Program-made: the position numbers and the translations under genes
In this document: positions 1 through 64,000 of the stretch, one piece after another
How the letters are laid out: the number at the start of each line of letters is the position of its first letter
How positions within the stretch are numbered: the first letter of the stretch is position 1
Notes under the pieces: model-generated
Told to the model about the DNA's origin: nothing
The model's database searches: none
The model's input: the letters and a program-made list of their open reading frames with translations, nothing else
Source: a virus
Lineage: Duplodnaviria > Caudoviricetes
IMG/VR virus record: IMGVR_UViG_3300034149_000113
Location: 1,050-65,049 of that record
Length of the DNA: 64,000 bases
Reading direction: 5' to 3' (one strand)

Positions 1-365
1 ACGACGCGACCGGCCACGCAGGTCGAGGTTGGGCCCGGCCACGAAGAGCCCAAGAGCGCTTACAACGAGCGCATGGCTAGGTATTTCAAGAGGTTAGGTG
101 CTCGCTGATAGTAATTTGCGAGGCCTAATCCACCAACAAGGTTAGAGGCCCAGTTCAAAGGGCCACTAAGTCACTGATTCGGCTGGGCGGGGGTTGGCCA
201 CAAGTGCCTTCTTCTTCTATATATTATAATATTTTAATATAGATGATGATTTAGGGTACGCGTATGCGCGCGCGCGACCCTAGATTATATTTCCCGATTG
301 TGCCCCCATGGTCTCCCCCCCTCCCCCTCACTCCTATTGGCACCCTATAGGAAAAGCAAGAAAGG
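1..365. repeat. Left copy of 365-bp exact direct repeat (terminal redundancy or circular-assembly overlap)
   Basis: 1-365 is identical to 63623-63987; the copies diverge at 366 vs 63988. Confidence 0.95.
217..335. other. AT-rich tract, (CG)n hairpin and polypyrimidine run; origin or packaging-signal candidate
   Basis: A/T-only run 218-241; TAGGGT...ACCCTA stem around an alternating CG tract (252-282); C/T run 313-335; non-coding. Confidence 0.4.
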
Positions 366-407
366 TCAAAATATAAACTTGCGCTAATGGATTCAGTGGC
401 CGATAAT
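366..407 (+). promoter_or_regulatory. Sigma70-type early promoter
   Basis: TTGCGC (379-384), 17-nt spacer, GATAAT (402-407); A/T-rich UP-like element upstream; precedes the first early gene. Confidence 0.65.
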
Positions 408-454
408 GGAAACATGTCTTTTCAACCCGCAGAATCCACTGAAAAGGGGCTAAT

Positions 455-742
455 GTGGCACGCAAGCCGCGCAAACCAGACTACGTTCCGACCTACGCGG
501 AGTGGGATTTGGCCCTTGAACTGCACTCTCTGAAGCTCGCCGAGCTGCGACAGGCTAAGCGGCAGGCCCAAGTAAAGGAGCACCGCGACGTGGTTCGTTG
601 GGAGAATACGATGGAACTGAAGCGCCTGCTGGACATGGTAGGTGGGAACGAGAACGACCCCTACTACATTTCCGAGAGCAGGCTGCTGCGCGAACAGTTG
701 GCCAAGCCGATGCGCAGGCCGCAAAGCGTAAAGGGCAGCTGA
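455..742 (+). CDS. Hypothetical early protein
   Basis: GTG start with AAGGGG SD; first gene after the promoter. Confidence 0.7.
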   Translation: MARKPRKPDYVPTYAEWDLALELHSLKLAELRQAKRQAQVKEHRDVVRWENTMELKRLLDMVGGNENDPYYISESRLLREQLAKPMRRPQSVKGS

Positions 743-743
743 C

Positions 744-1214
744 ATGGACGCCTACTCGACCGAACGCTACCGGCTCAAAGCCACCCAAGAAAAAGAACTG
801 CGCACGATGGTCAGTGGCCACGTGCAAGCGCGTCAACAGCTTGAGGCCAAGCACAAGGCCGAGCTGGATGCCCTGCGCGCAGCGTACGCACAGCGCGGTC
901 AGGTCAAACTTGGCCGACCGATACGGCCGCGCCCCGACCCCGAGGCCGTGCGTGGACTGTGGCGCGCTGGCAAGACCGCTGCCGAGATGGCGACCGACCT
1001 GCGTACCACCAAGCAGCACATCTATCAGGTGCTCAGCACGCTGCCCGAGTACCACCGGGTATGGGACATGTTGAAGACTGGTGTATGGCTGGCCGAGATT
1101 GCTGAGGAACTCGATCTACCCATGGCTGCTATCCAAGCAGTCAAGCTGTCGGCACGCAAGCGCGGCCACGACCTGTCACGCGACGCACGCTCAGCCCAGT
1201 TCAAGGGCAAGTAA
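744..1214 (+). CDS. Putative DNA-binding protein with two HTH-like segments
   Basis: GKTAAEMATDLRTTKQHIYQVL and GVWLAEIAEELDLPMAAIQ resemble tandem HTH motifs. Confidence 0.6.
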   Translation: MDAYSTERYRLKATQEKELRTMVSGHVQARQQLEAKHKAELDALRAAYAQRGQVKLGRPIRPRPDPEAVRGLWRAGKTAAEMATDLRTTKQHIYQVLSTLPEYHRVWDMLKTGVWLAEIAEELDLPMAAIQAVKLSARKRGHDLSRDARSAQFKGK

Positions 1215-1335
1215 CCCTCATCCACCCCAAACACTAACCCAATTCGGAAAGGAGGACCGGCACGACCTCGCATACCGTGGCCCCCTGGCCAGGCGAAGGC
1301 GCAGTACCCCACTAACTGACTGAGGAGTTATCAGC

Positions 1336-1776
1336 ATGGCAACCCCGCAGAACGGCAAGTCCCGCAAGGGTGGCAAGAAGAACCGCAAGTTCGGCCGCAA
1401 CGCCGGGCGCGCCGCGTCCAACAAGACGCAGGAGCAGCGCACGCACGACAACAAGCGCAAGGCCATCAAGCGCGACGCCGACGCCAAGATCGCGGCCAAG
1501 CGCAAGAAGAACGACGGCTTCATCAAGGGCAGCGCCACCCCGCACGGCACCGCCCGGATGGAGCGGCGCACCAAGCAGCGCTGGGTCAAGGCCATGTCCA
1601 CGGCCAAGGCCAAGAAGGCCGAGGCGCGCAAGATCGCGGAAGCCGCGCTGCACGGCGGGCACATCGTCGCCCTGCCCACGGCGCAGTCGCTGGCCTTGGT
1701 GGCCGCGTGGCAGAGGGCGAAGGCCGCGCACGCCGCCCGCGCCGAGAACAACCGCAACAAGCTGGTGAAGGTGTAA
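1336..1776 (+). CDS. Highly basic K/R/A-rich protein (nucleic-acid binding or histone-like)
   Basis: GAGGAG SD; strong phage codon bias; extreme Lys/Arg/Ala content. Confidence 0.75.
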   Translation: MATPQNGKSRKGGKKNRKFGRNAGRAASNKTQEQRTHDNKRKAIKRDADAKIAAKRKKNDGFIKGSATPHGTARMERRTKQRWVKAMSTAKAKKAEARKIAEAALHGGHIVALPTAQSLALVAAWQRAKAAHAARAENNRNKLVKV

Positions 1777-2081
1777 TGATGAAGGCGCGCACCAAGTTCT
1801 ACATCGACACCAAGCTGGTCGAGGTCGAGCGCAAGCTGGTCATGCTGGCCGGAGCCACCGAGGAGCGGCTGGGCCTGCTGGAGAACGCACCACCGGTGAT
1901 CCCTGATCCGCCCAAGGCACCGTACCCCAACGTCATCAGCATGACCGAGCCCACGCTGAAGGCACTGGTGGCCGAGTTCGACCGGCTGCTCACCAACGCG
2001 CTGAAACAGGCCGAGACCGTCAACCGCAACCGCTTCGCCAACCTGGAGCAGCGCATCGCCACCTTGGAGGGCAAGTCCTAA
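1776..2081 (+). CDS. Hypothetical coiled-coil protein
   Basis: TAATG overlap with the upstream stop; start reassigned from the ORF track. Confidence 0.7.
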   Translation: MMKARTKFYIDTKLVEVERKLVMLAGATEERLGLLENAPPVIPDPPKAPYPNVISMTEPTLKALVAEFDRLLTNALKQAETVNRNRFANLEQRIATLEGKS

Positions 2082-2083
2082 TC

Positions 2084-2332
2084 ATGGAAGTCATCGACAA
2101 CGCCAACGACATCACGCTACAACCCGGCGAAGCGGCTATCGTCTTCCGCCTCAACAACGTGCACGTCTACATGCACAGCAACGAAGACGCCGCGCCGGCC
2201 AGCCAGCCCACGCAGATGGTGGCCATCGTGGCCACGCTGTTGAGCGCGAGCAACCGCGACCTGTGGGCCGAGCTGCGCTCGCGCTTCGACGCCAAGCTGG
2301 AACAACAGGAGCAGGACAAGCCAAAGCCATGA
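2084..2332 (+). CDS. Hypothetical protein
   Basis: GGAGGG SD; tightly packed operon. Confidence 0.7.
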   Translation: MEVIDNANDITLQPGEAAIVFRLNNVHVYMHSNEDAAPASQPTQMVAIVATLLSASNRDLWAELRSRFDAKLEQQEQDKPKP

Positions 2333-2661
2333 CCACATTCCTGTTCCTGCTCAAGTACGGCCCCGATGGGCCCGAGCTTGACGACTGCCTCGACGTCACC
2401 GTGGCCGATGGCTTTACTTTCAGCGACCTGCTCAAGGCCGAGCAGGTGGCCGTGCGCATGGGCCAGCCGCTGGACGTATCGGCGCAGCAACTCGCACGCG
2501 CAGCAAAGATGATCGGCTTGCGCGCACGCTTGGACGGTGCCTGCGACGGACCGTTCGTGCTCCGGCACGACGGCGACCTGTCACGCGATCAACTGCTCAA
2601 GCTGCTGCGCGATAAGGCGCTACTCAAGCGCGTTCGAGCTGAGTGCAGGATACAGCTATGA
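2329..2661 (+). CDS. Hypothetical protein
   Basis: ATGA overlap; MTTFLFLLKYG start. Confidence 0.65.
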   Translation: MTTFLFLLKYGPDGPELDDCLDVTVADGFTFSDLLKAEQVAVRMGQPLDVSAQQLARAAKMIGLRARLDGACDGPFVLRHDGDLSRDQLLKLLRDKALLKRVRAECRIQL

Positions 2662-2924
2662 AGGCGACTTGCATGGACGCACGCTTGTTTGAAAGCCTGC
2701 GCGACACCACGTCCCTGTTCCTCGCCTACAAGCTGCGCGTGCATTACCTGACTGAGGCCAACTTCAAGGGCACTGCAGTCATCGCTCGCAAGTTGCACGC
2801 GCTCGGCGTGCCGGTGGAAGTGGCCGCTTGGCTGCTCACCCCCGGCGCGCCCGGCGCGCCACCGGTGTCTTGGGTTCCGCACCAGCCCGAGGTGATCGAG
2901 ATTACGCCCTTGGTGCACCACTGA
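2658..2924 (+). CDS. Hypothetical protein
   Basis: ATGA overlap with the previous gene. Confidence 0.6.
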   Translation: MKATCMDARLFESLRDTTSLFLAYKLRVHYLTEANFKGTAVIARKLHALGVPVEVAAWLLTPGAPGAPPVSWVPHQPEVIEITPLVHH

Positions 2925-2944
2925 CTCACTGGAGAACTAACAGT

Positions 2945-3466
2945 ATGAACGCAAGCAACCTGAAGTCGGTGCTGGCCATCGTGGCCAACGCCATCGCCGT
3001 GAAAGCGGCGACCGAGAACGAGGAGCGCAACAAGCAGGCCGCGCTCGACTCCAAGGCCATGAACGAAAACCACGCCGCCAAGCGCGCCATCGTGTCCAAG
3101 CTCATCAAGAGCGCGCCCATCGACAAGTCCATCGCCATCGTCTGGCGCAGCACCGATGTGCAGAGCGACTACAGCTTCGAGGCCAAGCTGTCGCCGTGGG
3201 CGAAGGGCCTGCTCGACAAGCAGAGCGAGGATCACCGCGCCGACTGCGAGGCGCTCACCGAGAAGTACGCGGTGAGCACGCTGCGCTTCACCTACGGCAC
3301 CGGGAGCAACGACTACACCCACGTCAACGTGGGCAAGGCGCGCCGGGCCGCGTACGTCAAGCTGCGCGACGAGTACGACGCGCTGCGGGTGTCGCTGCTG
3401 ATGAGCGACGACAAGGCGGCAGCTGCGGCCATCCGTGCCTTCCAAGCCAAGATCGGGAAGCTGTAA
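2945..3466 (+). CDS. Hypothetical protein
   Basis: GGAG SD after ACTGACTCACT; strong codon bias. Confidence 0.75.
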   Translation: MNASNLKSVLAIVANAIAVKAATENEERNKQAALDSKAMNENHAAKRAIVSKLIKSAPIDKSIAIVWRSTDVQSDYSFEAKLSPWAKGLLDKQSEDHRADCEALTEKYAVSTLRFTYGTGSNDYTHVNVGKARRAAYVKLRDEYDALRVSLLMSDDKAAAAAIRAFQAKIGKL

Positions 3467-4077
3467 TGGCCACTGCCAAGAGCAAGGAGCAGCAGCGCAT
3501 CGCGCGCATACGCAACCACCCGGCCAACAAGAAAGCGTTGGCTGGGATGAAGCGCAAGTACGTGCGCAAGGTGCGCTCCGACGCGAGCGCGGCACCGGAA
3601 GCGGCCAAGTTCACCACCCGCACGCCGCCCATGAAGGACGTGATCGCCTACGTGGACGAGCGCTTGCTGTTCGTCGTCAACCACGAATCGGCGCACATGC
3701 AGGTGCTGCTGAAGAAGGCCAACGAGCGCATCGACAAGTTGCAGGTGTTCGTCAACCAGCAGGCCGATGCCATCGTCAAGCTGCAATTCCCGGCCGTGGC
3801 AGGCGGCAGGGGCAAGGTCGACATCATGCGCGACTTGTTCGACAACCCACCCCGCAGCTGGGAACTGATGGACTTGACCGGCATCCCCGGTCAGGCCGAC
3901 AAGCCCAAGGCACCCGACTGGCGCTCCGTCGTGATGGAGTCCTCGCGCAAGGAGAACGAGCGCTTGCGCTTGGAGGGTGTGCGCAAGGACGAGGTGATCG
4001 AGCGCCAGCGCAAGACCATCACCAAGCTGTGCACCATGGTGCCGCATGACGTGCTGAAGAAGGCCATGGAGGGATGA
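3466..4077 (+). CDS. Hypothetical protein (basic N-terminus, coiled coils)
   Basis: TAATG overlap; start reassigned to MATAKSK. Confidence 0.7.
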   Translation: MATAKSKEQQRIARIRNHPANKKALAGMKRKYVRKVRSDASAAPEAAKFTTRTPPMKDVIAYVDERLLFVVNHESAHMQVLLKKANERIDKLQVFVNQQADAIVKLQFPAVAGGRGKVDIMRDLFDNPPRSWELMDLTGIPGQADKPKAPDWRSVVMESSRKENERLRLEGVRKDEVIERQRKTITKLCTMVPHDVLKKAMEG

Positions 4078-4529
4078 TGCTCAACGATGTGATCTTCGAT
4101 GTTGACGGCACCCTGCTCGACATCCAGCACCGGGTGCACCTGATCCGGCCACCCAACGGCGGGAAGAAGGAGTGGCGTGCGTTCCGGGCGCAAGCTGTCA
4201 ACGACTCCATCATTGCCCCCATCGCCATGCTGGCGCGCATGCTCTACAACCGGCACGACGTGCGCATCATCATCAGCACCGGGCGCATGGAGGACGAGCG
4301 ACCTGTCACGACCGAGATGCTGGCCGCGCACGGGGTAAACTACAACCGCATGTACATGAGGAAGCAGGACGACTTCCGCGCCGACTCCGACATCAAGCGG
4401 GAGATGCTGGCGCAGATGCGCGGGGACGGCTTCAACCCGGTGCTGGTGTTCGATGACCGCCAGCAGGTGGTGGACATGTGGCGTGCTGAAGGGCTGACCT
4501 GTTGCCAGGTGGCACCGGGGCAGTTCTAA
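4074..4529 (+). CDS. HAD-family polynucleotide 3'-phosphatase (T4 PseT C-terminal-like)
   Basis: IFDVDGTL (DxDGT), STGR, RKQDDFRADSDIK and FDDRQQVVDMWR motifs typical of PNKP phosphatase domains. Confidence 0.85.
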   Translation: MMLNDVIFDVDGTLLDIQHRVHLIRPPNGGKKEWRAFRAQAVNDSIIAPIAMLARMLYNRHDVRIIISTGRMEDERPVTTEMLAAHGVNYNRMYMRKQDDFRADSDIKREMLAQMRGDGFNPVLVFDDRQQVVDMWRAEGLTCCQVAPGQF

Positions 4530-4537
4530 TAATCAAC

Positions 4538-4625
4538 GGGCAGTTGGGCGAACTGGATAAGCCACCGGGCTGTAACCCCGGAGTCGCGGCTGCGCGTGGA
4601 GGTTCGAGTCCTCCACTGCCCACCA
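4538..4625 (+). tRNA. tRNA-Tyr(GUA) with long variable arm and encoded CCA
   Basis: Acceptor GGGCAGT/ACTGCCC, discriminator A, CCA; anticodon stem CCGGG/CCCGG with loop CTGTAAC; T arm GGAGG-TTCGAGT-CCTCC. Confidence 0.95.
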
Positions 4626-4629
4626 GAAC

Positions 4630-5180
4630 GTGTGGGGGTCGCTCCCCGCTAGCGCAAGAGGCGTGCGTGAAGAGAAGCGGGTAGCTACCGCTGTTCGCCT
4701 AAGCCTGTAACAATTCAGGTCGCAGTGGTGGCGGCGACAGTATCGAACCGTACGGACCAAGCCAGTACGGATCAAGCCGTGAGAGGGACGGTATCCACCA
4801 ACTACAAAGGCTCCTGCGGCTTATGCAGGAACTGGCGGTGAGCCGGCGGGCAGTGGGCATTTGGAGCCCCATCGTGCACAGATCACACTGTGGTTTGTAC
4901 GGGTCCAGCCGGTCAACGGGGGCAGTACGGCATCGAAGGGTGGCCGTGGACTGTCAGTCTCAATGCGGTAACCGAGCAGGTGCGCTATGAAGTAAGGTTA
5001 GCCCCTACCTGCGGGCAGGCATACCGGAAGTGCGCAGCAGGCTGTACGCGAGGTTGCGGTCGCGTGGGCAGGCACTGACCAAGAGTGGCTGTAATGCACG
5101 AACTCCCTTGCTGGTGGACGGGACACAACGCGGCATCCCCCCGAAGGGTGCAACGCCGTGCCCGCTGGCAGGGGATTCGA
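4630..5180 (+). ncRNA. Candidate large structured ncRNA downstream of tRNA-Tyr
   Basis: ~550 nt with no credible CDS; at least ten stem-loops, a multiloop closed by GGCTCC/GGAGCC, and a long terminal hairpin 5104-5176. Confidence 0.55.
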
Positions 5181-5205
5181 CTTACTTACCGAGGGAGAGC
5201 CGGCG

Positions 5206-5478
5206 ATGGAAGGCAGGTTGAAGTGGAAGCGGGAAAAGCGTGGCCGCGTTATCCGCACGCTGTTCAAGATCGACGACGACGGACACATCAGCACCATGAG
5301 CCTCGTCGCTGCCATCAAGCGGCGAGGACACAACCGCTACACCGTGATGATCTACGAGCGCAACAACAGCCCGAGGTACTGGAGGACCGACACGCCGAAG
5401 GAGAAGTTCGACACCGAGGACATCCCGCTGGCGGCGGTCAAGACCATTGCGCTGCTGATGGCGCGCAACCAGAGCTAG
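5206..5478 (+). CDS. Hypothetical small beta-rich protein
   Basis: GAGGGAG SD; start reassigned to MEGRLKW. Confidence 0.65.
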   Translation: MEGRLKWKREKRGRVIRTLFKIDDDGHISTMSLVAAIKRRGHNRYTVMIYERNNSPRYWRTDTPKEKFDTEDIPLAAVKTIALLMARNQS

Positions 5479-5480
5479 CC

Positions 5481-5741
5481 ATGGCCCGTTACGAGACGAG
5501 GCAGTACAAGAGCGACGCCGCGCCCACGCGTGGCGTGTTCATCATCGACACCGAGAGCAACAGCCCGACCAAGCCCGTCATTGAGTTCCACATCGGCAAC
5601 GGGCACACCCTGGACGCGCAGATCATGCGCGTGGTGGAATACGCTGCCTTCCTCAACATGCAAGACGAGGCAGCGAAGAAGGCCATGCGCGAAATCACCA
5701 TCGCTTCGGCGGTGGCACAGCGCATGACTGGCAACAAGTAA
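5481..5741 (+). CDS. Hypothetical protein
   Basis: 3' part of ORF 5085..5741 starting MARYETRQ; codon bias. Confidence 0.65.
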   Translation: MARYETRQYKSDAAPTRGVFIIDTESNSPTKPVIEFHIGNGHTLDAQIMRVVEYAAFLNMQDEAAKKAMREITIASAVAQRMTGNK

Positions 5742-5911
5742 AGCAGCATGGCCACCACAGGCGCGCCCGGCTGGCATATCTAAAAGCGGCCTGTGCAGGC
5801 GACGGGGTTTTGCGGTCTTCCCCTGTCGCCTACTCCTGAGTAGACAGTCCGGGCGGGGATTGTACCAATATGCCATCCGCCCCAGTACCCAACTCATTGA
5901 CTGGAGGTTAC

Positions 5912-6097
5912 ATGCACAGCATCGGCAACATCTTCCTGTTCCTGCGCTACTTCGTCGGCTTCATGTTCAGCGCGATCTTCAACGCGCCGCTGGCGGGTGT
6001 GCGCTACGCCGCCTTCCGCATCCACTTCAACGGCTGCAAGGAATGCCAAGCCAAGTACGCAGCTGGCCAGCGGCCCGACCTGTCACGCGAGGACTGA
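5912..6097 (+). CDS. Small putative membrane protein
   Basis: GGAGG SD; hydrophobic stretch IFLFLRYFVGFMFSAIF. Confidence 0.6.
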   Translation: MHSIGNIFLFLRYFVGFMFSAIFNAPLAGVRYAAFRIHFNGCKECQAKYAAGQRPDLSRED

Positions 6098-6098
6098 C

Positions 6099-6242
6099 AT
6101 GGCTACCATCGCCCAACTGATCGACTACTTGCAACAGTTCGACCCGGACACGCCGGTGTATCTGCTGCACACCGACCTGCCCAACGACGACGCGCCCGGC
6201 GTGCTGCTCAACGTGGCCATGGATGCGCTCAATGGCGACTAA
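6099..6242 (+). CDS. Hypothetical small protein
   Basis: GAGGA SD; MATIAQLIDYLQQFDPDTPV resembles common small phage proteins. Confidence 0.6.
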   Translation: MATIAQLIDYLQQFDPDTPVYLLHTDLPNDDAPGVLLNVAMDALNGD

Positions 6243-6420
6243 TACCACATCACCGGCCTTCCTCTGGGCACGGGAGCAGGAGCGCAAACGCGCAGAGGCT
6301 AAACGGCTTAGAGAACAACAGCGGATAGACGAGGTCTCTCTCCTGCGTCGCTTGGTGCTGCGCATCATCCAGCTGGAGCGCAGCAGCGAAGCGTGGACGC
6401 AGCTGGAGATGAAGCTGTGA
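6232..6420 (+). CDS. Hypothetical protein
   Basis: Fills the gap in the operon; weak codon bias. Confidence 0.4.
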   Translation: MATNTTSPAFLWAREQERKRAEAKRLREQQRIDEVSLLRRLVLRIIQLERSSEAWTQLEMKL

Positions 6421-6671
6421 GCCAACTGGAAGATGCACGCACTCGCTTCGACGTTCGCGTGCGCCAGCAGGAAGGCTGGTGCATAGATAGTGTTCACGGG
6501 CGTGCGGTTATCACCAGAGGCCAGACCGAGCCTTGGGCAAAAATCTTCGCCACTCACGAAGAAGCGCGTGCCTTCGTGCAGCGCAAGGCCGAAGAAGGCA
6601 GCGCCTACCACCGGGACGTGCTGGTGCATCTGGCGCTGATGGCTTTCCACGTAGACGAGGAAGAAGCATGA
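6417..6671 (+). CDS. Hypothetical protein
   Basis: GTGA overlap. Confidence 0.55.
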   Translation: MSQLEDARTRFDVRVRQQEGWCIDSVHGRAVITRGQTEPWAKIFATHEEARAFVQRKAEEGSAYHRDVLVHLALMAFHVDEEEA

Positions 6672-6901
6672 GCACCAGAATACGTCGCACCAGCGGAGCC
6701 AACGTGCGCAACCACGTCATGTCAGGAGCCAAGCCGTTCAGCGTCGACAAGGATGCCGTGACCATGCTGCTCGCTGCCTTCGGCTACCCGCAGCTAGGGT
6801 CTGTCCCGCATCCGTTCAAACACTCGCCCCTGCCTGCGGGGTGGTCCACCTGCACTTCCGTGATGAACGAAATGCTAGACGAGGAGGACATCGACACTTG
6901 A
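6668..6901 (+). CDS. Hypothetical protein
   Basis: GAGG SD; ATGA overlap. Confidence 0.55.
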   Translation: MSTRIRRTSGANVRNHVMSGAKPFSVDKDAVTMLLAAFGYPQLGSVPHPFKHSPLPAGWSTCTSVMNEMLDEEDIDT

Positions 6902-6967
6902 CACGCAGCACCCAGCACGTACCATTGGTTCACTCACTCAACGCAGCAGAAAAGGAGTCACTGACTT

Positions 6968-7972
6968 ATGAAGTACAGCGATCTTCGCACTACCATCCTC
7001 GCCCAGTTCCTCGCTCCGCAAGGGCACCGCATCGTCCCGGTCATCAAGGGCAAGCCCGGCGGCGGCAAGTCGGCGCTGTCCCGCGACGTGATGCACGACC
7101 CGGCGCTTGGTTTGCAGTTGGTGATCGAGTTCAATGGCTCACTGCGTGAGCCTGCGGACATCTTGGGCATCCCCTTCAAGAGCGACGACGGCACGCACTC
7201 CAAGTGGTTGCCGCCCGAGGAGATGTGGATGCTCCAGCACGGGCGCGTCGGCCTGATCCTGGAAGAGTACTCCGACGCCACGGTGGCGATGCAGAACGCC
7301 GAGTGCCGGGTCATCTACGACCGCTACGCGGGTCAGCTCAAGCTGTCGGACACCTTGTTCATCATCGGCACCGGCAACCGGACGGAAGACAAGTCCGGGG
7401 CCAACCGGGTGACGAGCAAGTTCCACAACCGTGTGCGCCAGTACATGTTCGACGAGAACATCGACGACTGGGCCGACTGGGCGCTGAACAAGGGGATCGA
7501 CGTGATCCTGATCCAGTTCCTGCGCTTCCGGCCGAACCTGCTGTCCGACTTCGTGCCGGATCGGGCGATCAACCCGACGCCGCGCAAGTGGGAGGACGTG
7601 TCGCTGATCCCGTCCGAGCTGCCCACCAACTTGTACTTCGAGTCGGTAGCGGGTGACGTCGGCGAGGGCGCGGCAGCGGAGTACACCGGCTTCCGTCGCA
7701 TCTACGAAGGCCTGCCCAACATCGACGGCATCATCATGAACCCGGCGAAGGCCGACGTGCCGAAGGACCCGGCAGTGCTGTACGCGCTTACGGGTGCGCT
7801 TGCTCACCGTGTGAGCAAGGACAACTTCGACCGCGTCAGCGAGTACACGCAGCGCCTGCCGTCGGACTTCCAGGTGATGTGCATCAACGATGCGCTGAAG
7901 CTGAAGCCCGAGATCAAGCAGACCAAGGCGTTCGTGCAGTTCGCGGTGCGCAACTCCAACCTGCTGATCTAA
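6968..7972 (+). CDS. MoxR-like AAA+ ATPase
   Basis: Walker A GKPGGGKS, Walker B ILEEYSDA, GTGNR sensor, PTPRKWE; vWA partner downstream. Confidence 0.85.
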   Translation: MKYSDLRTTILAQFLAPQGHRIVPVIKGKPGGGKSALSRDVMHDPALGLQLVIEFNGSLREPADILGIPFKSDDGTHSKWLPPEEMWMLQHGRVGLILEEYSDATVAMQNAECRVIYDRYAGQLKLSDTLFIIGTGNRTEDKSGANRVTSKFHNRVRQYMFDENIDDWADWALNKGIDVILIQFLRFRPNLLSDFVPDRAINPTPRKWEDVSLIPSELPTNLYFESVAGDVGEGAAAEYTGFRRIYEGLPNIDGIIMNPAKADVPKDPAVLYALTGALAHRVSKDNFDRVSEYTQRLPSDFQVMCINDALKLKPEIKQTKAFVQFAVRNSNLLI

Positions 7973-7983
7973 GCGAGGCGGCG

Positions 7984-8211
7984 GTGGATGTGGAGTGGTT
8001 GCGCCGCCCCGACAAGAAGGGCGCGCAGGGCTGCTTCGGCTTGGTCGACAGAGGCTACAAGATGTTCCTCTTCGACCAGAAAGAAGGGCAGGAATGGCAC
8101 GGCAGCTACTACGACGACAAGATCGAAGTATGTCGCGTCACTTTCCCCGCCACATCCACCGAAGCCGAAGCCAGAGACGCACTGGTGGTTGCCTGGCGCA
8201 TGTCGCAGTAA
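7984..8211 (+). CDS. Small hypothetical protein (C-terminal VVAWRMS)
   Basis: GAGG SD with GTG start. Confidence 0.6.
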   Translation: MDVEWLRRPDKKGAQGCFGLVDRGYKMFLFDQKEGQEWHGSYYDDKIEVCRVTFPATSTEAEARDALVVAWRMSQ

Positions 8212-8232
8212 CTCACTTAACGGAGAACCAGT

Positions 8233-9138
8233 ATGCAACTCACGCAACTGAACGCGAAGGCCATGGCGGTCAAGCTGACCATGCGCCGCGCCAACCTGTC
8301 ACGCCGCGATGCCTTTGCCGAGGCATTCATTCAGGACGAGCTGGGCGACGTCGGCCTGACGGTGGCGAAGAAGCTGTTCCGCGACAAGGCCAACGAGGTC
8401 AACAAGCTGATGAGCGCGGTCAGCGAAATCTACACCTACCACCGGCGCAACACGCTGCCCTACATCGACAAGGGGCCGCGCATCCTACCCAACAACAACT
8501 ACCTGAGCTACGCCACGGAGATGCGCAACCGCATCGCCACAGTGGACGCCATGCTGGCGGCGATGATCCCGAACTACGACGCCTACGTGCAACAGGACAT
8601 TGCCTTCCGCACGGCGCAGGACCAGCACCTGAAGAGCAAGCCTGCCAGCTACAAGCCGCCGTGCACCGACGAGTACCCATCGGTGCTGGCGTTCAAGGAA
8701 GCCATGTCGTTCGACCTGCGCTTCAGCCCCTTGCCGGACGCCAAGCACTTCCTGTTCGACATCAGCGACGAAGACATGCAGGCCTTCGAGCGCTCGACCG
8801 AGCAGGCGGCGGCGCTCGCGCGTGGCGATGCAGTGCAGCGCATGCTGGCACCGCTTACGCACTTGGCCGAGAAGCTGTCCAAGCCGATTGGTGCCAAGGA
8901 CTCGATTTTCCGCGACAGCGCGGTGGAGAACATCATCGAAGGCATCAACGAGGCCAAGTCGCTGATGCTGGACGATTCGCCGGAGATTCACGCCACCATC
9001 AGCGAACTGGAGAAGAGCGTGGCGCATTGGTCGGCGCACCTGAACTGGATGCGCGAGTCGCCCATCAAGCGCAGCGAAGCGGCGAAGAAGATGGCCGACA
9101 TCGCGTCGCAAATGGGTGCCTTCATGAACCAGCCATGA
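8233..9138 (+). CDS. Conserved helical phage protein linked to AAA/vWA modules (DUF3150-like)
   Basis: TLPYIDKGPRILP and EYPS...F.FDLRFSPLP pattern; position between the AAA and vWA genes. Confidence 0.6.
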   Translation: MQLTQLNAKAMAVKLTMRRANLSRRDAFAEAFIQDELGDVGLTVAKKLFRDKANEVNKLMSAVSEIYTYHRRNTLPYIDKGPRILPNNNYLSYATEMRNRIATVDAMLAAMIPNYDAYVQQDIAFRTAQDQHLKSKPASYKPPCTDEYPSVLAFKEAMSFDLRFSPLPDAKHFLFDISDEDMQAFERSTEQAAALARGDAVQRMLAPLTHLAEKLSKPIGAKDSIFRDSAVENIIEGINEAKSLMLDDSPEIHATISELEKSVAHWSAHLNWMRESPIKRSEAAKKMADIASQMGAFMNQP

Positions 9139-9401
9139 GCGACTATCCAGAAAACAGAATCACTGAGAACGAGTGGACGTTCCGCTCCTTCCACGACGGC
9201 ACGGAGCAGTGGTACTACATGTCGTTCAACCTGACGGCGGAACGGGTCATCAACGGCCAGCCGGGGCGAGACCAGTGGCACATCGTGAACCGCGCCAACG
9301 ACAACAACGAGATGTACCCGCAGATCGTGGCAGGGCCGTTCCCCACGGCCAAGTCGGCACGGGCTGCGCTGCGGATACTGCTACGCACGGAGAAGGAATG
9401 A
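9135..9401 (+). CDS. Small hypothetical protein (VAGPFP family)
   Basis: ATGA overlap; paralog of the next gene. Confidence 0.65.
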   Translation: MSDYPENRITENEWTFRSFHDGTEQWYYMSFNLTAERVINGQPGRDQWHIVNRANDNNEMYPQIVAGPFPTAKSARAALRILLRTEKE

Positions 9402-9403
9402 CC

Positions 9404-9679
9404 ATGCTCGAAACCGTGGAGGAAATGGAGAGCGAGTGGGGGGTGAACTACTTCGGCATCAACAAGGACAACCCTTACATCTTCATGCGCAGGAAAGGAC
9501 ACTACACTGGCGACGCATCGGTGTATATCCGGCAGCTGCCGAAGAACAGCGGCAAGTTCTACATCCGTGACTACGATTATCCGAACACCAAGTACGGCGT
9601 GCTCGTTGCCGGTCCCTTCCCCGATCTCGACTCGGCCAAGGCTGCCTTCATCCTGCTCTACGGCAGGAGCAACAAATGA
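9404..9679 (+). CDS. Small hypothetical protein (VAGPFP family)
   Basis: AAGGA SD; shares VAGPFP..SA(R/K)AA with the previous gene. Confidence 0.65.
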   Translation: MLETVEEMESEWGVNYFGINKDNPYIFMRRKGHYTGDASVYIRQLPKNSGKFYIRDYDYPNTKYGVLVAGPFPDLDSAKAAFILLYGRSNK

Positions 9680-9894
9680 AGTTCGGCAAAATGTCCATCA
9701 AGTCCGACGCCGACATACGCAAGTGTGTCGTTGAACTGGAAATTGGTATGGACGACCTAAACGTCTTGACCTTCAGCATTACCGGAGTTCCATCCGGGGT
9801 TGCGGCAGAAATGCTGGTGAGGTGGAACACTTACCAGGACTTGAAAGACGAACTCAACTCACTCAAAGGAAACAACGATGGCGCAATTCAGTAA
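9676..9894 (+). CDS. Hypothetical protein
   Basis: ATGA overlap. Confidence 0.5.
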   Translation: MKFGKMSIKSDADIRKCVVELEIGMDDLNVLTFSITGVPSGVAAEMLVRWNTYQDLKDELNSLKGNNDGAIQ

Positions 9895-11068
9895 GCTCGA
9901 CAAGGCACGGGCCCAGATAGTTATGGACCATCCCTTTGTGGCCAGCATCCTCCTGCGGCACCCGATCATCGCCCGCAAGGACATCCCGACGCTGGCGGTC
10001 AACCAGCGGGGGCAAATCTACTACAACCCCGACTTCATCGAAGGGCTCACCGTGCCGCAGGTGGTGTGGGGCTTGAGCCACGAAGTGTTCCACCGCATCG
10101 GCCAGCACGTGCAGCGGCAGGGCAAGCGCAAGAAGGGCAAGTGGAACTACGCCACCGACGCGTGGATCAACGACACGCTGGACGAGGCCAACATCGGCAC
10201 GCGCATCGAGAACACGGTGAACATGCCCGGATCGCACAAGGAAACGTGCGAGGACATCTACGCCAAGCTGCCCGACAACGACGGCAAGGGGCCGAAGGGC
10301 AAGGAGAAGGGCAAGGGGCCACCGGGCGGCGATGGCGGCGGCGAGCAAGGCGACGACCCCATGGACGGCGACGGCATCGGTGATGACCTGCTGGATGAGG
10401 GCCAGCCGCTGTCCGAAGGCGAGCAGCGCGAGCTGGAAGCGCAGATCAAGGTCGAGGTTGCGGAAGCAGCGCAGGCGGCGAAGATGCGCGGCAACCTGCC
10501 AGCAGTTTTGCAGCAGTTCGCTTCCGACATCATCGACGTCAAGACGCCGTGGTTCGACATCCTTGAGCCGTGGATGGTGCAGAAGGCATCGCAGGACTAC
10601 AACTGGTCGCGGCCGAACAAGCGCTACAGCGCGCTCGACATCTACATGCCGAAGATGCAGAACGAGGCGTGCATGGGTCCGGTGGTCATCCAGGTCGACA
10701 TCAGTGGCTCGGTAAGCCAGGAAGAGATCAAACACTACAACGGCCACATGCGGCGCATCGTCGAATTGTGCAAACCGGAGAAGGTGCACGTCCTCTACAC
10801 CGACACCGGCGTGCACAAGCACGAAGAGTTCGACCGTGGCGAAGAGATGCAGATCAACTTCTACTCTGGCGGCGGCACCGACATGCGTGCGGGATACCAG
10901 TACATCAAGGATCACGGCATCGAAGCCGACGTGTTCATCACCTTGACCGACGGCTACACGCCGTTCCCCGAGAACGTGGACATCCCGTCGGCGTGGTGCA
11001 TCAGCAGCGACATCGTCGCCCCGGACGCGGCCGGCAAGACCATCCACTTCGAGATGGAGGAGAAGTGA
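9878..11068 (+). CDS. Metallopeptidase-like plus vWA domain protein (DUF2201-type)
   Basis: HEVFH zincin motif; Gly/Asp/Glu linker; MIDAS DISGS, TDT and GGGTD, TDG. Confidence 0.85.
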   Translation: MAQFSKLDKARAQIVMDHPFVASILLRHPIIARKDIPTLAVNQRGQIYYNPDFIEGLTVPQVVWGLSHEVFHRIGQHVQRQGKRKKGKWNYATDAWINDTLDEANIGTRIENTVNMPGSHKETCEDIYAKLPDNDGKGPKGKEKGKGPPGGDGGGEQGDDPMDGDGIGDDLLDEGQPLSEGEQRELEAQIKVEVAEAAQAAKMRGNLPAVLQQFASDIIDVKTPWFDILEPWMVQKASQDYNWSRPNKRYSALDIYMPKMQNEACMGPVVIQVDISGSVSQEEIKHYNGHMRRIVELCKPEKVHVLYTDTGVHKHEEFDRGEEMQINFYSGGGTDMRAGYQYIKDHGIEADVFITLTDGYTPFPENVDIPSAWCISSDIVAPDAAGKTIHFEMEEK

Positions 11069-11242
11069 TTGAAGCAGGGACGGATAAAGCGCAGGTGCCC
11101 GCTGTGCCGCCTGGGGATCAGGTACACAGCGGGCGGGTATATCCGAAAGCACACCTGGCATGGTGCACGGTGTGTCGCCAGCGGGCTGCTGTGGAAAGCG
11201 GCTCGCGTCGTCGCTCAAGTCGGCGAAAGGTTAAGTAGATGA
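11069..11242 (+). CDS. Small putative Zn-binding protein (57 aa, absent from the ORF track)
   Basis: TTG start after GGAGG; MKQGRIKRRCPLC...RKH...C; ATGA overlap with the next gene. Confidence 0.5.
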   Translation: MKQGRIKRRCPLCRLGIRYTAGGYIRKHTWHGARCVASGLLWKAARVVAQVGERLSR

Positions 11243-11502
11243 ACGGCGCGACCTATCACTGGGCCATCGTCGGCACGGGGGAAGCCGAAGTACGGCTCAT
11301 GGAAGTAAAAGACAACTACGCGTTCAACAAGCTAATCGCACGCGTAGTGTTGACCGTCGATGGTTGGAAAGCGACCATCGAAAACGTACCCACTAGCCTG
11401 CTGGTGGGGCACTTCGAGGAGTGCCAAGCAGCACAAGGGGCAGTGATGGCAGAACTCGTTGCCAACCGACTTACTGACAAGGGGAACCGACGTGGGCTGT
11501 GA
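11239..11502 (+). CDS. Small hypothetical protein (LVANRLT near C-terminus)
   Basis: ORF track; operon packing. Confidence 0.6.
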   Translation: MNGATYHWAIVGTGEAEVRLMEVKDNYAFNKLIARVVLTVDGWKATIENVPTSLLVGHFEECQAAQGAVMAELVANRLTDKGNRRGL

Positions 11503-11980
11503 TATTCACATCATGCTGGAACGAAGAATCTACGACCGCTGGGTGACCGTGAGCGACTTCGCTGCCATCCACAAACGAACTATGGATTCGGGGTTGAACG
11601 ACAAAGACTCCGCGCGCTACCTCTGGTGGCGGGTGAGCAACCGCAACTACGAGCTGTTCACGGCGTTGGCCGGTGTGCGCGGCGAGAAAGGAGAAGGCCC
11701 GGAGCCGCGAGGCTTTCCCGCCGACGCCGCCGACTGGACGCGCTTCTGCTTCGAGGGTTGGGGCGAGGACGCGCACAGCGCGTCGTGGATGGCGCTGCCG
11801 GAAGCGTTGCCGCTGTTCATCCGCCACAACAACATCAATATGGCGGATGTCGTGGCCGACCGATTGACCAACGGCAAAGACAAGGTGTTACTTGAACAGG
11901 CCGAGCACCTGTTCAATGTAGAAGTGGAGAAAGTCGCTCATTTGGAAGAGTTCCGCATCGTGTTTTGGTTTGACAATTGA
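11492..11980 (+). CDS. Conserved phage protein of the MGCDIH...FWFDN type
   Basis: GTG start; GCDIH, RNYELF..LAGVR, PRGFP.D, HSASW, RIVFWFDN. Confidence 0.75.
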   Translation: MGCDIHIMLERRIYDRWVTVSDFAAIHKRTMDSGLNDKDSARYLWWRVSNRNYELFTALAGVRGEKGEGPEPRGFPADAADWTRFCFEGWGEDAHSASWMALPEALPLFIRHNNINMADVVADRLTNGKDKVLLEQAEHLFNVEVEKVAHLEEFRIVFWFDN

Positions 11981-12018
11981 GTTGTCCCGTTCGATAACTA
12001 ACTGACAAGGAAACAGCA

Positions 12019-12879
12019 ATGAAAGAAGTGGAAATCGTCAAGCTCGACCTGTACCAACAACGACTGGCGTGGCTGCGAAGCCTGCGCAACAACCACAAGC
12101 GCAAGGCCATGGGGCGCAAGATGTACTACCACCAGGACGAGCAGGGCAACCTCGTCTACGTTTGGGAAGCGGGAGACGACCCGGAGCATCACTACACGCT
12201 GGCCACGCACGCGCCGGACGACACCATCACGCTATGCGCGCCGCAGCAGGCCGTGTGGCAAATGACGGCACAGCGGCGGATAGAGCTGATCTGCAACGGC
12301 CGCAGGCACCGCTACAACCACCAGCAGAACATCGGCCTGCACAGCGACAAGACGCGCCACCGGAACAAGAAGCAGCACATCCGCATCGTGGCCTACCACC
12401 AAGGGCTGACCTGGCCGAACAGCATGCCGTACGAGCCTGGCCTCAAGGTGAAGGACGCCTGCTTCCTCAACCTGGAAATCTGTCAGGACTACGTGCGCAG
12501 GCTCGACAGCCGGTCGGCTGCCCACGAAGTTCGCCGCAGCATCGAGCCCATGGTCAAGCTGACCAAGGTGCTGGGGCGCATGGACCAGCTCAACCCGGAG
12601 ATAGTCAAGTCTTCGGAACGGTTCAAGTGGGCCGACAAGCTGCTCGACAAGATTCCCGACATCTACAACCCAACGCCGAGGGACGCCGAGCTGATCTATC
12701 TCATCGGCTCGCGCAGCGTGCGCTCATGGCGCTACCCACGGATGACGGACGTCGAGAAGAAGGCGCACGACAAGAAGGTAGTGCTCCTTGGGCTGGCCAA
12801 GCTGCGCAAGGAGTTGTACGAGAAGCACCAGCTGTACACCTTCACCAAGGTGGATTGGAAACCGACACCGACTAACTAA
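12019..12879 (+). CDS. Hypothetical protein
   Basis: AAGGA SD; 286-aa ORF. Confidence 0.8.
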   Translation: MKEVEIVKLDLYQQRLAWLRSLRNNHKRKAMGRKMYYHQDEQGNLVYVWEAGDDPEHHYTLATHAPDDTITLCAPQQAVWQMTAQRRIELICNGRRHRYNHQQNIGLHSDKTRHRNKKQHIRIVAYHQGLTWPNSMPYEPGLKVKDACFLNLEICQDYVRRLDSRSAAHEVRRSIEPMVKLTKVLGRMDQLNPEIVKSSERFKWADKLLDKIPDIYNPTPRDAELIYLIGSRSVRSWRYPRMTDVEKKAHDKKVVLLGLAKLRKELYEKHQLYTFTKVDWKPTPTN

Positions 12880-12896
12880 CCAGAAAGGAAATCAGC

Positions 12897-13556
12897 ATGT
12901 CATTCGTAGGCATCAGCAGGACCCTGATGGACAACGTCAATCGGCAGATCAACAGCATGGAAGAAGCCGAGGCGAAGCAGCTCGAAGCGGTACTGCCGCA
13001 GCTCTCCGGCGGCGAGAGCTACGCGCAGCAGGCCATCTGGCAAGGGCACATGGAGTTCAGCACCACCCTGCCGAAGGCATGGCGCGTCAACGTCGAGGGC
13101 TACGTCCTGAAGTTCAACGTCATGATCGACGGCAAGTCGCACCAGTTCGACTCTTCCGGCACCTTCACCAAGAAACAGTCCGCGCCACGGGTCAAGAGCA
13201 CCGGCTACTACAACGATTCGTGGACGCCGGAGATCAAGTTCGACATCGGTGCAACGCCACCGGAGCTGCAGCCGGTGCTCGACTACCTGCTCGCCACCAA
13301 GCAGCGCGAAGAGCGCTGGGAAAAGGTGCGACTCGACGTCAAGAAGTTCCTGGGGTCGTGCAAGTCGGTCAATGAAGCCATCAAGCTGTGGCCGGATATC
13401 GTGATGTACCTGCCCGGCGACGTCGTCGAGAAGGTGGCCGAGAAGAAGACGCAGGCCAAGACGGAGAGCACGGCTGCGGCCATGCTGTCCTCCATGAATA
13501 CCGACGAGCTTACGTCGGCCGCTGTAATTGCCCGGTTGTCCGGGTTCAAGAAGTAA
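12897..13556 (+). CDS. Hypothetical protein, possibly Nmad5-like
   Basis: C-terminal L.SCKSVNEAIKLWP.I..YLP pattern resembles Nmad5; common AAA/vWA neighbour. Confidence 0.5.
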   Translation: MSFVGISRTLMDNVNRQINSMEEAEAKQLEAVLPQLSGGESYAQQAIWQGHMEFSTTLPKAWRVNVEGYVLKFNVMIDGKSHQFDSSGTFTKKQSAPRVKSTGYYNDSWTPEIKFDIGATPPELQPVLDYLLATKQREERWEKVRLDVKKFLGSCKSVNEAIKLWPDIVMYLPGDVVEKVAEKKTQAKTESTAAAMLSSMNTDELTSAAVIARLSGFKK

Positions 13557-13583
13557 ATCCGTCACTCACTCAAAGGAAACATC

Positions 13584-13955
13584 ATGACCGAAGTCGAGAC
13601 CAAAGCTGCATTGCAAGCCATCAAGCTGTTGAACGCGGTCGGCGCGAAGTACAAGATCATCTACCCCGACGGCACCGAGGTTGGTGAACTGGTGCTGGCC
13701 AAGGTGGAGCCGGAAGGGAAGAAGAAAATCACGCGCAGACGCGATTTCTCGCTGGCCTACGGCACCTACGCCAAGCTGATCCGGCCGATGTTGAAGAGCA
13801 CCGATGTCGGCCAAGTGGCATCCATCCCCATTGCGCCGTACAACGCGGAGCGACTGCGTAGCGCCGCCACGGCGATAGCACACCACCTGTGGGGAAACGG
13901 TTCGCACACGTCGGCCATCACCAAGACGCACGTTGAAATCCTGCGCATCGCATAA
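13584..13955 (+). CDS. Hypothetical protein
   Basis: AAGGA SD. Confidence 0.7.
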   Translation: MTEVETKAALQAIKLLNAVGAKYKIIYPDGTEVGELVLAKVEPEGKKKITRRRDFSLAYGTYAKLIRPMLKSTDVGQVASIPIAPYNAERLRSAATAIAHHLWGNGSHTSAITKTHVEILRIA

Positions 13956-14161
13956 TGCCCATCACACCCTACACCACCAGATCGGGAGTCAAGATCGGCT
14001 TGCTCTACGAGCAGCCTCTGGCTTCCACTGACGGGGACATGGAGCTGCTGCAACGAGCATTGCTGCTCAAGCCGAAAAGGCCTTGGCGAAATAGAGTCAA
14101 GCTGGCGCTCCAGTATCTCGTTATCATCACCGCCGTACTTACCCTTTCAGGACTGACATGA
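13955..14161 (+). CDS. Small protein with C-terminal hydrophobic helix
   Basis: TAATG overlap. Confidence 0.55.
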   Translation: MPITPYTTRSGVKIGLLYEQPLASTDGDMELLQRALLLKPKRPWRNRVKLALQYLVIITAVLTLSGLT

Positions 14162-14379
14162 ACCATGAACGAACCAACTGGAGCGCAGCACTCGAAGCGA
14201 GGTTGTCGCGGATGGAGTCGCGGCTGGTGCAGCTCATGCTGCATTTCGGGCTAGACCCGTACAGCAAGACGTATTCGGCGCAACACCCGGAGCAGCACAC
14301 TGGCGGCAGCGGCGACAACCCCAACCCGCACCCGACCACCACCACCATCTCGGAGGAACGCAATGGCAACCGAAAATAG
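14158..14379 (+). CDS. Hypothetical protein
   Basis: ATGA overlap. Confidence 0.55.
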   Translation: MNHERTNWSAALEARLSRMESRLVQLMLHFGLDPYSKTYSAQHPEQHTGGSGDNPNPHPTTTTISEERNGNRK

Positions 14380-14587
14380 CCTGAATGCAATCGAGATGGC
14401 GCGCAAGGCCTACACCAAGTTGGTCGACATGCCCGGTGGCGACGAGCGCGACAAGCTGATCCAGATCGCCAACGACGGCTACACCACGGCGCTGCTGATG
14501 TGGCGCAACCCGGAGATGGAGCTGCAGCCGCACCAGCAGGAGTCGCTGGACAAGCTGCGCGCTGCTTTGGGAGAGAGCGATGGCTAG
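14363..14587 (+). CDS. Hypothetical protein
   Basis: GGAGG SD. Confidence 0.65.
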   Translation: MATENSLNAIEMARKAYTKLVDMPGGDERDKLIQIANDGYTTALLMWRNPEMELQPHQQESLDKLRAALGESDG

Positions 14588-14909
14588 CGACAAAAACTCT
14601 CCGTTCGGCACTTCCATCACTACCATGTCTCCGACAGAGCACATCCATCAGGAGAAGGCCCGGTTGATGCGGCAGTTGATGGACGCGCAGCAGGTAGCGC
14701 CCAACAAAGTGTGGATGCACCAGGAGAACGCTGCCTACCAACAGCCGATCCCGTTCAACCCGAAGGAAGTTCACCTGGCGGTGGAGCGAACGGAGAACGG
14801 CTTCATCCTGACGCTCGCCGGAACCAAGTACGTGGCCAAGGATGCCGACGAACTGAAGGATATCTTCATCACCGCGCTGGTCGCGCTCAAACTGGAGACC
14901 CGTAAGTGA
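14580..14909 (+). CDS. Hypothetical protein (C-terminal LVALKLE)
   Basis: GGAG SD. Confidence 0.65.
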   Translation: MASDKNSPFGTSITTMSPTEHIHQEKARLMRQLMDAQQVAPNKVWMHQENAAYQQPIPFNPKEVHLAVERTENGFILTLAGTKYVAKDADELKDIFITALVALKLETRK

Positions 14910-15217
14910 GCAGACGAATCAAGGCACCACTGCGCGTACGCATCGCCCGCTGGTTGATGCGCGACGAAGGGGCGCAGCCATCATGCGAGCCGGCAAGAGA
15001 CCCGTTCGGTGAAGACGAATCTGTCGAGCAGAACGAGATCAAGATGTTCATCAAGCCGGCGATGAACGGGCGCATCGTCACCATGCAGCAATTCAGACAA
15101 ATCGGCACCAGTGGGCTCAAGTCGAACTGGCACCAGACAATCTACCTGGTGCCGGACGGCGAGGACCTCATCAAAGCCATCACCGTGCTGCTAGTCAGCT
15201 CCAACCTTGGGAAATGA
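14906..15217 (+). CDS. Hypothetical protein
   Basis: GTGA overlap. Confidence 0.6.
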   Translation: MSRRIKAPLRVRIARWLMRDEGAQPSCEPARDPFGEDESVEQNEIKMFIKPAMNGRIVTMQQFRQIGTSGLKSNWHQTIYLVPDGEDLIKAITVLLVSSNLGK

Positions 15218-17114
15218 CGTGACTCCACTGACTTTGGATTTTGAAACGCACTACACCAAGGACTACTCGCTGTCGAAGATGTCCACCGAGGCCTACATCC
15301 GCAGCAATCGCTTCGAGGTCATCGGCGTTGGTGTCAAGGACGGCGACAAGGACGCCGAGTGGTTCAGCGGCAGCTACACGCAGATCAACGACTACCTGCA
15401 CTCGCTCAACATCCACAAGCGCTACCTGCTGGCGCACAACACGGCCTTCGACGGGGCCATCCTGGCGTGGCACTTCAACATCAGACCGCAGTACTACCTG
15501 GACACGCTGTCGATGTCCCGACCTGTCACGGGGGCCACGGTTGGCGGCAGTCTGAAGAAACTGGCCAAGCAGTTCCTGCTGGGCGAGAAGGGCGACGAGG
15601 TCATCGCCGCCATCGGCAAGCATCGCGCCGACTTCACTGCCTACGACCTGCAGCAGTACGGCGAGTACTGCAAGAACGACTGTGTGCTCACCTACTTGCT
15701 GTGGAACATCATGCAGCAGTACAGCACGCCGAAGGAGCTGTACGTCATCGACATGCTGCTGCGCATGTTCATCGACCCGGTGCTGCGGCTCGACGTCGAG
15801 ACGCTGAGCAGGCACCTGATCAGGGTGCAGCAGAAGAAGGCCGACCTCATGGCCAGGGTCGACGCAACGATAGGCGGGCGCGCGGAGCTGATGTCCAACA
15901 ACAAGCTGGCACAAGTTTTGGAATTGCTTGGTGTGGACCCACCTATGAAGGTGTCTAAGCAGACCAACCTGATGACCTACGCCTTCAGCAAGAACGACGA
16001 GGCCTTCAAGGCGCTGCTGCAACACAACGACGTGCGCGTGCAGGCCGTGATCGCAGCGCGCCTTGGCATCCGCTCGACGCTGGAGGAGACGCGCACGCAG
16101 GCCTTCATCGACGCGTCGTATCGTGGGGCACTGGCCATCCTACTCAACTACTACGGCGCGCACACCGGACGGGCCTCAGGTGCCGACGGCATCAACCTGC
16201 AGAACCTACCGCGTGGCGGCGCGCTGCGGCGGGCCATGCTGGCCCCACCCGGCCACGTTCTAGTGGCTGGCGACTCGTCGCAGATCGAAGCGCGCATCGT
16301 GGCGTGGCTGGCCGGGCAGGCCGATCTGGTGGCCGACTTCGCGGCCGGCGTGGACATCTACAGCAGCTTCGCCAGCGACGTCTACGAGCGCCCCGTCGAC
16401 CGCAAGCGGGTGGAGATCGACAAGGCCACCAACATCCCGTTCAACCCCGACAAGCTGGAAGGCTTCGTCGGCAAGACCTGCATCCTCGGCCTCGGCTTCG
16501 GCATGGGCGACGAGCGACTGCGGCAGACGCTGCGCATCGGACAGGGCGGCATCTCGGTGGACCTGCCGCTGCATGTCTGCACCGGGTTCGTCGACCGCTA
16601 CCGCGCCAAATACGACAAGATCGACGCGCTGTGGGACGTGGCGCAGCAGGCCATGGTGGCAGTGTCGAAGGGCTTCGTTGCCACCTTCGGTGACGTGCTG
16701 CCGCTGCTGTGGGATCAGGACGGCATCCACCTGCCCAACGGCATGATGATCCGCTACGCCAACCTGCGGCGCGAGAAAGGGGACTACTACTACGACGGTC
16801 GCTACGGTCCGGTGAAACTGTTCGGCGGGAAGATCATCGAGAACGTGGTCCAGGCCCTGGCGCGCATCGTGGTGTTCGATCAAATGTGCAGGGTCGAGAA
16901 GAACTTGCGCAAATGGGACAACGTCCGGCTGGGGAAGAGGTTCCGGGTTGTGCTCTCAGCTCATGACGAAATCGTAGCTTGCGTGCCGACTCAGGTGGAG
17001 CTGCGCACCAAGGAGATGATGGTCAGAGTCATGGGCATGGTGCCGAAGTGGGCGGTGGGGCTGCCGATCTCTTGCGAGGTCGGCAGCGGTCCCAACTACG
17101 CCGAGTGCAAGTGA
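15207..17114 (+). CDS. polA: Family A DNA polymerase with 3'-5' exonuclease
   Basis: Exo DFET/AHN..FD/Y.KND; TGR; NLQNLPR; motif A DSSQIEAR; motif B K...LGLGFG; motif C HDE. Confidence 0.95.
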   Translation: MGNDVTPLTLDFETHYTKDYSLSKMSTEAYIRSNRFEVIGVGVKDGDKDAEWFSGSYTQINDYLHSLNIHKRYLLAHNTAFDGAILAWHFNIRPQYYLDTLSMSRPVTGATVGGSLKKLAKQFLLGEKGDEVIAAIGKHRADFTAYDLQQYGEYCKNDCVLTYLLWNIMQQYSTPKELYVIDMLLRMFIDPVLRLDVETLSRHLIRVQQKKADLMARVDATIGGRAELMSNNKLAQVLELLGVDPPMKVSKQTNLMTYAFSKNDEAFKALLQHNDVRVQAVIAARLGIRSTLEETRTQAFIDASYRGALAILLNYYGAHTGRASGADGINLQNLPRGGALRRAMLAPPGHVLVAGDSSQIEARIVAWLAGQADLVADFAAGVDIYSSFASDVYERPVDRKRVEIDKATNIPFNPDKLEGFVGKTCILGLGFGMGDERLRQTLRIGQGGISVDLPLHVCTGFVDRYRAKYDKIDALWDVAQQAMVAVSKGFVATFGDVLPLLWDQDGIHLPNGMMIRYANLRREKGDYYYDGRYGPVKLFGGKIIENVVQALARIVVFDQMCRVEKNLRKWDNVRLGKRFRVVLSAHDEIVACVPTQVELRTKEMMVRVMGMVPKWAVGLPISCEVGSGPNYAECK

Positions 17115-17115
17115 G

Positions 17116-17277
17116 TCACTTCGCCAGGTCCACCACCAGCCGTGCGCCAACCAGCAGGAAGGCCAGCAGGCCAGCGAAGAACATGAGCCGCCCGATCTCG
17201 TTGAGCTTCGGGTTGGACGACAAGGCGTACATCAGCACGCCCACCAGCGCCACCAGCAACGTCAGTCCGATGATCAT
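17116..17277 (-). CDS. 53-aa two-TM membrane protein, antisense within the replication module (absent from the ORF track)
   Basis: AAGGAG SD; MIIGLTLLVALVGVLMYALSSNPKLNEIGRLMFFAGLLAFLLVGARLVVDLAK fills the gap exactly. Confidence 0.7.
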   Translation of the reverse strand: MIIGLTLLVALVGVLMYALSSNPKLNEIGRLMFFAGLLAFLLVGARLVVDLAK

Positions 17278-17367
17278 GATTTCTCCTTGCATTTAACAAA
17301 GCGTTTACCTACCATACACACATCTCCCACCCGTGTTTCGGGGCCGGAGTACAACTCGGAGCAGCAC

Positions 17368-18015
17368 ATGCAGCCTTGGTCGTATTCGCATCTCGACAAG
17401 TTCGAGACGTGTGCGAAGCAGTTCTATCACGTCCGCGTGGCGCGTGACGTGGTCGAGCCGCCGACAGTACACACCAGTTGGGGCCATGAAGTCCACTCCG
17501 CGCTGGAGGAGCGCATCATCAACGGCACGCATCTGCCGGAGAGCATGGAGCGCTGGGAGCATCTGGCGGCGCAGGTTGAAGACCTGCCCGGCACCAAGCA
17601 GGCCGAGATCAAGATGGCCATCGCTGCCGACTTCCAGCCCACCGACTGGGACAACGCCTGGTCACGCGGTGTCATCGACTTGCTGGTGCTGACACCAACC
17701 AAGGCAGCGGTGATCGACTGGAAGACTGGCAAGTTCAAGCCGTCCGAGCAGATCGAGCTGTACGTTGCCTACACGTTCGCGCACTACCCGCAGCTGGAAG
17801 AGATCAGCGGCGTCTTCGTCTGGTTGAAGGACCGCAAGCTGTCCATCTCCAACTACAAGCGCAAGACCGTGCCTGACATCTGGCAAAGCATACTGCCACG
17901 CGTGGCGCGGCTGGAAGCGGCGTACGAGAATGACAACTGGCCAGCCAAGCCGAGTGGACTGTGCAACGGCTGGTGTCCGGTGAAGTCGTGTCAATACTGG
18001 AAGGAGCGACGATAG
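17368..18015 (+). CDS. Cas4-like PD-(D/E)XK exonuclease
   Basis: WSYS.L..FETC, G.EVH, E, ID, IDWKTG, Q..LY, C.WCP...C; start reassigned to MQPWSYS. Confidence 0.85.
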   Translation: MQPWSYSHLDKFETCAKQFYHVRVARDVVEPPTVHTSWGHEVHSALEERIINGTHLPESMERWEHLAAQVEDLPGTKQAEIKMAIAADFQPTDWDNAWSRGVIDLLVLTPTKAAVIDWKTGKFKPSEQIELYVAYTFAHYPQLEEISGVFVWLKDRKLSISNYKRKTVPDIWQSILPRVARLEAAYENDNWPAKPSGLCNGWCPVKSCQYWKERR

Positions 18016-18320
18016 TGGCGCTGACGCCTGAAGGCAAAGTAAAGGCGGAAATCAAAAAGCTGCTCAAGATTCACGGTGTCTGGTTTTATATGCCGGTGCA
18101 GAACGGCTACGGCAAGGTCGGCATCCCCGACTTCATCTGCTGCTTCAACGGCAAGTTCCTCGCCATTGAAGCCAAGGCACCGGGCAAGGAGAGCGCGCTG
18201 ACGCCGAACCAGCGTAACGTGCTGGAAGCCATTGATGACCACGGAGGGGTAGCCTTGGTCATCAGCGGCAATACCGACGCTCTCATCGCATTCATCGTAG
18301 CCAGTCGCATGGGGAGGTAG
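18015..18320 (+). CDS. VRR-NUC nuclease
   Basis: PEGKVK, GIPDFI, AIEAKAPG, TPNQ. Confidence 0.9.
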   Translation: MALTPEGKVKAEIKKLLKIHGVWFYMPVQNGYGKVGIPDFICCFNGKFLAIEAKAPGKESALTPNQRNVLEAIDDHGGVALVISGNTDALIAFIVASRMGR

Positions 18321-18321
18321 T

Positions 18322-18453
18322 GTGGCCAACGTGAAGAAAGGAACACTGACTCACGCGCCGCAGTGGTGGCGGCACCTGCGCAAGTGGAAACGGTTTTTCT
18401 GGAAGCACGAACGGCAAGCGTACAAACGGCTTATCAAAGGAGAGAGCCAATGA
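18322..18453 (+). CDS. 43-aa basic Trp-rich protein
   Basis: GGAGG SD with GTG; MANVKKGTLTHAPQWWRHLRKWKRFFWK; ATGA overlap. Confidence 0.55.
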   Translation: MANVKKGTLTHAPQWWRHLRKWKRFFWKHERQAYKRLIKGESQ

Positions 18454-18716
18454 GCACCAAGTCGGCGAAGGAAAAGGCGTACGACTCGAAGTACCAGGCC
18501 CGGCCGGAGCAGGTGGAGAACCGCATGGCGCGCAACCGCGCCCGTGCGGCGCTGATGAAGAAGGGGATCGTCCACAAGGGCGACGGCAAGGAAGTCGACC
18601 ACAAGAAGATGATCGACTCGGGAGGTAGCAATGCGGTGGGCAATCTGCGGGCGATTCCAGCAGCAACAAATCGCGCATGGCGCAAGAGAAACCCTGGTGC
18701 CTATGGGAAGAAGTGA
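18450..18716 (+). CDS. Small HNH endonuclease
   Basis: KGDGKEVDHKK...SN...NLR....NR. Confidence 0.8.
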   Translation: MSTKSAKEKAYDSKYQARPEQVENRMARNRARAALMKKGIVHKGDGKEVDHKKMIDSGGSNAVGNLRAIPAATNRAWRKRNPGAYGKK

Positions 18717-18942
18717 TCGGCTGATAAGCAGGTACACGGCAAAACGCCTGTTTCAAGGCGCGCCAGTTCCCGACGGCGTTGACGACATCAGCGTTAGCCA
18801 AACTATTGACCCGGAGACTTTCAACTACGGCACCCAAGTCAACTGGAAGGTGCGCGGCATGCAGCACAGCATGACCATTCCCGACGGAGCTGATGGCGGC
18901 ATCATCGCAGTCCTCGTAGCCATGAGGTTGAGCACGACATGA
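18703..18942 (+). CDS. Small hypothetical protein (C-terminal LVAMRLS)
   Basis: Paralog of the next gene. Confidence 0.55.
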   Translation: MGRSDRLISRYTAKRLFQGAPVPDGVDDISVSQTIDPETFNYGTQVNWKVRGMQHSMTIPDGADGGIIAVLVAMRLSTT

Positions 18943-19193
18943 CAGTCGCAGACGACTTGCGTTTCGTGCCGCACTACTGGGTGAGGCCGTACATCAACAG
19001 CCAATCCATTGGCATGTTGTACGGCAGGGAAGTACCGGTAGGGGTCGCGCAAGTGAACCTGGGCTCGAAAGCTGGCACTTACGGCACTTGGGTGTACTGG
19101 GTCACCGACAAAGGAGGACGCCACGAAATGGCCATGCCTGAAGACGGCGACGTAACCGCAGTGATCGTGGCTATGAGGTTGAGCGCATGTTGA
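18939..19193 (+). CDS. Small hypothetical protein (C-terminal IVAMRLS)
   Basis: ATGA overlap; shares the 3' sequence ATGAGGTTGAGC with the previous gene. Confidence 0.6.
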   Translation: MTVADDLRFVPHYWVRPYINSQSIGMLYGREVPVGVAQVNLGSKAGTYGTWVYWVTDKGGRHEMAMPEDGDVTAVIVAMRLSAC

Positions 19194-20761
19194 TCTACAA
19201 AGAGAAGCAGGCTGTGTTGCTGAAGCTGCACCAACCGTCTCGGGTGACGACAGTCATCCCTACGGCCAAGCTGGTAAACCATGAAGGAAATACGCTGGTA
19301 GCCGTGCCGCACCGGCCGGACGAAGCGCGCGTGCTGAGGCAGCTGGGCTTCGACGTGCCCGAGCCGATGAAGGCGTACTACAACTGGCCCGGCCAGTACA
19401 AGCCGTTCTCGGCGCAGATCGAAACGTCGAGCTTCCTGACCATGAACAGCCGCGCCTTCTGCCTGAACAGCATGGGCCTGGGCAAGACCATCAGCGCGCT
19501 GTGGGCCTATGACTACATGCGCTCGGTCAAGCAGGCGAAGCGGGCGCTGGTGATCTGTCCGCTGTCGACCATGGAGCGGGCCTGGGCCGACGAGATTTTC
19601 CGCAGCTTCCCCGACATGACGGCCACGGTGCTGTACGGCACGGCGAAGCGGCGGCGCAAGCTGCTGGCGACGAAGGCCGACATCTACATCATCAACACCG
19701 ACGGGCTGGCCACGGTGAAGGAAGACCTTGCCAGCCGTGGCGACATCAACCTGGTGATCGTGGACGAGGCAGCGTTGTACCGCAACCAAGGCACAAACCG
19801 TTGGAAGGTTCTGAACACAGTCATCAACCGCCAAACGCCACGTAGGGTGTGGGCACTCACCGGCGCGCCAACGCCGAACGAGCCCACCGACGCATGGGCA
19901 CAGTGCCGCGTCATCACCCCCGCCAACCCCGAGCTGCCGAAGTACTTCAACAAGTTCCGCGAGCAGGTGATGCGGCAGGTGTCGCCGTTCAAGTGGGTAA
20001 CTCGTCCCGGCGCGGCCGAGGTCGTGGCCAACATCCTGAAGCCGTCGATCCGTTACGCGCTTGACGACGTACTCGACCTGCCGGAGCAGATCACCGTCAC
20101 CCGCGAAGTCGAGATGACGCCGGAGCAAAAGGTCGTCTACAAGGACATGGTGACCAAGCTGCGCGCCAACTTCGGCGGCGACCCCATCCTCGCCGTCAAC
20201 GAAGCGGTGAAGGCCGGCAAGCTGATGCAGATCGCCTGCGGCGTGGCCTATGGCCACAACGGTTCGGAAGTGGTGCTCCCGGCCGCGCCCCGCGTAGACG
20301 TGGTGAAGGAAGTCATCGAGGAATCCGAGGGCAAGGTGCTGGTGTTCGTGCCATTCACCAGCGTGCTTACGCACTTGGCTGCGGACCTGCAGGCTGAATT
20401 CGGGTTCGACGCAGTGGAGATGGTGTACGGCGACGTGACCAAGGACGCCCGCGACAAGATTTATTCGGCGTTCCAGAAGCGCGACGAAGGGCCACGGGTG
20501 ATCGTGGCTGCGCCCGGTACGATGAGCCACGGGCTGACGCTCACGGCGGCCACCACCATCATCTGGTTCGCGCCGATCTACAGCAACGAAATCTACGAAC
20601 AAGCGTGCGCTCGCGTACGTCGCCCAGGGCAGTCCCGCACGACGGTTATCGTGCACATCAGTGGCTCGTTGGTGGAGAAACGCTGCTACGAGCGGCTGAA
20701 AAACAAGCAGCGAATTCAAGGCACTCTGCTTGATTTGCTGGAGGAGGAAGAAACCATTTGA
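19187..20761 (+). CDS. SNF2-family (SF2) helicase
   Basis: MGLGKT, DEA, LTGAPTPN, HGLTLT, QACARVRRPGQ. Confidence 0.92.
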   Translation: MLIYKEKQAVLLKLHQPSRVTTVIPTAKLVNHEGNTLVAVPHRPDEARVLRQLGFDVPEPMKAYYNWPGQYKPFSAQIETSSFLTMNSRAFCLNSMGLGKTISALWAYDYMRSVKQAKRALVICPLSTMERAWADEIFRSFPDMTATVLYGTAKRRRKLLATKADIYIINTDGLATVKEDLASRGDINLVIVDEAALYRNQGTNRWKVLNTVINRQTPRRVWALTGAPTPNEPTDAWAQCRVITPANPELPKYFNKFREQVMRQVSPFKWVTRPGAAEVVANILKPSIRYALDDVLDLPEQITVTREVEMTPEQKVVYKDMVTKLRANFGGDPILAVNEAVKAGKLMQIACGVAYGHNGSEVVLPAAPRVDVVKEVIEESEGKVLVFVPFTSVLTHLAADLQAEFGFDAVEMVYGDVTKDARDKIYSAFQKRDEGPRVIVAAPGTMSHGLTLTAATTIIWFAPIYSNEIYEQACARVRRPGQSRTTVIVHISGSLVEKRCYERLKNKQRIQGTLLDLLEEEETI

Positions 20762-20805
20762 CGCTGGCGTAGTGCATCACTAACATCACTGACTCGAAGG
20801 ACATC

Positions 20806-21189
20806 ATGAAAGTATCGGAACTGGTTGGGAAGTACATCGAACTGCGCGACAAGAAGGCTGCACTCAAGGCCGAGTACGATAAAAAAGTCGAGTCACTCGA
20901 CGCGGTGCTGGCGCAGATCGAAGCGAAGTTTTTGGAGGTGTTTCAGCAGACCGGCATCAACTCCGTGGCGACCGAAGCGGGGACGGCCTATCAGGCCATC
21001 CGCACGTCGGCAACCGTCGCGGACCGCGACACGTTCTTCGACTTCGTCCGCAGCAGGGAAGAGTGGACGTTGCTGGAAGCGCGGGCAGCAAAAACCGCAG
21101 TCGAGCAGTACAAAGAAGCGCACGGTGAATTGCCGCCGGGGTTGAACTGGCGTGAAGAACGCGTCGTCAATTTCCGTCGGTCGTCGTAA
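20806..21189 (+). CDS. Conserved replication-module coiled-coil protein (Gam-like fold possible)
   Basis: AAGGA SD; YIELRD..., SVATEAGTAY; typical position between helicase and SSB. Confidence 0.6.
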   Translation: MKVSELVGKYIELRDKKAALKAEYDKKVESLDAVLAQIEAKFLEVFQQTGINSVATEAGTAYQAIRTSATVADRDTFFDFVRSREEWTLLEARAAKTAVEQYKEAHGELPPGLNWREERVVNFRRSS

Positions 21190-21212
21190 TCCAACAAGGA
21201 GCAATACACTCA

Positions 21213-22163
21213 ATGAACCTCGTACCGTTTGAAAACTCGGCGTTGCCGGCCTACCTGGCAGACCCCCACGCAGCATCCCTCAACACCGACCTCACCAGCC
21301 ACACCACTCCGGCGTTCCCGGTCTGCTCGATCAAGGGCAAGGTGTTCGCCATCGTCCGCGACGGCGAGCGTCAGATGGTGATGAACCCGAAGGACCCGGA
21401 CAGCCCCGCCACGCACATCGACGTCGTGCTGGTGAAGGCCAACAAGGCCACGTCCAAGGTGTTCTACCTCGAAGGCTACGACGAGAAGGCCGAAGCCAAG
21501 AAGCCCGACTGCTGGTCGAACGACGGCGTCAAGCCGGACCCCACCGCCGAGTCGCCGCAGGCTCCCGCCTGTGCCGGCTGCAAGCACAACCAGTGGGGCA
21601 GCAAGGTCAGCAGCGACCGTGCCGACAAGACCGCCAAGGGCAAGGCCTGTGCCGACGTAGTGCGCATGGCCATCGCCGCGCCCAACATGATCAACGACCC
21701 CATGCTGCTGCGGGTGCCCCCGGCATCCCTGCGCACGCTGGCCGAGTACGGCGCGATGCTGGCCAAGCGTGGAGTCGGCTACAACAAGGTCATCACCAAG
21801 GTGGCGTTCGACATGGAAGTGCCGACGCCGAAGCTGACCTTCAAGGCACTGGCGTTCATCACCGAGGACATGTACGCGCAGGCCAAGGAGATCGCCGAGA
21901 CCGACCTGGTGAAGAGCATCATCGGCAGCATCTTCGGCACCGGTGAGCAGGAGCCTGCTGCGGCTCCCGCGCCTGCGCCCGCTGCGGCCCCTGCCAAGGC
22001 CGTGGCTGCGCCCAAGCCGGCAGCGGCTACCAAGGCGAAGGCGAACGGCAACGGCGCTGCTGCAGCCCCGGCTGTGGCTGCTCCCGTGGCTCCTCCGGTT
22101 ACGCCGGATGTCGCCAACATGAACGTCGATCTGAACCTGAGCAATCTCAGCTTCGACGACTGA
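21213..22163 (+). CDS. Putative ssDNA-binding or annealing protein
   Basis: SIKGKVF, KPDCWSNDG, C..C.HNQWGS, GKAC, LRVP.ASL; Ala/Pro linker and acidic-aromatic tail SFDD. Confidence 0.6.
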   Translation: MNLVPFENSALPAYLADPHAASLNTDLTSHTTPAFPVCSIKGKVFAIVRDGERQMVMNPKDPDSPATHIDVVLVKANKATSKVFYLEGYDEKAEAKKPDCWSNDGVKPDPTAESPQAPACAGCKHNQWGSKVSSDRADKTAKGKACADVVRMAIAAPNMINDPMLLRVPPASLRTLAEYGAMLAKRGVGYNKVITKVAFDMEVPTPKLTFKALAFITEDMYAQAKEIAETDLVKSIIGSIFGTGEQEPAAAPAPAPAAAPAKAVAAPKPAAATKAKANGNGAAAAPAVAAPVAPPVTPDVANMNVDLNLSNLSFDD

Positions 22164-22181
22164 CTAACGCAGTAGCAAGCG

Positions 22182-22214
22182 GCAGCGTGGGGGCGCTGCA
22201 ATCCCCCACGCTGC
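22182..22214 (+). other. 12-bp perfect intergenic hairpin (processing or stability element)
   Basis: GCAGCGTGGGGG/CCCCCACGCTGC; no U-tract. Confidence 0.7.
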
Positions 22215-22234
22215 TCCCTGTAAGGAGCAGTCCC

Positions 22235-22486
22235 ATGGCAATTGCAATAGACAAGCGGAAGGTGCGCGGGGTGGTGCTCGCCTGTAACGAGCTGCTGAAG
22301 GCCAACGAGTTTGGCTACGGCGACGCCATCATCGGGCTGTCCGAGCTGATCGGCCGCATCATCGTCGACAAGTCCGGCACGTCGATCCAGGCCGAAGAGT
22401 TGCGTCAGGTGGTGATCGACCACATCACAGCCACCATCAACGCAGGGGCCGAAGCAGCGGGGAAGGTAGTTGTCGCTCGGGCATGA
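22235..22486 (+). CDS. Hypothetical protein
   Basis: AAGGAG SD; start reassigned to MAIAIDK. Confidence 0.7.
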   Translation: MAIAIDKRKVRGVVLACNELLKANEFGYGDAIIGLSELIGRIIVDKSGTSIQAEELRQVVIDHITATINAGAEAAGKVVVARA

Positions 22487-25430
22487 CGTGGACACCCGTG
22501 AATTCTTCGAGGCAACTCTTCCCGACACGGGGTACTACTACCTGTTCCTCCTGCCAGCGCGGCGGCACATCGCCTTCGCCTCGCTGGAGGAGATGGCCAA
22601 GGCGGTACTGAAGTATGACAACAACCCGAAATGTACGGTTTACCACGCTTGTTCCTCGTTCACGCATCAGAGCGTGGTGGGCGAGGATGGAAAGAAGAAG
22701 CACCGCGTCCCGGCTAACCATCATCGCGCCAAGTCGCTATGGATTGATGTCGATTGCGGTGAGGAGAAAGCGGCTGAGAAGCGAGGCTACCTTACCAAGC
22801 TGGATGCGTGGCAAGCCGTTTCAGCCTTCTGCACGAAGGTAGGGCTACCGCTGCCGCTGGTGGTGGATTCCGGCAACGGCATCCACTGCTACTGGCCGCT
22901 GACCAAGTCGATCAAGCCTGGCGCGTGGCAGGTGCTGGCCGTTGGCTTGAAGGAAGCGCTGGCGCGGGAAGGGGTACTGGTCGACCCGACACGTACGCAC
23001 GACTTCAGCAGCGTGCTGCGGCCACCGGGGTCGACCAACCGCAAGCGCGAACCGCATCGCCCGGTGCTGGTGAAAAAAGCTACAACTTTCGTTGCTCCGG
23101 AGCTGATCCAGCAAGTACTGCTTCAACTGGTTGGCAATGTAACAGTTCAAGCGCCCACTGCGCCGGCCGGTACTGCAGGGGACGCGTCGATCAACGAGGA
23201 CCTTACAGCTCATCTGCCAACATCGTTGCCATCTTCCGCCGAGGAGATCGCCAACCGCTGCGCGCAGGTGGCGGCGGTGCGCGACACCAAGGGCGACGTC
23301 AGCTACGAGCACTGGCGCGGCGTCATCGGCCTCATCAAGCACTGCACCGAGGGTCTGCCGCTGGCCGAGGCATGGACTGAGGAGCGAGCGGCCACCGGGC
23401 ACAGCAGCGTCGACTTCAAGACGCGCTACGAGACGTGGACGACCGGCCCTCCGACCTGCGACTTCTTCGCCGGGGTCAACCCGGCTGGGTGCAACGGCTG
23501 TCCGCACTCCGGCAAGATCAAGACGCCGATGGTGCTCGGGCGCATCGAGCCGGAGCCAGCAGCCATGCTGCTGTCGATGGAGGTCGATGGCCAGCCGGTC
23601 GATATCGAAGTGCCACCACTGCCCAACGGCTTCTCCTGGAGCGGGCAGCAGCTGATCCGTTGGCTGAAGCGCGACGGCAACTCGGAGCCGTTCCCGTTCT
23701 GCAAGACGCTGTTCTACCCCATCAGCCGCCTGAAGCGCGACGATGGCACCTACGGCATGGGCATCCGCTCGCACACCAACAAGCGCATGCGCGAGTTCGA
23801 GATCGACACCGGTCTGCTGGCTTCGCCCACCAAGCTGTTGGAAGCTCTAGGGCATAACGGAGAGATCGTCAGCATGAACAACAAGGACTCCAGCGCGCAC
23901 GTCACCGCGTACCTGCGCGATTCCCTGGAAGAGCTGAAGCAACGCGCTGACGAGCTAAGCGTGATGACCTCGTTTGGCTGGAAGAACGAAATGCAGGACT
24001 TCCTGATCGGCAAGCGGCTGTACCGCAGCGACGGCAGCATGCGGGTAGTGATGCTGGGTGGCATCGGCAGCGCCTACGCCGATCACTTCCCCGAGCCCAT
24101 GGGCACGGTGGAGAGCTACAGCAAGGCGCTCAACCACGTCTTCGACCGCCCCGGCATGGAGTGTTTGCAGTACGCCATCGCCAGTGGCTTCGGCAGCGTG
24201 CTCACGCCGTTCGGCGAGGACGACTACCACGGGCTGATGGTCTGCCTCACCGGTGGCAAGACCGGGCAGGGCAAGACGTCGGCCTGCGCTGCCGCGCTGT
24301 ACGCCTTCGGGGATGCGCCGAGCATGACCATCCTCAGCGAGAAGGGCACCACCGTCAACGCCTTCTACACGCAGATGGGCGTGTATGCCAACCTGCCGCT
24401 GCTGATGGACGAGTACACCAACATCAAGCCGGAAGAGCTGAGCGACTACTGCTACTCGATCTCCGGGGGCAAGGACAAGAAGCGGCTGTTCAACACGCCG
24501 AAGGGCGTGCGCGCCTCGACCCATACCCACTGGCGGCTGAGCCCGTTCGTCACCACCAACAAGGACCTGCACGCCATCCTCGCGCTGCACACCGCCAACT
24601 CGCAGGCGGAAGCCGTGCGGTTGATCCAGATCAAGGTGGACACCTACCCCATCCCCATCCTGCCCGGTGGCGAAGTGCCATCGGCCATGACGCAGATGCG
24701 GCTCAACCGGGGCAAGGCGGGCGAGGCGTTCATCCGCTACGTGGTCGCCAACCGGGACGAAGTGTTCGCGCTCTACCGCGACACCATCGCCTCGTTGGGC
24801 GAGGAGATAGCCGGCCCGAAGTACCGCTTCTTCCGCAACCAGGGCGCGGCTACGCTGACGGCGCTCAAGTTGATGAACCAGCTGGCAATTGCCAACTTCG
24901 ACTACAAGCAGTTGTTCGCTTTCACCGTTGACTTGATGAAGCGCCTGGCTGAAGACGTCACCGAGCACAATACGTTGACAGCCGAGAATGCGATCAACCA
25001 GATGGTCAACGAGCTGAATCCACGCATCTTGTCCACGGTTGAGTTCCGCGACAACCGCGATGCGCGTGGACCGGAGATCACGCAGCGCATCCCGCAGGCC
25101 GTGGCCGGACGCTACATCATGGGCAGCGCGAGCGGCAAGGAGCCACTGGCCGGTCGGCTGTACCTGGTCAGGAAGGAGATGCGCGACTGGTGCATGAAGC
25201 ACCGGATGGAGCTTGACGCGGTGCTGACCTACCTGCGCGACGCCGACCTGCTGGTGGCTGACAACGAGCGTTTCACGCTGACTCGCGGCACCGAGCACGC
25301 GATCACTAACCAGATGTGCGTGGTGATCAACATGCACAAACTCTCGGACCAACTACCAAATAGTCCCAAGTTAGTAGTCCACACCGGTGGACGCGCTGTT
25401 GCCACGGACAAAACGGGGGTGGTACAGTAG
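22470..25430 (+). CDS. Primase-helicase (RepB/AEP-like primase, PriCT-2, Zn motif, DUF927-type helicase)
   Basis: VVDSGNGIHCYW; YEHWRGV; C..F...C..C; Walker A GKTGQGKT; LLMDE. Confidence 0.85.
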   Translation: MSLGHDVDTREFFEATLPDTGYYYLFLLPARRHIAFASLEEMAKAVLKYDNNPKCTVYHACSSFTHQSVVGEDGKKKHRVPANHHRAKSLWIDVDCGEEKAAEKRGYLTKLDAWQAVSAFCTKVGLPLPLVVDSGNGIHCYWPLTKSIKPGAWQVLAVGLKEALAREGVLVDPTRTHDFSSVLRPPGSTNRKREPHRPVLVKKATTFVAPELIQQVLLQLVGNVTVQAPTAPAGTAGDASINEDLTAHLPTSLPSSAEEIANRCAQVAAVRDTKGDVSYEHWRGVIGLIKHCTEGLPLAEAWTEERAATGHSSVDFKTRYETWTTGPPTCDFFAGVNPAGCNGCPHSGKIKTPMVLGRIEPEPAAMLLSMEVDGQPVDIEVPPLPNGFSWSGQQLIRWLKRDGNSEPFPFCKTLFYPISRLKRDDGTYGMGIRSHTNKRMREFEIDTGLLASPTKLLEALGHNGEIVSMNNKDSSAHVTAYLRDSLEELKQRADELSVMTSFGWKNEMQDFLIGKRLYRSDGSMRVVMLGGIGSAYADHFPEPMGTVESYSKALNHVFDRPGMECLQYAIASGFGSVLTPFGEDDYHGLMVCLTGGKTGQGKTSACAAALYAFGDAPSMTILSEKGTTVNAFYTQMGVYANLPLLMDEYTNIKPEELSDYCYSISGGKDKKRLFNTPKGVRASTHTHWRLSPFVTTNKDLHAILALHTANSQAEAVRLIQIKVDTYPIPILPGGEVPSAMTQMRLNRGKAGEAFIRYVVANRDEVFALYRDTIASLGEEIAGPKYRFFRNQGAATLTALKLMNQLAIANFDYKQLFAFTVDLMKRLAEDVTEHNTLTAENAINQMVNELNPRILSTVEFRDNRDARGPEITQRIPQAVAGRYIMGSASGKEPLAGRLYLVRKEMRDWCMKHRMELDAVLTYLRDADLLVADNERFTLTRGTEHAITNQMCVVINMHKLSDQLPNSPKLVVHTGGRAVATDKTGVVQ

Positions 25431-25454
25431 CGCCCACCTTGTTGGTTCCCCTCC

Positions 25455-25491
25455 AGCCCGACGGCCCCCCAGCTGCTCGGGCTTCTTTTTT
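25455..25491 (+). terminator. Rho-independent terminator between the convergent arms
   Basis: AGCCCGA/TCGGGCT stem followed by TCTTTTTT. Confidence 0.7.
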
Positions 25492-28400
25492 ACTGCGGCT
25501 GGTAGGTCCCTGCCACCGCAGCTTCCACGAAGCGCCGGTTGGTCTTGGTGTAGGGCACGCCTTCGAGGGTCATGGCCTCGCGCTTGCGCTGCGCCATCGG
25601 TGCCTTGAGCAATGACGACAGCGGCGTGGCCTTCAGGCCGTTGCGCTTCTTGGCTTCCTGCAGCTGCTTCCACTCTTCGCGCACTTCGGTCAGTGCCGCC
25701 GAGTCGTTGTTGCGGTAGGCCTCGGCGTAGTCGTTGCGCAACCGCTTCTCGCGGTCGTCGTAGAAGGTGTCCATCTCGTACTTCTGGCTCTTGATCATCT
25801 GCGGCCGGGTGATCTCGGTGGTGGGCAGGCCCAGCCCCTGCAGGACAATCGAAGCGAAGGCGAGATCATCCGGCGACATCACCACGTCGCGGTTCTTCGC
25901 CGTGATGCCCTCGGTGGCGAAGCGCATAGCCTTCAGCGCGTTGCCCACCCCGTTCGGCATGAACCCCTCCAGCCCCTTGTAGTAGTCGCCTTCCATCATG
26001 TTCCCCAGGGCCGTGGCGAAGCGTGTCCCCAGCCCGCCCACCGACGGTCCGGCCAGCGCCGTCACCGCCTCGGCGTAGCCGCTGCGCGACGTCGGGTCGA
26101 AATTACCGTAAGGAAGTAAGGAGAACGCAGTACCCATGCCGAGCTTGCCCGACATGTTGAGCCCCGCCGCCGCCGGCCCCCCGTAGAGCAGCAGATCGGC
26201 TATCGAGTCGTTGCCGATGGCTCGACGCAACTTCATGTCGACGTCGTCCGGCTCGTCCGGGTCGCCGAACAGCTTGGTGGCGAGCCAGGCGATGGCCATG
26301 GCCCCCGGCATACCCAGTGCGCCGCCAAGCGCGAACGTGTGCAACAGGATGAAGCCAAGCCCCTTGCGCGCCGCCAGCTTCACCTGGTCGTTCTCGCCCT
26401 TGAGCGCGTTGGTGAGCAGCCGCGAGATCAACGACACCTGGATGATCTGGAAGCGCCGGAACTGCCCGAACACGCTGCGCCATGGGCCGGCGATCAGTCG
26501 TGGCGTGTTGAACCCGTCGTAGCTGCCATGGGTCTGGCTGACGATGCCCTTGGCGTAGCGCGTGGCCTTGTCGTCGGGCATGCCGCGCTCGCGCTGCAGC
26601 CGGTAGGCGGCAACCGCCGTGGCTACCCGGTTGATGGACTCCACCCGCACGTTGATCCCGCGCAGCACCCGGTCGGCACGGTTCCAGTAGGCGCTGAACT
26701 TGCTGCCGTCGCCCGAGGTCGCCCACTTGCCCATGTCGACGTCGATGCCGATGTCGATCTGCCCGCTGTCCACCAGCTTCTGCAGCATCTCCCGCACGTC
26801 CTCCGGTGCCTTGGAGAAGTCCATGCGGTCGGAGACGCCCAGGCCCTTGAGCATGGGCCCCAGCTCCTGGTAGGCCCGCGTCAACGCCCGCGCCGAGCGG
26901 AAGTAGCTGTGGTCTCCGGCCAGCACCGGCAGCGACATGACCGCAGGCTGCAGAATCTGCTGCAGGTAGAACGCCGGGTTGGTGGCCAGCATCCACACCG
27001 AAGTTGCGCGCTTGACGATGTTGGACGCCGTCTGCGGATGACTCTCCATGCTGGCGGCGTGGCGCAGCAGCAGCTCGTTGTAGTAGCGCATGTTCGAGGC
27101 GCGGTCGCCCTTCTTGGCCGCCTCGCGCATGACGTCGATGCTGTCCTGGATGCCTTGGTGGTTCTCCAGCGTGGATAGGAACAGCGAGTCGGCGCGTCCC
27201 TGCGTGGCGAAGGCGCGCATCATGTTGACGTCGGCTCCGGCCACGTACATCCGGCGGCGCTCCGAGTGTCGGGCGCTGGCTTCCTGCTGCGCCGTCAGGT
27301 ACAGGTCGCTCAGCATCGAGTTCATCTGCTTGAGCGGCTTGTTGGCCTTGGGATCGTCGCCGAACTGCTCCTGCAGCAGGTTGCGCATGCGATGGAAGGC
27401 GAGGTAGATGGTGTCGCCACGCAGCAGTGCGTCGCGGGCCGCTTCCTTCTCGTAGGAGTCGACGAGTCCGTCCGGGTACTGCGCCTTGATGTCGTCGCGG
27501 ATGGCCTCGGCCTCGCCCAGCGTCTCGGCAAACTGCACCTGGTAGTGCTCGGCGTTCTTGCGCATCTCCTCCAGCGCCTTGGTGTCCTCCGCTTCCTCGG
27601 CGTCGAGATAGGCCCGCGACTTGGCCACGGTGACGTAGTCGCCGAAGCGCTTGAGCGGCGCGTAGGGTCCGTTGGCCGCAATGGCCATCAGCTCGCTGTA
27701 CTCCTTCAACCGGGCATCGCGCTGCTCAGCCAGCGTGCCAGCTTCCTTCTTCAGGTCCCGGTACTCCTTCTCCAGCTCGATGAATTCCGCCGGGTCGATG
27801 GTGGTCGACGCCATCTTCTGCTTGATGGCCGCGATCTCGGCGTCCACGCCCTTCACCCGCTCAGCGTAGTCGGCGGTGATCGACTCGACCACGGCCTTCT
27901 TCTTGGCCTGCAGCATCTCGTAGCCGTGGGCGAACACGTCGCGCACCAGCTTCTGCCCTTGCGGCGACAGCGCGTTGAAGCGCTGCTCCAGCCCAGGGTC
28001 TAGCTTCACCTGCGAGTCGGGCTTGATCCTGTAGCCCCACTTCTGCGTGTAGGTGGAGTCGTAGATGTAGCGGTTGACGCTACCCATACCGATGCCACGC
28101 TCGCCGATGGGCAGGTGGTCGTACTGCTTGAGCACGTCTTCGATCTGCTGGTTGACGCGCAGCCGGGTTGCTTGCCGGCCGTACTGGATGTCCATGTAGT
28201 CGCGCACGGCCTTGCCGAACTCCTTCGGCGAGTGGCGCTGCGCCATGTCGGAGATGTCCTCGGTGATGGCAGCGAACAGCGCGCTCTTCTTCATCCAGTC
28301 GTTGAAGGTGGTCCAGATCGCCTTGCTGGTGCGGCGCGCCGGCGGCGGCAGCTGAGCAAAGGTGCGCTCGGCCAGCGCAACGCGAGTGGATGCCTGATAG

Positions 28401-31400
28401 TCCGGGCGGATGATCGGCCTGTACGGCAGCGGGTCGCGGGCGGTAAAGAAATTGGGCAGCGGCACACCTGGCGCGTCCGACGAGATCACCGCCGGGTCGC
28501 CGCGCAGGTGCAAAGGCGTAGCTGCTACATCGCCTCGCAGTCCACGCTCGCGCTGCGTCGACACCTCGCGTGCTTCCTGCTCTCCTGCGGCGAGCATGTA
28601 GAAGCCATGCGAAAGCTCGTCGACATAGTAGTCAATGTGCAGGTCGTCGAGCAGTCTCTGGTAAGCGGCACGGTACTCAGCCTTGGCGTCTTCCAAGAGC
28701 TTGCTGTAGTCCAACTTTTGCTGCATGTAATGCTGACGTGTGTCCTTGCTGTGATACCCCCTGTCCCGCGCTTTGACCTGGGCCAGCTCAGTGTCTTCGA
28801 CAATCCGCTGGAAGTGGTACACGTCATTGGCCTTGTCCCGCAGACTTTCTATTGCTGCAGGGTTGGCGTCCAACAAGTTCCTCAATGACTGAATAAGCTG
28901 CTCGGTCTTGAACGCTTCGTAGCCGAGGTCGGTGATGACGTCATGCGGACCACCCTTGGCGATCTTCGCTTCAAGGTCCTTCAGCGCGGACTGCAGGTGG
29001 CTGTGCATGGCCCGCAGCGCCTTGCGGTTGCCGATGTCGAACAGCAGCGCGTTGGACCCGGCATGGAAATCTTCCCGCATCTGTATCCAATGCTGGACTT
29101 CATGCAGCAGCACGCTCAGCTGGTCTTCGCGGGTCGCGTGCCGCCAGGTCTCCTTGGGAACGCGAAGAGTGATCTGGTGAGTGTCCGGGTTGAACCCGCC
29201 GCTGATGCCGTAGCCTTCTTTCTCGTCGCTGTATTTCAACGCCACCAAAACATCGCGCAGCTCGGGGTAGGCAGCGAACAGCTCCGGGTGGTCGAGCACG
29301 TCGCCGAGCTTGTAGACGCGCCCGCGTTCCGGCATGTTGTACTGATCCAGAACGCCAAGCAGCGCCTTGGTGTTCTTGCCGAGCGGCAGCCGCCATTTGG
29401 CGTTGATGTCGCTGATCTCGAAACGCGGCTTGTTGTCCTTCCCCCAGATAATCCCGGTCTTTTTGTACGCCCGCCTGGCATAGGCCAGACGTTGCTTCGC
29501 GTCCATGCCCTGCATCTGCATACGGTCAAAGACCATATGCACTACCTGATCATCGGTCAGCGTTCTGGCAGAAGGCCCGACGAAGCTGGCTTGGTACTTG
29601 CCCTCGTTCCCGTCGCCTACGCCGTAGCTGACTGTCACCAACTCGTCGGGGATACCCTCGGTCACGTTCGGCGCAGCGGCCCTGCGCTGCTCGGCAGTCA
29701 TCGTACGGCGATGGGCCACGTCGCGGGCCTCGCGCTCACCGGCAATGATCTGGTAGGCGATGAAGGCGATGTCGTCCTCCATCAAAGCCTTCATGTCTTT
29801 CTTGACAGCGGTCAGCTGGTCATCTATGGCTGCGACCGCATCTTCTGCCGGCTTGGTAATGGCCTTGCGTTCGGTGTAGGTGAGGAAACCGTACGGCGTA
29901 GAGGATATGTTCGCCAGCAGTTTTTTGTGCACTTCATTGCGTCGTTCACGTGCCTCTTTGTACTCTTTGTCTTCTGTGTCGTAGTTGCGCTCCTTGTAGG
30001 GCTTCGCCCGATTCTTGGCGATAAGGTCGTCTATCTCTTCACTTATTTTTTCATAGTCGAGCTTGAGCTGGTCACGCGCTTCCCTATGCAGTCTCCTTTC
30101 TTCATCCAGCGCTGCTTCCCTGCGCTTTACTTCGGCCTCGGCTTCCTTGACTTTTTCCTGAGCCTTTTTCTTCTCCTCGACAATGGCCTTGCGCTGCACG
30201 TCGAGCGCTTCCAGCTGCGGCAGGTTCTTTACATGCTTGTCGAATGCTTCAAGCCGACGCTCACGAATCCAGTTGTCCTTGTACAGAATCGGTATGGCTT
30301 TGTGGACACGGCTCAACAGGTTCTGGCTGGTCAGGTCCACCGTGTCGGTGTTGCCGCCGTTGGCGAACGTCTCCCTCGACTGAATCCAGTGCTGGACTTC
30401 GTGCAGCAGGGTGCCGATGGGATCGGTAGCGTGCGGGGTGACCACGATGTTGGTGCCGTCGAACCAACCCTGCGTGCTGCCGAAGAAATCGAACAGCATC
30501 TTTTGCTTGCGGAACACGACGTTGTGCAGCTCGGGGTAGGCAGCGAACAGCTCCGGGTGGTCGAGCACGTCGCCGAGTTTGTAGTCAGTGCGCTGTCCAA
30601 GCGCAGCGCTCTCCGTGATCTGGTCGAACGGGACTTTCCACGTGGCGTTTTCGTCGCTGATCTCGAAGCGCCACTTGCCGTCGGGGCCCTTGTGCCAGCC
30701 CGAGGTCTGGCGCAGCCTCTCCATCAGCTCGGCCGTCGGTGCCGGCAACTTGTCTGTAGCAGCCTTGATCAGCTCCAGCGACTGCCATGGCGCAGTGACG
30801 GCTTGCTGCCCGGCGAAGGTGGCCTGATATCCACGCTGGCTAGCGAGCGGCATGCCGCGCATGGCCAAATGCGCTGCGCCGTAAGCCAGGTCGACAACGT
30901 CGCTCGCGCTCAGCTGGTCGAAGTGGATGCCGAACTTGTTGAGTGCTCTCTTGATTGCCGACCACAGCTGACGGAACCAGCGACCAAGTGGCGACCTGAC
31001 GTCGAGCACAGTGGGGTTGACCCCGGCCTTGACCGCCTCTTCGACGAAGTAGGCCAGCAACTCGCGCTCTGCCTGTGCGCCCTTCGCCCCTGACTCTTCC
31101 AGCCGAACCAGCGCAGCCTTGGCGATGCGCTGCTCCAGCTTGCCGCCGCTTTCAGCGAACTTGCGAATCTGGTTGACTAGTGCTGCGTGCGCACCGGGAG
31201 CCAGCATGTTCTCCAGTCCGATGTGCGTGCCGACTTCGTGCATGAACACGGCGGGGCCAGTGCCGGGGAGGATACGGTCGGCAATCAGCCAGACTTGATC
31301 GCCGTAGGTGAACGCCTGATCGCCAGGGTCCATCTGTCGACGCGCATCTTCAGGGATGCTCGGGTCGTCGGCGCTCTGCACGACGTGCAGCAGGTCCTTG

Positions 31401-34400
31401 TTCTCGGCTTTGATATAGGCCGTGACTTCCCGCTGCAGCGTGGCCGCGTCGTAACCGCCGCCAGTACCTTGACGCTGACTGAAACGTGCAAAAGCCCGTG
31501 GCGAGTAGATGCGCTCCGGCAGGCCAGCGGTGACGCTGGTGTCCCGAGAAACCACCAACTGCTTCATGCCTTCCAGCAGACCGGGTGCCTTCTCCTGCAC
31601 TTGCGCACGCAGCGTGCGCAGCGCTTTCCGAATCTCAGCAATGCTGAAGCTGCCCGGCTTGAACTTGTTGTAGAACTTGATCCCGTTGGGCACGACCATC
31701 GACGACCGCACCTTGTCGATGAAGCCCTTGTATTTATCCAGCACAGGAGTTGCATCCGGCGGAACACCGGCAGCGTGCACCTCCACTACCCCTTTCCTTG
31801 GAGAGTGGACAATAAGCGTCTCGACCACGGCGTCGCGGATAGAGTCCGACTGCGCCAGGATGTCTCCGTCGAGAATCTGCAGACCAGATGCCCTGTCGGG
31901 GAACGTGATGTACCGAGCCATCGCATTCTTGATCGGCCCGAACTGCCCGATGGACACGAACCCTTCCGCATCTGCGTCGGCCATCGAGAACGATGGCTTG
32001 CTGCTGGCTTGGTAGTCGACCTCCGGCAACGCGTGGACAGGCACGCCGTGCTTGGCGTACTGCTGCAGCACCTGCGCCTGCGTTACACCGGGACGCTCAC
32101 CCTTAATGAGCATGTCGCCGATAGCATCGTTGTCCTTGTCGATCCGGTTGCTCTCTTGGTACGCTGCCAACGAGCGGTCGAAGTAGTCGCCAAGGTCGTC
32201 CTTCAGCTGCCGCTGCAACTGCGCGCTCTTCTCGGCACTCATGTACCGGCGCATGCCGAAGGCTTCGTAGAAACGCTTGAACAGCGTATCGGCTGCGCTC
32301 TCGTCGCCTTCCGCCTTCTCCAGCCCAGCGCCACGCCACAAGCCGTCGGCCAGTTTCCTGTTGGCCTCGGTTGCAGCTTCCACCTTGTCGTAACGCGCCA
32401 TGATGGCGTCTTCAGTGATAGCGCCCTGCACATCCACCGATGTGTCCTTGATGATGGCCACCGGCTTGGCACCGTGCTTCTGCACAAGACTGTCGTTCTG
32501 ATAGCCCTTGCTGCGCAGGTTCAGGTCGGACTTGCGGAACACCAGGATGGTCCCGCCTTCGTCATCGAACGCCTGCCCATCGCGGGTGGTGCTGACGTTG
32601 GCACCGACGCGCAAGCCGTTCTTCATGATGCTGTCGATGTCAGCGTCGTTGCGCACGGCGTGGAACGCGTACTCGTCGCTGTCGAGGTATTTCTCGGCAC
32701 CAGTCTTTGGCGCAGTGCGGCTGGCCTGGTACTTTTCGTCTTTCCTCACATAGGGTTTGTTGTTGACCCAGAGGATCGGCTTGAAGTGCGGCCCCATCGT
32801 TTCGTGGACACCTGCGCCACGGAAGTCAGCGGGGTTGAACCCGGCGGCGCGGGCCTCAGCAGGCGTGGCGAATCGGCCTATTTCTGCTGGGGCGCGACGG
32901 CTGGCCTGGTACTTCGGCCCAGCAGCTTCTTGCGCCATCCAGTCCCGCGCTTCCTTCTCACTGGCGAAGTGCTCCAGCACGCCCTGCGTGTCGTGATGCA
33001 CCGCGTGCGTCATTCCGGCAGGGAACGGCGTGGGGCTGTCCTCCTGCGTGATGACTTGGTACGGCCCTGTTGCTGTCGCAGCAACTGGTGCGGCTTTCGG
33101 CTTGCTGCGCGTGATCTTGTCATCGAGCAGCTTGACGTCGTTATCCGTCCAGTTGCTCTCGCCGCCGTCGATGAACTCCTGCTTCTGCGCGTGCGTCAGT
33201 TCCGACCACTTGCGGTAGTCGGGATGCAGTGCGACTGCCGCGTTCCACCACCACATCGCCTTTTCGCGGGTGGACATGGCCATGTACTGCTCTTCCAACT
33301 CCTGCCGCTTCTTGGCCTCGGTCGCGGTGACGGGCGTGCCGGGTTTCTTCTCGGCAGCGGCCACCCGTTTCTTCTTTTCCTTCTCGCCCTGCTTGACCAC
33401 CACCTCGGCGGTCTTTGACGGCGCAGCTGCCGTGCCGCCGGGTGCTTCCGTCTTCGTCCGCAGTGGCGTGAGCGTGCCGGCTACTTCAGCCGCTGCCTCG
33501 CCGGTGTGCACGGTGACGCCGCTGGGCGTCTGGGCTGCCTTCAGTACGCGCCCTTTTTTGCCTTTCGGAAGCTGACCTTTTTTGGCACCCTTTCCGGCAG
33601 CTTTTTCATGTCCGGCGTCGCCGCCGCGAACTCCTTCGCCACCTTCGGATTCGTTGCGAACAGTTTCTTCGCCTGCGCTTTCGACTTGAACGGCATCTGC
33701 GTCCTCCTCGGTTTCCCGGTTGAGCGTGGCATCGACTTCTACGACACCTTCCAGTTCGTTCTCGACTTCGCTGACCTTGCGCTTTGACGCCTTGGCGATC
33801 TCGATCTTCACCCGCGACTCGATCTCGGCCGCGAGGGCTTTCAGTGCCTTGAGGTCGGCATCGTCTCCCAGGTCCTTGGACAGCCGCGCCATGTCGGCCC
33901 GCGAAGACAGCGCCTGCCCTGGCTTCAGGCGCGCCTGCAGCAACTCCATCAAGCGCACCGACATGCGCTGCAGCTGCGCGTCCGACCAAACGTATTCGCC
34001 CTTGTCGTTGCGCGCACCGAGCCGCTTCGCCGGGTCCTTGCCATCGACGAGCTTGCGCAGCCGGCCCAGCTCCTGCGCCAGGTCGCCGGGCCTGACGTCG
34101 CCTTCGTCCGACCCCTGGCCCGAGCCAGCGGAGCCAACCTCGTACAGCCCCTCTTCCATCTGCTGGCCGGTGCTGGCGGTCACCATGCCGCTCTTCTTTA
34201 TGCCGACCTCATCGGCGGCCTCGCGCACCGGCGCGGCTTCAGTTACCCGCGTGTCTTCCACACCCTGCGTCGCGGTGCGAATCTCGGCGGCGTTCTCATC
34301 GGTCACTACCTCTTCTTCGGCACGGGTGGGCAGCTCTTCCAGCGGCTCCACCGTGATGCCCATCTTCTCGGCTGTCTCTTCCATCGCCTTGCGATACTCG

Positions 34401-36349
34401 ATGGCGATGGCGCGCACGCGGCTGCCGTCGATGTTGTGCCGCTTGCCGATCTCGGTGGAACTCTCGTCGGTCTGTCCCGCGCCGTACTCGACGGCGATCA
34501 TGTAGTTGCGTGCGCCAAGCCCCTTGAACTTGGCATTGACCGCCGAGAAAAACTGATCGCGCAGCGACGGCTCGACGCCGCTCTTGATCTGGTCGACATC
34601 CTTCGGCTCCAGCCGCATCTCCTCGGCCACTTCCTGCTCGCGCTGGCGGTAGTTGCGGGCGAGCACCTTCAACTGCTTGACCGGGAGCTTGAGGCTGTCG
34701 GCGAGCGCCTGCTGCTTGGCTTCGTCGTCCTTGATGCCGGGCCAGGCTTCGGCGACGGCGCGGGCCTTCTGCGCCTGCTCGGGGGTGGTGTACTTGCTGT
34801 TGAGCTTGGCGTAGAACTCGCCCTTCTGCGGGTGCTCGGTCTTGCCTGCGGGCGGCGGGGGCGCGGCGACCGTAGCAGGCGGCACAGTGGTAGCCACGCC
34901 CTCTGGCGGCGCGCCCGCTGGCGGCGTAGTGGGAACTTCAGCTGCCACCCCCGGCAGTTCCATTTGTCCTGTCGGTGGCGTAACAACTTGACCTTCGACT
35001 GCAGTCTTGACTTCCTTGGTCGCCGCCGCAACAGCTGCAGCGATCATGTCATGCAGCTGGGACAGCTTGCTGATCCTGGCGTTGTCCTTGGCCTTGTCGC
35101 GCAGCTCGGAGATCAGCTGCAGCGCTTCCAGGATGCTGGTCGGCGCAGCGTTCTGGTTCTTCTTCGTGCCGATGTTGAGGAACTGCCGCAGGTTAGCATC
35201 AAGCGCGCCAGAGGTTTTTGTCTTGGCGGCTTCCCCGGCCATCTCGACGTAGAACGGACGCAAGGCTTCCATGGTCGCCCGCACCGGGTCTGGCTGCTCC
35301 GCTGCCGTGCCTGCAGCAGCCCCAGCCGCTCCCGGCGGGGGCTTGGGCGGTGGAGGTACGTACGGACCGCCCTCGACGTTCCACAGGCTCATCTGCCGGG
35401 GATCGGCGGGCGGGGGAAGACTCGGGTCGACGCCGCTGTCCGGCCCCCACAACGGCAGCTGCGTCCCCGGTGGCGGCGCACCGAGCAAGTCACGCGGCTG
35501 ATTCGGGTTGGGTATCCCGGCAACGCCGCCGAGCATGCCGCCGCCGAGCGCGCCCAGCGCCGCCGCGTTGTAGTACTCGGACATGGCCTCGGGGCCACCG
35601 AGTTCCTTGAACGCTCCAAAGCGCTCGATCACGGACTGCGCGACTTCGGTCGGCGCTTCCTTGGCCGCCTGCACCACGGCCCCGGTGCCCACCCGGCGCG
35701 CCAACCCCGGCCCCTCGCCGGCCAGCAGGTTCTTCGGCTTCGTGCCGAGTACCTTCTTGATGATGCCCAGCTCGGGGATCAGGTCCAGCGCAGCGGCAGG
35801 CACGGCGGTCAGCGCAGCGCGCCACGGGTCGTCGTGGCCCTCGGCAGCCTGCTCGGGGTAGATCGACCCGCCTTCCTGGATCAGACCCGCTGCGCCGGAG
35901 CCGACCATCGCGCCACGGATTTTTCGTTTGGCGAGCTGCTCGGCCGTCAGCTGTACACCCTTCTGCACACCCAGCTGCGCCGCCTTGGCTCCAAGGCCAC
36001 CGGTTACGATGGACGGCAGCGCCTGCCCGAAGACGTAGCCTGCGCCGTGCGACAGGAACTGCCCAGGCGACTCAAAGAAGTTCTCGACCTGGTCGCCTTC
36101 CCGCGAATACTCGTCGGCCTTGTCGAAGCTCTCCTGCGCCGACTCTATCCCCCAGTCCCTGATCCCCTCCATGCCGGGGATGCCGATGTCCCTGGCCAGC
36201 CCCGCGCCCAACCCGATGGCACCGGGGATCGTGCCGGCGATCTGATGCCCGCTCTGGTAGAGCCCGCGCATGAAGTTGCCGGGTTCCCTCCCACGCGGCT
36301 CACCGAATGCCTCGGCGTGCTGACGATTGATGTCGTCGATGATGGACAT
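25490..36349 (-). CDS. 3619-aa polyvalent (DarB-like) virion ejection protein
   Basis: Two LPD23-like GW.KG.DGKWRFEISD domains, three zincin motifs (HEVGTH, 2x HEVQH), PLxRFG motif (YAPLKRFGDY), LPD38-like C-terminus, HTH-like N-terminal segments. Confidence 0.85.
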   Translation of the reverse strand: MSIIDDINRQHAEAFGEPRGREPGNFMRGLYQSGHQIAGTIPGAIGLGAGLARDIGIPGMEGIRDWGIESAQESFDKADEYSREGDQVENFFESPGQFLSHGAGYVFGQALPSIVTGGLGAKAAQLGVQKGVQLTAEQLAKRKIRGAMVGSGAAGLIQEGGSIYPEQAAEGHDDPWRAALTAVPAAALDLIPELGIIKKVLGTKPKNLLAGEGPGLARRVGTGAVVQAAKEAPTEVAQSVIERFGAFKELGGPEAMSEYYNAAALGALGGGMLGGVAGIPNPNQPRDLLGAPPPGTQLPLWGPDSGVDPSLPPPADPRQMSLWNVEGGPYVPPPPKPPPGAAGAAAGTAAEQPDPVRATMEALRPFYVEMAGEAAKTKTSGALDANLRQFLNIGTKKNQNAAPTSILEALQLISELRDKAKDNARISKLSQLHDMIAAAVAAATKEVKTAVEGQVVTPPTGQMELPGVAAEVPTTPPAGAPPEGVATTVPPATVAAPPPPAGKTEHPQKGEFYAKLNSKYTTPEQAQKARAVAEAWPGIKDDEAKQQALADSLKLPVKQLKVLARNYRQREQEVAEEMRLEPKDVDQIKSGVEPSLRDQFFSAVNAKFKGLGARNYMIAVEYGAGQTDESSTEIGKRHNIDGSRVRAIAIEYRKAMEETAEKMGITVEPLEELPTRAEEEVVTDENAAEIRTATQGVEDTRVTEAAPVREAADEVGIKKSGMVTASTGQQMEEGLYEVGSAGSGQGSDEGDVRPGDLAQELGRLRKLVDGKDPAKRLGARNDKGEYVWSDAQLQRMSVRLMELLQARLKPGQALSSRADMARLSKDLGDDADLKALKALAAEIESRVKIEIAKASKRKVSEVENELEGVVEVDATLNRETEEDADAVQVESAGEETVRNESEGGEGVRGGDAGHEKAAGKGAKKGQLPKGKKGRVLKAAQTPSGVTVHTGEAAAEVAGTLTPLRTKTEAPGGTAAAPSKTAEVVVKQGEKEKKKRVAAAEKKPGTPVTATEAKKRQELEEQYMAMSTREKAMWWWNAAVALHPDYRKWSELTHAQKQEFIDGGESNWTDNDVKLLDDKITRSKPKAAPVAATATGPYQVITQEDSPTPFPAGMTHAVHHDTQGVLEHFASEKEARDWMAQEAAGPKYQASRRAPAEIGRFATPAEARAAGFNPADFRGAGVHETMGPHFKPILWVNNKPYVRKDEKYQASRTAPKTGAEKYLDSDEYAFHAVRNDADIDSIMKNGLRVGANVSTTRDGQAFDDEGGTILVFRKSDLNLRSKGYQNDSLVQKHGAKPVAIIKDTSVDVQGAITEDAIMARYDKVEAATEANRKLADGLWRGAGLEKAEGDESAADTLFKRFYEAFGMRRYMSAEKSAQLQRQLKDDLGDYFDRSLAAYQESNRIDKDNDAIGDMLIKGERPGVTQAQVLQQYAKHGVPVHALPEVDYQASSKPSFSMADADAEGFVSIGQFGPIKNAMARYITFPDRASGLQILDGDILAQSDSIRDAVVETLIVHSPRKGVVEVHAAGVPPDATPVLDKYKGFIDKVRSSMVVPNGIKFYNKFKPGSFSIAEIRKALRTLRAQVQEKAPGLLEGMKQLVVSRDTSVTAGLPERIYSPRAFARFSQRQGTGGGYDAATLQREVTAYIKAENKDLLHVVQSADDPSIPEDARRQMDPGDQAFTYGDQVWLIADRILPGTGPAVFMHEVGTHIGLENMLAPGAHAALVNQIRKFAESGGKLEQRIAKAALVRLEESGAKGAQAERELLAYFVEEAVKAGVNPTVLDVRSPLGRWFRQLWSAIKRALNKFGIHFDQLSASDVVDLAYGAAHLAMRGMPLASQRGYQATFAGQQAVTAPWQSLELIKAATDKLPAPTAELMERLRQTSGWHKGPDGKWRFEISDENATWKVPFDQITESAALGQRTDYKLGDVLDHPELFAAYPELHNVVFRKQKMLFDFFGSTQGWFDGTNIVVTPHATDPIGTLLHEVQHWIQSRETFANGGNTDTVDLTSQNLLSRVHKAIPILYKDNWIRERRLEAFDKHVKNLPQLEALDVQRKAIVEEKKKAQEKVKEAEAEVKRREAALDEERRLHREARDQLKLDYEKISEEIDDLIAKNRAKPYKERNYDTEDKEYKEARERRNEVHKKLLANISSTPYGFLTYTERKAITKPAEDAVAAIDDQLTAVKKDMKALMEDDIAFIAYQIIAGEREARDVAHRRTMTAEQRRAAAPNVTEGIPDELVTVSYGVGDGNEGKYQASFVGPSARTLTDDQVVHMVFDRMQMQGMDAKQRLAYARRAYKKTGIIWGKDNKPRFEISDINAKWRLPLGKNTKALLGVLDQYNMPERGRVYKLGDVLDHPELFAAYPELRDVLVALKYSDEKEGYGISGGFNPDTHQITLRVPKETWRHATREDQLSVLLHEVQHWIQMREDFHAGSNALLFDIGNRKALRAMHSHLQSALKDLEAKIAKGGPHDVITDLGYEAFKTEQLIQSLRNLLDANPAAIESLRDKANDVYHFQRIVEDTELAQVKARDRGYHSKDTRQHYMQQKLDYSKLLEDAKAEYRAAYQRLLDDLHIDYYVDELSHGFYMLAAGEQEAREVSTQRERGLRGDVAATPLHLRGDPAVISSDAPGVPLPNFFTARDPLPYRPIIRPDYQASTRVALAERTFAQLPPPARRTSKAIWTTFNDWMKKSALFAAITEDISDMAQRHSPKEFGKAVRDYMDIQYGRQATRLRVNQQIEDVLKQYDHLPIGERGIGMGSVNRYIYDSTYTQKWGYRIKPDSQVKLDPGLEQRFNALSPQGQKLVRDVFAHGYEMLQAKKKAVVESITADYAERVKGVDAEIAAIKQKMASTTIDPAEFIELEKEYRDLKKEAGTLAEQRDARLKEYSELMAIAANGPYAPLKRFGDYVTVAKSRAYLDAEEAEDTKALEEMRKNAEHYQVQFAETLGEAEAIRDDIKAQYPDGLVDSYEKEAARDALLRGDTIYLAFHRMRNLLQEQFGDDPKANKPLKQMNSMLSDLYLTAQQEASARHSERRRMYVAGADVNMMRAFATQGRADSLFLSTLENHQGIQDSIDVMREAAKKGDRASNMRYYNELLLRHAASMESHPQTASNIVKRATSVWMLATNPAFYLQQILQPAVMSLPVLAGDHSYFRSARALTRAYQELGPMLKGLGVSDRMDFSKAPEDVREMLQKLVDSGQIDIGIDVDMGKWATSGDGSKFSAYWNRADRVLRGINVRVESINRVATAVAAYRLQRERGMPDDKATRYAKGIVSQTHGSYDGFNTPRLIAGPWRSVFGQFRRFQIIQVSLISRLLTNALKGENDQVKLAARKGLGFILLHTFALGGALGMPGAMAIAWLATKLFGDPDEPDDVDMKLRRAIGNDSIADLLLYGGPAAAGLNMSGKLGMGTAFSLLPYGNFDPTSRSGYAEAVTALAGPSVGGLGTRFATALGNMMEGDYYKGLEGFMPNGVGNALKAMRFATEGITAKNRDVVMSPDDLAFASIVLQGLGLPTTEITRPQMIKSQKYEMDTFYDDREKRLRNDYAEAYRNNDSAALTEVREEWKQLQEAKKRNGLKATPLSSLLKAPMAQRKREAMTLEGVPYTKTNRRFVEAAVAGTYQPQ
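29257..29308. repeat. 52-bp exact repeat, copy A (LGDVLDHPELFAAYPEL)
   Basis: Identical to 30526-30577. Confidence 0.9.
30526..30577. repeat. 52-bp exact repeat, copy B
   Basis: Identical to 29257-29308. Confidence 0.9.
33541..33696 (-). CDS. Nested out-of-frame 51-aa basic protein inside the giant gene
   Basis: GAGGAGG SD 6 nt before ATG; MPFKSKAQAKKLFATNPKVAKEFAAATPDMKKLPERV...; +1 frame relative to the host ORF. Confidence 0.65.
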   Translation of the reverse strand: MPFKSKAQAKKLFATNPKVAKEFAAATPDMKKLPERVPKKVSFRKAKKGAY

Positions 36350-36354
36350 AGCTG

Positions 36355-37947
36355 CTACGGCAGGCGCGTCGGTTGCTGCCTGTTCTGCAGGTATTGCTGC
36401 AACCGCGCTTGGTCCTCAGCAGCTTTCTGCGCTTGTAGCGCTTTCCACGCAGCAGCATTTTCCGTGTCGCTCTGCCACCGCAAGTACTCCGGGCTGATCG
36501 TCTTGGTAAGACCGACGAACTGCGGCGGTGGCGGTACGACACCCGTACTGGTGTCACCACCAGCACCAGTCGCCACGCCAGCAGCATCTGCTGCGCCAGC
36601 GTCAGCGTGCTTGAGTCCCAGCGATACGTTCTTGCCCGCTGGCACCGTTATCTTGAACCCCTTGCCACCCTTCTCCATGGCCTGCATCTGCGTCAGCTCG
36701 TCCTTGGACAGCCCCTGCGGCTCATGACCACCGAAGTACTCGAACCGCACTCTGTCGGCGTACTGCGGGCCATACATCTCGCCCAGCTTTTCGATGGCCC
36801 CATCAACGTCTTTCTGCTTGGTCTTTTCTTTCTTCATTCCAGCCGCCATTGTGGCCGGTGACGTGATGCCAGACGCTTCGTACGGATCAGGCGCGTTCGG
36901 CAGCCCAATATCGTAGTAGTGTTTGAACAGGTTCAATCTGGCCCGCTGCGCCGCTAGTTGTGTGCGCGGAGTCGGGTCCGCTGCAGCAGCCTGTTCGGAC
37001 TTGATCGCTGCGTCCTTCAGGTAACCGAGATACATCTTCTGCCCTTCTGGCAGCTTGTCCTCGAACGCGACTGCCTTGTTCGTGCGTTCTTTGGCGTAGG
37101 CTTCGTAGTAGCCCATCTCGGCTTTTTCTTTGCCTGCCTTGTTCCTCTGCACGTCGGCTTCAAGCTGCCACCAATCGTGCAGCACCTTCTGTCCGTACTC
37201 GCTGGCGGCGATGTCGGCAGTTTGCTTCTTGGCCTGTGCTTCGACCGTCCGTTGCTGCTGCAGAATTTCTGCCTGGCGGTGCTCCGGGCTGAGCGACATC
37301 ATCGCCAACTGCGTCAACGTCGCCTTGGCCTTGGCCGGCTCGGCGTCGAGTGGAATACGCTCTTCCCTGCCAGCCACCGGGTTGTACACCGCGACGTAGT
37401 CCTGGCCCGTGTCGCGGTCAGTGATTATGTTCGCGTTGACCGACGTGCTGTCCCCGGTCTTCAACGCAGCAAGCGCGTTCGCGTATTCGCGTGGCGACAT
37501 GTTCGCCGACCCGCGTATGACTTTCTGCACTTCGTTGGCGTACTTCCGGTCGGCCAGCTGTATCTCCGCTAGTTCCTGCTGGTCGGCCTGGCCTTGCAGC
37601 TGCAGGCCTTGCATCTGAATCTTCGAGGAAGGCGACCGCGCGCGGACATTGGCAGCCATCCTGGTGAGCTGCGCCGTCGTTTGTGGCGGCGGCGTGACCC
37701 GTGGCCAGTCTCCTTCATCTAGGGACCCCGCAGTCATGCCCTTGCCGCTCATGTCGGCTTTGGGCGCGTTCGCCTGCTTGATCCCCTGCGAGATTTCGAG
37801 TGCAGCGGCATCTTCGGCTTTCTGCTCCGCTTCCTGCCGCTGCTGCTGGCGCTTGTAGAACTCGTATATCTCGCGCTGCCGGTTGTCCTGCATTCCCGCC
37901 AGGACACCTTCGGCCGCACCGCCAGCCAGACCAAGCCAGTTCGCCAT
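36355..37947 (-). CDS. Putative internal virion (ejection) protein
   Basis: Gly/Ala N-terminus, Gln/Ala/Lys-rich helical body; directly upstream of the giant gene. Confidence 0.65.
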   Translation of the reverse strand: MANWLGLAGGAAEGVLAGMQDNRQREIYEFYKRQQQRQEAEQKAEDAAALEISQGIKQANAPKADMSGKGMTAGSLDEGDWPRVTPPPQTTAQLTRMAANVRARSPSSKIQMQGLQLQGQADQQELAEIQLADRKYANEVQKVIRGSANMSPREYANALAALKTGDSTSVNANIITDRDTGQDYVAVYNPVAGREERIPLDAEPAKAKATLTQLAMMSLSPEHRQAEILQQQRTVEAQAKKQTADIAASEYGQKVLHDWWQLEADVQRNKAGKEKAEMGYYEAYAKERTNKAVAFEDKLPEGQKMYLGYLKDAAIKSEQAAAADPTPRTQLAAQRARLNLFKHYYDIGLPNAPDPYEASGITSPATMAAGMKKEKTKQKDVDGAIEKLGEMYGPQYADRVRFEYFGGHEPQGLSKDELTQMQAMEKGGKGFKITVPAGKNVSLGLKHADAGAADAAGVATGAGGDTSTGVVPPPPQFVGLTKTISPEYLRWQSDTENAAAWKALQAQKAAEDQARLQQYLQNRQQPTRLP

Positions 37948-37956
37948 GACTATCTC

Positions 37957-38745
37957 CTACTTGTGCTTCTTGCGCGGCGGAACGTCATCGAGGTTGAAGT
38001 TCAACTCCATCTGCTCGCCAACTTTCGGCAAGTCCTTGGTCAGCACGAAGGTGAAGCCGGTGGGCGAGGCCGCCTCGCTGCCGTCGTTGCGGGTGACGGT
38101 GACCACCATCGGCGCATCCATCGGCGTGTCCCCTTGCACCGCGTTGATGGTGATGCCGGTTGGGGTCCAGCTCAACACGGTGGCCTCTTGCGTGCCGACC
38201 AGCACCTTGGCGACGTCGCCGCCGCTGCCCATGTTGGTGCCGCCGACGCTCACCAGAGCGCCGTCCGCGCCTTGCGTCGGGCTGATGCCGGTGACGGTCA
38301 TCGGCGGCTGAGCAGTGAAGCTGAACGTCCCCGGTGCAGTGACGGTGGAGCCATCCGCCAGTTCCACCCGCAGCGTCTGCGGCACATCCGTGGGCAGCGC
38401 CCCTTGGTGGGCGGTGAAGCTGATGGTGGTCTGAGCCCAGATGCCCCAGCGGGTCTGCTCCACATCACCGATGAAAATCTTGCCGACGGCGGGCGCGTTC
38501 GGGCGCAGGAGGGTGCCGGTGATGGTGACATTGACACCATCGGTGCCACTGGTCGGGTTGACGGTGGTGATGGTCGCACCGGCCGGCGGAATGCCACCAG
38601 CGTCGATGATCGCCTGACCGTACTTCGTTATCTGCCCTTCCCAGAAGATGTACTGGTTGCCGAGCAGTACGCACCCGGCAACGATCTCGCTGCCGGGGAC
38701 TTGCGCTGCGATGTCCGCAGGATCAATCGGTTGCCCTTCCGCCAT
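37957..38745 (-). CDS. Protein with two IPT/TIG-like Ig domains
   Basis: ITTVNPTSG..G..VTITG and VTGISPTQG..G..VSVGGTN patterns. Confidence 0.7.
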   Translation of the reverse strand: MAEGQPIDPADIAAQVPGSEIVAGCVLLGNQYIFWEGQITKYGQAIIDAGGIPPAGATITTVNPTSGTDGVNVTITGTLLRPNAPAVGKIFIGDVEQTRWGIWAQTTISFTAHQGALPTDVPQTLRVELADGSTVTAPGTFSFTAQPPMTVTGISPTQGADGALVSVGGTNMGSGGDVAKVLVGTQEATVLSWTPTGITINAVQGDTPMDAPMVVTVTRNDGSEAASPTGFTFVLTKDLPKVGEQMELNFNLDDVPPRKKHK

Positions 38746-38758
38746 GACTGTCTCCTGG

Positions 38759-39262
38759 CTATACGTCGCCGCTGCCTGCGTCGAGGAACGTGTAGCCGCT
38801 CGTCGACATCGCTTGCTGGCCGTCTTCGGTGGTGACGGTCACCACCAGCGGTGCGCTCATGGGCTGCGCGCCTTGCATCACGCCCACGGTGATCTGCTCC
38901 GGCAGCCACTCGGCCAGCGCTGCGTCTTCCGTGCCCACCTGCACCTTGGCATTCGGCCCGCCCGCGCCGAAGTTGGTGCCGGCGATGATCAGCTGCGAGC
39001 CGTCCGCGCCCTGCGTGGGGTTGAGGCTGACGATGGTCGGCACGACCGGTTCGGGTTCCGGCTCCGGCGGCAGTTCGATGCCGGAGTCCTTGAGCGCTTT
39101 CCGGCCTTCCGGCGTGACCTTGCCTTCCTGGTAGATGTACACGTCGCCGAGCAGTACGTTGCCGGCGACGAGTTCGCTGCCTTCGACTGCCGCCGAAATG
39201 GCAGCGGGGTCCAGCGGGACGTTGCGCACTTCCTTCTTGCTGCCAGCAGTGATCTTGGTCAT
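38759..39262 (-). CDS. Paralog with one IPT/TIG-like domain
   Basis: Shared N-terminal domain (P.DPA.I.A.V.GSE.VAG.VLLG) and IVSLNPTQG..G..LIIAGTNF. Confidence 0.7.
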   Translation of the reverse strand: MTKITAGSKKEVRNVPLDPAAISAAVEGSELVAGNVLLGDVYIYQEGKVTPEGRKALKDSGIELPPEPEPEPVVPTIVSLNPTQGADGSQLIIAGTNFGAGGPNAKVQVGTEDAALAEWLPEQITVGVMQGAQPMSAPLVVTVTTEDGQQAMSTSGYTFLDAGSGDV

Positions 39263-39272
39263 GATCGTCTCC

Positions 39273-40961
39273 TTAGGCGATGCCCATCTGCTTCTCGTAC
39301 TCCAGGCCCTTCTGGCGCATCTTGTCGAGCTTGTCCAGCCCGTAGAACATCACCGCGCCTTTGGGGAACACGTACTCTCCGTCGGAGAGCTGCGCATTGA
39401 TCATGTCGTCCTTCGGTCCACCGGGGCCATCGACCTCGCCGGTGTCCTGCACGCTGCCAGGGTTGACTTGCCCATCATCCCCGCCGCGACTGAGCCCTTG
39501 CTTGTTGACCGGCCCGCCGTCCTTCCACCAGCCCAGCTGGCTACCAACGCCGTAGACCGCCAACCCAGCACCGACCCACGGCATCGCCGCGCCGAGCGCC
39601 GCGCCTGCGCCCATGGCCCCTGCGCTAAGACCGCCAGCAGCAGCGCCCCCGCCAGCAGCGGCAGCAGCACTACCACCAACAGCCTCGGCAGCGCCGGCGG
39701 CAAGCGCCGCATCGGCTGCGCCTGCCGCACCGAGCCCAGTGCCTGCGATGCCAGCAGCAGTCTCGCCAGCAGCCGCAGCCGGCGCGCCGAACAACGACGC
39801 CGTGCCGCCGCCCATACCCGCAACAGGAGCAGCAGTAGCAGGCGCAGCGCCCGGAAGAGCAGAGGGAAACGCCGATGCCGCCGTGCCGCCGCCCACGACC
39901 GAGCTACCGGGATTGGCCGCCAGCGCTGCGTCGATCTGCGCACGTGCAGCCTCGACGGCGACTTGCTGCGGTCCAACATTCAACCCATGTCCGAACTGTT
40001 GAAGCGCTTCCGAACCGATTTGTTTGCCCGTCCACTCCAACGCCTTCCCCCCACCATGGCGCAACATGTTGATGCCCATCGGTGTGGTAGCTTGACCACC
40101 AACTACCGCTGCCGTATTCGGTGCCTTCGGCATCGGCGGCGGCGGGGGCGTGATCGGCGTCACCCGCGCAAAGCCACCGGGAGCGAAGTGCTGCACCGGC
40201 CCGCCTGATGCGTAATGCTGCGCCGCACGCCGGTTGACGTAGCCGCCGTGCTTCAGCCGCAGCACCGCCCCGCCGTCCTTGTAAGCCATGGACGTACCGC
40301 TTGGACTATGAATGCCATATATGTTGGTGCCCAGCTGGGCGAGCGCGCCCACGCCCTTGGCCTGCTGCGCGTCATAGGCAAGCTGGTTGGCGTTGGCCGA
40401 GTTGAGCGCAGTGCCTGCAGCGTTCGACGCCTGCGCCGCCGTGGTCGGCGTGCCCATGCCCATGCCGATCCAGTCCTGCTGCTGGGCGATGTCCTGCCGC
40501 CGTACCTGCTCGCGCGCGCCCGTCCCGGCGGCAGCTTGCTGCCCCGCATTCTGGACAGCCGTCTGTGCCATCGTGCTGGCATAGCGAGGGTCGCTGGGGT
40601 CAATACCGAGCGAAGCCATGTTCTCTTCAAGCGCGGCTCTCTGCCCAGCCTGCGACGCGACCACATCGGTCGTCGCACGCTGCGCTTGCTGCTCCTGGTT
40701 GGCGATGGAGCCGTAGCCCTTGATCTGCTGGCCCCAGTCCTTGTACCCAGGTGCGACCGTGCCACGGAAGATACCGCCGAGAAACTCGGCCGACTTGGCC
40801 TGCTCCTCGTAGAGCTTCTCCAGCCCGCCGTAGTACGCAGCGTCACCGCCGCCCTTGAGCAGGTCGACCGGCCCGGTGTGCTCGTACGCCACGCATTCGC
40901 CGACGACCAGCTTCAGCTCGTCGCCGACCCACTGCCAGACTGTCTTCGTGTAGACCTTCAT
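39273..40961 (-). CDS. Putative internal virion (ejection) protein
   Basis: Ala/Gly-rich; repeated xxGGxV motifs; C-terminal DDMINAQLSDGEYVFP. Confidence 0.7.
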   Translation of the reverse strand: MKVYTKTVWQWVGDELKLVVGECVAYEHTGPVDLLKGGGDAAYYGGLEKLYEEQAKSAEFLGGIFRGTVAPGYKDWGQQIKGYGSIANQEQQAQRATTDVVASQAGQRAALEENMASLGIDPSDPRYASTMAQTAVQNAGQQAAAGTGAREQVRRQDIAQQQDWIGMGMGTPTTAAQASNAAGTALNSANANQLAYDAQQAKGVGALAQLGTNIYGIHSPSGTSMAYKDGGAVLRLKHGGYVNRRAAQHYASGGPVQHFAPGGFARVTPITPPPPPMPKAPNTAAVVGGQATTPMGINMLRHGGGKALEWTGKQIGSEALQQFGHGLNVGPQQVAVEAARAQIDAALAANPGSSVVGGGTAASAFPSALPGAAPATAAPVAGMGGGTASLFGAPAAAAGETAAGIAGTGLGAAGAADAALAAGAAEAVGGSAAAAAGGGAAAGGLSAGAMGAGAALGAAMPWVGAGLAVYGVGSQLGWWKDGGPVNKQGLSRGGDDGQVNPGSVQDTGEVDGPGGPKDDMINAQLSDGEYVFPKGAVMFYGLDKLDKMRQKGLEYEKQMGIA

Positions 40962-41395
40962 TGCACTGTCTCCTGCGGTGGGACACGCAGTTCAACCACC
41001 AGGTAAGCCTGCTCGGCTTGCGGGACCAGCTGACGAATGCGCCTGGCCACGCCGGGGCGGCACATGCAGGACAGGGTATCCGCTCCCAGCGTGCGGGCAA
41101 CATCGTAGAGCACTTCTATGTTCTGCACGATGCCGATGCCGTGGCTCCCGCCGACATAGGCGAAGTTCAGCACCGTGCGCCGGGGGTAGCGCAAAACCTC
41201 AAACGCCGAAGCCAGGAGCACTTCACCATCCTCTTCCAGCGCCAGGATGCCCATGACGTTTCGATTCACCAGCATCAGCAGGTCGTCGACTTGGACCTCA
41301 CCCCGGCAATGCGCCACTGCACGCGCCAGCAGCGGGCGCAGCTCGCCCCAGCGCTCGTTGACGGTCGAAGGAAGCATCACCCGGTAGGTCTGCAT
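40958..41395 (-). CDS. Putative GNAT-like acetyltransferase
   Basis: Fold-like pattern (YPRRTVLNFAYVGG, CRPGVARR); usual neighbour of ejection genes. Confidence 0.5.
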   Translation of the reverse strand: MQTYRVMLPSTVNERWGELRPLLARAVAHCRGEVQVDDLLMLVNRNVMGILALEEDGEVLLASAFEVLRYPRRTVLNFAYVGGSHGIGIVQNIEVLYDVARTLGADTLSCMCRPGVARRIRQLVPQAEQAYLVVELRVPPQETVQ

Positions 41396-41405
41396 GGCGT
41401 GGATT

Positions 41406-41726
41406 CTACGAGTCCGGGTACTTCTTGTACAACTTGTCCATGGCGTCGAAGAACTTTGTGGCCTTCGGGGTCTCGCCTGACTTCATGGCTTTGTACAAAT
41501 CCTCAAGCAGCGCCTTCGTCGGCATCTCTTTTCGGCGCTTCATGGAGTTCTCGGACTCGCTCATCCCCCATACCCATGCGCCGTTGACGTAGCGCTTACC
41601 GTTGTAGTCTGGCCGGACTGGTACGACCTCAAGCAAGAAGTACTCTCTATCTTTCACGTATTGCTTCGACAGTTCCTCCTGAACGATGTCGGCGAAGCCA
41701 CTCTGCTGGATGTAGACGTAGAACAT
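41406..41726 (-). CDS. Putative tail fibre chaperone or accessory protein
   Basis: C-terminal KRRKEMP...LY...KKYP pattern; follows the tail gene. Confidence 0.45.
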   Translation of the reverse strand: MFYVYIQQSGFADIVQEELSKQYVKDREYFLLEVVPVRPDYNGKRYVNGAWVWGMSESENSMKRRKEMPTKALLEDLYKAMKSGETPKATKFFDAMDKLYKKYPDS

Positions 41727-41728
41727 GG

Positions 41729-44152
41729 TCAGAGATTGCAGAATTGGACGACGCAGTTGACGTTGCGCATGTCGACCTTGCCGGGGTCAAACGGTGAAAG
41801 AGCGCCGTTCGTTGGGGAGAAACCAAATTCAAACCAACCTGTGTAGTTCACTGCAAACGACGAACCCCATGTTATGCACCCCGTGCCGTAGCTATCGGCG
41901 CTGGTCACGATAGTCGTCGCTGGATACCAGTTGAGGCGATCCCAGCCGCGAAACCACAGCGTCATGTAGTGGTCGACTTCCGCACTCAACATCACCGTCA
42001 CGATCAGTGGCCCACCGACAGTATTAGTGCGTATCCGGCGATTGATAGCCGTACCCACATGCTGACCTGGCCCCTCGAAGCGCAGTTCACCGGAAGTGTG
42101 TATTTGAGCGCCGGAGTAGCTGTTGAAGTGAGCTGCCTGCGCAACAGAGAAGAGCTGCTGCCCGGAGTCCCGGTCGATCAGCTTCGACCCTGACCTCACG
42201 GTGCCGGCCATCAGCACGCCGTTGAACTCGGCGTTGCCATTGGCGCTGATCCGCCACCCAGAAACCCCCGGCGAGTAGCTGTCGGAGCGGATGTGGTCGG
42301 TGATGTAGGAGATGTTCTGGCGAACGATGCCGTTGACGATGGCGAACGGCGCGACTTTGCTGGCGTGCTCGTCGAGGTTGATGGTGTCGTTGAAGACGTA
42401 GAACCCATCAGCCTGGAAGACCAGTGCCGACGTCGGCCCTTGCGGGTTGACCTCCGAGTACAGGCCCATGCCTGCAACGCTCTTTACACCGTTGGCTTCG
42501 GTGTTGGCGCGCAGCACCCACGACGCAGCTGCTCGGCCCTCGTTCTTGTTGACGTAGAGGTTGTAGTCCTCACGAAGTTTTGCTGTGTACGGTACTGCTG
42601 GAGTCGTTGAGTAGTCGTACACGGCAACCTGCAGGTCGTTCCACTTGTGCGCCGTGCCAGCTCCAGGCACCAATGAAATTGTAGCGCCGTCCTGCACCAA
42701 CGCCGTGTCGTTGCTTAGATATCCCCACACCGTATTGATTGATGAAGCCAACGCCTTGTCGCTCTCACTGCGCGCCTCTCGCTCGGTAGTGATACCAGCC
42801 CCAGACCCGGAAATGCGCGCGTCGCTGGACTCGACCCAGTCGCTGCCAGTCCAACGCTTAAGCATGTTGCCGTTGCCGGAGTCGATCCACAGATCGTTGA
42901 CAGACAGCTCGTACTCCTGCCCCTTCGACAATGGTGGTGAGTAAGTCGACTCCGGCCTTTGCGTTTGAATGAACACGCGCCCCTTGAGCTTGCTAAATGC
43001 CTGCACCGAATGCAGCGAACGCGCACTAGCCGACTCCGAATCGGCTGTTATCCTGTTGATCTCCCCAATCTGCGCGGTGTGCGCGATCAGTCCTGTCTCT
43101 TCGTCGTAAACATCGACGTTCAGCGTGTGCACGGCACGCGCGGTGATCGACGATTTTGCTGGGTCGGCGGAAAGCGTGTTAGTGGCAACAATCGACGCCT
43201 GCATCGCGGTCAAACCGCTTGTGGGGTTGGTGATCGCCAGATTCATGCCGGTCAGCATTATCGCGTTCGGCGAAGTCGACGAACCATCCAACGTGTTCAG
43301 CTGCACGATCTGTGCGTTGTTGTTCTCCGTCTTTCCAGACATCGTGAATAACTGCTTCGCGCTGTAGGATTCCGATGTCGCGCTTACCGTGTTGATCCAC
43401 GCAATGTCTGCGTGCGCCTTAACCAGCCCAGTGTTCGGGTCCTTGATCACGGCTTCCATGCCGCTGACTTTCGTCGCGCTAGCCGACCTGCCGTTCGGTA
43501 TGTCAACCTGGTTGATGTCGAAGATACCGGCGTGCGCCGCTTCTACCCCAGTCACCGGGTCTTCGACCGTGCCCTTTACTCCCCTGAGCGTCTGCGCATT
43601 GAAGGAAGGAGTGGACGGATCATCCGGCGAATTAATGGCCGTGATCCCGTCCTGCAGCTCCTTGATCTGCTCGGAGACCAACGTCGAGCCGCCAGCAGCT
43701 ATCTCTTCAACAAGTTGCTGCGCTGCATGTGCGGCTACAAAAATTTCGTTCGCGTTCTGACGGATGCGAACGAAATCGTTGGTCGTAATCGGCTCGTTGA
43801 TCAGCGTGATGAGCGCCTGCGCCGCCGGCGGCAAACTGCCGATGGTTACAGGAGGTACAGCACCAACGCCATAACCAGGAGCGCCAGGAGTACCAGGAAG
43901 GCCGGGCTGCCCTGGCCCCCCACCCGGTCCAGGCAACGCTGGATTCGACCCAGGATTGGCAAGCCCCGCCAGCGCGTTGATGACTGGATTACCGGCGAGA
44001 GCATTCCACTCTTCCGCCGTGATGAAGCGTTGCCCACCATCGCCAGTCACTCCGTTGCGCAACTGCCACGCGTTCAACAACGCATCGCAGAAGTGACGTA
44101 CCTGCGGATCGGCGATCTTCTCGGTCGAGGGAAGGGAGTCGACGATAGCCAT
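41729..44152 (-). CDS. Tail fibre / tip protein with DUF1983-like region
   Basis: VAGMGL...FQAD.F...APFAIVNG...SGWRISANGNAEFNGV; short collagen-like GxPG stretch. Confidence 0.7.
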   Translation of the reverse strand: MAIVDSLPSTEKIADPQVRHFCDALLNAWQLRNGVTGDGGQRFITAEEWNALAGNPVINALAGLANPGSNPALPGPGGGPGQPGLPGTPGAPGYGVGAVPPVTIGSLPPAAQALITLINEPITTNDFVRIRQNANEIFVAAHAAQQLVEEIAAGGSTLVSEQIKELQDGITAINSPDDPSTPSFNAQTLRGVKGTVEDPVTGVEAAHAGIFDINQVDIPNGRSASATKVSGMEAVIKDPNTGLVKAHADIAWINTVSATSESYSAKQLFTMSGKTENNNAQIVQLNTLDGSSTSPNAIMLTGMNLAITNPTSGLTAMQASIVATNTLSADPAKSSITARAVHTLNVDVYDEETGLIAHTAQIGEINRITADSESASARSLHSVQAFSKLKGRVFIQTQRPESTYSPPLSKGQEYELSVNDLWIDSGNGNMLKRWTGSDWVESSDARISGSGAGITTEREARSESDKALASSINTVWGYLSNDTALVQDGATISLVPGAGTAHKWNDLQVAVYDYSTTPAVPYTAKLREDYNLYVNKNEGRAAASWVLRANTEANGVKSVAGMGLYSEVNPQGPTSALVFQADGFYVFNDTINLDEHASKVAPFAIVNGIVRQNISYITDHIRSDSYSPGVSGWRISANGNAEFNGVLMAGTVRSGSKLIDRDSGQQLFSVAQAAHFNSYSGAQIHTSGELRFEGPGQHVGTAINRRIRTNTVGGPLIVTVMLSAEVDHYMTLWFRGWDRLNWYPATTIVTSADSYGTGCITWGSSFAVNYTGWFEFGFSPTNGALSPFDPGKVDMRNVNCVVQFCNL

Positions 44153-44154
44153 GG

Positions 44155-46152
44155 CTATAGCTTCTTCAGTTGATCCATCGTGTGCGCAAACGCAAGCTCG
44201 GTGACCTTCGTGTCGCCAATGACGATCAGCTCAAAGCTCCAGTTCAGCGAACCGCGATGCGCCGGCAGGCGAAAATACTTCGGGCCCTCTGTCGCATTGA
44301 ACTCCTCGGAGTGCACCAGCTCAGTATCGTTGTCCACGTAGGCGTTGACCCGCACCGTACCGAGCCCGTTCAGGTCGATGTAGCCAATGCCGAGCTTGGT
44401 GTACTCCTTGAAGGTGAATGATTTGCTCTTCCAGGACGCGTTTAGTGGCGCGCCCGCGCGAAACTGATACAGATTTCCATTAGCGGTGTAGTACAGCGAG
44501 TCATGCCACGGCAGACGGAACATTGCGTTCCAGACGTAGTTGAACTCGGTAAACGAGCCCACCGCCTCGTCCAGTCGGATGATGAATCCCTTCGGGTAAG
44601 GGAATGGATCACCTTCAGCTACCTTCTGGTCAGTGTTGACGCAAATCAGGCAGCCGTCGTGGTAGCCAAGCGCGAGCGTCTCAAGGTATTCGCCGTATCG
44701 TAGCTGCCATTCTTTCCTGGTAAACAGCGACTGGTTGAGCGCCAGTGAAGCGACGCTGCCTTCGACCAGCACCGGTCCGTCGTTGGACAGGTAAATCACG
44801 CCAGTCTCGGTCTTCACCATGCTGCGCTGAGAGATGCCACCGCAGGGTATCTGCAGCTCATGGCTCGCCGCCGCTCCGGGATGTGGTCCGAGCACGCTGT
44901 AAGCCGTCGCCGAAGTTGTCACCACCAGCTGCTGCGGACCGGCGCAAATTCCCCTGATGGGGTTGGGGAAAGTCATCTTGTACGGCCAGGTGTGCGGCCG
45001 GTACGGCACGCTCATGTACAGCGTGTTCCCGCTGTAGCAGGCAAACCATCCGTTCGGCAGCGCGACCAAGCCGTGGACGTTCAGCGGGCACGGTTCCCAA
45101 GTAAGCGACTGCAACGCGGTGCCGGCACTACCTACCGTGCGCGATGCATCAATGAATGTAACCAGATCGGGCGGTTCAATGTCCTTGATCGTGGCCCTGA
45201 TGTAGGTGCCGCTACCGAACGTGCGATAGACGCGATTTTCCTTCCACGCACGGAACGTAGTGAAGTCCGACATCGTGATGACGATCTTGACGTCCTGGAC
45301 ATACGTCGGCGAAATAAGCGCGGCCGGACTTGGACCGGACTCTTCGTCCCAGCTGTTCACCTTCGTGTAGACGTAGGCCCGCGTCTCCACGATGCCCCAG
45401 GTGAACGCTACGGTGTAGTTGCCGCCGTCAACCTTGAGACTCATCTCGACGCCGCCAGGCAGCGCCGACGAGCGCACCGGTGCTCCGGCTGCCGTCGTGG
45501 TGTCGAGCGTAAACAGTGTGTTCGGGCCGTCCTTCAGCTGCGCCTGCACCGCAAGGACTGCTCCCTCCGGTGCCTCTGAAGGAACTGCCGGAAGCCCGGT
45601 AAGCAGATACTCGCGCAGCGCTGTAACGACTGTGCTGGTGGCGACGACCTCACCATAGCGCGTGCCATTCGCATCCCACCATGCGGAAAAGCTGAACGCG
45701 GCAGCTGGGTAGTCAGCCAGGTCGGTACGATTGACCAGCGACAGCGTTGGCGCAACAGTCGGGTTGGGTACACCGACGCGCCATTTCTGCGTTGGTGGGC
45801 CACCAGTAGACCCGGAGCCAGTGTCAGGAGTTGGCTCGGGAGTGAACGATGCGTAAAGCGTGCTCCCTTCGATGTAGTAGATGCGGTTGTGCGCTTCTCC
45901 AATCACAGGACTCCGATACGCTGTTACTTCGGACTCCCATGAGTACCAGAAGAGAGAATCTACCGAGTAGATGCCCCTGCCTTTGTGCGCTGGCGAAGGA
46001 AGCGGCTGGGAAAGTTCCCCGTCCCACAGCGCAGCCAGTATTCCTTCCGCTAGGTCACAGTTGCTCGCGCGGTGCGCAGCATCATCCGGCAACAGCCCCG
46101 GATCGGTGCGCGGAGACATCCCGCGAAATTTGGTAAACGCTATGGCAGGCAC
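44155..46152 (-). CDS. Tail nozzle / stabilisation-like protein (beta-propeller)
   Basis: F.GMSPR.DP.LLP...A..A.NC; ETRAYVYT.VN.WDEES.PSP; S.PY.PH.WP; WKSK.F. Confidence 0.7.
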   Translation of the reverse strand: MPAIAFTKFRGMSPRTDPGLLPDDAAHRASNCDLAEGILAALWDGELSQPLPSPAHKGRGIYSVDSLFWYSWESEVTAYRSPVIGEAHNRIYYIEGSTLYASFTPEPTPDTGSGSTGGPPTQKWRVGVPNPTVAPTLSLVNRTDLADYPAAAFSFSAWWDANGTRYGEVVATSTVVTALREYLLTGLPAVPSEAPEGAVLAVQAQLKDGPNTLFTLDTTTAAGAPVRSSALPGGVEMSLKVDGGNYTVAFTWGIVETRAYVYTKVNSWDEESGPSPAALISPTYVQDVKIVITMSDFTTFRAWKENRVYRTFGSGTYIRATIKDIEPPDLVTFIDASRTVGSAGTALQSLTWEPCPLNVHGLVALPNGWFACYSGNTLYMSVPYRPHTWPYKMTFPNPIRGICAGPQQLVVTTSATAYSVLGPHPGAAASHELQIPCGGISQRSMVKTETGVIYLSNDGPVLVEGSVASLALNQSLFTRKEWQLRYGEYLETLALGYHDGCLICVNTDQKVAEGDPFPYPKGFIIRLDEAVGSFTEFNYVWNAMFRLPWHDSLYYTANGNLYQFRAGAPLNASWKSKSFTFKEYTKLGIGYIDLNGLGTVRVNAYVDNDTELVHSEEFNATEGPKYFRLPAHRGSLNWSFELIVIGDTKVTELAFAHTMDQLKKL

Positions 46153-46158
46153 GATGAC

Positions 46159-46266
46159 TCACAGATCAGCGAGCAGGGTAAGAATGAAGAGGGTGAGCCA
46201 CGCCAGTGCCAGCGTCATAAAGAACGCCAGCACCGCGAAGGCTATCCGCTCGACCCACTCCCGCAC
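46159..46266 (-). CDS. 35-aa single-TM peptide (absent from the ORF track)
   Basis: TAGTG overlap; MREWVERIAFAVLAFFMTLALAWLTLFILTLLADL. Confidence 0.45.
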   Translation of the reverse strand: MREWVERIAFAVLAFFMTLALAWLTLFILTLLADL

Positions 46267-46721
46267 TACGGCAGTGGACTGAACACCGGCAGCACCGGCA
46301 GCAACGTCGGCAGCGACGGGATCGGCCCCACCGTCACGAACATTCCCTGCACCCCCACAGCAGCGAACGTAGCGCCCGCGCCAGCCCCGCCAGCGTTGCC
46401 GGTGCCACCGGCTGGCAGGTTGAGCGTCGGCGTAACCGTGGTCGTGTTCTGGCTCGTTCCAGTGCCGGTAGCGGCCAAGGGGACGATGGGCGGCACCACC
46501 GACAGTCCGGCGCTGACGTTGGCGGTGCCGGTGCCCTCGTTCTTGGCGATCACACTGGCGTCAGCGGTGCCCGGCCCGGTCAGACCGATGACAGCGATGC
46601 CCTTCGAGGCTGAGTAGCTTCCGGCGACTGCGCCGACTCCAATCGAGAAGCCCTGCGCGAACAGAGCGGTGGCGGCGGTGGCGAGTAGAGCGAACAGGGC
46701 AAACAAAGTAACTTGCTTCAT
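46266..46721 (-). CDS. Secreted Gly/Ala/Thr-rich protein
   Basis: AAGGAG SD; signal peptide MKQVTLFALFALLATAATALFA. Confidence 0.7.
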   Translation of the reverse strand: MKQVTLFALFALLATAATALFAQGFSIGVGAVAGSYSASKGIAVIGLTGPGTADASVIAKNEGTGTANVSAGLSVVPPIVPLAATGTGTSQNTTTVTPTLNLPAGGTGNAGGAGAGATFAAVGVQGMFVTVGPIPSLPTLLPVLPVFSPLP

Positions 46722-47365
46722 CTGATCTCCTTCAGTGGGTGAGTGACTGTTCCAGCCGCTTGCTGCTCCGCGACCCATGCCGCGCCGTTGAACACCATCC
46801 GATTGCCGTTGGTGTCGTACCCAGTCTGGCCAACGGCCGGGCCAGGTGGTGGAGCAGGCTTGCTTGGCCTGACCGGAGCGGGCGGCATCACCGGCGGCTC
46901 GGCTCCGACGTAGGCTTCTGATCTTCCGGAGACAAAATCGGAGCGGGAGCAAAGTTGCGGGGACGTGCTTCGTACTTCCGGGTTGGCGCAGAGGATGGCA
47001 AGCCCAGCATCCGGGTGACCCATCTGCGCCAGCACGCGGGCGTACTCCCTGCGTGTGCATTCCTTGTCCTCATAGCTACCGCCCAGCGTCATCCCGAACC
47101 CAACAACGGAAACCCCCGCACTGAGGACAGAGCTGCAGGGGACGGTGGGCGACATCGCGGGGGCGAAGATCGCTGGGGCGGTGCTGATCCGGTCCGGGCT
47201 GGTGCTGTTGCTGGTGATCGACTGCACCGGCTGGTTGTTCGCCACTGCCTGCCCGGTCGAGGTCGAGCTGCTGTTGGTCGTCGCGCTCGCACCGCTCGGC
47301 GGCGTCTGCGCCCATGCAGGCACCGTCAGCAATGCAGTGAGTATAAGCAGTCGAGAACATAGCAT
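46718..47365 (-). CDS. Secreted Cys-containing conserved phage protein
   Basis: AAGGGG SD; signal peptide ending AWA; PC..S.S.G..G.S.D..C..R..AR.L..MG...A...LC. Confidence 0.7.
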   Translation of the reverse strand: MLCSRLLILTALLTVPAWAQTPPSGASATTNSSSTSTGQAVANNQPVQSITSNSTSPDRISTAPAIFAPAMSPTVPCSSVLSAGVSVVGFGMTLGGSYEDKECTRREYARVLAQMGHPDAGLAILCANPEVRSTSPQLCSRSDFVSGRSEAYVGAEPPVMPPAPVRPSKPAPPPGPAVGQTGYDTNGNRMVFNGAAWVAEQQAAGTVTHPLKEIR

Positions 47366-47397
47366 CGGTCTCCCCCCTTTCAGTACGTAAGTATGCG

Positions 47398-48063
47398 CTA
47401 GAAATTGTTGCCGAAAAACAGGCCACTGCTGGCTACGGGCGCTGGTATGTCCTTGACGATGAAACTCATGCCGCAAATCGTGGTCATGGTGCCGCCAAGG
47501 TCGATGGTGCAGGCTCCTGCCCCCGGCCCGTTCCACCGCTGGTGCAGCACCGCCGTGTTTGACCCGCTGCCAGCCGATTGTATGGAAAGTGCCGACCAAC
47601 CAAGATCGCTTATGGTCCCGCCGTTGCCAGACCCACCAGCACTGGCAATGCGTACTTCGCCGGTCGCTGCCGTGCCTTGGTCGGGACAAACGATGCGGTC
47701 GGTATCGGCGGTGTCGTGGTTGCTTTGGGGGTTGACGATGCAGGTGCCGTCGAACATCCGACCGGCACTGGCTGACAGCCTGTTCATCGTGAAGACGCAC
47801 TCGGTGCCACCATTGATTGAACTGCTGACCGGGTTGGCCTCCGAGCCGGTGGCGATCCTGTACCAGAGGTTCAGCCGGGTAGGCGTCTGGAACTTGTTCA
47901 CCAGCATGGTGTAGCCGCTCGGCGTGGCGATTGTTACTGACCGGCCAACGGCAAAAATCAGCAACAGATTCCCCGCCACAACCCCTGCTGGAAGCGGGCA
48001 ACTGATTGCCGTTGTGCCGCCAGAAATCTGGACTGAACTGCCGCTTTCGATGACAACCGACAT
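47398..48063 (-). CDS. Tail fibre-associated protein
   Basis: Start reassigned to MSVVIESG (TGATG overlap); LPAGV.AGNLLLIF, TPSGYT. Confidence 0.6.
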   Translation of the reverse strand: MSVVIESGSSVQISGGTTAISCPLPAGVVAGNLLLIFAVGRSVTIATPSGYTMLVNKFQTPTRLNLWYRIATGSEANPVSSSINGGTECVFTMNRLSASAGRMFDGTCIVNPQSNHDTADTDRIVCPDQGTAATGEVRIASAGGSGNGGTISDLGWSALSIQSAGSGSNTAVLHQRWNGPGAGACTIDLGGTMTTICGMSFIVKDIPAPVASSGLFFGNNF

Positions 48064-50444
48064 CAGGCGGCTCCGATCTTGGTGTACGAGGCTAGGGTCA
48101 TGCTGCCGTCGTAGAACAGGTTCAGCACGCCGCCGTAGGTGCCAGTGTTCAGTGTCGGCGCAGCGGTTGCGCCAAGCCACTGGAAGGACGCGCCGATGGC
48201 CGGGAACGCTACCGTGTTGGCTCCGCTGACCAGCACCAACTGGTAGTGCCCAGCGCCGGGGAAGGAGAACGTCAGCGCGGTGACGTTGCCGGTGGTGGTC
48301 AGCTTTTGCTTCTGTCCGGTGGCGAAGTCCACCGCCACCGCACCGGTCGTGGTGCCGACGGTCTGCTGCGTGAAGTAGACCGTCTTCTGTCCACGCACGT
48401 TGCCGGATGGCACGACATCCACGGCGACTAAGTTTCCCGTCAGCGTCACCCCGGCGAAGGTTGGTGCCGACCCCGTGGTCAGGCCGGAGACATCCGCCTG
48501 CGCGATGGCGAGCAGCGTCTTCGTCTGCGCGGCGGTCAGCATTTCCACTAGCCCGCCGCCAGCAGACACCCGCCCCAGCATCGTGCTCTGCGAGATGTTC
48601 GCCATCTTCGCCAGCGTCACCGCGTTGGCGGCGATGGTGAGCGCCACTGCACCCGCTGCGCTGGTCACGTCCCCCGTGTGCGCGGGCATCTGCGCCGCAG
48701 GCACAGTGCCAGCGACGAGGTTGCTGGCGCTGCCGGTGGTGGCGATAGTGGCGAGGCCGGTGACGTCGGCGGCAGCAATCGCCAGCGCTGTCTTCATCTG
48801 CGCGCTGGTGAGCGCCTCGACATTGCCGGTGGCGGCAGTGACGCGCCCGAGGAAGCGAGCAGTGGCGACCTGCGCCATCTGCGCCAGCGTCACCTTGTTC
48901 GCGCCGATGGTGGCGGCGAACGAGCCGGTGCCGGTGCCGGTGACGTCGCCGGTCAGGGTGATGGTCTGGTCGCCGGTATTGGTGCCGCTGGAGTCGCCGC
49001 TGTGGGTGCCGCTGAAGGTGCCGCTCTGCGTGGCGAGACTGCCGAGGCCAGAGACGTCGCTGCTGGTGATCGCCAACACCGTCTTGGCCTGCGCGGCAGT
49101 CAGCTCCTCCACGTTGCCAGTGGCGGCTGTAGCACGCCCGAGAAAACGCGCCGTGGCGATCTGCGCCATCTTCGCCAGCGATACAGCGTTGGCAGCGATA
49201 GTCGTAGCCACCGTGCCCACCGGGTTCGTCACGTCGCCGGTGAACGCCGGGACGCGCGCGGCGGGCACCGTGCCCGTGGTCAAGTCGCTGGCACTGCCCG
49301 ACGTAGCAATGGGTGCCAGGCCAGTGATGTCTGAGCCGGTGATCCCGAGTATGGTTTTCGCTTGAGCTGCGGTCAGCGCCTCGACATTGCCTGAACCAGC
49401 AGTGACGCGGCCGAGGAAGACTGAAGCAGCAACTTGCGCCATCTTCGCCAGCGACACCACGTTGTTGGCAATGGTGGTGGCCGTCGATCCCGCAGGCTTG
49501 GTCACGTCGCCGGTGTACGCCGGCAGTACCGCTGCAGGCAGCGCTGCAAGCACTTCGACGTTGCCGGTGCTTGCTGTACTGCGACCGAGCACGGTGCTCG
49601 ACGCCACCTGGGCCATCTGCCCCAGCGTGACCTTGTTCGCACCAATGGCCGTCACACCAGAGCCGGCAGCGGTCGACACGTCGCCGCTCAACGCCGGCAG
49701 TTGTGCCGTCGACAGCGTGCCGGTGAGGTCGCCTGCGTTGCCCGTCGTCGCCACCAGCGCCAAGCCGGAGACATCCGACGCGGTGTAGTTCAGCGCCGTC
49801 TTCACCTGCGCCGCCGTAAGCTCTTCGATGTTGCCAGAGCCTGCAGTGACACGCCCAAGAAAACGTGCCGTGGCGATCTGCACCATCTTCGCAAACGTGA
49901 CCGCGTTGGCGGCGATGGTGGCGACGAAGCTGCCGGTGCCCGAACCGGTGACGTTGCCGGTCAGAGTGATCGTCTGGTCGCCGGTGTTAGTGCCCGAGCT
50001 GGTGCCGCTGAAGGTGCCGTTCTGCGTGGCAAGCGTGCCGAGGCCAGAGACGTCGGTATTCGTGATCTGCGTCCACTGCGCGGTGAGCGACACCGACTTC
50101 AGGAACTTGCCGCTGTGCCCAGTCTGGTTGGGTAGGATGCCATCAGGGTGATACGTTGCCGCGACAACGCGCAACTCGACCGCGTCGCCGGCGGTGAACG
50201 ACTGCGCCGTGGTGTTGTCACTGCCGCGCGTCAGCCCGGTGAACGAGTCACCACTGCGCGACGTGTACTTGATGATCTCGACCGCGCCAGAGCCGGCAGC
50301 GATCAGTGTGATGAACGCCTGCTCTCCCGCGCCAGGCGAGGGGAACCGTGCGCCCTCGCCTGTCTGGACAGTGAGTGTCGAACTGGCGGCGTTGATGTTG
50401 GCCGACAGCGTTGCAAATGCGTTGTTGGTGACGAGGGTAGTCAT
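48063..50444 (-). CDS. Long repetitive tail fibre protein
   Basis: N-terminal attachment domain; six TGDVT...TIAANAVTLAKMAQ..LGR.TA..GNVE.LT repeats. Confidence 0.8.
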   Translation of the reverse strand: MTTLVTNNAFATLSANINAASSTLTVQTGEGARFPSPGAGEQAFITLIAAGSGAVEIIKYTSRSGDSFTGLTRGSDNTTAQSFTAGDAVELRVVAATYHPDGILPNQTGHSGKFLKSVSLTAQWTQITNTDVSGLGTLATQNGTFSGTSSGTNTGDQTITLTGNVTGSGTGSFVATIAANAVTFAKMVQIATARFLGRVTAGSGNIEELTAAQVKTALNYTASDVSGLALVATTGNAGDLTGTLSTAQLPALSGDVSTAAGSGVTAIGANKVTLGQMAQVASSTVLGRSTASTGNVEVLAALPAAVLPAYTGDVTKPAGSTATTIANNVVSLAKMAQVAASVFLGRVTAGSGNVEALTAAQAKTILGITGSDITGLAPIATSGSASDLTTGTVPAARVPAFTGDVTNPVGTVATTIAANAVSLAKMAQIATARFLGRATAATGNVEELTAAQAKTVLAITSSDVSGLGSLATQSGTFSGTHSGDSSGTNTGDQTITLTGDVTGTGTGSFAATIGANKVTLAQMAQVATARFLGRVTAATGNVEALTSAQMKTALAIAAADVTGLATIATTGSASNLVAGTVPAAQMPAHTGDVTSAAGAVALTIAANAVTLAKMANISQSTMLGRVSAGGGLVEMLTAAQTKTLLAIAQADVSGLTTGSAPTFAGVTLTGNLVAVDVVPSGNVRGQKTVYFTQQTVGTTTGAVAVDFATGQKQKLTTTGNVTALTFSFPGAGHYQLVLVSGANTVAFPAIGASFQWLGATAAPTLNTGTYGGVLNLFYDGSMTLASYTKIGAA

Positions 50445-51691
50445 GCTGCCTCTTTCGCGTCGATGAAGAACACTTCGGCTTCAACAGCGATGCTGCCGTC
50501 GTCAACAAAAGCGGTGATGTGGCTAACCGCGACATCGACTGCAACATCATAGACCACGACCTCGGACACGCCAGCGTTGGCAAGCAAATCCGCCAACGAG
50601 TAGGTACTTATAAACCCAAGGCTGCTGAACCGCGTAACCGCTGGCTGCGAATTGAGCGCAACTGCGCCAGACAACGCCCCACTCTGGCTGACACTTACAT
50701 TCGCCGCCCCTGCCAACGACGCCAGCATGCGCACCGTCCCGGCCGAGACGAGTTGCAGCGGCACGTCAGCGCTAAAGCGAACGTCTTTGAGCACCTCCGC
50801 ATTAGACACAGCCAGCGTCAGCGGCGCGTGGCCTGCAAGCCACTTATCGTTTTGCCTTTGTAGATCAGCAGCGCTGAACACCTCCAGCACGGTCGCAGCG
50901 CCAGCCAGCGGCACGTCCATCTCGAAGCTGCCAGCTGTGGTGACGCGTACGATGGAGTGACCATCAAGATTGTGCACAGGTGCAGAACGCAGCGCGCCAA
51001 TGCACTCGAACTGCACAGTGGCATCCGCCTTGAGGACGGTAGGCAACTGCCCGGTGGCACTGAAGGAAGCGACGTCGATAGTGCCGGCCAGGTTCTTCAC
51101 GACCCCGAGCGTCGCAGCAGTGGTGGCGGCAGAAATCGCCACCGCAAACACATTCAGCGTGTTGGCCAGCCGCCCGGTAGTGGTCAACTCCAACAGCACC
51201 GGTTCCGCTGCGGCCACGATGTCGACTCTGAGCGGAGCAACGACACTGATACTCAACGGTGCCGGAAGAGAAAACAGCTTGCCGTTGATGCCCAAGCTGG
51301 CAGCAGACGCTACGCTTATCGTCGGAGCAGCAGCAAGATTGGACAGATGCGCAAGAGTGCCACTTGTGCTGAACGACAACAGTGCGTCGATACGCAGACC
51401 GAGGTCCAAGCTGCCGTAGCAGGCAAAGCTAACGAATGAGTCGCTTTCGAGCAGCGCACCGCCAGCCCCGACGAGGGCTGAAGCCTGCGTGAACTTGATC
51501 AGCGCCGGAGCGGTAAGGTTGAGCGACTTACCGAGACTGGCCTCGGCGGTGACGACGCTGAGGGCGCTGCTGCCGGCGAGCGTAGCGCCGAAGCGCGACA
51601 ACGTGGTAAAGCTGATGGCAGCCGTCGCGCTCAGCGCGACTGGCTGATTCTCGTTATAGCGCTTCTGTCCGTATTTGGAGTAGTTCCACAC
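50441..51691 (-). CDS. Ala/Ser/Leu-rich virion structural protein
   Basis: Position in the tail cluster; repetitive beta-like composition. Confidence 0.55.
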   Translation of the reverse strand: MWNYSKYGQKRYNENQPVALSATAAISFTTLSRFGATLAGSSALSVVTAEASLGKSLNLTAPALIKFTQASALVGAGGALLESDSFVSFACYGSLDLGLRIDALLSFSTSGTLAHLSNLAAAPTISVASAASLGINGKLFSLPAPLSISVVAPLRVDIVAAAEPVLLELTTTGRLANTLNVFAVAISAATTAATLGVVKNLAGTIDVASFSATGQLPTVLKADATVQFECIGALRSAPVHNLDGHSIVRVTTAGSFEMDVPLAGAATVLEVFSAADLQRQNDKWLAGHAPLTLAVSNAEVLKDVRFSADVPLQLVSAGTVRMLASLAGAANVSVSQSGALSGAVALNSQPAVTRFSSLGFISTYSLADLLANAGVSEVVVYDVAVDVAVSHITAFVDDGSIAVEAEVFFIDAKEAA

Positions 51692-51717
51692 AGATCATGC
51701 CGTCACGCCCGCACTCT

Positions 51718-52155
51718 TTAGGCGATGGTGACGGTCAGCGCTGCCGCCGGGAACGTCACCGTGTCGCCGGCGTTGATGGTCTTGCTCGCCGACAGCGTAC
51801 CCCATACCAACTGGTTGCCGCCCGTGATCGCATCGAAAACGGCGAAGTGCGTCACCAGACCCCAGCCCGCCGGCGTTGGCACGGGGAACGTGATCACGCC
51901 GTTGTTCGACGTGGTGCCCGACGAACCGCTGGAAGCGGCAGTCGTGCCCGCGCCCTGGGTGCCCGCCCAGTTGGTCAGCGACGACGTCACCGGGGCGCGT
52001 GCGTAGGCATTGCCGGACACTTCCACGCCACCGCCGGTGTCGCTCGGCGCTGACGTGAACAGGCCGATGTAGAGCGTGGAAGTCGTCGGCGCAGCCTGAC
52101 CACGGAACAGCTGGTCGACGAGTTTGTTTTCGAGGTAGTCACTGGCATTGGACAT
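51718..52155 (-). CDS. Conserved phage tail (fibre-associated) protein
   Basis: SDYLENKL, LYIGLFT.AP.D.GGG.EVSG..YAR, WG.V.HF...DA.TGGN. Confidence 0.75.
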   Translation of the reverse strand: MSNASDYLENKLVDQLFRGQAAPTTSTLYIGLFTSAPSDTGGGVEVSGNAYARAPVTSSLTNWAGTQGAGTTAASSGSSGTTSNNGVITFPVPTPAGWGLVTHFAVFDAITGGNQLVWGTLSASKTINAGDTVTFPAAALTVTIA

Positions 52156-52166
52156 GATGTTCTCCG

Positions 52167-52508
52167 TTAGGCGAATTCGGCGCGAAGCTGGAATTTCAAG
52201 ACATCATAGATGGTTTGCGTTTCCCCGGAAAAATCAATCTCGACTTCGCCTTCATAAGACCCCGGCGGAACATCCAACGTCGTTCCTGGAAAGTTGAACT
52301 GCACCACTCCATCCGCACCACCGTTGGGCTTGGTGCAGATGATCGTAGCCAGCACCGTGGTGCTACCGGCAGCGCGAAAATACACGCGCACGATGTTGGT
52401 GATCCCACTGACGTTGATCGGCTGACCGGTGTTGACGTCGGTCAGCGTCAAGCGCACATAGGGCCGGTTGTCACCGGTGACCAGCGGAATCTTGACCAGC
52501 GTGCCCAT
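52167..52508 (-). CDS. BppU N-terminal-like protein
   Basis: GDNRP...TLTD...P.N, G.V.F, GSYEGEVEI.F. Confidence 0.6.
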   Translation of the reverse strand: MGTLVKIPLVTGDNRPYVRLTLTDVNTGQPINVSGITNIVRVYFRAAGSTTVLATIICTKPNGGADGVVQFNFPGTTLDVPPGSYEGEVEIDFSGETQTIYDVLKFQLRAEFA

Positions 52509-53152
52509 CAGTAAATCCTCCGCAGCCGCACGCTGGTGTTGGCCTGAACCTGCCCTTCGGAGACGTGACTGCGCACGTTCGCCTTATCCGCTGTGAACTG
52601 GCGAGTGTAGGCCATCGCCATCTGCAGGTTGGTGAACGGCTCGTTGGGTATCTGCATCAGCTTGGCTGCCGCGCCACGAACGATTGGCTCGACGTGGCGC
52701 TCCAGCATCAGCTCGTCGGTGCCGGTCGAAGACCGCGTCGGAACGTAGGCGATGATGCCGGTCATCGCGTTCGACTCGCTGACGTCCGGGCAGGGGTACA
52801 GCGTCACCACGTCCGGCGTGTGCTGCGTGTAGAGGTTCGGTGCGCCGCGCGCTCGTCTCCAGTCGCTGCCGCCGGTGTTGACGAGGTAGCCGAGGCTCCT
52901 GCGCTCGATCAGCCGGCCCTTGAAGTACAGCGACAGCACCTGTGCCAGCCGCGTGTTATTCGGCACGTCGATGTCGTAGTCCGCGACGTTGGCCTCGGTG
53001 GCAAACGCATCGAGGCCGATCTGCAAGCACAGCGAGTCGCGCGCGAAGTCGATGCAGGCGTTGCGCAGCGCCTGTATCGCCACTGGCTCCGACGCGTTCG
53101 GCACCAGCGGCAGCAGGTAGGGCAGGAACCGGTCGTAGGGAACAGTGGCCAC
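52508..53152 (-). CDS. Head-tail adaptor / tail tubular protein A-like
   Basis: Position after the capsid gene; ALRNACIDF, LYP.P, PT..S motifs. Confidence 0.6.
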   Translation of the reverse strand: MATVPYDRFLPYLLPLVPNASEPVAIQALRNACIDFARDSLCLQIGLDAFATEANVADYDIDVPNNTRLAQVLSLYFKGRLIERRSLGYLVNTGGSDWRRARGAPNLYTQHTPDVVTLYPCPDVSESNAMTGIIAYVPTRSSTGTDELMLERHVEPIVRGAAAKLMQIPNEPFTNLQMAMAYTRQFTADKANVRSHVSEGQVQANTSVRLRRIY

Positions 53153-53158
53153 GGTGCC

Positions 53159-53851
53159 CTACTTTGCCCGTGGGATGTTGGGGTTGTACCCGCCCAGGTT
53201 CGTGTTGGTAGGGCTGGACACGCTCTCCGCAGCGACCTTGCCGCCGAGCTGCGCCGTCCACATGCTGAGGTACGCCTTGGCCTGCTCGGCATTGGCCGCG
53301 TACTCCGCGTCCTTGCTGTAGGCGCGGAACATGACGTAGTTCAGCAGTGCAGGCGCATAGATGGAATCGAGTGTGATGAGGCCACCCAGCTCCGCGTCAG
53401 TCGGCGCTGCTACGTAGATTGCCTCGACGTAGCCGAACCCGACTGCTGGCTGCGGTGGGTAGACGTAGAACGTCTTCGGATCGAGCGTCGAGTAGACGTA
53501 GTGCTTGACCACAGCGTTTTCCAACGCCGTGGTGTGCCAGTTGGGAATCTGGGTGTCGAGAATTTCCCGACTGACAAGACGTATGGAGTTGCCGACGATG
53601 TCGCCGGTGGTGCCGGCGTTGCGCACGATGTCGATCAGCGACACCGCGTCGTCAGGCAGAATCTGCTTGGTGCCGGGAACGAGCCGCAGCTTTTCGTTTC
53701 TGACGAACGCGTTCGGCTTTGTCGCCGCGATCTCTAGCTGGCCGTCGTTGAGCCACTGCACCAGCTCCGGCAGCGGCCAGCGAACGTGTGTGGGGTCCTG
53801 CAACAGTACCGTTGCGCGATCCAGCAGCGCATCGACTAGATACGTAGCCAT
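53159..53851 (-). CDS. Head-tail connector (DUF6682-like)
   Basis: LQD....RW...ELV.WLNDGQ; L.PGTKQ.LP; FYVYP; YRAYSKD.EY-like motif. Confidence 0.7.
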   Translation of the reverse strand: MATYLVDALLDRATVLLQDPTHVRWPLPELVQWLNDGQLEIAATKPNAFVRNEKLRLVPGTKQILPDDAVSLIDIVRNAGTTGDIVGNSIRLVSREILDTQIPNWHTTALENAVVKHYVYSTLDPKTFYVYPPQPAVGFGYVEAIYVAAPTDAELGGLITLDSIYAPALLNYVMFRAYSKDAEYAANAEQAKAYLSMWTAQLGGKVAAESVSSPTNTNLGGYNPNIPRAK

Positions 53852-53875
53852 GTCAGCTGCTCCAAAGGAATGTCA

Positions 53876-53900
53876 GGGGGCGCATCGTCTGCGCCCCCCG
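53876..53900 (-). terminator. Hairpin after the major capsid gene
   Basis: GGGGGCGCA/TGCGCCCCC stem; weak U-tract. Confidence 0.45.
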
Positions 53901-53923
53901 ATTCTACGCCGACAGTACGCCGA

Positions 53924-54913
53924 TCAACCGGCGACCTGCATCAGCGACACACCTTCGGGCTTGACCACCTTGCGGCCGTAGATCACCAGCCCGCGCACCA
54001 ACTGGCCGAAGTCGGTCGGGTTCGGCAGCGCTTCGGTCTTGTTGATCTGCGAGGCGAAGGTCCACGCCGACTTGTGCCCGGCGTACACCGCGTGGCGCTT
54101 GAGCGCGCTGGCCACCGCGCCGCCGCTGTAGTCCTGGCCCGCCGCCGCCTTCGGCAGCAGGTTGGACACGTACACGTCGAAGCGGTCGATGCGGCCGATG
54201 CGCCCGTTGCGCAGGATGGACGTCGAGTCGCCCATGAACTGCGCCTGCGCCAGGTTGGAGTTCATCAGCAGCTGGCGTTCGTACGGCGTGATGATCAGGA
54301 AGCGGTCCGTCTCCGGCACGTTCTGCTCGTCGAGGATCGACGCCATCGCGGTGATTTGCGCCAGGATGGTGGCCGAGGTCAGCGCCACCGGCGCGAGATC
54401 GGTGCCGAGGTTGTACCCTGCCGAGATGACGCCCGCCGTCGCGCCGACGTTGGCCGCCGCGCAGCCGGTGACCACCGCCTTCAGGCAGTCCGTATCGACG
54501 GCGATCTTGATCTGGTTCGCGGCGTCGGTCGTGAACAGGTCCATCAGGTTCGGCTGCGCCTGGTACTCCAGCACGTCGTTGACGTTGACGCCGAAGTACA
54601 GCCCCTGGTCGATCTGCAGCTCGATGGTGTTCGGCGTCGGCACGTCGTAGGTCAGCGGGGTGCCGATGACGTACGCGCGGATGGCGATGCTCGGGATGTT
54701 GTTGATGATCACCTTGTCGCCCTGCGACTTGATGTCACCTTCCCAGTTGGTGTTGCTGACGTCGGCGAACGTCGAGGCGGCGTAGAACTTGACGTTGAGC
54801 TTGGACGACCAGACGGTCGGGATGAAGGTTCCCGAGTACGACGGCGTCGTCGCAAAGCCGGTCGGGGGCGCGCCTGTTACTGCATAGACCGGTGCGGCGG
54901 TGATGGTTGCCAT
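53924..54913 (-). CDS. Major capsid protein (HK97 fold, P22/N4-gp56-like)
   Basis: FIPTVWS.KL, EGDIK.QGD.V.I, L.EQNVP..DRF, G.IGRIDRFDVY.SN, FG.LVRGL.IYG.KV; downstream of the scaffold. Confidence 0.88.
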   Translation of the reverse strand: MATITAAPVYAVTGAPPTGFATTPSYSGTFIPTVWSSKLNVKFYAASTFADVSNTNWEGDIKSQGDKVIINNIPSIAIRAYVIGTPLTYDVPTPNTIELQIDQGLYFGVNVNDVLEYQAQPNLMDLFTTDAANQIKIAVDTDCLKAVVTGCAAANVGATAGVISAGYNLGTDLAPVALTSATILAQITAMASILDEQNVPETDRFLIITPYERQLLMNSNLAQAQFMGDSTSILRNGRIGRIDRFDVYVSNLLPKAAAGQDYSGGAVASALKRHAVYAGHKSAWTFASQINKTEALPNPTDFGQLVRGLVIYGRKVVKPEGVSLMQVAG

Positions 54914-54942
54914 GCTGCGATGCTCCTTTCAGGAGCCGCGCG

Positions 54943-55917
54943 TCATGGCCGTAGTCGGCCCTCCATCAGCGCGGCGTTCAACTCGTTTTCGATCTGCGTG
55001 GCTTCAGCGTACTGGCCCTGCTTGTTCAGCCGGACCACTCGCATCGACTCCTGCTCGTACTCAGCGGACGTGTAGACCCGCTTCGCATCGGTAGGGACCG
55101 GTGCTGCCGAGGCCGCGCGCGGCGGCGATACTTGGCGAGACAAGGCGGCACGGGCAGGCGGGGCAGGGCGGGGGGTAGGCGCGGGTTGCTTCGACCCGTG
55201 CGCGGCGAAGAAGGCCGTGAAGACCTCTGCGGCACGCTCGGCGTTGAACTCCCCGGCAGCATCGACCAGCACGTCGTTCCAGGTGAACGTGGCTCCAGGC
55301 ATCCGGGACGCCAGCCACTGCTGACACTCCGGCGTCGCCTGCACCTGTTCCCAGTTCGGCACGGCAGTCTCCAGCTTGGCGAAGAACGTCTCGCGGCTGG
55401 TCTGCTGCTGAGTCTGCTGCACTTCTCCCACTTGCTGCTTGACCTGGGTCTCCAGCGCTGCGATGCGACCGATGTACTGCGCTTCACGCGTGCCGAACTC
55501 CTCACGCGCCACGCGCCGTGCCATGTCGATCAGATCGCTGCCGAAGGCTTCCGTGTCCTGCTCGGTGACCAGTGCCGTGGGGGCTGCCGGAGGAGTTTCC
55601 CGCTGCCTGGCTTGCGCCAGCTCGGCGAGTTGATCCTTGAGAGTGGCGACCTGCGCGTGCAGGTTGCGCGTCTCCTGCGCGAACATCCCTTGCAGGGTGC
55701 GGTAGCGCTGCTCCCACTGCTGGGCGTCGGACGGCGGCTCCGGTGGTGCTGGAGTCGGGCTGGCGGGGGCACTGACCGGCGGGGTCGGCGCGACTTCGGG
55801 TGGAGTCTCGGGAGTTCCGGCATTTGCAGCTTCGCTTGCTTCCACTACTGCGACTTGCTGCTTGTCGAACTCGGCAATGGCTTCAGCCTGCCGCTGGACC
55901 TGCTTGGGTAGCGCCAT
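54943..55917 (-). CDS. Scaffolding protein
   Basis: WEQRYRTLQGM coiled coil; Pro/Ala linkers; between portal and capsid. Confidence 0.75.
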   Translation of the reverse strand: MALPKQVQRQAEAIAEFDKQQVAVVEASEAANAGTPETPPEVAPTPPVSAPASPTPAPPEPPSDAQQWEQRYRTLQGMFAQETRNLHAQVATLKDQLAELAQARQRETPPAAPTALVTEQDTEAFGSDLIDMARRVAREEFGTREAQYIGRIAALETQVKQQVGEVQQTQQQTSRETFFAKLETAVPNWEQVQATPECQQWLASRMPGATFTWNDVLVDAAGEFNAERAAEVFTAFFAAHGSKQPAPTPRPAPPARAALSRQVSPPRAASAAPVPTDAKRVYTSAEYEQESMRVVRLNKQGQYAEATQIENELNAALMEGRLRP

Positions 55918-55961
55918 GTGTCCTTCTCGCCTTTCCCCGTTGCGGGGTTTGGGCCGTTCGT

Positions 55962-56159
55962 TTACGAGCGAAACGCTTCCAACAACTCTGCCAGCAGTGC
56001 CGCCTTGCCTTGCAGGCGTGGCAGCTGCTCTACCGGCGCGGTCATCAGCAGGGCCGTCGTTGCGTTCAGCTCTGCGCCCCAGTGCTGGAGCAGCTGCTGA
56101 CCGTCAGCGGTCTTCCCTACGCGCTTGTACGTTTCCAGTGTAGTGCTGTCGATCCGCAC
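55962..56159 (-). CDS. Small conserved head-module protein
   Basis: RLQGKA..L.ELL pattern; follows the portal. Confidence 0.6.
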   Translation of the reverse strand: MRIDSTTLETYKRVGKTADGQQLLQHWGAELNATTALLMTAPVEQLPRLQGKAALLAELLEAFRS

Positions 56160-56162
56160 AAG

Positions 56163-56408
56163 TCAACTTCCTTTCTCGACCCCCTTGCAGGTCTTGTACT
56201 CGGGGCCGTAGTGCTCGGCGTTCCAGAACTTGCCCTTCTGGTCCGCTGACGCCCCGGCCTTGGCCATGGTCGTCGTCGGCGCGCTGACCTGGCCGTACTC
56301 GGTGCCGTGGCCGTTGCGCACCGACAGCGAGCCCATCGCCTTCAGCTGGCCGATGTTCTTCACGGCGGGCTTGCCGACCGGTGTCGTTTCCATTGGCATC
56401 TTGTCCAT
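56163..56408 (-). CDS. Hypothetical protein
   Basis: AAGGAG SD; start reassigned to MDKMPME. Confidence 0.65.
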   Translation of the reverse strand: MDKMPMETTPVGKPAVKNIGQLKAMGSLSVRNGHGTEYGQVSAPTTTMAKAGASADQKGKFWNAEHYGPEYKTCKGVEKGS

Positions 56409-56418
56409 GTGCTGCTCC

Positions 56419-58722
56419 TTACGGGTTGGGTGACGGCGAGAAGTGGTCCGTTGTGGGCGCGAGGTTGTCGAGCGTCTGCCGGTTGCGCACCGGCCGGGGT
56501 GGGTTCGCGCCGGAACCCGGCGGGCCCATTGAAGCACCTTCAGCGCCCTGCTGCAACTCCGGTGGCGGCGGCGGTGCCATCTGCTGCTGGCGAATCGCCA
56601 TCTGCTTGGCGAGCGAGGTCTTGAACGCCGGCGGCACCACGTCGTCGGGATTCATGTCGAGCGTTTTGGCCGCTTCGCGCAGCAGCGCCGAAATGCCGTC
56701 CTGGCCGATGACCTGCATGAACGCCGGGTTGGACCCGATGACGCTCAGGAACTCGTTGCGCCGCACCTGCGCGCTCTCCTTGGCCACCACGCTCGCCGCG
56801 CCGCGCGCGACGACCTGCACGTCGCCCTTGAGTCCGGGATCGTCGGAGAACTTCATGTTGTAGTAGTACAGCCGCTCCAGCATCGGCGTGATCACCGAGT
56901 GGTCAATGTTGCCCACCACCTGCTTCATCGACTTGTTGGCGTTGGTCATCAGCATCGACATGCCGGACGCGGTGCGCCCCGCGCCGCCGGCCGGCGAATC
57001 GCCGGTCATGTAGCGCGGGATGGCGCTGTACTCGTCGGCGAGCACGGCGAACTTCTCGTAGATTTGCATCAGCTCGCCGGCGATGCTCTGCGGCTGGAAG
57101 AAGTGCACCGCGTCGGCGGTGCTGCCCATCGGGTCGCAGGTGTGCTGCCAGATTTTCCACGGGAACATCGACTCGATGTCCTCGCCCGGCGGCAGCCGCT
57201 CGACGTTGACCGCGACCTGCGGCCCGGACGCGATGCCGGTGTTGTTGGCGATGGCGCGCCCGGCCGCGTTGCACATGTCCTGGCAGTCGCGCACCAGGTC
57301 GCACACCGAGTTGCCCCAGAAGCAGCCGGGGATGTCCTCGTACGAAGCCTTGTAGTACGGCTTGCGGCCCAGCGGGTCGGCGTTGAGCACCGCCTTGATC
57401 ACCCAGCGGCCGATGAGCCAGCACTCGGCCGGGTAGTTCTTGGCGGTGTCCGGCACCTCGTCTTCCTTCAACCCCCAGTCGCGCAGCATCTGCCCGCTCA
57501 CCATGCCCCAGAACTGCAGCGCGTCGATGGTGTGCTCGGGGTTCTGCATGATCTGCGTGGTCGACTTGCCCTCGGCGCTGGCCTTACTGCTGTCGACGAT
57601 CAGCCACTCCTGCATGCCGCCGCGCCCGTAGTCCTCCAGCACGCCGCGTATGGCCCCTTCGTCGTAGCCGGGCACGCCGATGAGCGCTTCGAGGTCTTGC
57701 TGTCTGAGCTTGTGGCGCTCGATGAAGTAACCGTCATCGACGCCGGCGGATGTCGGCGACGGGTAGGCCATCAACGGGTCAACGCGTTCCCACTCAAGGC
57801 TCAACGTCTCCTTGAGCACCGGCTCCCAACCCTGCTGCGCCACCGGCGCGCCGGACGCCGTGCCCGGTGGCGCGATGGCGGGCGGCGCGGCGGGCGTCTG
57901 CTCCCACGTCATCTTCAACCGGTTGCGGATCACCGGCCCCTTGAGGATGGCAGCGGGGAATGTCGTGAGGTCGTCGATGAAGGCGTCCAGTGCGTCGGGG
58001 AAGTCGCCCTCGACCATCTGGTCCTCCATCTTGCGCTCCATGTTGTCGGTCTTGCGCCGCGCCTCTTCGTAGAGGTCGTTGTAGAACTCTTCGCGCAACC
58101 CGGCCAGGAACTTGCGCAGCTCGGTCGGCGGCACCTGCTCGCCGGTGATCTGCATGTACAGCGACAGCTCGTCGATGGCGCGCTGCCTCAGCTCGGCCAT
58201 GATGTCCGGCGGCAGTGTGGGCTGCGGCGTGGGCTTCAGCGTCCACGGCTTCTCGGTGCCGCTGCCCAGCAGCACGTCGCGCAGCCAGGCCGCAGCACCG
58301 CGACACTTCGCGCTCGTCAGCTGCAGATAAATCTCGGAGCCGCCCTGCTGGCGGATAACCGCGAGGCGGTCGGGCTCGTACTCGCCCCGGCGCTGGCGGA
58401 TGGACTTGAACATGCGCAGCTCCACCGTCTGCTCGCGCGCGGTGCGGGCCATGGTCCAGCACTGGCGAACGTGGCCGGCAAGGCCCTGGATCACCGGCTG
58501 CTGCTGGGCGGTGTCGGCGGCGCGTTTGGCCTCTTCGGCGGCGACCAGCGCCGCGCCGGCGAGCTGCAGGATGCCCCCGACCATGGTCGGCGCGGTGGGC
58601 TGCTGTGTCAGCGACGGCGCGGTCGGCAGCTGCGGCATGGTCCCCGGCATGCCCGGCAGCGGCGGCATGCCACCCATGGGTGGCGGCACGGTGGTGCGCG
58701 GCGGCAGCGGCAGGCCTAGCAT
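56419..58722 (-). CDS. Portal protein
   Basis: 767 aa following TerL; conserved portal-like core; Pro/Gly/Met-rich termini. Confidence 0.85.
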   Translation of the reverse strand: MLGLPLPPRTTVPPPMGGMPPLPGMPGTMPQLPTAPSLTQQPTAPTMVGGILQLAGAALVAAEEAKRAADTAQQQPVIQGLAGHVRQCWTMARTAREQTVELRMFKSIRQRRGEYEPDRLAVIRQQGGSEIYLQLTSAKCRGAAAWLRDVLLGSGTEKPWTLKPTPQPTLPPDIMAELRQRAIDELSLYMQITGEQVPPTELRKFLAGLREEFYNDLYEEARRKTDNMERKMEDQMVEGDFPDALDAFIDDLTTFPAAILKGPVIRNRLKMTWEQTPAAPPAIAPPGTASGAPVAQQGWEPVLKETLSLEWERVDPLMAYPSPTSAGVDDGYFIERHKLRQQDLEALIGVPGYDEGAIRGVLEDYGRGGMQEWLIVDSSKASAEGKSTTQIMQNPEHTIDALQFWGMVSGQMLRDWGLKEDEVPDTAKNYPAECWLIGRWVIKAVLNADPLGRKPYYKASYEDIPGCFWGNSVCDLVRDCQDMCNAAGRAIANNTGIASGPQVAVNVERLPPGEDIESMFPWKIWQHTCDPMGSTADAVHFFQPQSIAGELMQIYEKFAVLADEYSAIPRYMTGDSPAGGAGRTASGMSMLMTNANKSMKQVVGNIDHSVITPMLERLYYYNMKFSDDPGLKGDVQVVARGAASVVAKESAQVRRNEFLSVIGSNPAFMQVIGQDGISALLREAAKTLDMNPDDVVPPAFKTSLAKQMAIRQQQMAPPPPPELQQGAEGASMGPPGSGANPPRPVRNRQTLDNLAPTTDHFSPSPNP

Positions 58723-58744
58723 GGTCGTTCTCCTCGTAGCGACG

Positions 58745-60235
58745 TCAGTTGTAGCAGTAGGTGGCCGGGCGAATCTTACGCGCCGGCGCGGTCAGCTTGC
58801 CCCCGCCCACCAGCCCGTGGTCGGCGTGCAGGCATAGGTACTGGAACGAGTCGGCGACGTTGGACGCCATGTCCTTCTTCGGCAGCGGCGCGACGTCGCC
58901 CTTCTTGCTGACCTCGTAGTGGTAGCGCCCGCGCAGCGCGCCGATGAGGTCCTTGCAGCCCTGCGGGTCGAACAGCACCGCCGGCCCGCCGTCGATCTGC
59001 CGGGTCAGGAAATTGTCCACCGCGCCGATGCGCGTGGCGATCATGTTGGAGCGCGCCGCGATGATGCGGAAACCTTCCCGACGAAAAATGTCGAAGACAC
59101 TTCTTTCGTCGGACTGCGCGCGCTGCTGCCCGGCCGGGTCGCCGATGACAATCTGTGGAATGCCTGGGAACTTGGTGGCCAACAGCGGCTTCAATTTTTC
59201 CCTGATGAACCTCTGCGCGCCCATGTCGGAGGTGGCGAGCGAGGCGAAGGTGAGCAGGCGGCCACGGGGGTCGAGCTGGCCGATGCTGGCAGCGGGCTTC
59301 AGGCCGAAGTCACAGCCGATGAGCAGCGGGTAGCTCCCGGCTTCGAGGATGCCCGCTTTCCACATTTTGGCGTTGATGGGCTGCAGCGGCTGCTTGGAGA
59401 CGTGGAAGTCGGGACGGAAGGAGCGGTGCACCGGCTGCCCGGCGAGCGAGCGGCCGAACTGGGCGTTGATGTAGACGTCGATCCACTCCTGCGTCTTGCC
59501 CTCGGCCAGGTTGGCGTAGTAGTCGGTGGGCAGGTAGTGCAGCCAGTCGGCGCGCTCGTCGAAGCCGCCGGGCTGGAAGAAGCAGGAGACGTTGGACGGC
59601 GGGTCGGTGAGCAGCGTCTCCCAGTAGCTGTCCATGTCCGGCGGGTTGCTCATTCCCCATAGGTGCTTGTTGGGCGTGCCGTCGTCGCAGACGCAGCCCG
59701 CGACAGGATTGCCCTTACTGTCAACGCCCCACTCGGCGCGATGCGGCACCAGCATGGAGTCCGGGTAGCGCCCGAGGCGGCCCTGCATCACCTCGAAGAT
59801 GTCGGGCATGATCTCGCGGAACTCGTCGAAGATGGCGAACGACGCTTGCAGCGAGAGCAGCCGGCGCACGTCGTTGGCGTCATCAAGTCCACGGAACAGC
59901 ACCTCGCACTCCACCGGGCGCTTGTCGCTGCCGATGAAGCGCAGCGCGAACTTGGAGTCGGTCTTGGTGTACAGCCCCGCCTCACCATCCGGGAACCACT
60001 TGAGGAAGTCGGGGATGCTGGTGTCGCGCAGCATCGGCGTGGAGTTGCGCACCCACACTGCCCTGCTGCGCCGCACGCCGTCACGACAGGGAGCCATCAG
60101 CCCGGCGTGGTAGGCGATTTTCATCAACCCGGCCGTAGTCTTGGTCGAGCCCATCGGCCCGACGATCAGGCTGATGAAAGCGCGGCTGGCGAGGAACGGC
60201 TCGACCGACTCAGGCGGGAAGTACTGCAGAGTCAT
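58745..60235 (-). CDS. terL: Terminase large subunit
   Basis: Walker A GPMGSTKT; Walker B FDEFRE; nuclease DFG, DPAG, D..QY. Confidence 0.92.
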   Translation of the reverse strand: MTLQYFPPESVEPFLASRAFISLIVGPMGSTKTTAGLMKIAYHAGLMAPCRDGVRRSRAVWVRNSTPMLRDTSIPDFLKWFPDGEAGLYTKTDSKFALRFIGSDKRPVECEVLFRGLDDANDVRRLLSLQASFAIFDEFREIMPDIFEVMQGRLGRYPDSMLVPHRAEWGVDSKGNPVAGCVCDDGTPNKHLWGMSNPPDMDSYWETLLTDPPSNVSCFFQPGGFDERADWLHYLPTDYYANLAEGKTQEWIDVYINAQFGRSLAGQPVHRSFRPDFHVSKQPLQPINAKMWKAGILEAGSYPLLIGCDFGLKPAASIGQLDPRGRLLTFASLATSDMGAQRFIREKLKPLLATKFPGIPQIVIGDPAGQQRAQSDERSVFDIFRREGFRIIAARSNMIATRIGAVDNFLTRQIDGGPAVLFDPQGCKDLIGALRGRYHYEVSKKGDVAPLPKKDMASNVADSFQYLCLHADHGLVGGGKLTAPARKIRPATYCYN

Positions 60236-60713
60236 GGTCGATGGTCAGCGGCGCGGCGGGTCGGCTCTGCGGGACCGGCGGCGGCGAGGAGAAGTTGATG
60301 GAGATGCTGAAGCCGTTGCCCTGGGCCGCCGCGTTGAAGTTGGGCTTGGGCTCGACGTCGCCGAGTTTGGCCGCGAGGCGGATGAAGTCCATCTTCTGCG
60401 GCAGCGTGGCGTCGTGGCCGCACACCGCCAGGTAGGCGCGCTGCAGCACGTCCTCGGCCATGAAGGCGCTCTTTATGCGCAGCGTGACGCCGGTTTGCTG
60501 CAGCTCGGTGCGCTTGGCTTCGAGTGCGGCCTGCCACGGCGGCCAGTTGGAGAGCGCGGCGAACTCTTCCTCGTTGAAGCCGTAGCGCTGGGCGATGTCG
60601 AGCGGCTCTTCCAGCCCGGTGGCGATCTGCAGCAGCATCTCCGGGTTGATGTCGACCGCCTGCTTGGCCGGCGGGTCGTGCGGCAGGATGTCGAGGATGT
60701 CGAGCACGGCCAT
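60210..60713 (-). CDS. Putative terminase small subunit
   Basis: Immediately upstream of TerL; N-terminal HTH-like (DIAQRYGF), C-terminal FSISINFS. Confidence 0.55.
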   Translation of the reverse strand: MAVLDILDILPHDPPAKQAVDINPEMLLQIATGLEEPLDIAQRYGFNEEEFAALSNWPPWQAALEAKRTELQQTGVTLRIKSAFMAEDVLQRAYLAVCGHDATLPQKMDFIRLAAKLGDVEPKPNFNAAAQGNGFSISINFSSPPPVPQSRPAAPLTIDHDSAVLPA

Positions 60714-60721
60714 GGCGACGG

Positions 60722-61138
60722 CTACTTGTGGTCGGCCTTGGGGTCGTCGATGTCGTAGACCGCGAGCGTGATGCGGTTGGACTCGGTGACATCGACGACG
60801 GCGTGCTCGCCCTGCTTGAGGATCAGCTCGGCGAAGTCGCTCCCGGCGTAGCGGCGCAGCAGCACGTCGCCATCGACGGCGGTGACGTCGAGCGTGCCTT
60901 CGCGCTTGGTGATCGGCTCGCTGGTGGCGACACCGGCGGCGGGCGCGCCGAGGTCTTCCTTCATCTTGTCGAACATCAGCCCGAGCACTCCGGCGACGTC
61001 GGCCATCTTCGGCTCGCAGTCGGGACCAACTTCGAGGTCGATGCTCTGGCCCGCTTTCATGACGTGGCCGTCGTGCTGCTGGCCGAACGGATAGACGTTG
61101 GCCACGCCGGCGGTCACTGCGATGCTGAACTTCGCCAT
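60722..61138 (-). CDS. Hypothetical protein with two similar beta-rich halves
   Basis: GAGGAG SD; ...MKAGQSIDLEV / ...LKQGEHAVVDV. Confidence 0.65.
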   Translation of the reverse strand: MAKFSIAVTAGVANVYPFGQQHDGHVMKAGQSIDLEVGPDCEPKMADVAGVLGLMFDKMKEDLGAPAAGVATSEPITKREGTLDVTAVDGDVLLRRYAGSDFAELILKQGEHAVVDVTESNRITLAVYDIDDPKADHK

Positions 61139-61154
61139 GTCGGTTCTCCTCTAG

Positions 61155-61391
61155 TCAGAAACTGGTGGGTTGGGCCACGGAGCGCACCAGCGCCATGATG
61201 CCCTGCTGCAGGTGGGTTGCGCCGATGCTCACCCAGCGCTGGTCGAACTGCTTGGGGTCGCTGGCCGCGCGCAGGGCGGCCACCAGAGTGCCCAGGCCGT
61301 CGCCCGCCGCCTTGATCTGGTTGATCAGCTCGGCTTCATCGGGGTTGAGCTGGCGGTAGCCGGTGATTTTCGGTTGGATGAAAGTGTCCAC
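61155..61391 (-). CDS. acb2: Anti-CBASS Acb2-like cyclic-oligonucleotide sponge
   Basis: KITGYRQLNPDEAELINQIK...RWVSIGATHLQQGIMALVRSVAQPTSF matches the Acb2 pattern (I.GYR.L...E...MN.IK / RW..I..T..Q.G.M...R..AQP..F); GTG start after AAAAGG. Confidence 0.85.
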   Translation of the reverse strand: MDTFIQPKITGYRQLNPDEAELINQIKAAGDGLGTLVAALRAASDPKQFDQRWVSIGATHLQQGIMALVRSVAQPTSF

Positions 61392-61440
61392 GGGGCCTTT
61401 TGGTTGGGGGTCGGAGGACGTGAGGTGCACATAGTGCACC

Positions 61441-61845
61441 TCACGGCTTGGCGTTGTCTACCAGGCGGCACCCCTTGGCTCGGTTCTCGGCGTCCGTCAT
61501 GACCTGCAGGTTGTGCTCGTTGTGCAGGCCGGAGACGAGCTTCGAGCGCAGCGGCACGATGTGGTCGACCACCCACTTAACGCCAGTGGCCACGGTCAGG
61601 CGGGCGGCGTTGCGGTAGTGCTCGGCAATAGCGTCAGCGTTGGCCCACGAACAGGTGGCGTGCGGGTAGTAGCGCCGCATCCGCTCAAGCGCGGAGTTGG
61701 CGTTGCTGTACACCCGCTGCTCGATTGGGTCCTTCGGTGTTCCTGCCGGTAGGCGCGCGGGGGGCAGAGCGTCGAAGTCGGCTTGGTCGACGGTGAAACT
61801 CGGTTCGTCGAAATCGAAGCGGAGATCGTCGTCGAACTCCATCAT
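61441..61845 (-). CDS. HNH endonuclease
   Basis: VDHIVPL...VSGLH..HNLQV....NRAKG. Confidence 0.85.
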   Translation of the reverse strand: MMEFDDDLRFDFDEPSFTVDQADFDALPPARLPAGTPKDPIEQRVYSNANSALERMRRYYPHATCSWANADAIAEHYRNAARLTVATGVKWVVDHIVPLRSKLVSGLHNEHNLQVMTDAENRAKGCRLVDNAKP

Positions 61846-62018
61846 TCACCACGCACGGACAGCGAGTTGTTTTTCAACGCGTTGGCCAACTTCGCCGTCG
61901 CCAGCCGAATCAATGCGCCGACCGAGGTCTGCCTTTCCTTCGCCTCTACCTGCAAAAGGGTCAGCGTCTCTTTGTCGATGAGGAAGTTGTAACGGACTTT
62001 GGTGCTCGGCTCTTTCAT
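61842..62018 (-). CDS. Ribbon-helix-helix DNA-binding protein
   Basis: GAGG SD; KVRYNFLIDKETLTLLQVEAKERQTSVGALIRLA fits the CopG/Arc RHH pattern. Confidence 0.7.
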   Translation of the reverse strand: MKEPSTKVRYNFLIDKETLTLLQVEAKERQTSVGALIRLATAKLANALKNNSLSVRGE

Positions 62019-62643
62019 GTTAAGTACCTCTTGGTGATGGGTAAGAAGTAAGTATACCTCAAAAATGTATAACAAGGGAAAAATTGAAGATCACGTTTAC
62101 GCGGTGGGTGACATAGCCTGGGCCGGGCGGGGGGGTTGGCCCACCGGGGCACACGGGTAGCCCATTGGTGCAGTAGCAGTGCGGCAACCTCCAAAGCCGT
62201 GAAGGTTTCATGCGGAGCGTGGACGTTTGGGATGGCGCGGTGCCTCAATCACCATAAGGGCCGTTGGGCCGGTGGGCATAGGGCTGTGCGTTCGGACCTT
62301 ACGACGCGGGATTGGCGCGTGCCTTGGCACCTGCGCGCCCCGACCCGGCTACCGGGAACTGGCTACCAGAACATTGATGCCAGATGACGAGCAAACCCCG
62401 CTCACGTCGCGCCATTCGAGAAAATGGAATGTTTGATTACCTGCGCGCATCGTCCGGTTGCCTAGCACCGAATCGAAGCTAGGTCGAAGCCAAATCTGTG
62501 ATGCTTTACGGGTTACACGCAAAGCGAGTTCTCGTCGGATCACTCGCCCATAACGTGTAACCCGCTTTCCTCTGCGGCTTGCGGTACGAATTGCAGGCCG
62601 CAGAGGATAAGCGGGTTACTGACTCAATCAAGTGAGGCATCAC

Positions 62644-63330
62644 ATGGCACAAGTTCCGAGCAAGTTCAAGCTGTTGGAATCCACGCAGTTCAAGGCTCTG
62701 GTCGGCAAGATCGGCCGGACGCAGGCCACGCTCACCGCCGATATCCAAGTGGCGGCTGTGCAGGCCGTGGCGCACTCCATCCTGCACGGCAACATCATGC
62801 CCGCGAGCCAGCTGTACGGCGCGATGGGCAAGTCGATGCGGAAGGACAGCCTGCTCGCGTGGCTGGAGACGTACGGCTGCGTGGTCTGGTCGACCGTCGA
62901 CAAGGTGATGAAGTACGACACGACGCGCAAGGGCAAGATGGAGTTCGACGACGAGGTGGCGGAAGTCCTGCTCGCCACGCCGTGGAACACCGCCGTGCGC
63001 CAGCCCGAGGCGGTATCGAAGTTCGATATCGACCAGATGTTCGACAAGTTCCTGGCGAAGTGCCGCAAGATCGCCAAGGACGCCGAAACCGACAAGTCGA
63101 TCAAGGTGGCGAACGTCGAGCTGCTCAACGTCCTGTCGAGCGCGTCGGCCCAGTACTTCGACGCCAAGGCCAAGGTCGAAACGCCGAAGCCGAAGCAGTC
63201 GAAGGGCGAGAAGCGCGCCGAAGCCAACCGCGCCATCAAGGTCGAGGTCGAGGCCCAGCAGCGCGCCGACAAGTTCAACGAGCGCGTCGTCGAGCCGACC
63301 CTGCACCTGCAACAGCAGCCGCAGTCCTAA
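62644..63330 (+). CDS. Conserved hypothetical early protein
   Basis: GAGG SD; very strong codon bias; I...Q.A..H...HGN pattern seen in phage early genes. Confidence 0.8.
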   Translation: MAQVPSKFKLLESTQFKALVGKIGRTQATLTADIQVAAVQAVAHSILHGNIMPASQLYGAMGKSMRKDSLLAWLETYGCVVWSTVDKVMKYDTTRKGKMEFDDEVAEVLLATPWNTAVRQPEAVSKFDIDQMFDKFLAKCRKIAKDAETDKSIKVANVELLNVLSSASAQYFDAKAKVETPKPKQSKGEKRAEANRAIKVEVEAQQRADKFNERVVEPTLHLQQQPQS

Positions 63331-63349
63331 CCAACGCAGTAATCACAGA

Positions 63350-63417
63350 GGTGGCCGGGGAGCGCAGGCTCCCTGGCCGCCTAACCAGTGGGTGGCCAAG
63401 CTATCCACTGGTTAGGC
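63350..63417 (+). other. Two tandem long hairpins (14 bp and 18 bp)
   Basis: GGTGGCCGGGGAGC/GCTCCCTGGCCGCC and GCCTAACCAGTGG/CCACTGGTTAGGC. Confidence 0.75.
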
Positions 63418-63484
63418 GTTGATGTATCAAACGTAGATGTGGATGATTACCACATCAATCGCAGATCACAGAGGAGGTTCAACG

Positions 63485-63730
63485 ATGGTACAGCGCGTCC
63501 CTTCGTTCGCTGGCAAGTCGCATCGCCAGTCAACTGAGTACGACACACCATATAAACACACACGCCACGACAAGTTGCGGGGGTTTTACAGCCCCCGCAA
63601 CGCGCCGCACGGGGGCGTGGTGACGACGCGACCGGCCACGCAGGTCGAGGTTGGGCCCGGCCACGAAGAGCCCAAGAGCGCTTACAACGAGCGCATGGCT
63701 AGGTATTTCAAGAGGTTAGGTGCTCGCTGA
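63485..63730 (+). CDS. Hypothetical protein running into the terminal repeat
   Basis: GAGGAGG SD before MVQRVPSF; its 3' end also appears at 1-108. Confidence 0.5.
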   Translation: MVQRVPSFAGKSHRQSTEYDTPYKHTRHDKLRGFYSPRNAPHGGVVTTRPATQVEVGPGHEEPKSAYNERMARYFKRLGAR

Positions 63731-63987
63731 TAGTAATTTGCGAGGCCTAATCCACCAACAAGGTTAGAGGCCCAGTTCAAAGGGCCACTAAGTCACTGAT
63801 TCGGCTGGGCGGGGGTTGGCCACAAGTGCCTTCTTCTTCTATATATTATAATATTTTAATATAGATGATGATTTAGGGTACGCGTATGCGCGCGCGCGAC
63901 CCTAGATTATATTTCCCGATTGTGCCCCCATGGTCTCCCCCCCTCCCCCTCACTCCTATTGGCACCCTATAGGAAAAGCAAGAAAGG
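63623..63987. repeat. Right copy of 365-bp exact direct repeat
   Basis: Identical to 1-365; followed by 13 non-matching nt. Confidence 0.95.
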
Positions 63988-64000
63988 ACCACCAAGAACC

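What the first reader, a model, noticed from the sequence alone, without database searches (positions are those of the whole stretch)
1169..15530. Strand-polarised 12-mer CGACCTGTCACG written into early coding sequences
Seen: exact copies at 1169, 2574, 4299, 6076 and 15519, plus CAACCTGTCACG at 8292. All are on the + strand, all in the first 16 kb and all inside CDSs. I found no copy on the - strand or in the late arm. They are read in two frames (DLSR in four genes, RPVT in the phosphatase and polymerase) and force codons that are rare here (TCA, CGA, CCT), so selection appears to act on the nucleic acid rather than the protein. Five exact 12-mers in 64 kb is far above chance. Inference: a Chi/KOPS-like directional signal or a binding site for a phage protein that protects, translocates or transcribes the first-entering DNA, or an RNA element on the early transcript.
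Basis: partly seen in the sequence, partly recalled or inferred. Interest (0 to 1): 0.72.

Follow-up and report, generated by a model that had tools for sequence, protein, structure and literature searches.

The report
One-strand DNA word, probable phage nick sites
A short DNA word is written seven times on one strand of the early half of this uncultured phage genome and kept in its relatives. It closely resembles the word at which some Pseudomonas phages carry programmed single-strand nicks, so it most likely marks nick sites, but no nick could be tested here.

Summary
CGACCTGTCACG occurs 5 times exactly and once as CAACCTGTCACG. All copies are on the + strand and it is the most repeated 12-mer of the window. 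The selected core is the 9-mer ACCT[GA]TCAC. A seventh copy (ACCTATCAC) lies at 11251.

This is not an N4-like phage. I found no phage RNA polymerase, and the giant protein is a polyvalent protein.

In five related uncultured phage genomes the same word, consensus A[CG]CT[AG]TCA[CT], gives with this genome 50 copies on the early-gene strand against 2 on the other (about 11 and 9 expected). The copies sit at roughly collinear positions and are read in all three frames. More distant relatives and phage KPP25 lack the word.

The word matches 7 of 9 positions of WACTRTGAC, including the R. WACTRTGAC is the mapped nick site of tf and LUZ24-like phages. Those phages show the same one-strand rule, copy number, crowding toward the left end, G/A switch and frequent placement at gene starts.

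Best reading (about 0.5): recognition sites of a phage-encoded, strand-specific nicking activity. I could not identify the enzyme.

Rivals: a promoter-like or other transcription signal, an RNA element, or a Chi/KOPS-like or priming signal.

Earlier notes of this scan reached similar readings for similar words on other phage DNA.

The parts
1169..1180 (+). Copy 1, CGACCTGTCACG (core 1171-1179). It lies 13 codons before the stop of the 156-aa gene 744-1214 and is read as DLSR.
2574..2585 (+). Copy 2, CGACCTGTCACG. It lies 27 codons before the end of ORF 2263-2661 and 58 nt upstream of the next gene start (2643). Read as DLSR.
4299..4310 (+). Copy 3, CGACCTGTCACG, in the middle of the polynucleotide kinase/phosphatase-like gene 4074-4529. 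Read as RPVT. tRNA-Tyr follows at 4538-4625.
6076..6087 (+). Copy 4, CGACCTGTCACG, in the last codons of ORF 5870-6097 (DLSRED*). It lies 11 nt upstream of the next ATG (6099), with GAGGA in between.
8292..8303 (+). Copy 5, variant CAACCTGTCACG, at codon 20 of the conserved 301-aa gene 8233-9138. Read as NLSR. A 96.7%-identical strain keeps it.
11249..11260 (+). Copy 7 (new), CGACCTATCACT with core ACCTATCAC, the spelling used by the relatives. It sits at codons 4-7 of a predicted 87-codon ORF 11239-11499 and is read as TYH. G001 has the word at the matching N-terminus (STYHW).
15519..15530 (+). Copy 6, CGACCTGTCACG, at codon 104 of DNA polymerase 15207-17114. Read as RPVT. The site is orthologous in G007, G008 and G009.

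Best explanation
The word A[CG]CT[AG]TCA[CT] (here C[GA]ACCT[GA]TCAC[GT]) is the recognition site of a phage-encoded, strand-specific DNA enzyme, most likely a nickase. Packaged genomes would then carry localized single-strand interruptions on the sense (+) strand of the early and middle arm. By analogy with tf (TACT^RTGAC) the cut would fall at ACCT^RTCAC. What is shown: the word is real and confined to one strand. It is imposed on coding sequence in all three frames and conserved in number, polarity and approximate position across a clade. It resembles the mapped nick word of LUZ24/tf-like phages. What is inferred: that a nick is made at all, where it falls, and that the enzyme is phage-encoded. 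What nicks are for is unknown even in the model phages. The crowding toward the presumed first-entering end, on the non-template strand and often at gene starts, is most compatible with a role in DNA entry, packaging or early expression.
For: (1) Polarity and enrichment. The window has 7 copies on + and 0 on -, against about 0.2 expected for the G-spelling 9-mer alone per strand. All seven fall in the first ~26-27% of the genome (0.27^7 is about 1e-4).
(2) Clade conservation. With consensus ASCTRTCAY the + / - counts are G000 7/0, G001 9/0, G006 10/1, G007 8/0, G008 8/0 and G009 8/1. The total is 50/2 against about 11 and 9 expected. G002-G005 and G010 are at expectation and KPP25 shows no such word.
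(3) Collinear positions. Relative to the ATPase start, sites recur at about -1000, -30 to -200, +1200 to +1500, +2900 to +3400, +5200 to +6400 and +7500 to +9100. 6 of 7 sites are kept in a roughly 90-96% identical strain. 2 of 4 aligned sites are kept at about 70% identity, where 7% of 9-mers survive (P = 0.027).
(4) Nucleotide-level selection. All three frames are used (TYH, [DNHQ]LS[RQ], P[VI]T) with rare codons. In DNA polymerase the clade has RP[VI]TG where about 70 outgroup sequences have RA[LI][HD]G. G001 keeps SRPVTG with other codons and has no word there.
(5) Resemblance to a proven nick word. tf has 14 mapped nicks at TACT/RTGMC on one strand, 11 of them in the left half. LUZ24, PaP3 and MR299-2 carry 8-9 copies, mainly TACTATGAC where tf has mainly TACTGTGAC, at similar positions (PMC3517423). 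[quoted passage not shown] An excess of sequencing reads at GTACTATGAC was reported in PMC3634792 and PMC4482731. I verified LUZ24's 9 copies as + only, at 4.2-65% of the genome. Our core matches 7 of 9 positions with the R at the same place. A random motif does this with P of about 0.018, or about 3e-4 if the R must coincide. LUZ24 also has G on both flanks, as here.
(6) Shared habits. tf nicks sci1, sci4 and sci11 fall on start codons, and sci9 and sci10 just inside genes. Here sites lie at -11 nt, codon 4 and codon 20 of genes, with similar cases in relatives.
(7) Rivals are weakened. There is no RNA structure, no sigma-70-like promoter at any site and no phage RNA polymerase.
Against: No nick can be observed in an assembled sequence, so the central claim rests on analogy. 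The word differs from WACTRTGAC at 2 of 9 positions. The phage is not related to LUZ24/tf-like phages: profile searches find only two shared small proteins, and neither tracks the word. I found no candidate nickase present in all six word-bearing genomes. The VRR-NUC and RecB-family nucleases also occur in relatives without the word, and an endonuclease VII-like gene is not conserved in the clade. Enrichment is limited to the sense strand of the early arm, so a transcript-level or transcription-coupled role fits the distribution equally well. One conserved late-arm copy in G006 and G009 lies on the late genes' sense strand. Depletion of one-mismatch neighbours is only suggestive in G000 (4.8% of permuted words are as low) and absent in G001.
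Confidence: 0.5

Rival explanations
1. The word is a promoter or another transcription signal of the early and middle arm. It could be a box read by a phage-encoded activator or sigma-like factor with host RNA polymerase, or an ops-like pause or antitermination element read on the non-template strand.
For: All enriched copies are in the sense orientation of a 25-kb arm that has only one sigma-70-like consensus match in 20 kb. Several copies sit just upstream of, or within the first 25 codons of, genes: 6076 is 11 nt before an ATG, and G007, G008 and G009 have a copy 33-77 nt upstream of the ATPase gene. ops elements are also 12-nt words read on the non-template strand (own knowledge).
Against: I found no phage RNA polymerase: PF00940 and both N4 RNAPII subunits give nothing, and the giant protein has only an LPD23 domain. 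There is no conserved -10-like element or fixed spacing to start codons. Conserved copies lie deep inside long essential genes: DNA polymerase codon ~100 in four genomes, primase codon 355, and the VWA protein. In LUZ24 the homologous-looking word does not coincide with the annotated promoters. In LUZ19 the nick word showed no relation to transcript abundance (PMC3604761).
Confidence: 0.17
2. The word acts on the early transcript as an RNA element. It could be a cleavage site of a sequence-specific endoribonuclease or the binding site of a translational regulator, as with T4 RegB and RegA near early start codons.
For: All enriched copies are sense-oriented. Many lie near translation starts. 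The one conserved late-arm copy in G006 and G009 is also sense.
Against: Folding of 99-nt stretches around the seven sites is no better than shuffles, with z from -0.6 to +2.1. Many copies are far from any start codon. The closest known look-alike word is a proven DNA nick site. Late-arm copies on the antisense strand also exist in G006, G007 and G008 at about chance level.
Confidence: 0.1
3. The word is another strand-specific DNA signal that involves no nick. It could be a Chi-like or KOPS-like word that regulates or orients a translocating enzyme (the phage's own helicase and RecB-family nuclease, the packaging motor or an entry motor), or a preferred priming site.
For: The word follows strict polarity and is under-represented on the other strand in the clade (2 seen against about 9 expected). 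The phage encodes a helicase, a RecB-family exonuclease, a Gam-like protein and a primase-helicase.
Against: Known Chi and KOPS words are 5-8 bases long, host-specific and frequent throughout a replicon (own knowledge). Here there are 7-10 copies confined to one arm, and the same word is kept across relatives of 42-62% G+C. A top-strand Chi in the left arm would act only on an enzyme arriving from the right, after it had passed 36 kb of unprotected late genes. Known primase sites are 3-5 bases long (own knowledge).
Confidence: 0.18
4. The repeats are chance, or a by-product of a shared peptide motif or of recent duplication.
For: Four of the six original copies share the frame DLSR/NLSR.
Against: 0 of 100 shuffles reach the count. 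Similarity ends at the 12-mer, so these are not duplications. Three frames and unrelated proteins are involved. The codons are rare. The polar word is conserved in five other genomes.
Confidence: 0.02

Closest known systems
Localized single-strand interruptions (sci sites) of Pseudomonas phage tf and LUZ24-like phages (Krylovvirus, Bruynoghevirus), with word (G)TACT^RTGMC / WACTRTGAC
   Same: Both are 9-mers with a CTRT centre and an AC end. 7 of 9 positions match, including the R, and G flanks the word in LUZ24 as here. In both, all copies lie on one strand, with 7-14 copies per genome. Copies are dense in the first quarter of the left, early arm and thin out to the right. They lie inside genes in any frame and often at gene starts. 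Positions are similar among relatives. The main spelling switches between G and A from phage to phage. Genome layout is also shared: two convergent arms with a terminator between them, tRNA-Tyr in the early arm, and a phrog_1448 early gene near the left end.
   Different: Positions 2 and 7 of the word differ (C and C here, A and G there). This phage is about 63.6 kb and carries a 3619-aa polyvalent protein. It shares no replication or structural genes with the LUZ24-like phages that BLASTP or my profiles could detect. Nicks are mapped experimentally there and only predicted here. Of LUZ24's and tf's copies, one and two respectively lie in the late arm on the same DNA strand. Here enrichment is limited to the early arm.
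Nick sites of phiKMV-like phages (CGACNNNNNCCTA^CTCCGG) and of T5/BF23
   Same: They are strand-specific, sequence-associated nicks at few sites per genome, and their function is unknown. The phiKMV word also begins with CGAC and contains CCT.
   Different: The phiKMV word is longer and bipartite, with 3-4 copies, intergenic, on the non-coding strand. T5 nicks have a loose consensus that also occurs un-nicked.
   Same: They are oriented words read on one strand by a translocating enzyme.
   Different: They are much shorter and far more frequent, host-specific and spread genome-wide. They are not limited to 7 copies in one arm of a phage, and the orientation here does not fit protection of the first-entering end.
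Phage RNA polymerase promoters (T7-like, N4 middle promoters, LUZ7 hairpin middle promoters)
   Same: They are conserved sense-strand words spaced along early and middle genes.
   Different: They need a phage RNA polymerase, and I found none. The N4 middle promoter is a minimal AT-rich stretch from -7 to +2 (PMC4496689). LUZ7 middle promoters are GC-rich hairpins (PMC9163698). The word here has neither feature.

Membership tests
Nick-associated words of tf/LUZ24-like phages (localized single-strand interruptions) | A physical, ligatable nick (3'-OH/5'-P) in virion DNA at the word | not testable with these tools
   Only assembled sequence is available. No contig of the clade ends at a word.
Nick-associated words of tf/LUZ24-like phages (localized single-strand interruptions) | Word equals WACTRTGAC / TACTRTGMC | tested here: not met
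   The word here is ACCT[GA]TCAC. 7 of 9 positions match, including the R. The record has one AACTGTGAC, on the - strand, which is the chance level.
Nick-associated words of tf/LUZ24-like phages (localized single-strand interruptions) | All copies on one DNA strand | tested here: met
   7/0 in this genome and 50/2 in six clade genomes.
Nick-associated words of tf/LUZ24-like phages (localized single-strand interruptions) | About 8-14 copies, crowded in the left or early arm | tested here: met
   7-10 copies per genome. Spacing is 1.4-2.2 kb at first and then widens. LUZ24 and tf positions were verified.
Nick-associated words of tf/LUZ24-like phages (localized single-strand interruptions) | Word and approximate positions kept among related phages, with G/A variation at the R | tested here: met
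   G000 mostly uses G and the relatives use A.
Nick-associated words of tf/LUZ24-like phages (localized single-strand interruptions) | The phage belongs to the LUZ24/tf gene-sharing cluster | tested here: not met
   BLASTP and clade-profile searches against LUZ24 and tf find only phrog_1448 and a small membrane protein. The terminase and capsid PHROG families differ, and the portal shares only a weak hit.
Chi sites | A short (5-8 nt) host-specific word, oriented to stop RecBCD/AddAB entering from a DNA end | tested here: not met
   The core is 9-12 nt long. The same word is kept in relatives of 42-62% G+C. The top-strand orientation in the left arm faces an enzyme coming from the right. The host genome is unknown, so host over-representation could not be tested.
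Phage RNA polymerase promoters (T7/N4 type) | A cognate single-subunit RNA polymerase encoded by the phage | tested here: not met
   PF00940 and N4 RNAP1 and RNAP2 give no match in the record. The giant protein has only an LPD23 domain and polyvalent-protein PHROG matches, with no PDB match. The searches had no positive control, so a very divergent enzyme is not excluded.
Structured RNA element | Local fold more stable than shuffled sequence, or a conserved hairpin | tested here: not met
   z-scores run from -0.6 to +2.1 at the seven sites.

The most novel reading that the evidence does not exclude
Polar words with a CTRT core would be dialects of one widespread system of programmed, strand-specific marking of the first-entering arm of podophage-like genomes. 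Examples are ASCTRTCAY here, WACTRTGAC in LUZ24/tf-like phages, and similar words noted by this scan in other uncultured phages. The system would be strong enough to rewrite three consecutive residues of a DNA polymerase. Its reader would not be any nuclease recognisably shared by the lineages. It could instead be a fast-evolving small protein, a packaging or virion protein, or a conserved host factor.
Probability: 0.3. Interest if true: 0.75.

Novelty: new variant of a known kind. Interest (0 to 1): 0.52.

Why it matters
Programmed nicks in phage DNA have been known for about 50 years in T5. They are known since 2009-2012 in Pseudomonas podophages. Neither their function nor, as far as I could find, the enzyme in LUZ24-like phages is known. 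Here a two-letter variant of the mapped nick word behaves in the same way in a gene-wise unrelated, uncultured clade. If it is confirmed, three things follow. First, such nicks are far more widespread than the few cultured groups suggest. Second, the CTRT(C/G)A(C/Y) core and the crowding at the left end are the conserved essentials. Third, comparing gene content between independent word-bearing lineages becomes a way to find the nickase and the function. There is also a practical point. Such words distort sequencing coverage, and recoding or synthesis of these phages would silently remove or create them.

Tried and rejected
(1) N4-like middle promoter. This was my first idea, from a remembered GACCTG motif. 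I rejected it. The phage is not N4-like and has no vRNAP or RNAPII. The papers I read gave no N4 middle-promoter sequence. AGACCTG in N4 is only mildly enriched and mostly lies in a common codon context.
(2) Exact 12-mer in distant relatives G001-G005. It is absent, at control level. This led me to search the relatives for their own repeated words.
(3) phrog_1448 early protein as the determinant. It is shared by G000, G001, LUZ24 gp2 and tf_02. I rejected it because it is absent from G006-G009, which carry the word. It is also present in Ralstonia phages RSB1 and RSB3 and Variovorax phage VPv81, which lack any such word.
(4) The small membrane protein (G000 19370-19762, similar to tf_29 and LUZ24 gp26). 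It is also present in relatives without the word.
(5) Presence/absence profiling. Too many genes are clade-specific, including the whole structural module, to single out a reader. The only clade-specific early proteins (73 aa and 99 aa) look helical and have no nuclease motifs.
(6) Endonuclease VII-like gene 61441-61845. It is not conserved in the clade.
(7) Pfam scans of about 30 early proteins gave no nickase-like domain beyond VRR-NUC and PD-(D/E)XK.
(8) Contig ends as a trace of nicks. There is no coincidence with the word.
(9) Depletion of one-mismatch neighbours. The signal is weak.
(10) Megablast of the first 20 kb against cultured phages gave no match.

Full report
1. The observation. 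CGACCTGTCACG occurs exactly at 1169, 2574, 4299, 6076 and 15519, and as CAACCTGTCACG at 8292. All copies are on the + strand and none on the - strand. Dinucleotide-preserving shuffles give 0.73 hits on average and never 6. It is the most repeated 12-mer of the window, and the whole record holds no other copy. An alignment of 150-nt flanks shows that similarity ends at the word, apart from a frequent CGA after it, so these are not duplicated segments. Local GC3 shows that all six copies lie in real coding frames. Four are read as [DN]LSR and two as RPVT. The codons used are rare here: TCA is 3.9% of Ser, CGA 3.2% of Arg and CCT 7.3% of Pro. The probability of the nucleotides given the peptide is 0.019 (DLSR) and 0.0003 (RPVT).

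2. What the genome is. The window is positions 1050-65049 of a 65,049-bp IMG/VR record whose first 1,429 bases recur at its end. One genome unit is therefore about 63.6 kb. Genes run rightward from about 62.6 kb, through the junction, to 25.4 kb. This arm is early genes and replication: polynucleotide kinase, tRNA-Tyr, a MoxR-type ATPase, a zincin-VWA protein, DNA polymerase A, a RecB-family nuclease, VRR-NUC, a helicase, a Gam-like protein and a primase-helicase. Genes run leftward from 61.8 kb to 25.5 kb: terminase, portal, capsid and a 3619-aa giant protein. A terminator-like hairpin with a T run lies between the two arms. I first suspected an N4-like phage and its middle promoters, but this is wrong. 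PF00940 and both N4 RNAPII subunits find nothing. The giant protein has only an LPD23 (polyvalent protein) domain and matches to other giant phage proteins, with no PDB match. The nearest named phages by DNA polymerase (36-37% identity) are Rhizobium phage RHph_TM3_14A and Pseudomonas phage KPP25.

3. The word in relatives. Distant uncultured relatives (DNA polymerase 44-46% identical, G002-G005) lack the 12-mer. A search with the ATPase found a closer clade (55-62% identity). In those contigs the most repeated strand-specific word is CACCTATCAC. This is the same word with A in place of G at one position. Using the core ACCT[GA]TCAC, I found a seventh copy in the window, at 11251 (ACCTATCAC, + strand). 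In G001 position 2 may be G. In G006-G008 the last base may be T. With the consensus A[CG]CT[AG]TCA[CT], the counts on the early-gene strand against the other strand are 7/0 (this genome), 9/0, 10/1, 8/0, 8/0 and 8/1. That totals 50 against 2, where a second-order Markov model expects about 11 and 9. Five more distant relatives are at expectation, and KPP25 has no such word. Enrichment is confined to the early and middle arm. The few late-arm copies, in either orientation, are at or below chance.

4. Positions and frames. Relative to the ATPase start, the copies form roughly collinear arrays across the clade. They recur at about -1000, -30 to -200, +1200 to +1500 (the N-terminus of the conserved 301-aa protein, including window copy 8292), +2900 to +3400 (the VWA gene), near +4100 to +4300 (including window copy 11251 and its G001 counterpart), +5200 to +6400 (the end of a 73-aa gene) and +7500 to +9100 (DNA polymerase). 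There is also turnover. A strain roughly 90-96% identical to G009 keeps 6 of 7 copies. G006, at about 70% identity, keeps 2 of 4 aligned copies where only 7% of all 9-mers survive (P = 0.027). The word is read as TYH, as [DNHQ]LS[RQ] or as P[VI]T, depending on the frame.

The DNA polymerase site is the most instructive. This phage, G007, G008 and G009 carry the word there and encode [RK]P[VI]TG. About 70 outgroup polymerases have RA[LI][HD]G at that place. G001 encodes SRPVTG, like this phage, but with the codons CGG CCG GTG ACC, so it has no word. The simplest reading is that the word was written into the polymerase of the clade ancestor at the cost of three residues. G001 would later have lost it by synonymous change. 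This order of events is inferred, not shown.

5. What it is not. Folding of 99 nt around each site is no more stable than shuffles. The only sigma-70-like match in the first 20 kb, at 6898-6925, is unrelated to the word. Nothing is conserved at a fixed distance on either side of the word.

6. The closest known thing. Pseudomonas putida phage tf carries 14 mapped, ligatable nicks at TACT^RTGMC. All are in the top strand and 11 lie in the left half. LUZ24, PaP3 and MR299-2 have 8-9 copies of the word at similar fractional positions, mainly as TACTATGAC where tf has mainly TACTGTGAC (PMC3517423). [quoted passage not shown] There, 88% of copies lie at least partly in coding sequences, often at their beginning and mostly on the coding strand (PMC11780129). 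An excess of sequencing reads at GTACTATGAC was reported for LUZ24-like isolates (PMC3634792, PMC4482731).

I checked LUZ24 directly. It has nine copies, all on +, at 4.2, 7.3, 11.7, 14.1, 18.4, 29.1, 45.5, 55.6 and 65.4% of the genome, mostly flanked by G. In the tf record, sci1, sci4 and sci11 coincide with start codons and sci9 and sci10 lie just inside genes.

Our core ACCTRTCAC matches WACTRTGAC at 7 of 9 positions, with the R in the same place. A random 9-mer with one two-fold position does this in 1.8% of trials over shifts and strands, or in 0.03% if the R must coincide. If the left end is placed in the divergent intergenic region near 62.1 kb (an inference), the seven copies lie at about 4, 6, 9, 12, 15, 20 and 27% of the genome. 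This is close to the LUZ24 and tf series. Word, polarity, number, gradient, gene-start habit, positional conservation and the G/A switch all agree with an experimentally established nick system.

7. Limits of the analogy. This phage is not a relative of LUZ24 or tf. BLASTP and profiles built from the clade find only two shared small proteins. The first is the phrog_1448 early protein near the left end. It is missing from G006-G009, which have the word. It is present in Ralstonia and Variovorax autographiviruses that lack the word. The second is a small membrane protein that also occurs in relatives without the word. No nuclease is both universal in and specific to the clade. The resemblance could reflect a very divergent common enzyme, convergence, or a conserved host factor.

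Enrichment is limited to the sense strand of one arm, so a transcription-coupled or RNA-level role fits the distribution as well as a DNA-strand rule does. The single conserved late-arm copy in G006 and G009 is sense-oriented, whereas three other late-arm copies are antisense. All of these are compatible with chance.

8. Verdict. The word is a real, selected, strand-specific signal read on nucleic acid by a factor that co-evolves with a clade of uncultured phages. The best-supported mechanism is site- and strand-specific nicking (probability about 0.5). The rivals are a promoter or other transcription signal (0.17), another polar DNA signal such as a Chi/KOPS-like or priming site (0.18), an RNA element (0.10), and chance or a protein by-product (0.02). 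The remainder covers mechanisms I have not named.

Earlier notes of this scan describe similar one-strand words (for example ATCTATCA and TACTGTGAC-containing words) in other uncultured phages, with the same reading. These are unchecked AI notes and I do not count them as evidence. One of them did prompt the check that widened the consensus here.

Noticed in passing
window 1-378 = 63623-64000 (record G000 1-1429 = 63621-65049): The record carries a 1,429-bp terminal redundancy. A phrog_1448 gene starts 8 nt from the record's first base, so the redundancy is more likely an arbitrary break of a circular or concatemeric assembly than the physical end. Three relatives (G001, G006, G009) have exactly 127-bp overlaps, which looks like an assembler k-mer artefact.
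   Followed up: partly
G002 (L090-L093) 9291-12942 and 37432-42618; G003 (L094-L097) 24-3558 and 62146-63633: Distant relatives have their own strand-specific repeats. G002 has TATGTAGACCCACGTCA (6-7 copies within 3.6 kb) and TTGTTAGTGCGGCA (6 copies). G003 has TTTCTAACTTTGTTAGG (about 8 copies), which contains a CTAAC-TTT-GTTAG hairpin. These may be lineage-specific early promoters or operators.
   Followed up: no
L107 6443-6768; L111 8436-8756: Clusters of GAATATTC / TGGAATATTCCA palindromes lie 1.3-3.5 kb upstream of the ATPase gene in two clade members. They are a candidate operator or origin array. I did not look for the equivalent in the window.
   Followed up: no
window 62632-63330 (+), also G000 8-757: An early protein of family phrog_1448 (E 1.6e-27) is shared with LUZ24 gp2, tf_02, G001 and Ralstonia phages RSB1, RSB3, RS-PII-1 and phiAp1. 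[quoted passage not shown] Its function is unknown and it does not track the word.
   Followed up: yes
window 15519-15530 and the orthologous DNA polymerase codons in 75 related loci: The clade has RP[VI]TG where outgroups have RA[LI][HD]G. G001 keeps the residues with other codons. This looks like a DNA word having rewritten three residues of an essential enzyme.
   Followed up: partly
window 25455-25490: A terminator-like hairpin (AGCCCGA...TCGGGCT) followed by a T run fills the 60-nt gap between the convergent primase-helicase gene and the giant-protein gene.
   Followed up: no
window 6898-6925: This is the only sigma-70-like consensus match in the first 20 kb (TTGACA, 16 nt, TACCAT). It lies about 40 nt upstream of the ATPase gene. 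Canonical promoters are otherwise fewer than in shuffles.
   Followed up: no
window 4538-4625: tRNA-Tyr (GTA) lies in the early arm, directly after the polynucleotide kinase/phosphatase-like gene. LUZ24-like phages also carry a tRNA-Tyr (PMC4482731).
   Followed up: no
window 61155-61439 (-), 17961-18320 (+), 20806-21189 (+), 61441-61845 (-): An Acb2/Tad1 hairpin-domain protein (E 1e-16) lies at the head of the late arm. There is also a VRR-NUC nuclease (E 1.5e-5), a Mu Gam/Gp157-like protein just below the Pfam cut-off (26.8 vs 27 bits), and a small protein with an endonuclease VII-like C-terminus (PHROG E 1.6e-7) that is not conserved in the clade.
   Followed up: partly
G001 34495-34680; KPP25 (L144) 29981-30090: Both have in-frame short tandem repeat arrays in early genes: a 6-bp ACGGCT/ACGGCA unit in G001 and a 9-bp unit (AGCCAGCCC, about 16 copies) in KPP25.
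   Followed up: no

Follow-up and report, generated by a model that had tools for sequence, protein, structure and literature searches.

A small basic protein gene very likely embedded in the +1 frame of a giant polyvalent virion protein gene of a tailed phage

We report a 51-codon open reading frame (ORF), P0003, that lies inside the gene for a 3619-aa giant polyvalent virion protein (P0002) of a tailed phage and, on the evidence of comparative sequence data, very likely encodes a protein of its own from the +1 frame of its host (Table 1). The window analyzed is a 64-kb stretch of DNA (64,000 nucleotides, positions 1,050 to 65,049 of the IMG/VR record IMGVR_UViG_3300034149_000113). A sequence-only reading of this DNA had pointed to a 51-aa ORF fully within the giant gene and out of frame with it, a GAGGAGG Shine-Dalgarno (SD) motif 6 nt before an ATG in the +1 frame, and a low-complexity host linker whose D-A-V-Q codons supply the nested ATG CCG TTC AAG; coordinates, translation and codons bear out each of these features, with the motif at 33709-33703. 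On the minus strand the ATG occupies 33696-33694 and the stop codon TGA 33543-33541, and the ORF begins at host codon 885. The host frame reads the overlap bases one position earlier than the nested ORF, so that host GAT GCC GTT CAA yields the nested start, and in the host frame the GAGGAGG bases form part of T-E-E-D. The arrangement GAGGAGG-N6-ATG occurs once in the window, compared with 0.07 occurrences expected, and this unique start together with the many homologs of the product argues for a real nested ORF rather than a chance one. Across 33584-33839 the sequence recurs unchanged in contigs from three further sediment metagenome runs, which rules out an assembly artefact at the start region; these matching contigs were identical fragments and offered no usable polymorphism. 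A search of sequencing runs for this sequence gave no RNA dataset. One low-depth contig carried a 1-nt deletion at 33632, probably an error. A promoter scan around the nested site found none. The nested ORF is the sole copy of its family in the 65-kb phage genome, the record of which is rated 100% complete.

Table 1. Coordinates, in the window, of the nested ORF, its start signal and its host gene
Feature	Position	Strand	Basis or remark
Nested small ORF (P0003), MPFKS family	33541..33696	minus	sequence and translation; 51 codons plus stop
Shine-Dalgarno motif GAGGAGG	33703..33709	minus	6-nt spacer, then nested ATG
Conserved core, codons 1-37: MPFKS.AQ start, two short helices, T-P...L-P-E	33586..33696	minus	alignment A1, AlphaFold
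Lys/Arg-rich C-terminal tail, predicted disordered	33544..33585	minus	length differs between homologs
Overlap as read by host frame, host codons 885-936	33541..33697	minus	acidic, Gly-rich linker from D-A-V-Q-V-E-S-A
Host gene, 3619-aa giant polyvalent virion protein (P0002)	25490..36349	minus	domain matches; last gene of late operon

We propose that the internal GAGGAGG-N6-ATG serves as a separate initiation site on the late mRNA. The predicted product is small and basic, opening with a two-helix hairpin and continuing through the T-P...L-P-E motif to a Lys-rich, disordered tail. In the frame of the giant gene the same stretch would be read as a disordered acidic linker joining the conserved N-terminal region to the effector cassettes.

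Homologs of P0003 are numerous. A search of a 5.8-billion-sequence database returned 127 proteins at E<=0.01, the best at 9e-13, and P0003 matched 268 cluster representatives at E<=1e-3, the match running from residue 1 in all but a few of the 150 representatives listed. More than 120 of the homologs are small proteins of 40-80 aa. The sequence-only reading had described, subject to confirmation, stand-alone proteins of the form MPFKS(K/E)AQ...TP...LPE.V as widespread and uncharacterised, and had called for a BLASTp or HMM search with the 51-aa peptide; the number of homologs, their E-values and the lack of a Pfam family model for P0003 or its relatives agree with that description. The family, here termed MPFKS, was defined by an alignment (A1) of 33 sequences including that of the window, in which ten columns are invariant (M1, P2, F3, S5, Q8, A20, F23, T27, L33, and P34). 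P0003 also has the second-helix motif A-x-E-F/W-A, followed by T-P, L-P-E and the basic tail, and is 73-88% identical to its closest members (P0004-P0007); a scan of genome contigs for a close relative found none. An AlphaFold model of P0003 is a helical hairpin with short helices at residues 6-15 and 17-26 and pLDDT values of 87-91 for residues 1-20.

Among ESM Atlas clusters, the closest one to bear a Pfam label was DUF3008 (PF11450; score 0.84), the others being only unnamed viral clusters. DUF3008 was rejected as the identity of the family, as its HMM matched neither P0003 nor any of the 33 A1 members at E<=1 and none of five variants at E<=10, and 0 of 25 family-bearing phage records rose above its cut-off. 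The profile phrog_1375 matched P0003 weakly (E 0.01, 17 bits, profile positions 17-55 of 70), and matched the N-terminal module of longer fused forms weakly and over part of the profile (E 7e-5 to 1e-3); phrog_1375, of unknown function, and DUF3008 resemble P0003 in comprising short basic phage proteins. A PDB profile search with the family found nothing, and a PDB search with three fused forms gave no match. A tblastn search of cultured phages with P0003 found nothing at E<=1e-3, and one with a consensus-like member gave weak hits only, which led to MW202828.1, S-CBS2, and P-RSP2. Literature searches found no description of the MPFKS family or of its nesting.

The host has the characteristics of a large polyvalent protein, with several LPD/effector domains in one giant polypeptide. 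LPD23 matches it twice (Pfam, E 3e-13), and its C-terminal module of ~950 aa, for which cultured phages carry the labels DarB-like or PLxRFG, matches phrog_10089, itself DarB-like (E 4e-53). The host shares conserved N- and C-terminal modules with many phage proteins of ~2000-3900 aa, and its mosaic middle differs between relatives, consistent with a modular cassette build. Cultured carriers of the C-terminal module (including Erwinia PEp14, Pavtok, Atu_ph08, PBC5, and Klebsiella SopranoGao) are only 21-26% identical. More than ten long alternative ORFs overlap the giant gene.

To examine the recurrence of nesting, we used a set of 77 giants retrieved by the C-terminal module alone, independently of the nested ORF. 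The proposal that DAVQ/NAVQ/NAIQ-type linkers of other giant proteins hide the same peptide was borne out: the ORF is present in 53 of the 77 giants (77% of those with a complete 5' end), in every case inside the gene and in the +1 frame (53/53 each), and at host codons ~730-1120 where the 5' end was complete. The nested start is ATG in every copy except for GTG in four loci. In a tree of the giant C-termini, the window falls in a clade of 24 rows comprising 23 nested copies and one 5'-truncated, unscored sequence. The ORF is also present in giants with no BLASTP similarity to that of the window (L156, L243, L267, and L239). Two observations go beyond the earlier proposal: nesting also occurs in genes of ~390-440 aa, and about a quarter of the related giants and their genomes lack the small gene. 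In the ~390-440-aa hosts the ORF starts at about codon 26 (26-74 in outliers), and in both of the loci that were annotated the neighbors of this host are the portal gene and a capsid-like gene, which is the scaffold position. The nested ORF is missing from 16 full-length related giants; no remnant of it was found in the 15 ORF-less giants checked, and no free copy elsewhere in their 15 records, five of which are >=90% complete. A complementary distribution, in which a genome with an ORF-less giant carries a free copy, was not borne out in these records, and the absence from some giants and their genomes indicates that the gene is dispensable in some lineages.

The sequence-only reading had regarded the overlap as a real dual-coding region, and the pattern of variation agrees with this. 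The small frame has pN/pS of 0.15-0.40, with variation concentrated at third positions, compared with 0.99-1.54 in the host frame, and the choice of codons leaves the host reading free of stops. The proposed synonymous-site analysis gave a dip over the nested ORF in three clades, where host synonymous divergence falls from about 0.6-0.8 in the flanks to 0.035-0.06 over host codons 0-24, the flank values being possibly inflated by the poor alignment of the linkers on either side. The host-frame reading of the overlap is stop-free and shows no amino-acid constraint. By these measures, what selection preserves is the small protein's amino-acid sequence, whereas the host frame need only remain stop-free. 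The latter requirement explains fixed codon choices, for example TTC for Phe3 and no T-ending codon before AAR/GAR. Phe3 is TTC in 22/22 nested copies, compared with 62/100 stand-alone ones, and synonymous reshuffling indicated that the host frame is left open with p<=0.002 in 19 of the 22 nested loci. For the window alone (63% GC) the open host frame is not significant (reshuffle p=0.14), and the dual-coding case therefore rests on the comparative data. Start signals follow the same pattern: of 50 nested starts, 96% have an SD-like motif of >=4 nt upstream, compared with 14% of 6560 control ATGs, and 62% have one of >=5 nt, compared with 2.3%.

Several other explanations were weighed. The copy might be a relic, a free-standing small gene swallowed when flanking ORFs fused or extended, and still recognisable without being translated or useful. 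The family is mostly stand-alone (only 17% of family-scan loci are nested), some related giants and their genomes do without the gene, and one nested copy (L262) ends prematurely at its 23rd codon, a stop, all of which fit this explanation; decay would be expected, however, and yet the start and open frame are kept in all 53 nested giants, at about 35-45% C-terminal identity. The retained SD-like motif, the low small-frame pN/pS, a dip in host synonymous divergence that is sharp and coincides with the ORF footprint, and the position of the nested ORF as the sole copy in complete genomes likewise speak against a relic, which we consider improbable. Programmed frameshifts that give two products are common in phage structural genes, as in lambda G/GT, and the nested site lies at a boundary between domains of the giant; slippage of ribosomes to +1 on the giant mRNA might yield a shortened N-terminal product that terminates with the MPFKS peptide. 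Such a device would have no need of a conserved ATG/GTG with an SD at 5-9 nt, as is seen in the nested loci; in homologs the motif begins at residue 1 and not internally, and in the window the +1 frame stays open for only 12 codons ahead of the nested ATG. We regard frameshifting as very improbable.

Lowered host synonymous divergence by itself would fit an overlapping gene or a nucleic-acid element (an RNA structure or a protein-binding DNA site) equally, in which case the ORF would be incidental. The chances of such an element are slight, given that variation falls at third positions of the small frame with pN/pS well below 1, that the peptide is kept across 32-67% GC with very different nucleotides and in stand-alone genes as well, and that the RNA around the nested start of the window is not strongly folded, nor more structured than shuffled sequences (z +1.36). 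Long alternative ORFs are frequent in GC-rich genes, as those overlapping this giant illustrate, and a chance open frame might be suspected; the match to a defined family at E 9e-13, the perfect SD, and the presence of this ORF in one and the same frame at more than 70 loci reduce its probability to almost nothing, and the homology results refute it.

On sequence comparison, the family appears in four states: stand-alone, as an N-terminal module of longer proteins, nested in giants, and nested in ~390-440-aa genes. Because the family consists mostly of free genes, the embedded copy was probably absorbed rather than born de novo in its host. Three genomes rated 99-100% complete have the nested ORF as their sole family copy. 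Stand-alone copies lie within late or structural clusters, in settings that vary (the portal/capsid interval, the tail fiber/sheath interval, or just before the large terminase), and this variety counts against assigning any particular function. In one fused form the C-terminal end is a minor head protein/DNA pilot domain. The C-termini of the fused forms showed no homology to the host proteins, and a link by frameshift fusion between the nested ORF and downstream host sequence finds no support. Our working guess is that the small protein is expressed late and docks through its hairpin, the tail being polybasic. More specifically, and with considerable doubt, the modelled hairpin might dock onto a conserved component of the late phase or of the virion, with the polybasic tail of the stand-alone and nested forms possibly serving in nucleic-acid binding or virion packaging. 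A bolder and rather unlikely proposal is that the MPFKS unit is a dual-coding cassette carried, or moved by recombination, within the linkers of unrelated large virion-protein genes, its product being made alongside the host protein and docking onto it or onto a shared virion partner. Read one base earlier, MPFKS sequence gives a stop-free acidic disordered linker, so that carriage would leave host genes unbroken; the hosts would be several BLAST-unrelated giants and the mid-sized genes at the scaffold position. If this were true, few genes embedded within others in tailed phages would be as widespread as this unit, which standard gene callers cannot see.

Embedded genes of this kind have well-known counterparts. 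In the spanins of lambda (Rz/Rz1) and T7 (18.5/18.7), a small gene also lies wholly within a larger late gene, in the +1 frame and with its own ribosome-binding site; spanin pairs exist in embedded, overlapped, and separated layouts, which parallel the nested and stand-alone states of the MPFKS family. P0003 has the Rz1-type layout (inside a same-strand gene, +1, with its own start and ribosome-binding site), and the comparative data indicate selection on the embedded frame and a host frame kept open. It was rejected as an o-spanin (Rz1), a family marked by a signal peptide with a lipobox Cys and a Pro-rich mature part, as it has no Cys, signal peptide, lipobox, or hydrophobic leader and is therefore no outer-membrane lipoprotein. 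The hosts also differ, being inner-membrane spanins for Rz/Rz1 and giant polyvalent or mid-sized genes (at the scaffold position where annotated) for MPFKS, and in MPFKS hosts, unlike Rz/Rz1, the overlap is an unconstrained linker in the host frame. In phiX174, gene E inside the scaffold gene D and gene B inside gene A are classic cases of overprinting with both frames used. As in these cases, the MPFKS gene is out of frame and fully embedded in a morphogenesis gene; unlike phiX174, its carriers are tailed dsDNA phages of 32-67% GC, the embedded gene belongs to a family of mostly free genes, and the product is basic and soluble-looking rather than a membrane lysis protein. Iyer et al. reportedly described, in 2017, large polyvalent proteins in phages and conjugative elements, and the MPFKS host gene is like them in its LPD23 domains and modular cassettes. 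T4 capsid-targeting sequences are N-terminal peptides of internal proteins that the prohead protease removes after L/I-x-E, their cargo being found in the head. By analogy, the MPFKS module may be comparable, being N-terminal in otherwise unrelated late proteins and followed by L-P-E, and some MPFKS forms are small and basic; the two show no sequence similarity.

Gene callers forbid fully nested genes on the same strand, which accounts for the absence of the MPFKS family from the annotations of dozens of phage genomes. In line with the suspicion that the gene goes systematically unannotated, the nested copy has no annotation in the deposited complete genome MW202828.1 (GenBank); in Synechococcus phage S-CBS2 even a stand-alone copy is unannotated. 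A small gene that is free, fused, and embedded in at least two unrelated hosts provides a test case for overlapping genes, in which deep comparative data let the sharing of one sequence by two frames be measured. As judged from the sequence, the mRNA of a giant polyvalent protein would also deliver a second, small basic protein, and knock-outs, truncations, and expression constructs of the giants would unknowingly disrupt or co-express the small gene. Mutations silent in the host frame exist that destroy the nested start, the SD motif, or the fifth codon.

The small open reading frame (ORF; P0003), which the sequence-only reading had proposed as a second coding frame, lies inside the gene for the giant polyvalent virion protein. 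It is one base out of register with that gene (+1), its start falling at host codon 885, and the host-frame reading of the overlap, beginning D-A-V-Q-V-E-S-A, is acidic, Gly-rich and of low complexity. The combination GAGGAGG-N6-ATG occurred once in the whole window, compared with 0.07 occurrences expected. Three further sediment metagenome runs yielded contigs identical to the window over 33584-33839. A 1-nt deletion at 33632, inside both frames, in one low-depth contig (run X2) is probably an assembly error, since the base is present in three other contigs, in agreement with the window.

Features of the nested ORF and its surroundings in the window
Feature	Position	Strand	Remark
Shine-Dalgarno (SD) GAGGAGG	33709-33703	minus	6-nt spacer to ATG 33696
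Nested 51-codon ORF	ATG 33696 to TGA 33543-33541	minus	+1 frame of the giant
Host giant ORF, 3619 codons	36349..25490	minus	ORF calling
Late operon		minus	large terminase; portal; 324-aa gene; major head protein; structural, tail-fibre and internal-virion proteins; giant
Interval between portal and 324-aa scaffold-position gene, 500 nt	55918-56418	minus	only 65-aa and 124-aa ORFs, no known family

Selection acted differently on the two frames. Over codons 1-27 of the nested ORFs, pN/pS was 0.15-0.40 in the small frame compared with 0.99-1.54 in the host frame, and stand-alone family genes gave 0.29 over codons 1-27. Host-frame synonymous divergence was about 0.6-0.8 in flanking windows of 25 codons but 0.035-0.06 across host codons 0-24 and 0.09-0.25 across host codons 25-49, a drop seen in three separate clades; the flanks align with difficulty and their values may be too high, yet the contrast is still large and coincides with the ORF footprint. 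The small ORF favors codons that leave the host frame open. The Phe3 codon was TTC in 22/22 nested copies, because TTT would create a host-frame TAA, compared with 62/100 stand-alone copies, and of the 22 nested loci, 19 reached p ≤ 0.002 for an open host frame under random synonymous recoding. The GC-rich window itself gave p = 0.14 and alone would therefore not prove this codon preference. The +1 relation may itself be favored, since it reads the host as a harmless acidic linker, whereas in the other reading the family codons would encode a basic stretch rich in Cys, Arg and Ser.

Nesting recurred widely. Family-based scans found nested copies in 10/80 loci from IMG/VR, 13/80 from metagenomes and 8/27 from genome contigs, all within an ORF of 300 codons or more on the same strand and +1 in every case. 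The hosts were of two kinds, namely giants of about 1660-3860 aa, with the nested ORF 520-1120 codons from the start, and acidic genes of ~390-440 aa in phages of 32-42% GC, with the nested start usually at host codon 26 (52-74 in a few). At the five inspected loci of the second kind without another early start codon, the sole host start within the initial ~75-120 codons was upstream of the nested ORF. In both annotated loci of the second kind, the host gene has the portal on one side and a capsid-like structural gene on the other, which is the usual scaffold position. The sole decayed nested copy seen, in a 400-aa host on a Crocinitomicaceae MAG contig (L262 5808-5876), is ended by a stop after 22 codons.

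In an ORF-independent test, IMG/VR was searched with the giant C-terminal module only (alignment A2), and the small ORF was then sought by HMM. It was present in 53/77 giant loci, inside the giant and +1 in 53/53; eight of the 24 ORF-less loci were truncated at the 5' end, and excluding these, 53/69 (77%) carried it. Among 15 checked of the 16 full giants without the ORF, no remnant was found, and the 15 records searched held no free family copy. On the C-terminal-module tree the nested state requires a minimum of five changes, compared with a mean of 13.6 after shuffling; it occupies entire deep clades, that of the window among them, and is missing from basal clades, a pattern consistent with ancient inheritance and some loss, although the giants have a mosaic build. 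A nested ORF was also present in four further giants without BLASTP similarity to the window-type giant. In total, more than 80 nested loci were found, spanning 32-63% GC.

In giants, 96% of 50 non-redundant nested starts had an SD-like motif (4 nt or longer) 4-17 nt upstream, compared with 14% of 6560 control ATGs from inside the same genes; for motifs of at least 5 nt the values were 62% and 2.3%. The nested start among the 53 giants was ATG, except in four loci (L168, L178, L182 and L192) that read V-P-F-K-S from GTG after an AAGGAG motif; a change of start codon can thus leave the SD in place. Low-GC nested loci, including L239, were without SD motifs; MAG labels suggest Bacteroidota, known for weak SD use, as their bacterial hosts. 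RNA around the window's nested start was, if anything, less folded than shuffled controls. The nested ORF would be expressed from late mRNA, because a promoter scan around the site found no promoter-like site near its start.

The nested peptide gave 127 matches of 28-90 aa (best E 9e-13) among 5.8 billion proteins, and 268 cluster representatives in an exhaustive profile-free search. The 33-sequence alignment has ten invariant columns and the consensus MPFKSKAQARYLFAxNPKVAKEFAAxTPxxKKLPExVKxKK. The AlphaFold model is a two-helix hairpin (residues 6-15 and 17-26, pLDDT about 90) with a tail predicted to be disordered. A sub-group (L037, L063, L136, L245, L248, L251, L254, L258, L265 and L267) carries an 8-12-residue insert between the helices, e.g. 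A-M-x-S-R-G-E-I-S. A Pfam HMM search with the nested peptide, alignment members and variants found no family, and phrog_1375 matched the module weakly. DUF3008, the identity pointed to by ESM Atlas, was tested and rejected; the insert-bearing variants also had no match to it.

Among the 150 representatives listed, 40 to 530 aa long, the match started at residue 1 in nearly all, short or long, and the MPFKS unit is therefore an obligate N-terminal module. C-termini of the fused forms are mutually unrelated; acidic repeats and Gly-zipper-like hydrophobic stretches are among them, as is one minor head protein/DNA pilot domain. Repeated aromatic-A-x-G-G-x-V motifs mark the acidic regions of P0137, P0235, P0238, P0240, P0268 and L103 10001-11671, and the hydrophobic stretches occur in L092, P0203, P0211 and P0260, both without family assignment.

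Stand-alone copies lie at varied positions within late or structural clusters (between portal and head genes, in myoviruses between the genes for tail fibre and sheath, or directly before the large terminase) and often abut or overlap the stop of the upstream gene. Because the module is always N-terminal and followed by L-P-E and then a Lys-rich tail or diverse cargo, we tentatively consider it a hairpin that docks onto a conserved component of the late phase or the virion, with a polybasic tail in small forms, a role that is possible rather than probable; the role may instead be accessory (moron-like) or regulatory. A spanin was ruled out, the nested protein having no lipobox or Cys. The layout, a small gene embedded in a larger one, is that of Rz1 in Rz and likewise of phiX174 gene E in gene D. 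A literature search found no description of the MPFKS family or its nesting, and what is new is the family itself, its range and its hosts, giant polyvalent proteins and mid-sized genes at the scaffold position.

The window's genome, like two other genomes that are 99-100% complete, has no family member besides the nested copy. In the complete 60.9-kb (60,850-bp) podovirus genome MW202828.1, a 43-codon member (L239 9001-9132) lies without an annotated CDS at codon 865, +1, of a 3859-aa CDS annotated 'reticulocyte binding/rhoptry protein', which has no BLASTP similarity to the window giant. Synechococcus phage S-CBS2 carries a stand-alone 36-codon member (GU936714.1, about 34225-34335; L240 5001-5111) where nothing is annotated between gp045 and gp046; the ATG of this member overlaps the gp045 stop.

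The virus record (65 kb, rated 100% complete) is nearly all covered by the window, and the giant is the last gene of the late operon. The portal/324-aa-gene interval, where other phages have a free MPFKS gene, holds no copy here. The giant contains LPD23 domains, and in cultured podoviruses, distant relatives at 21-26% identity, its C-terminal module of ~950 aa goes by the name DarB-like or PLxRFG. With the giants of L093, L108, L109 and L255 it has in common an N-terminal stretch of ~100-200 aa and the C-terminal module, at ~40% identity, and middle cassettes are exchanged between these relatives. L138 and L226 likewise share a short domain (host aa ~984-1073) that directly follows the nested ORF.
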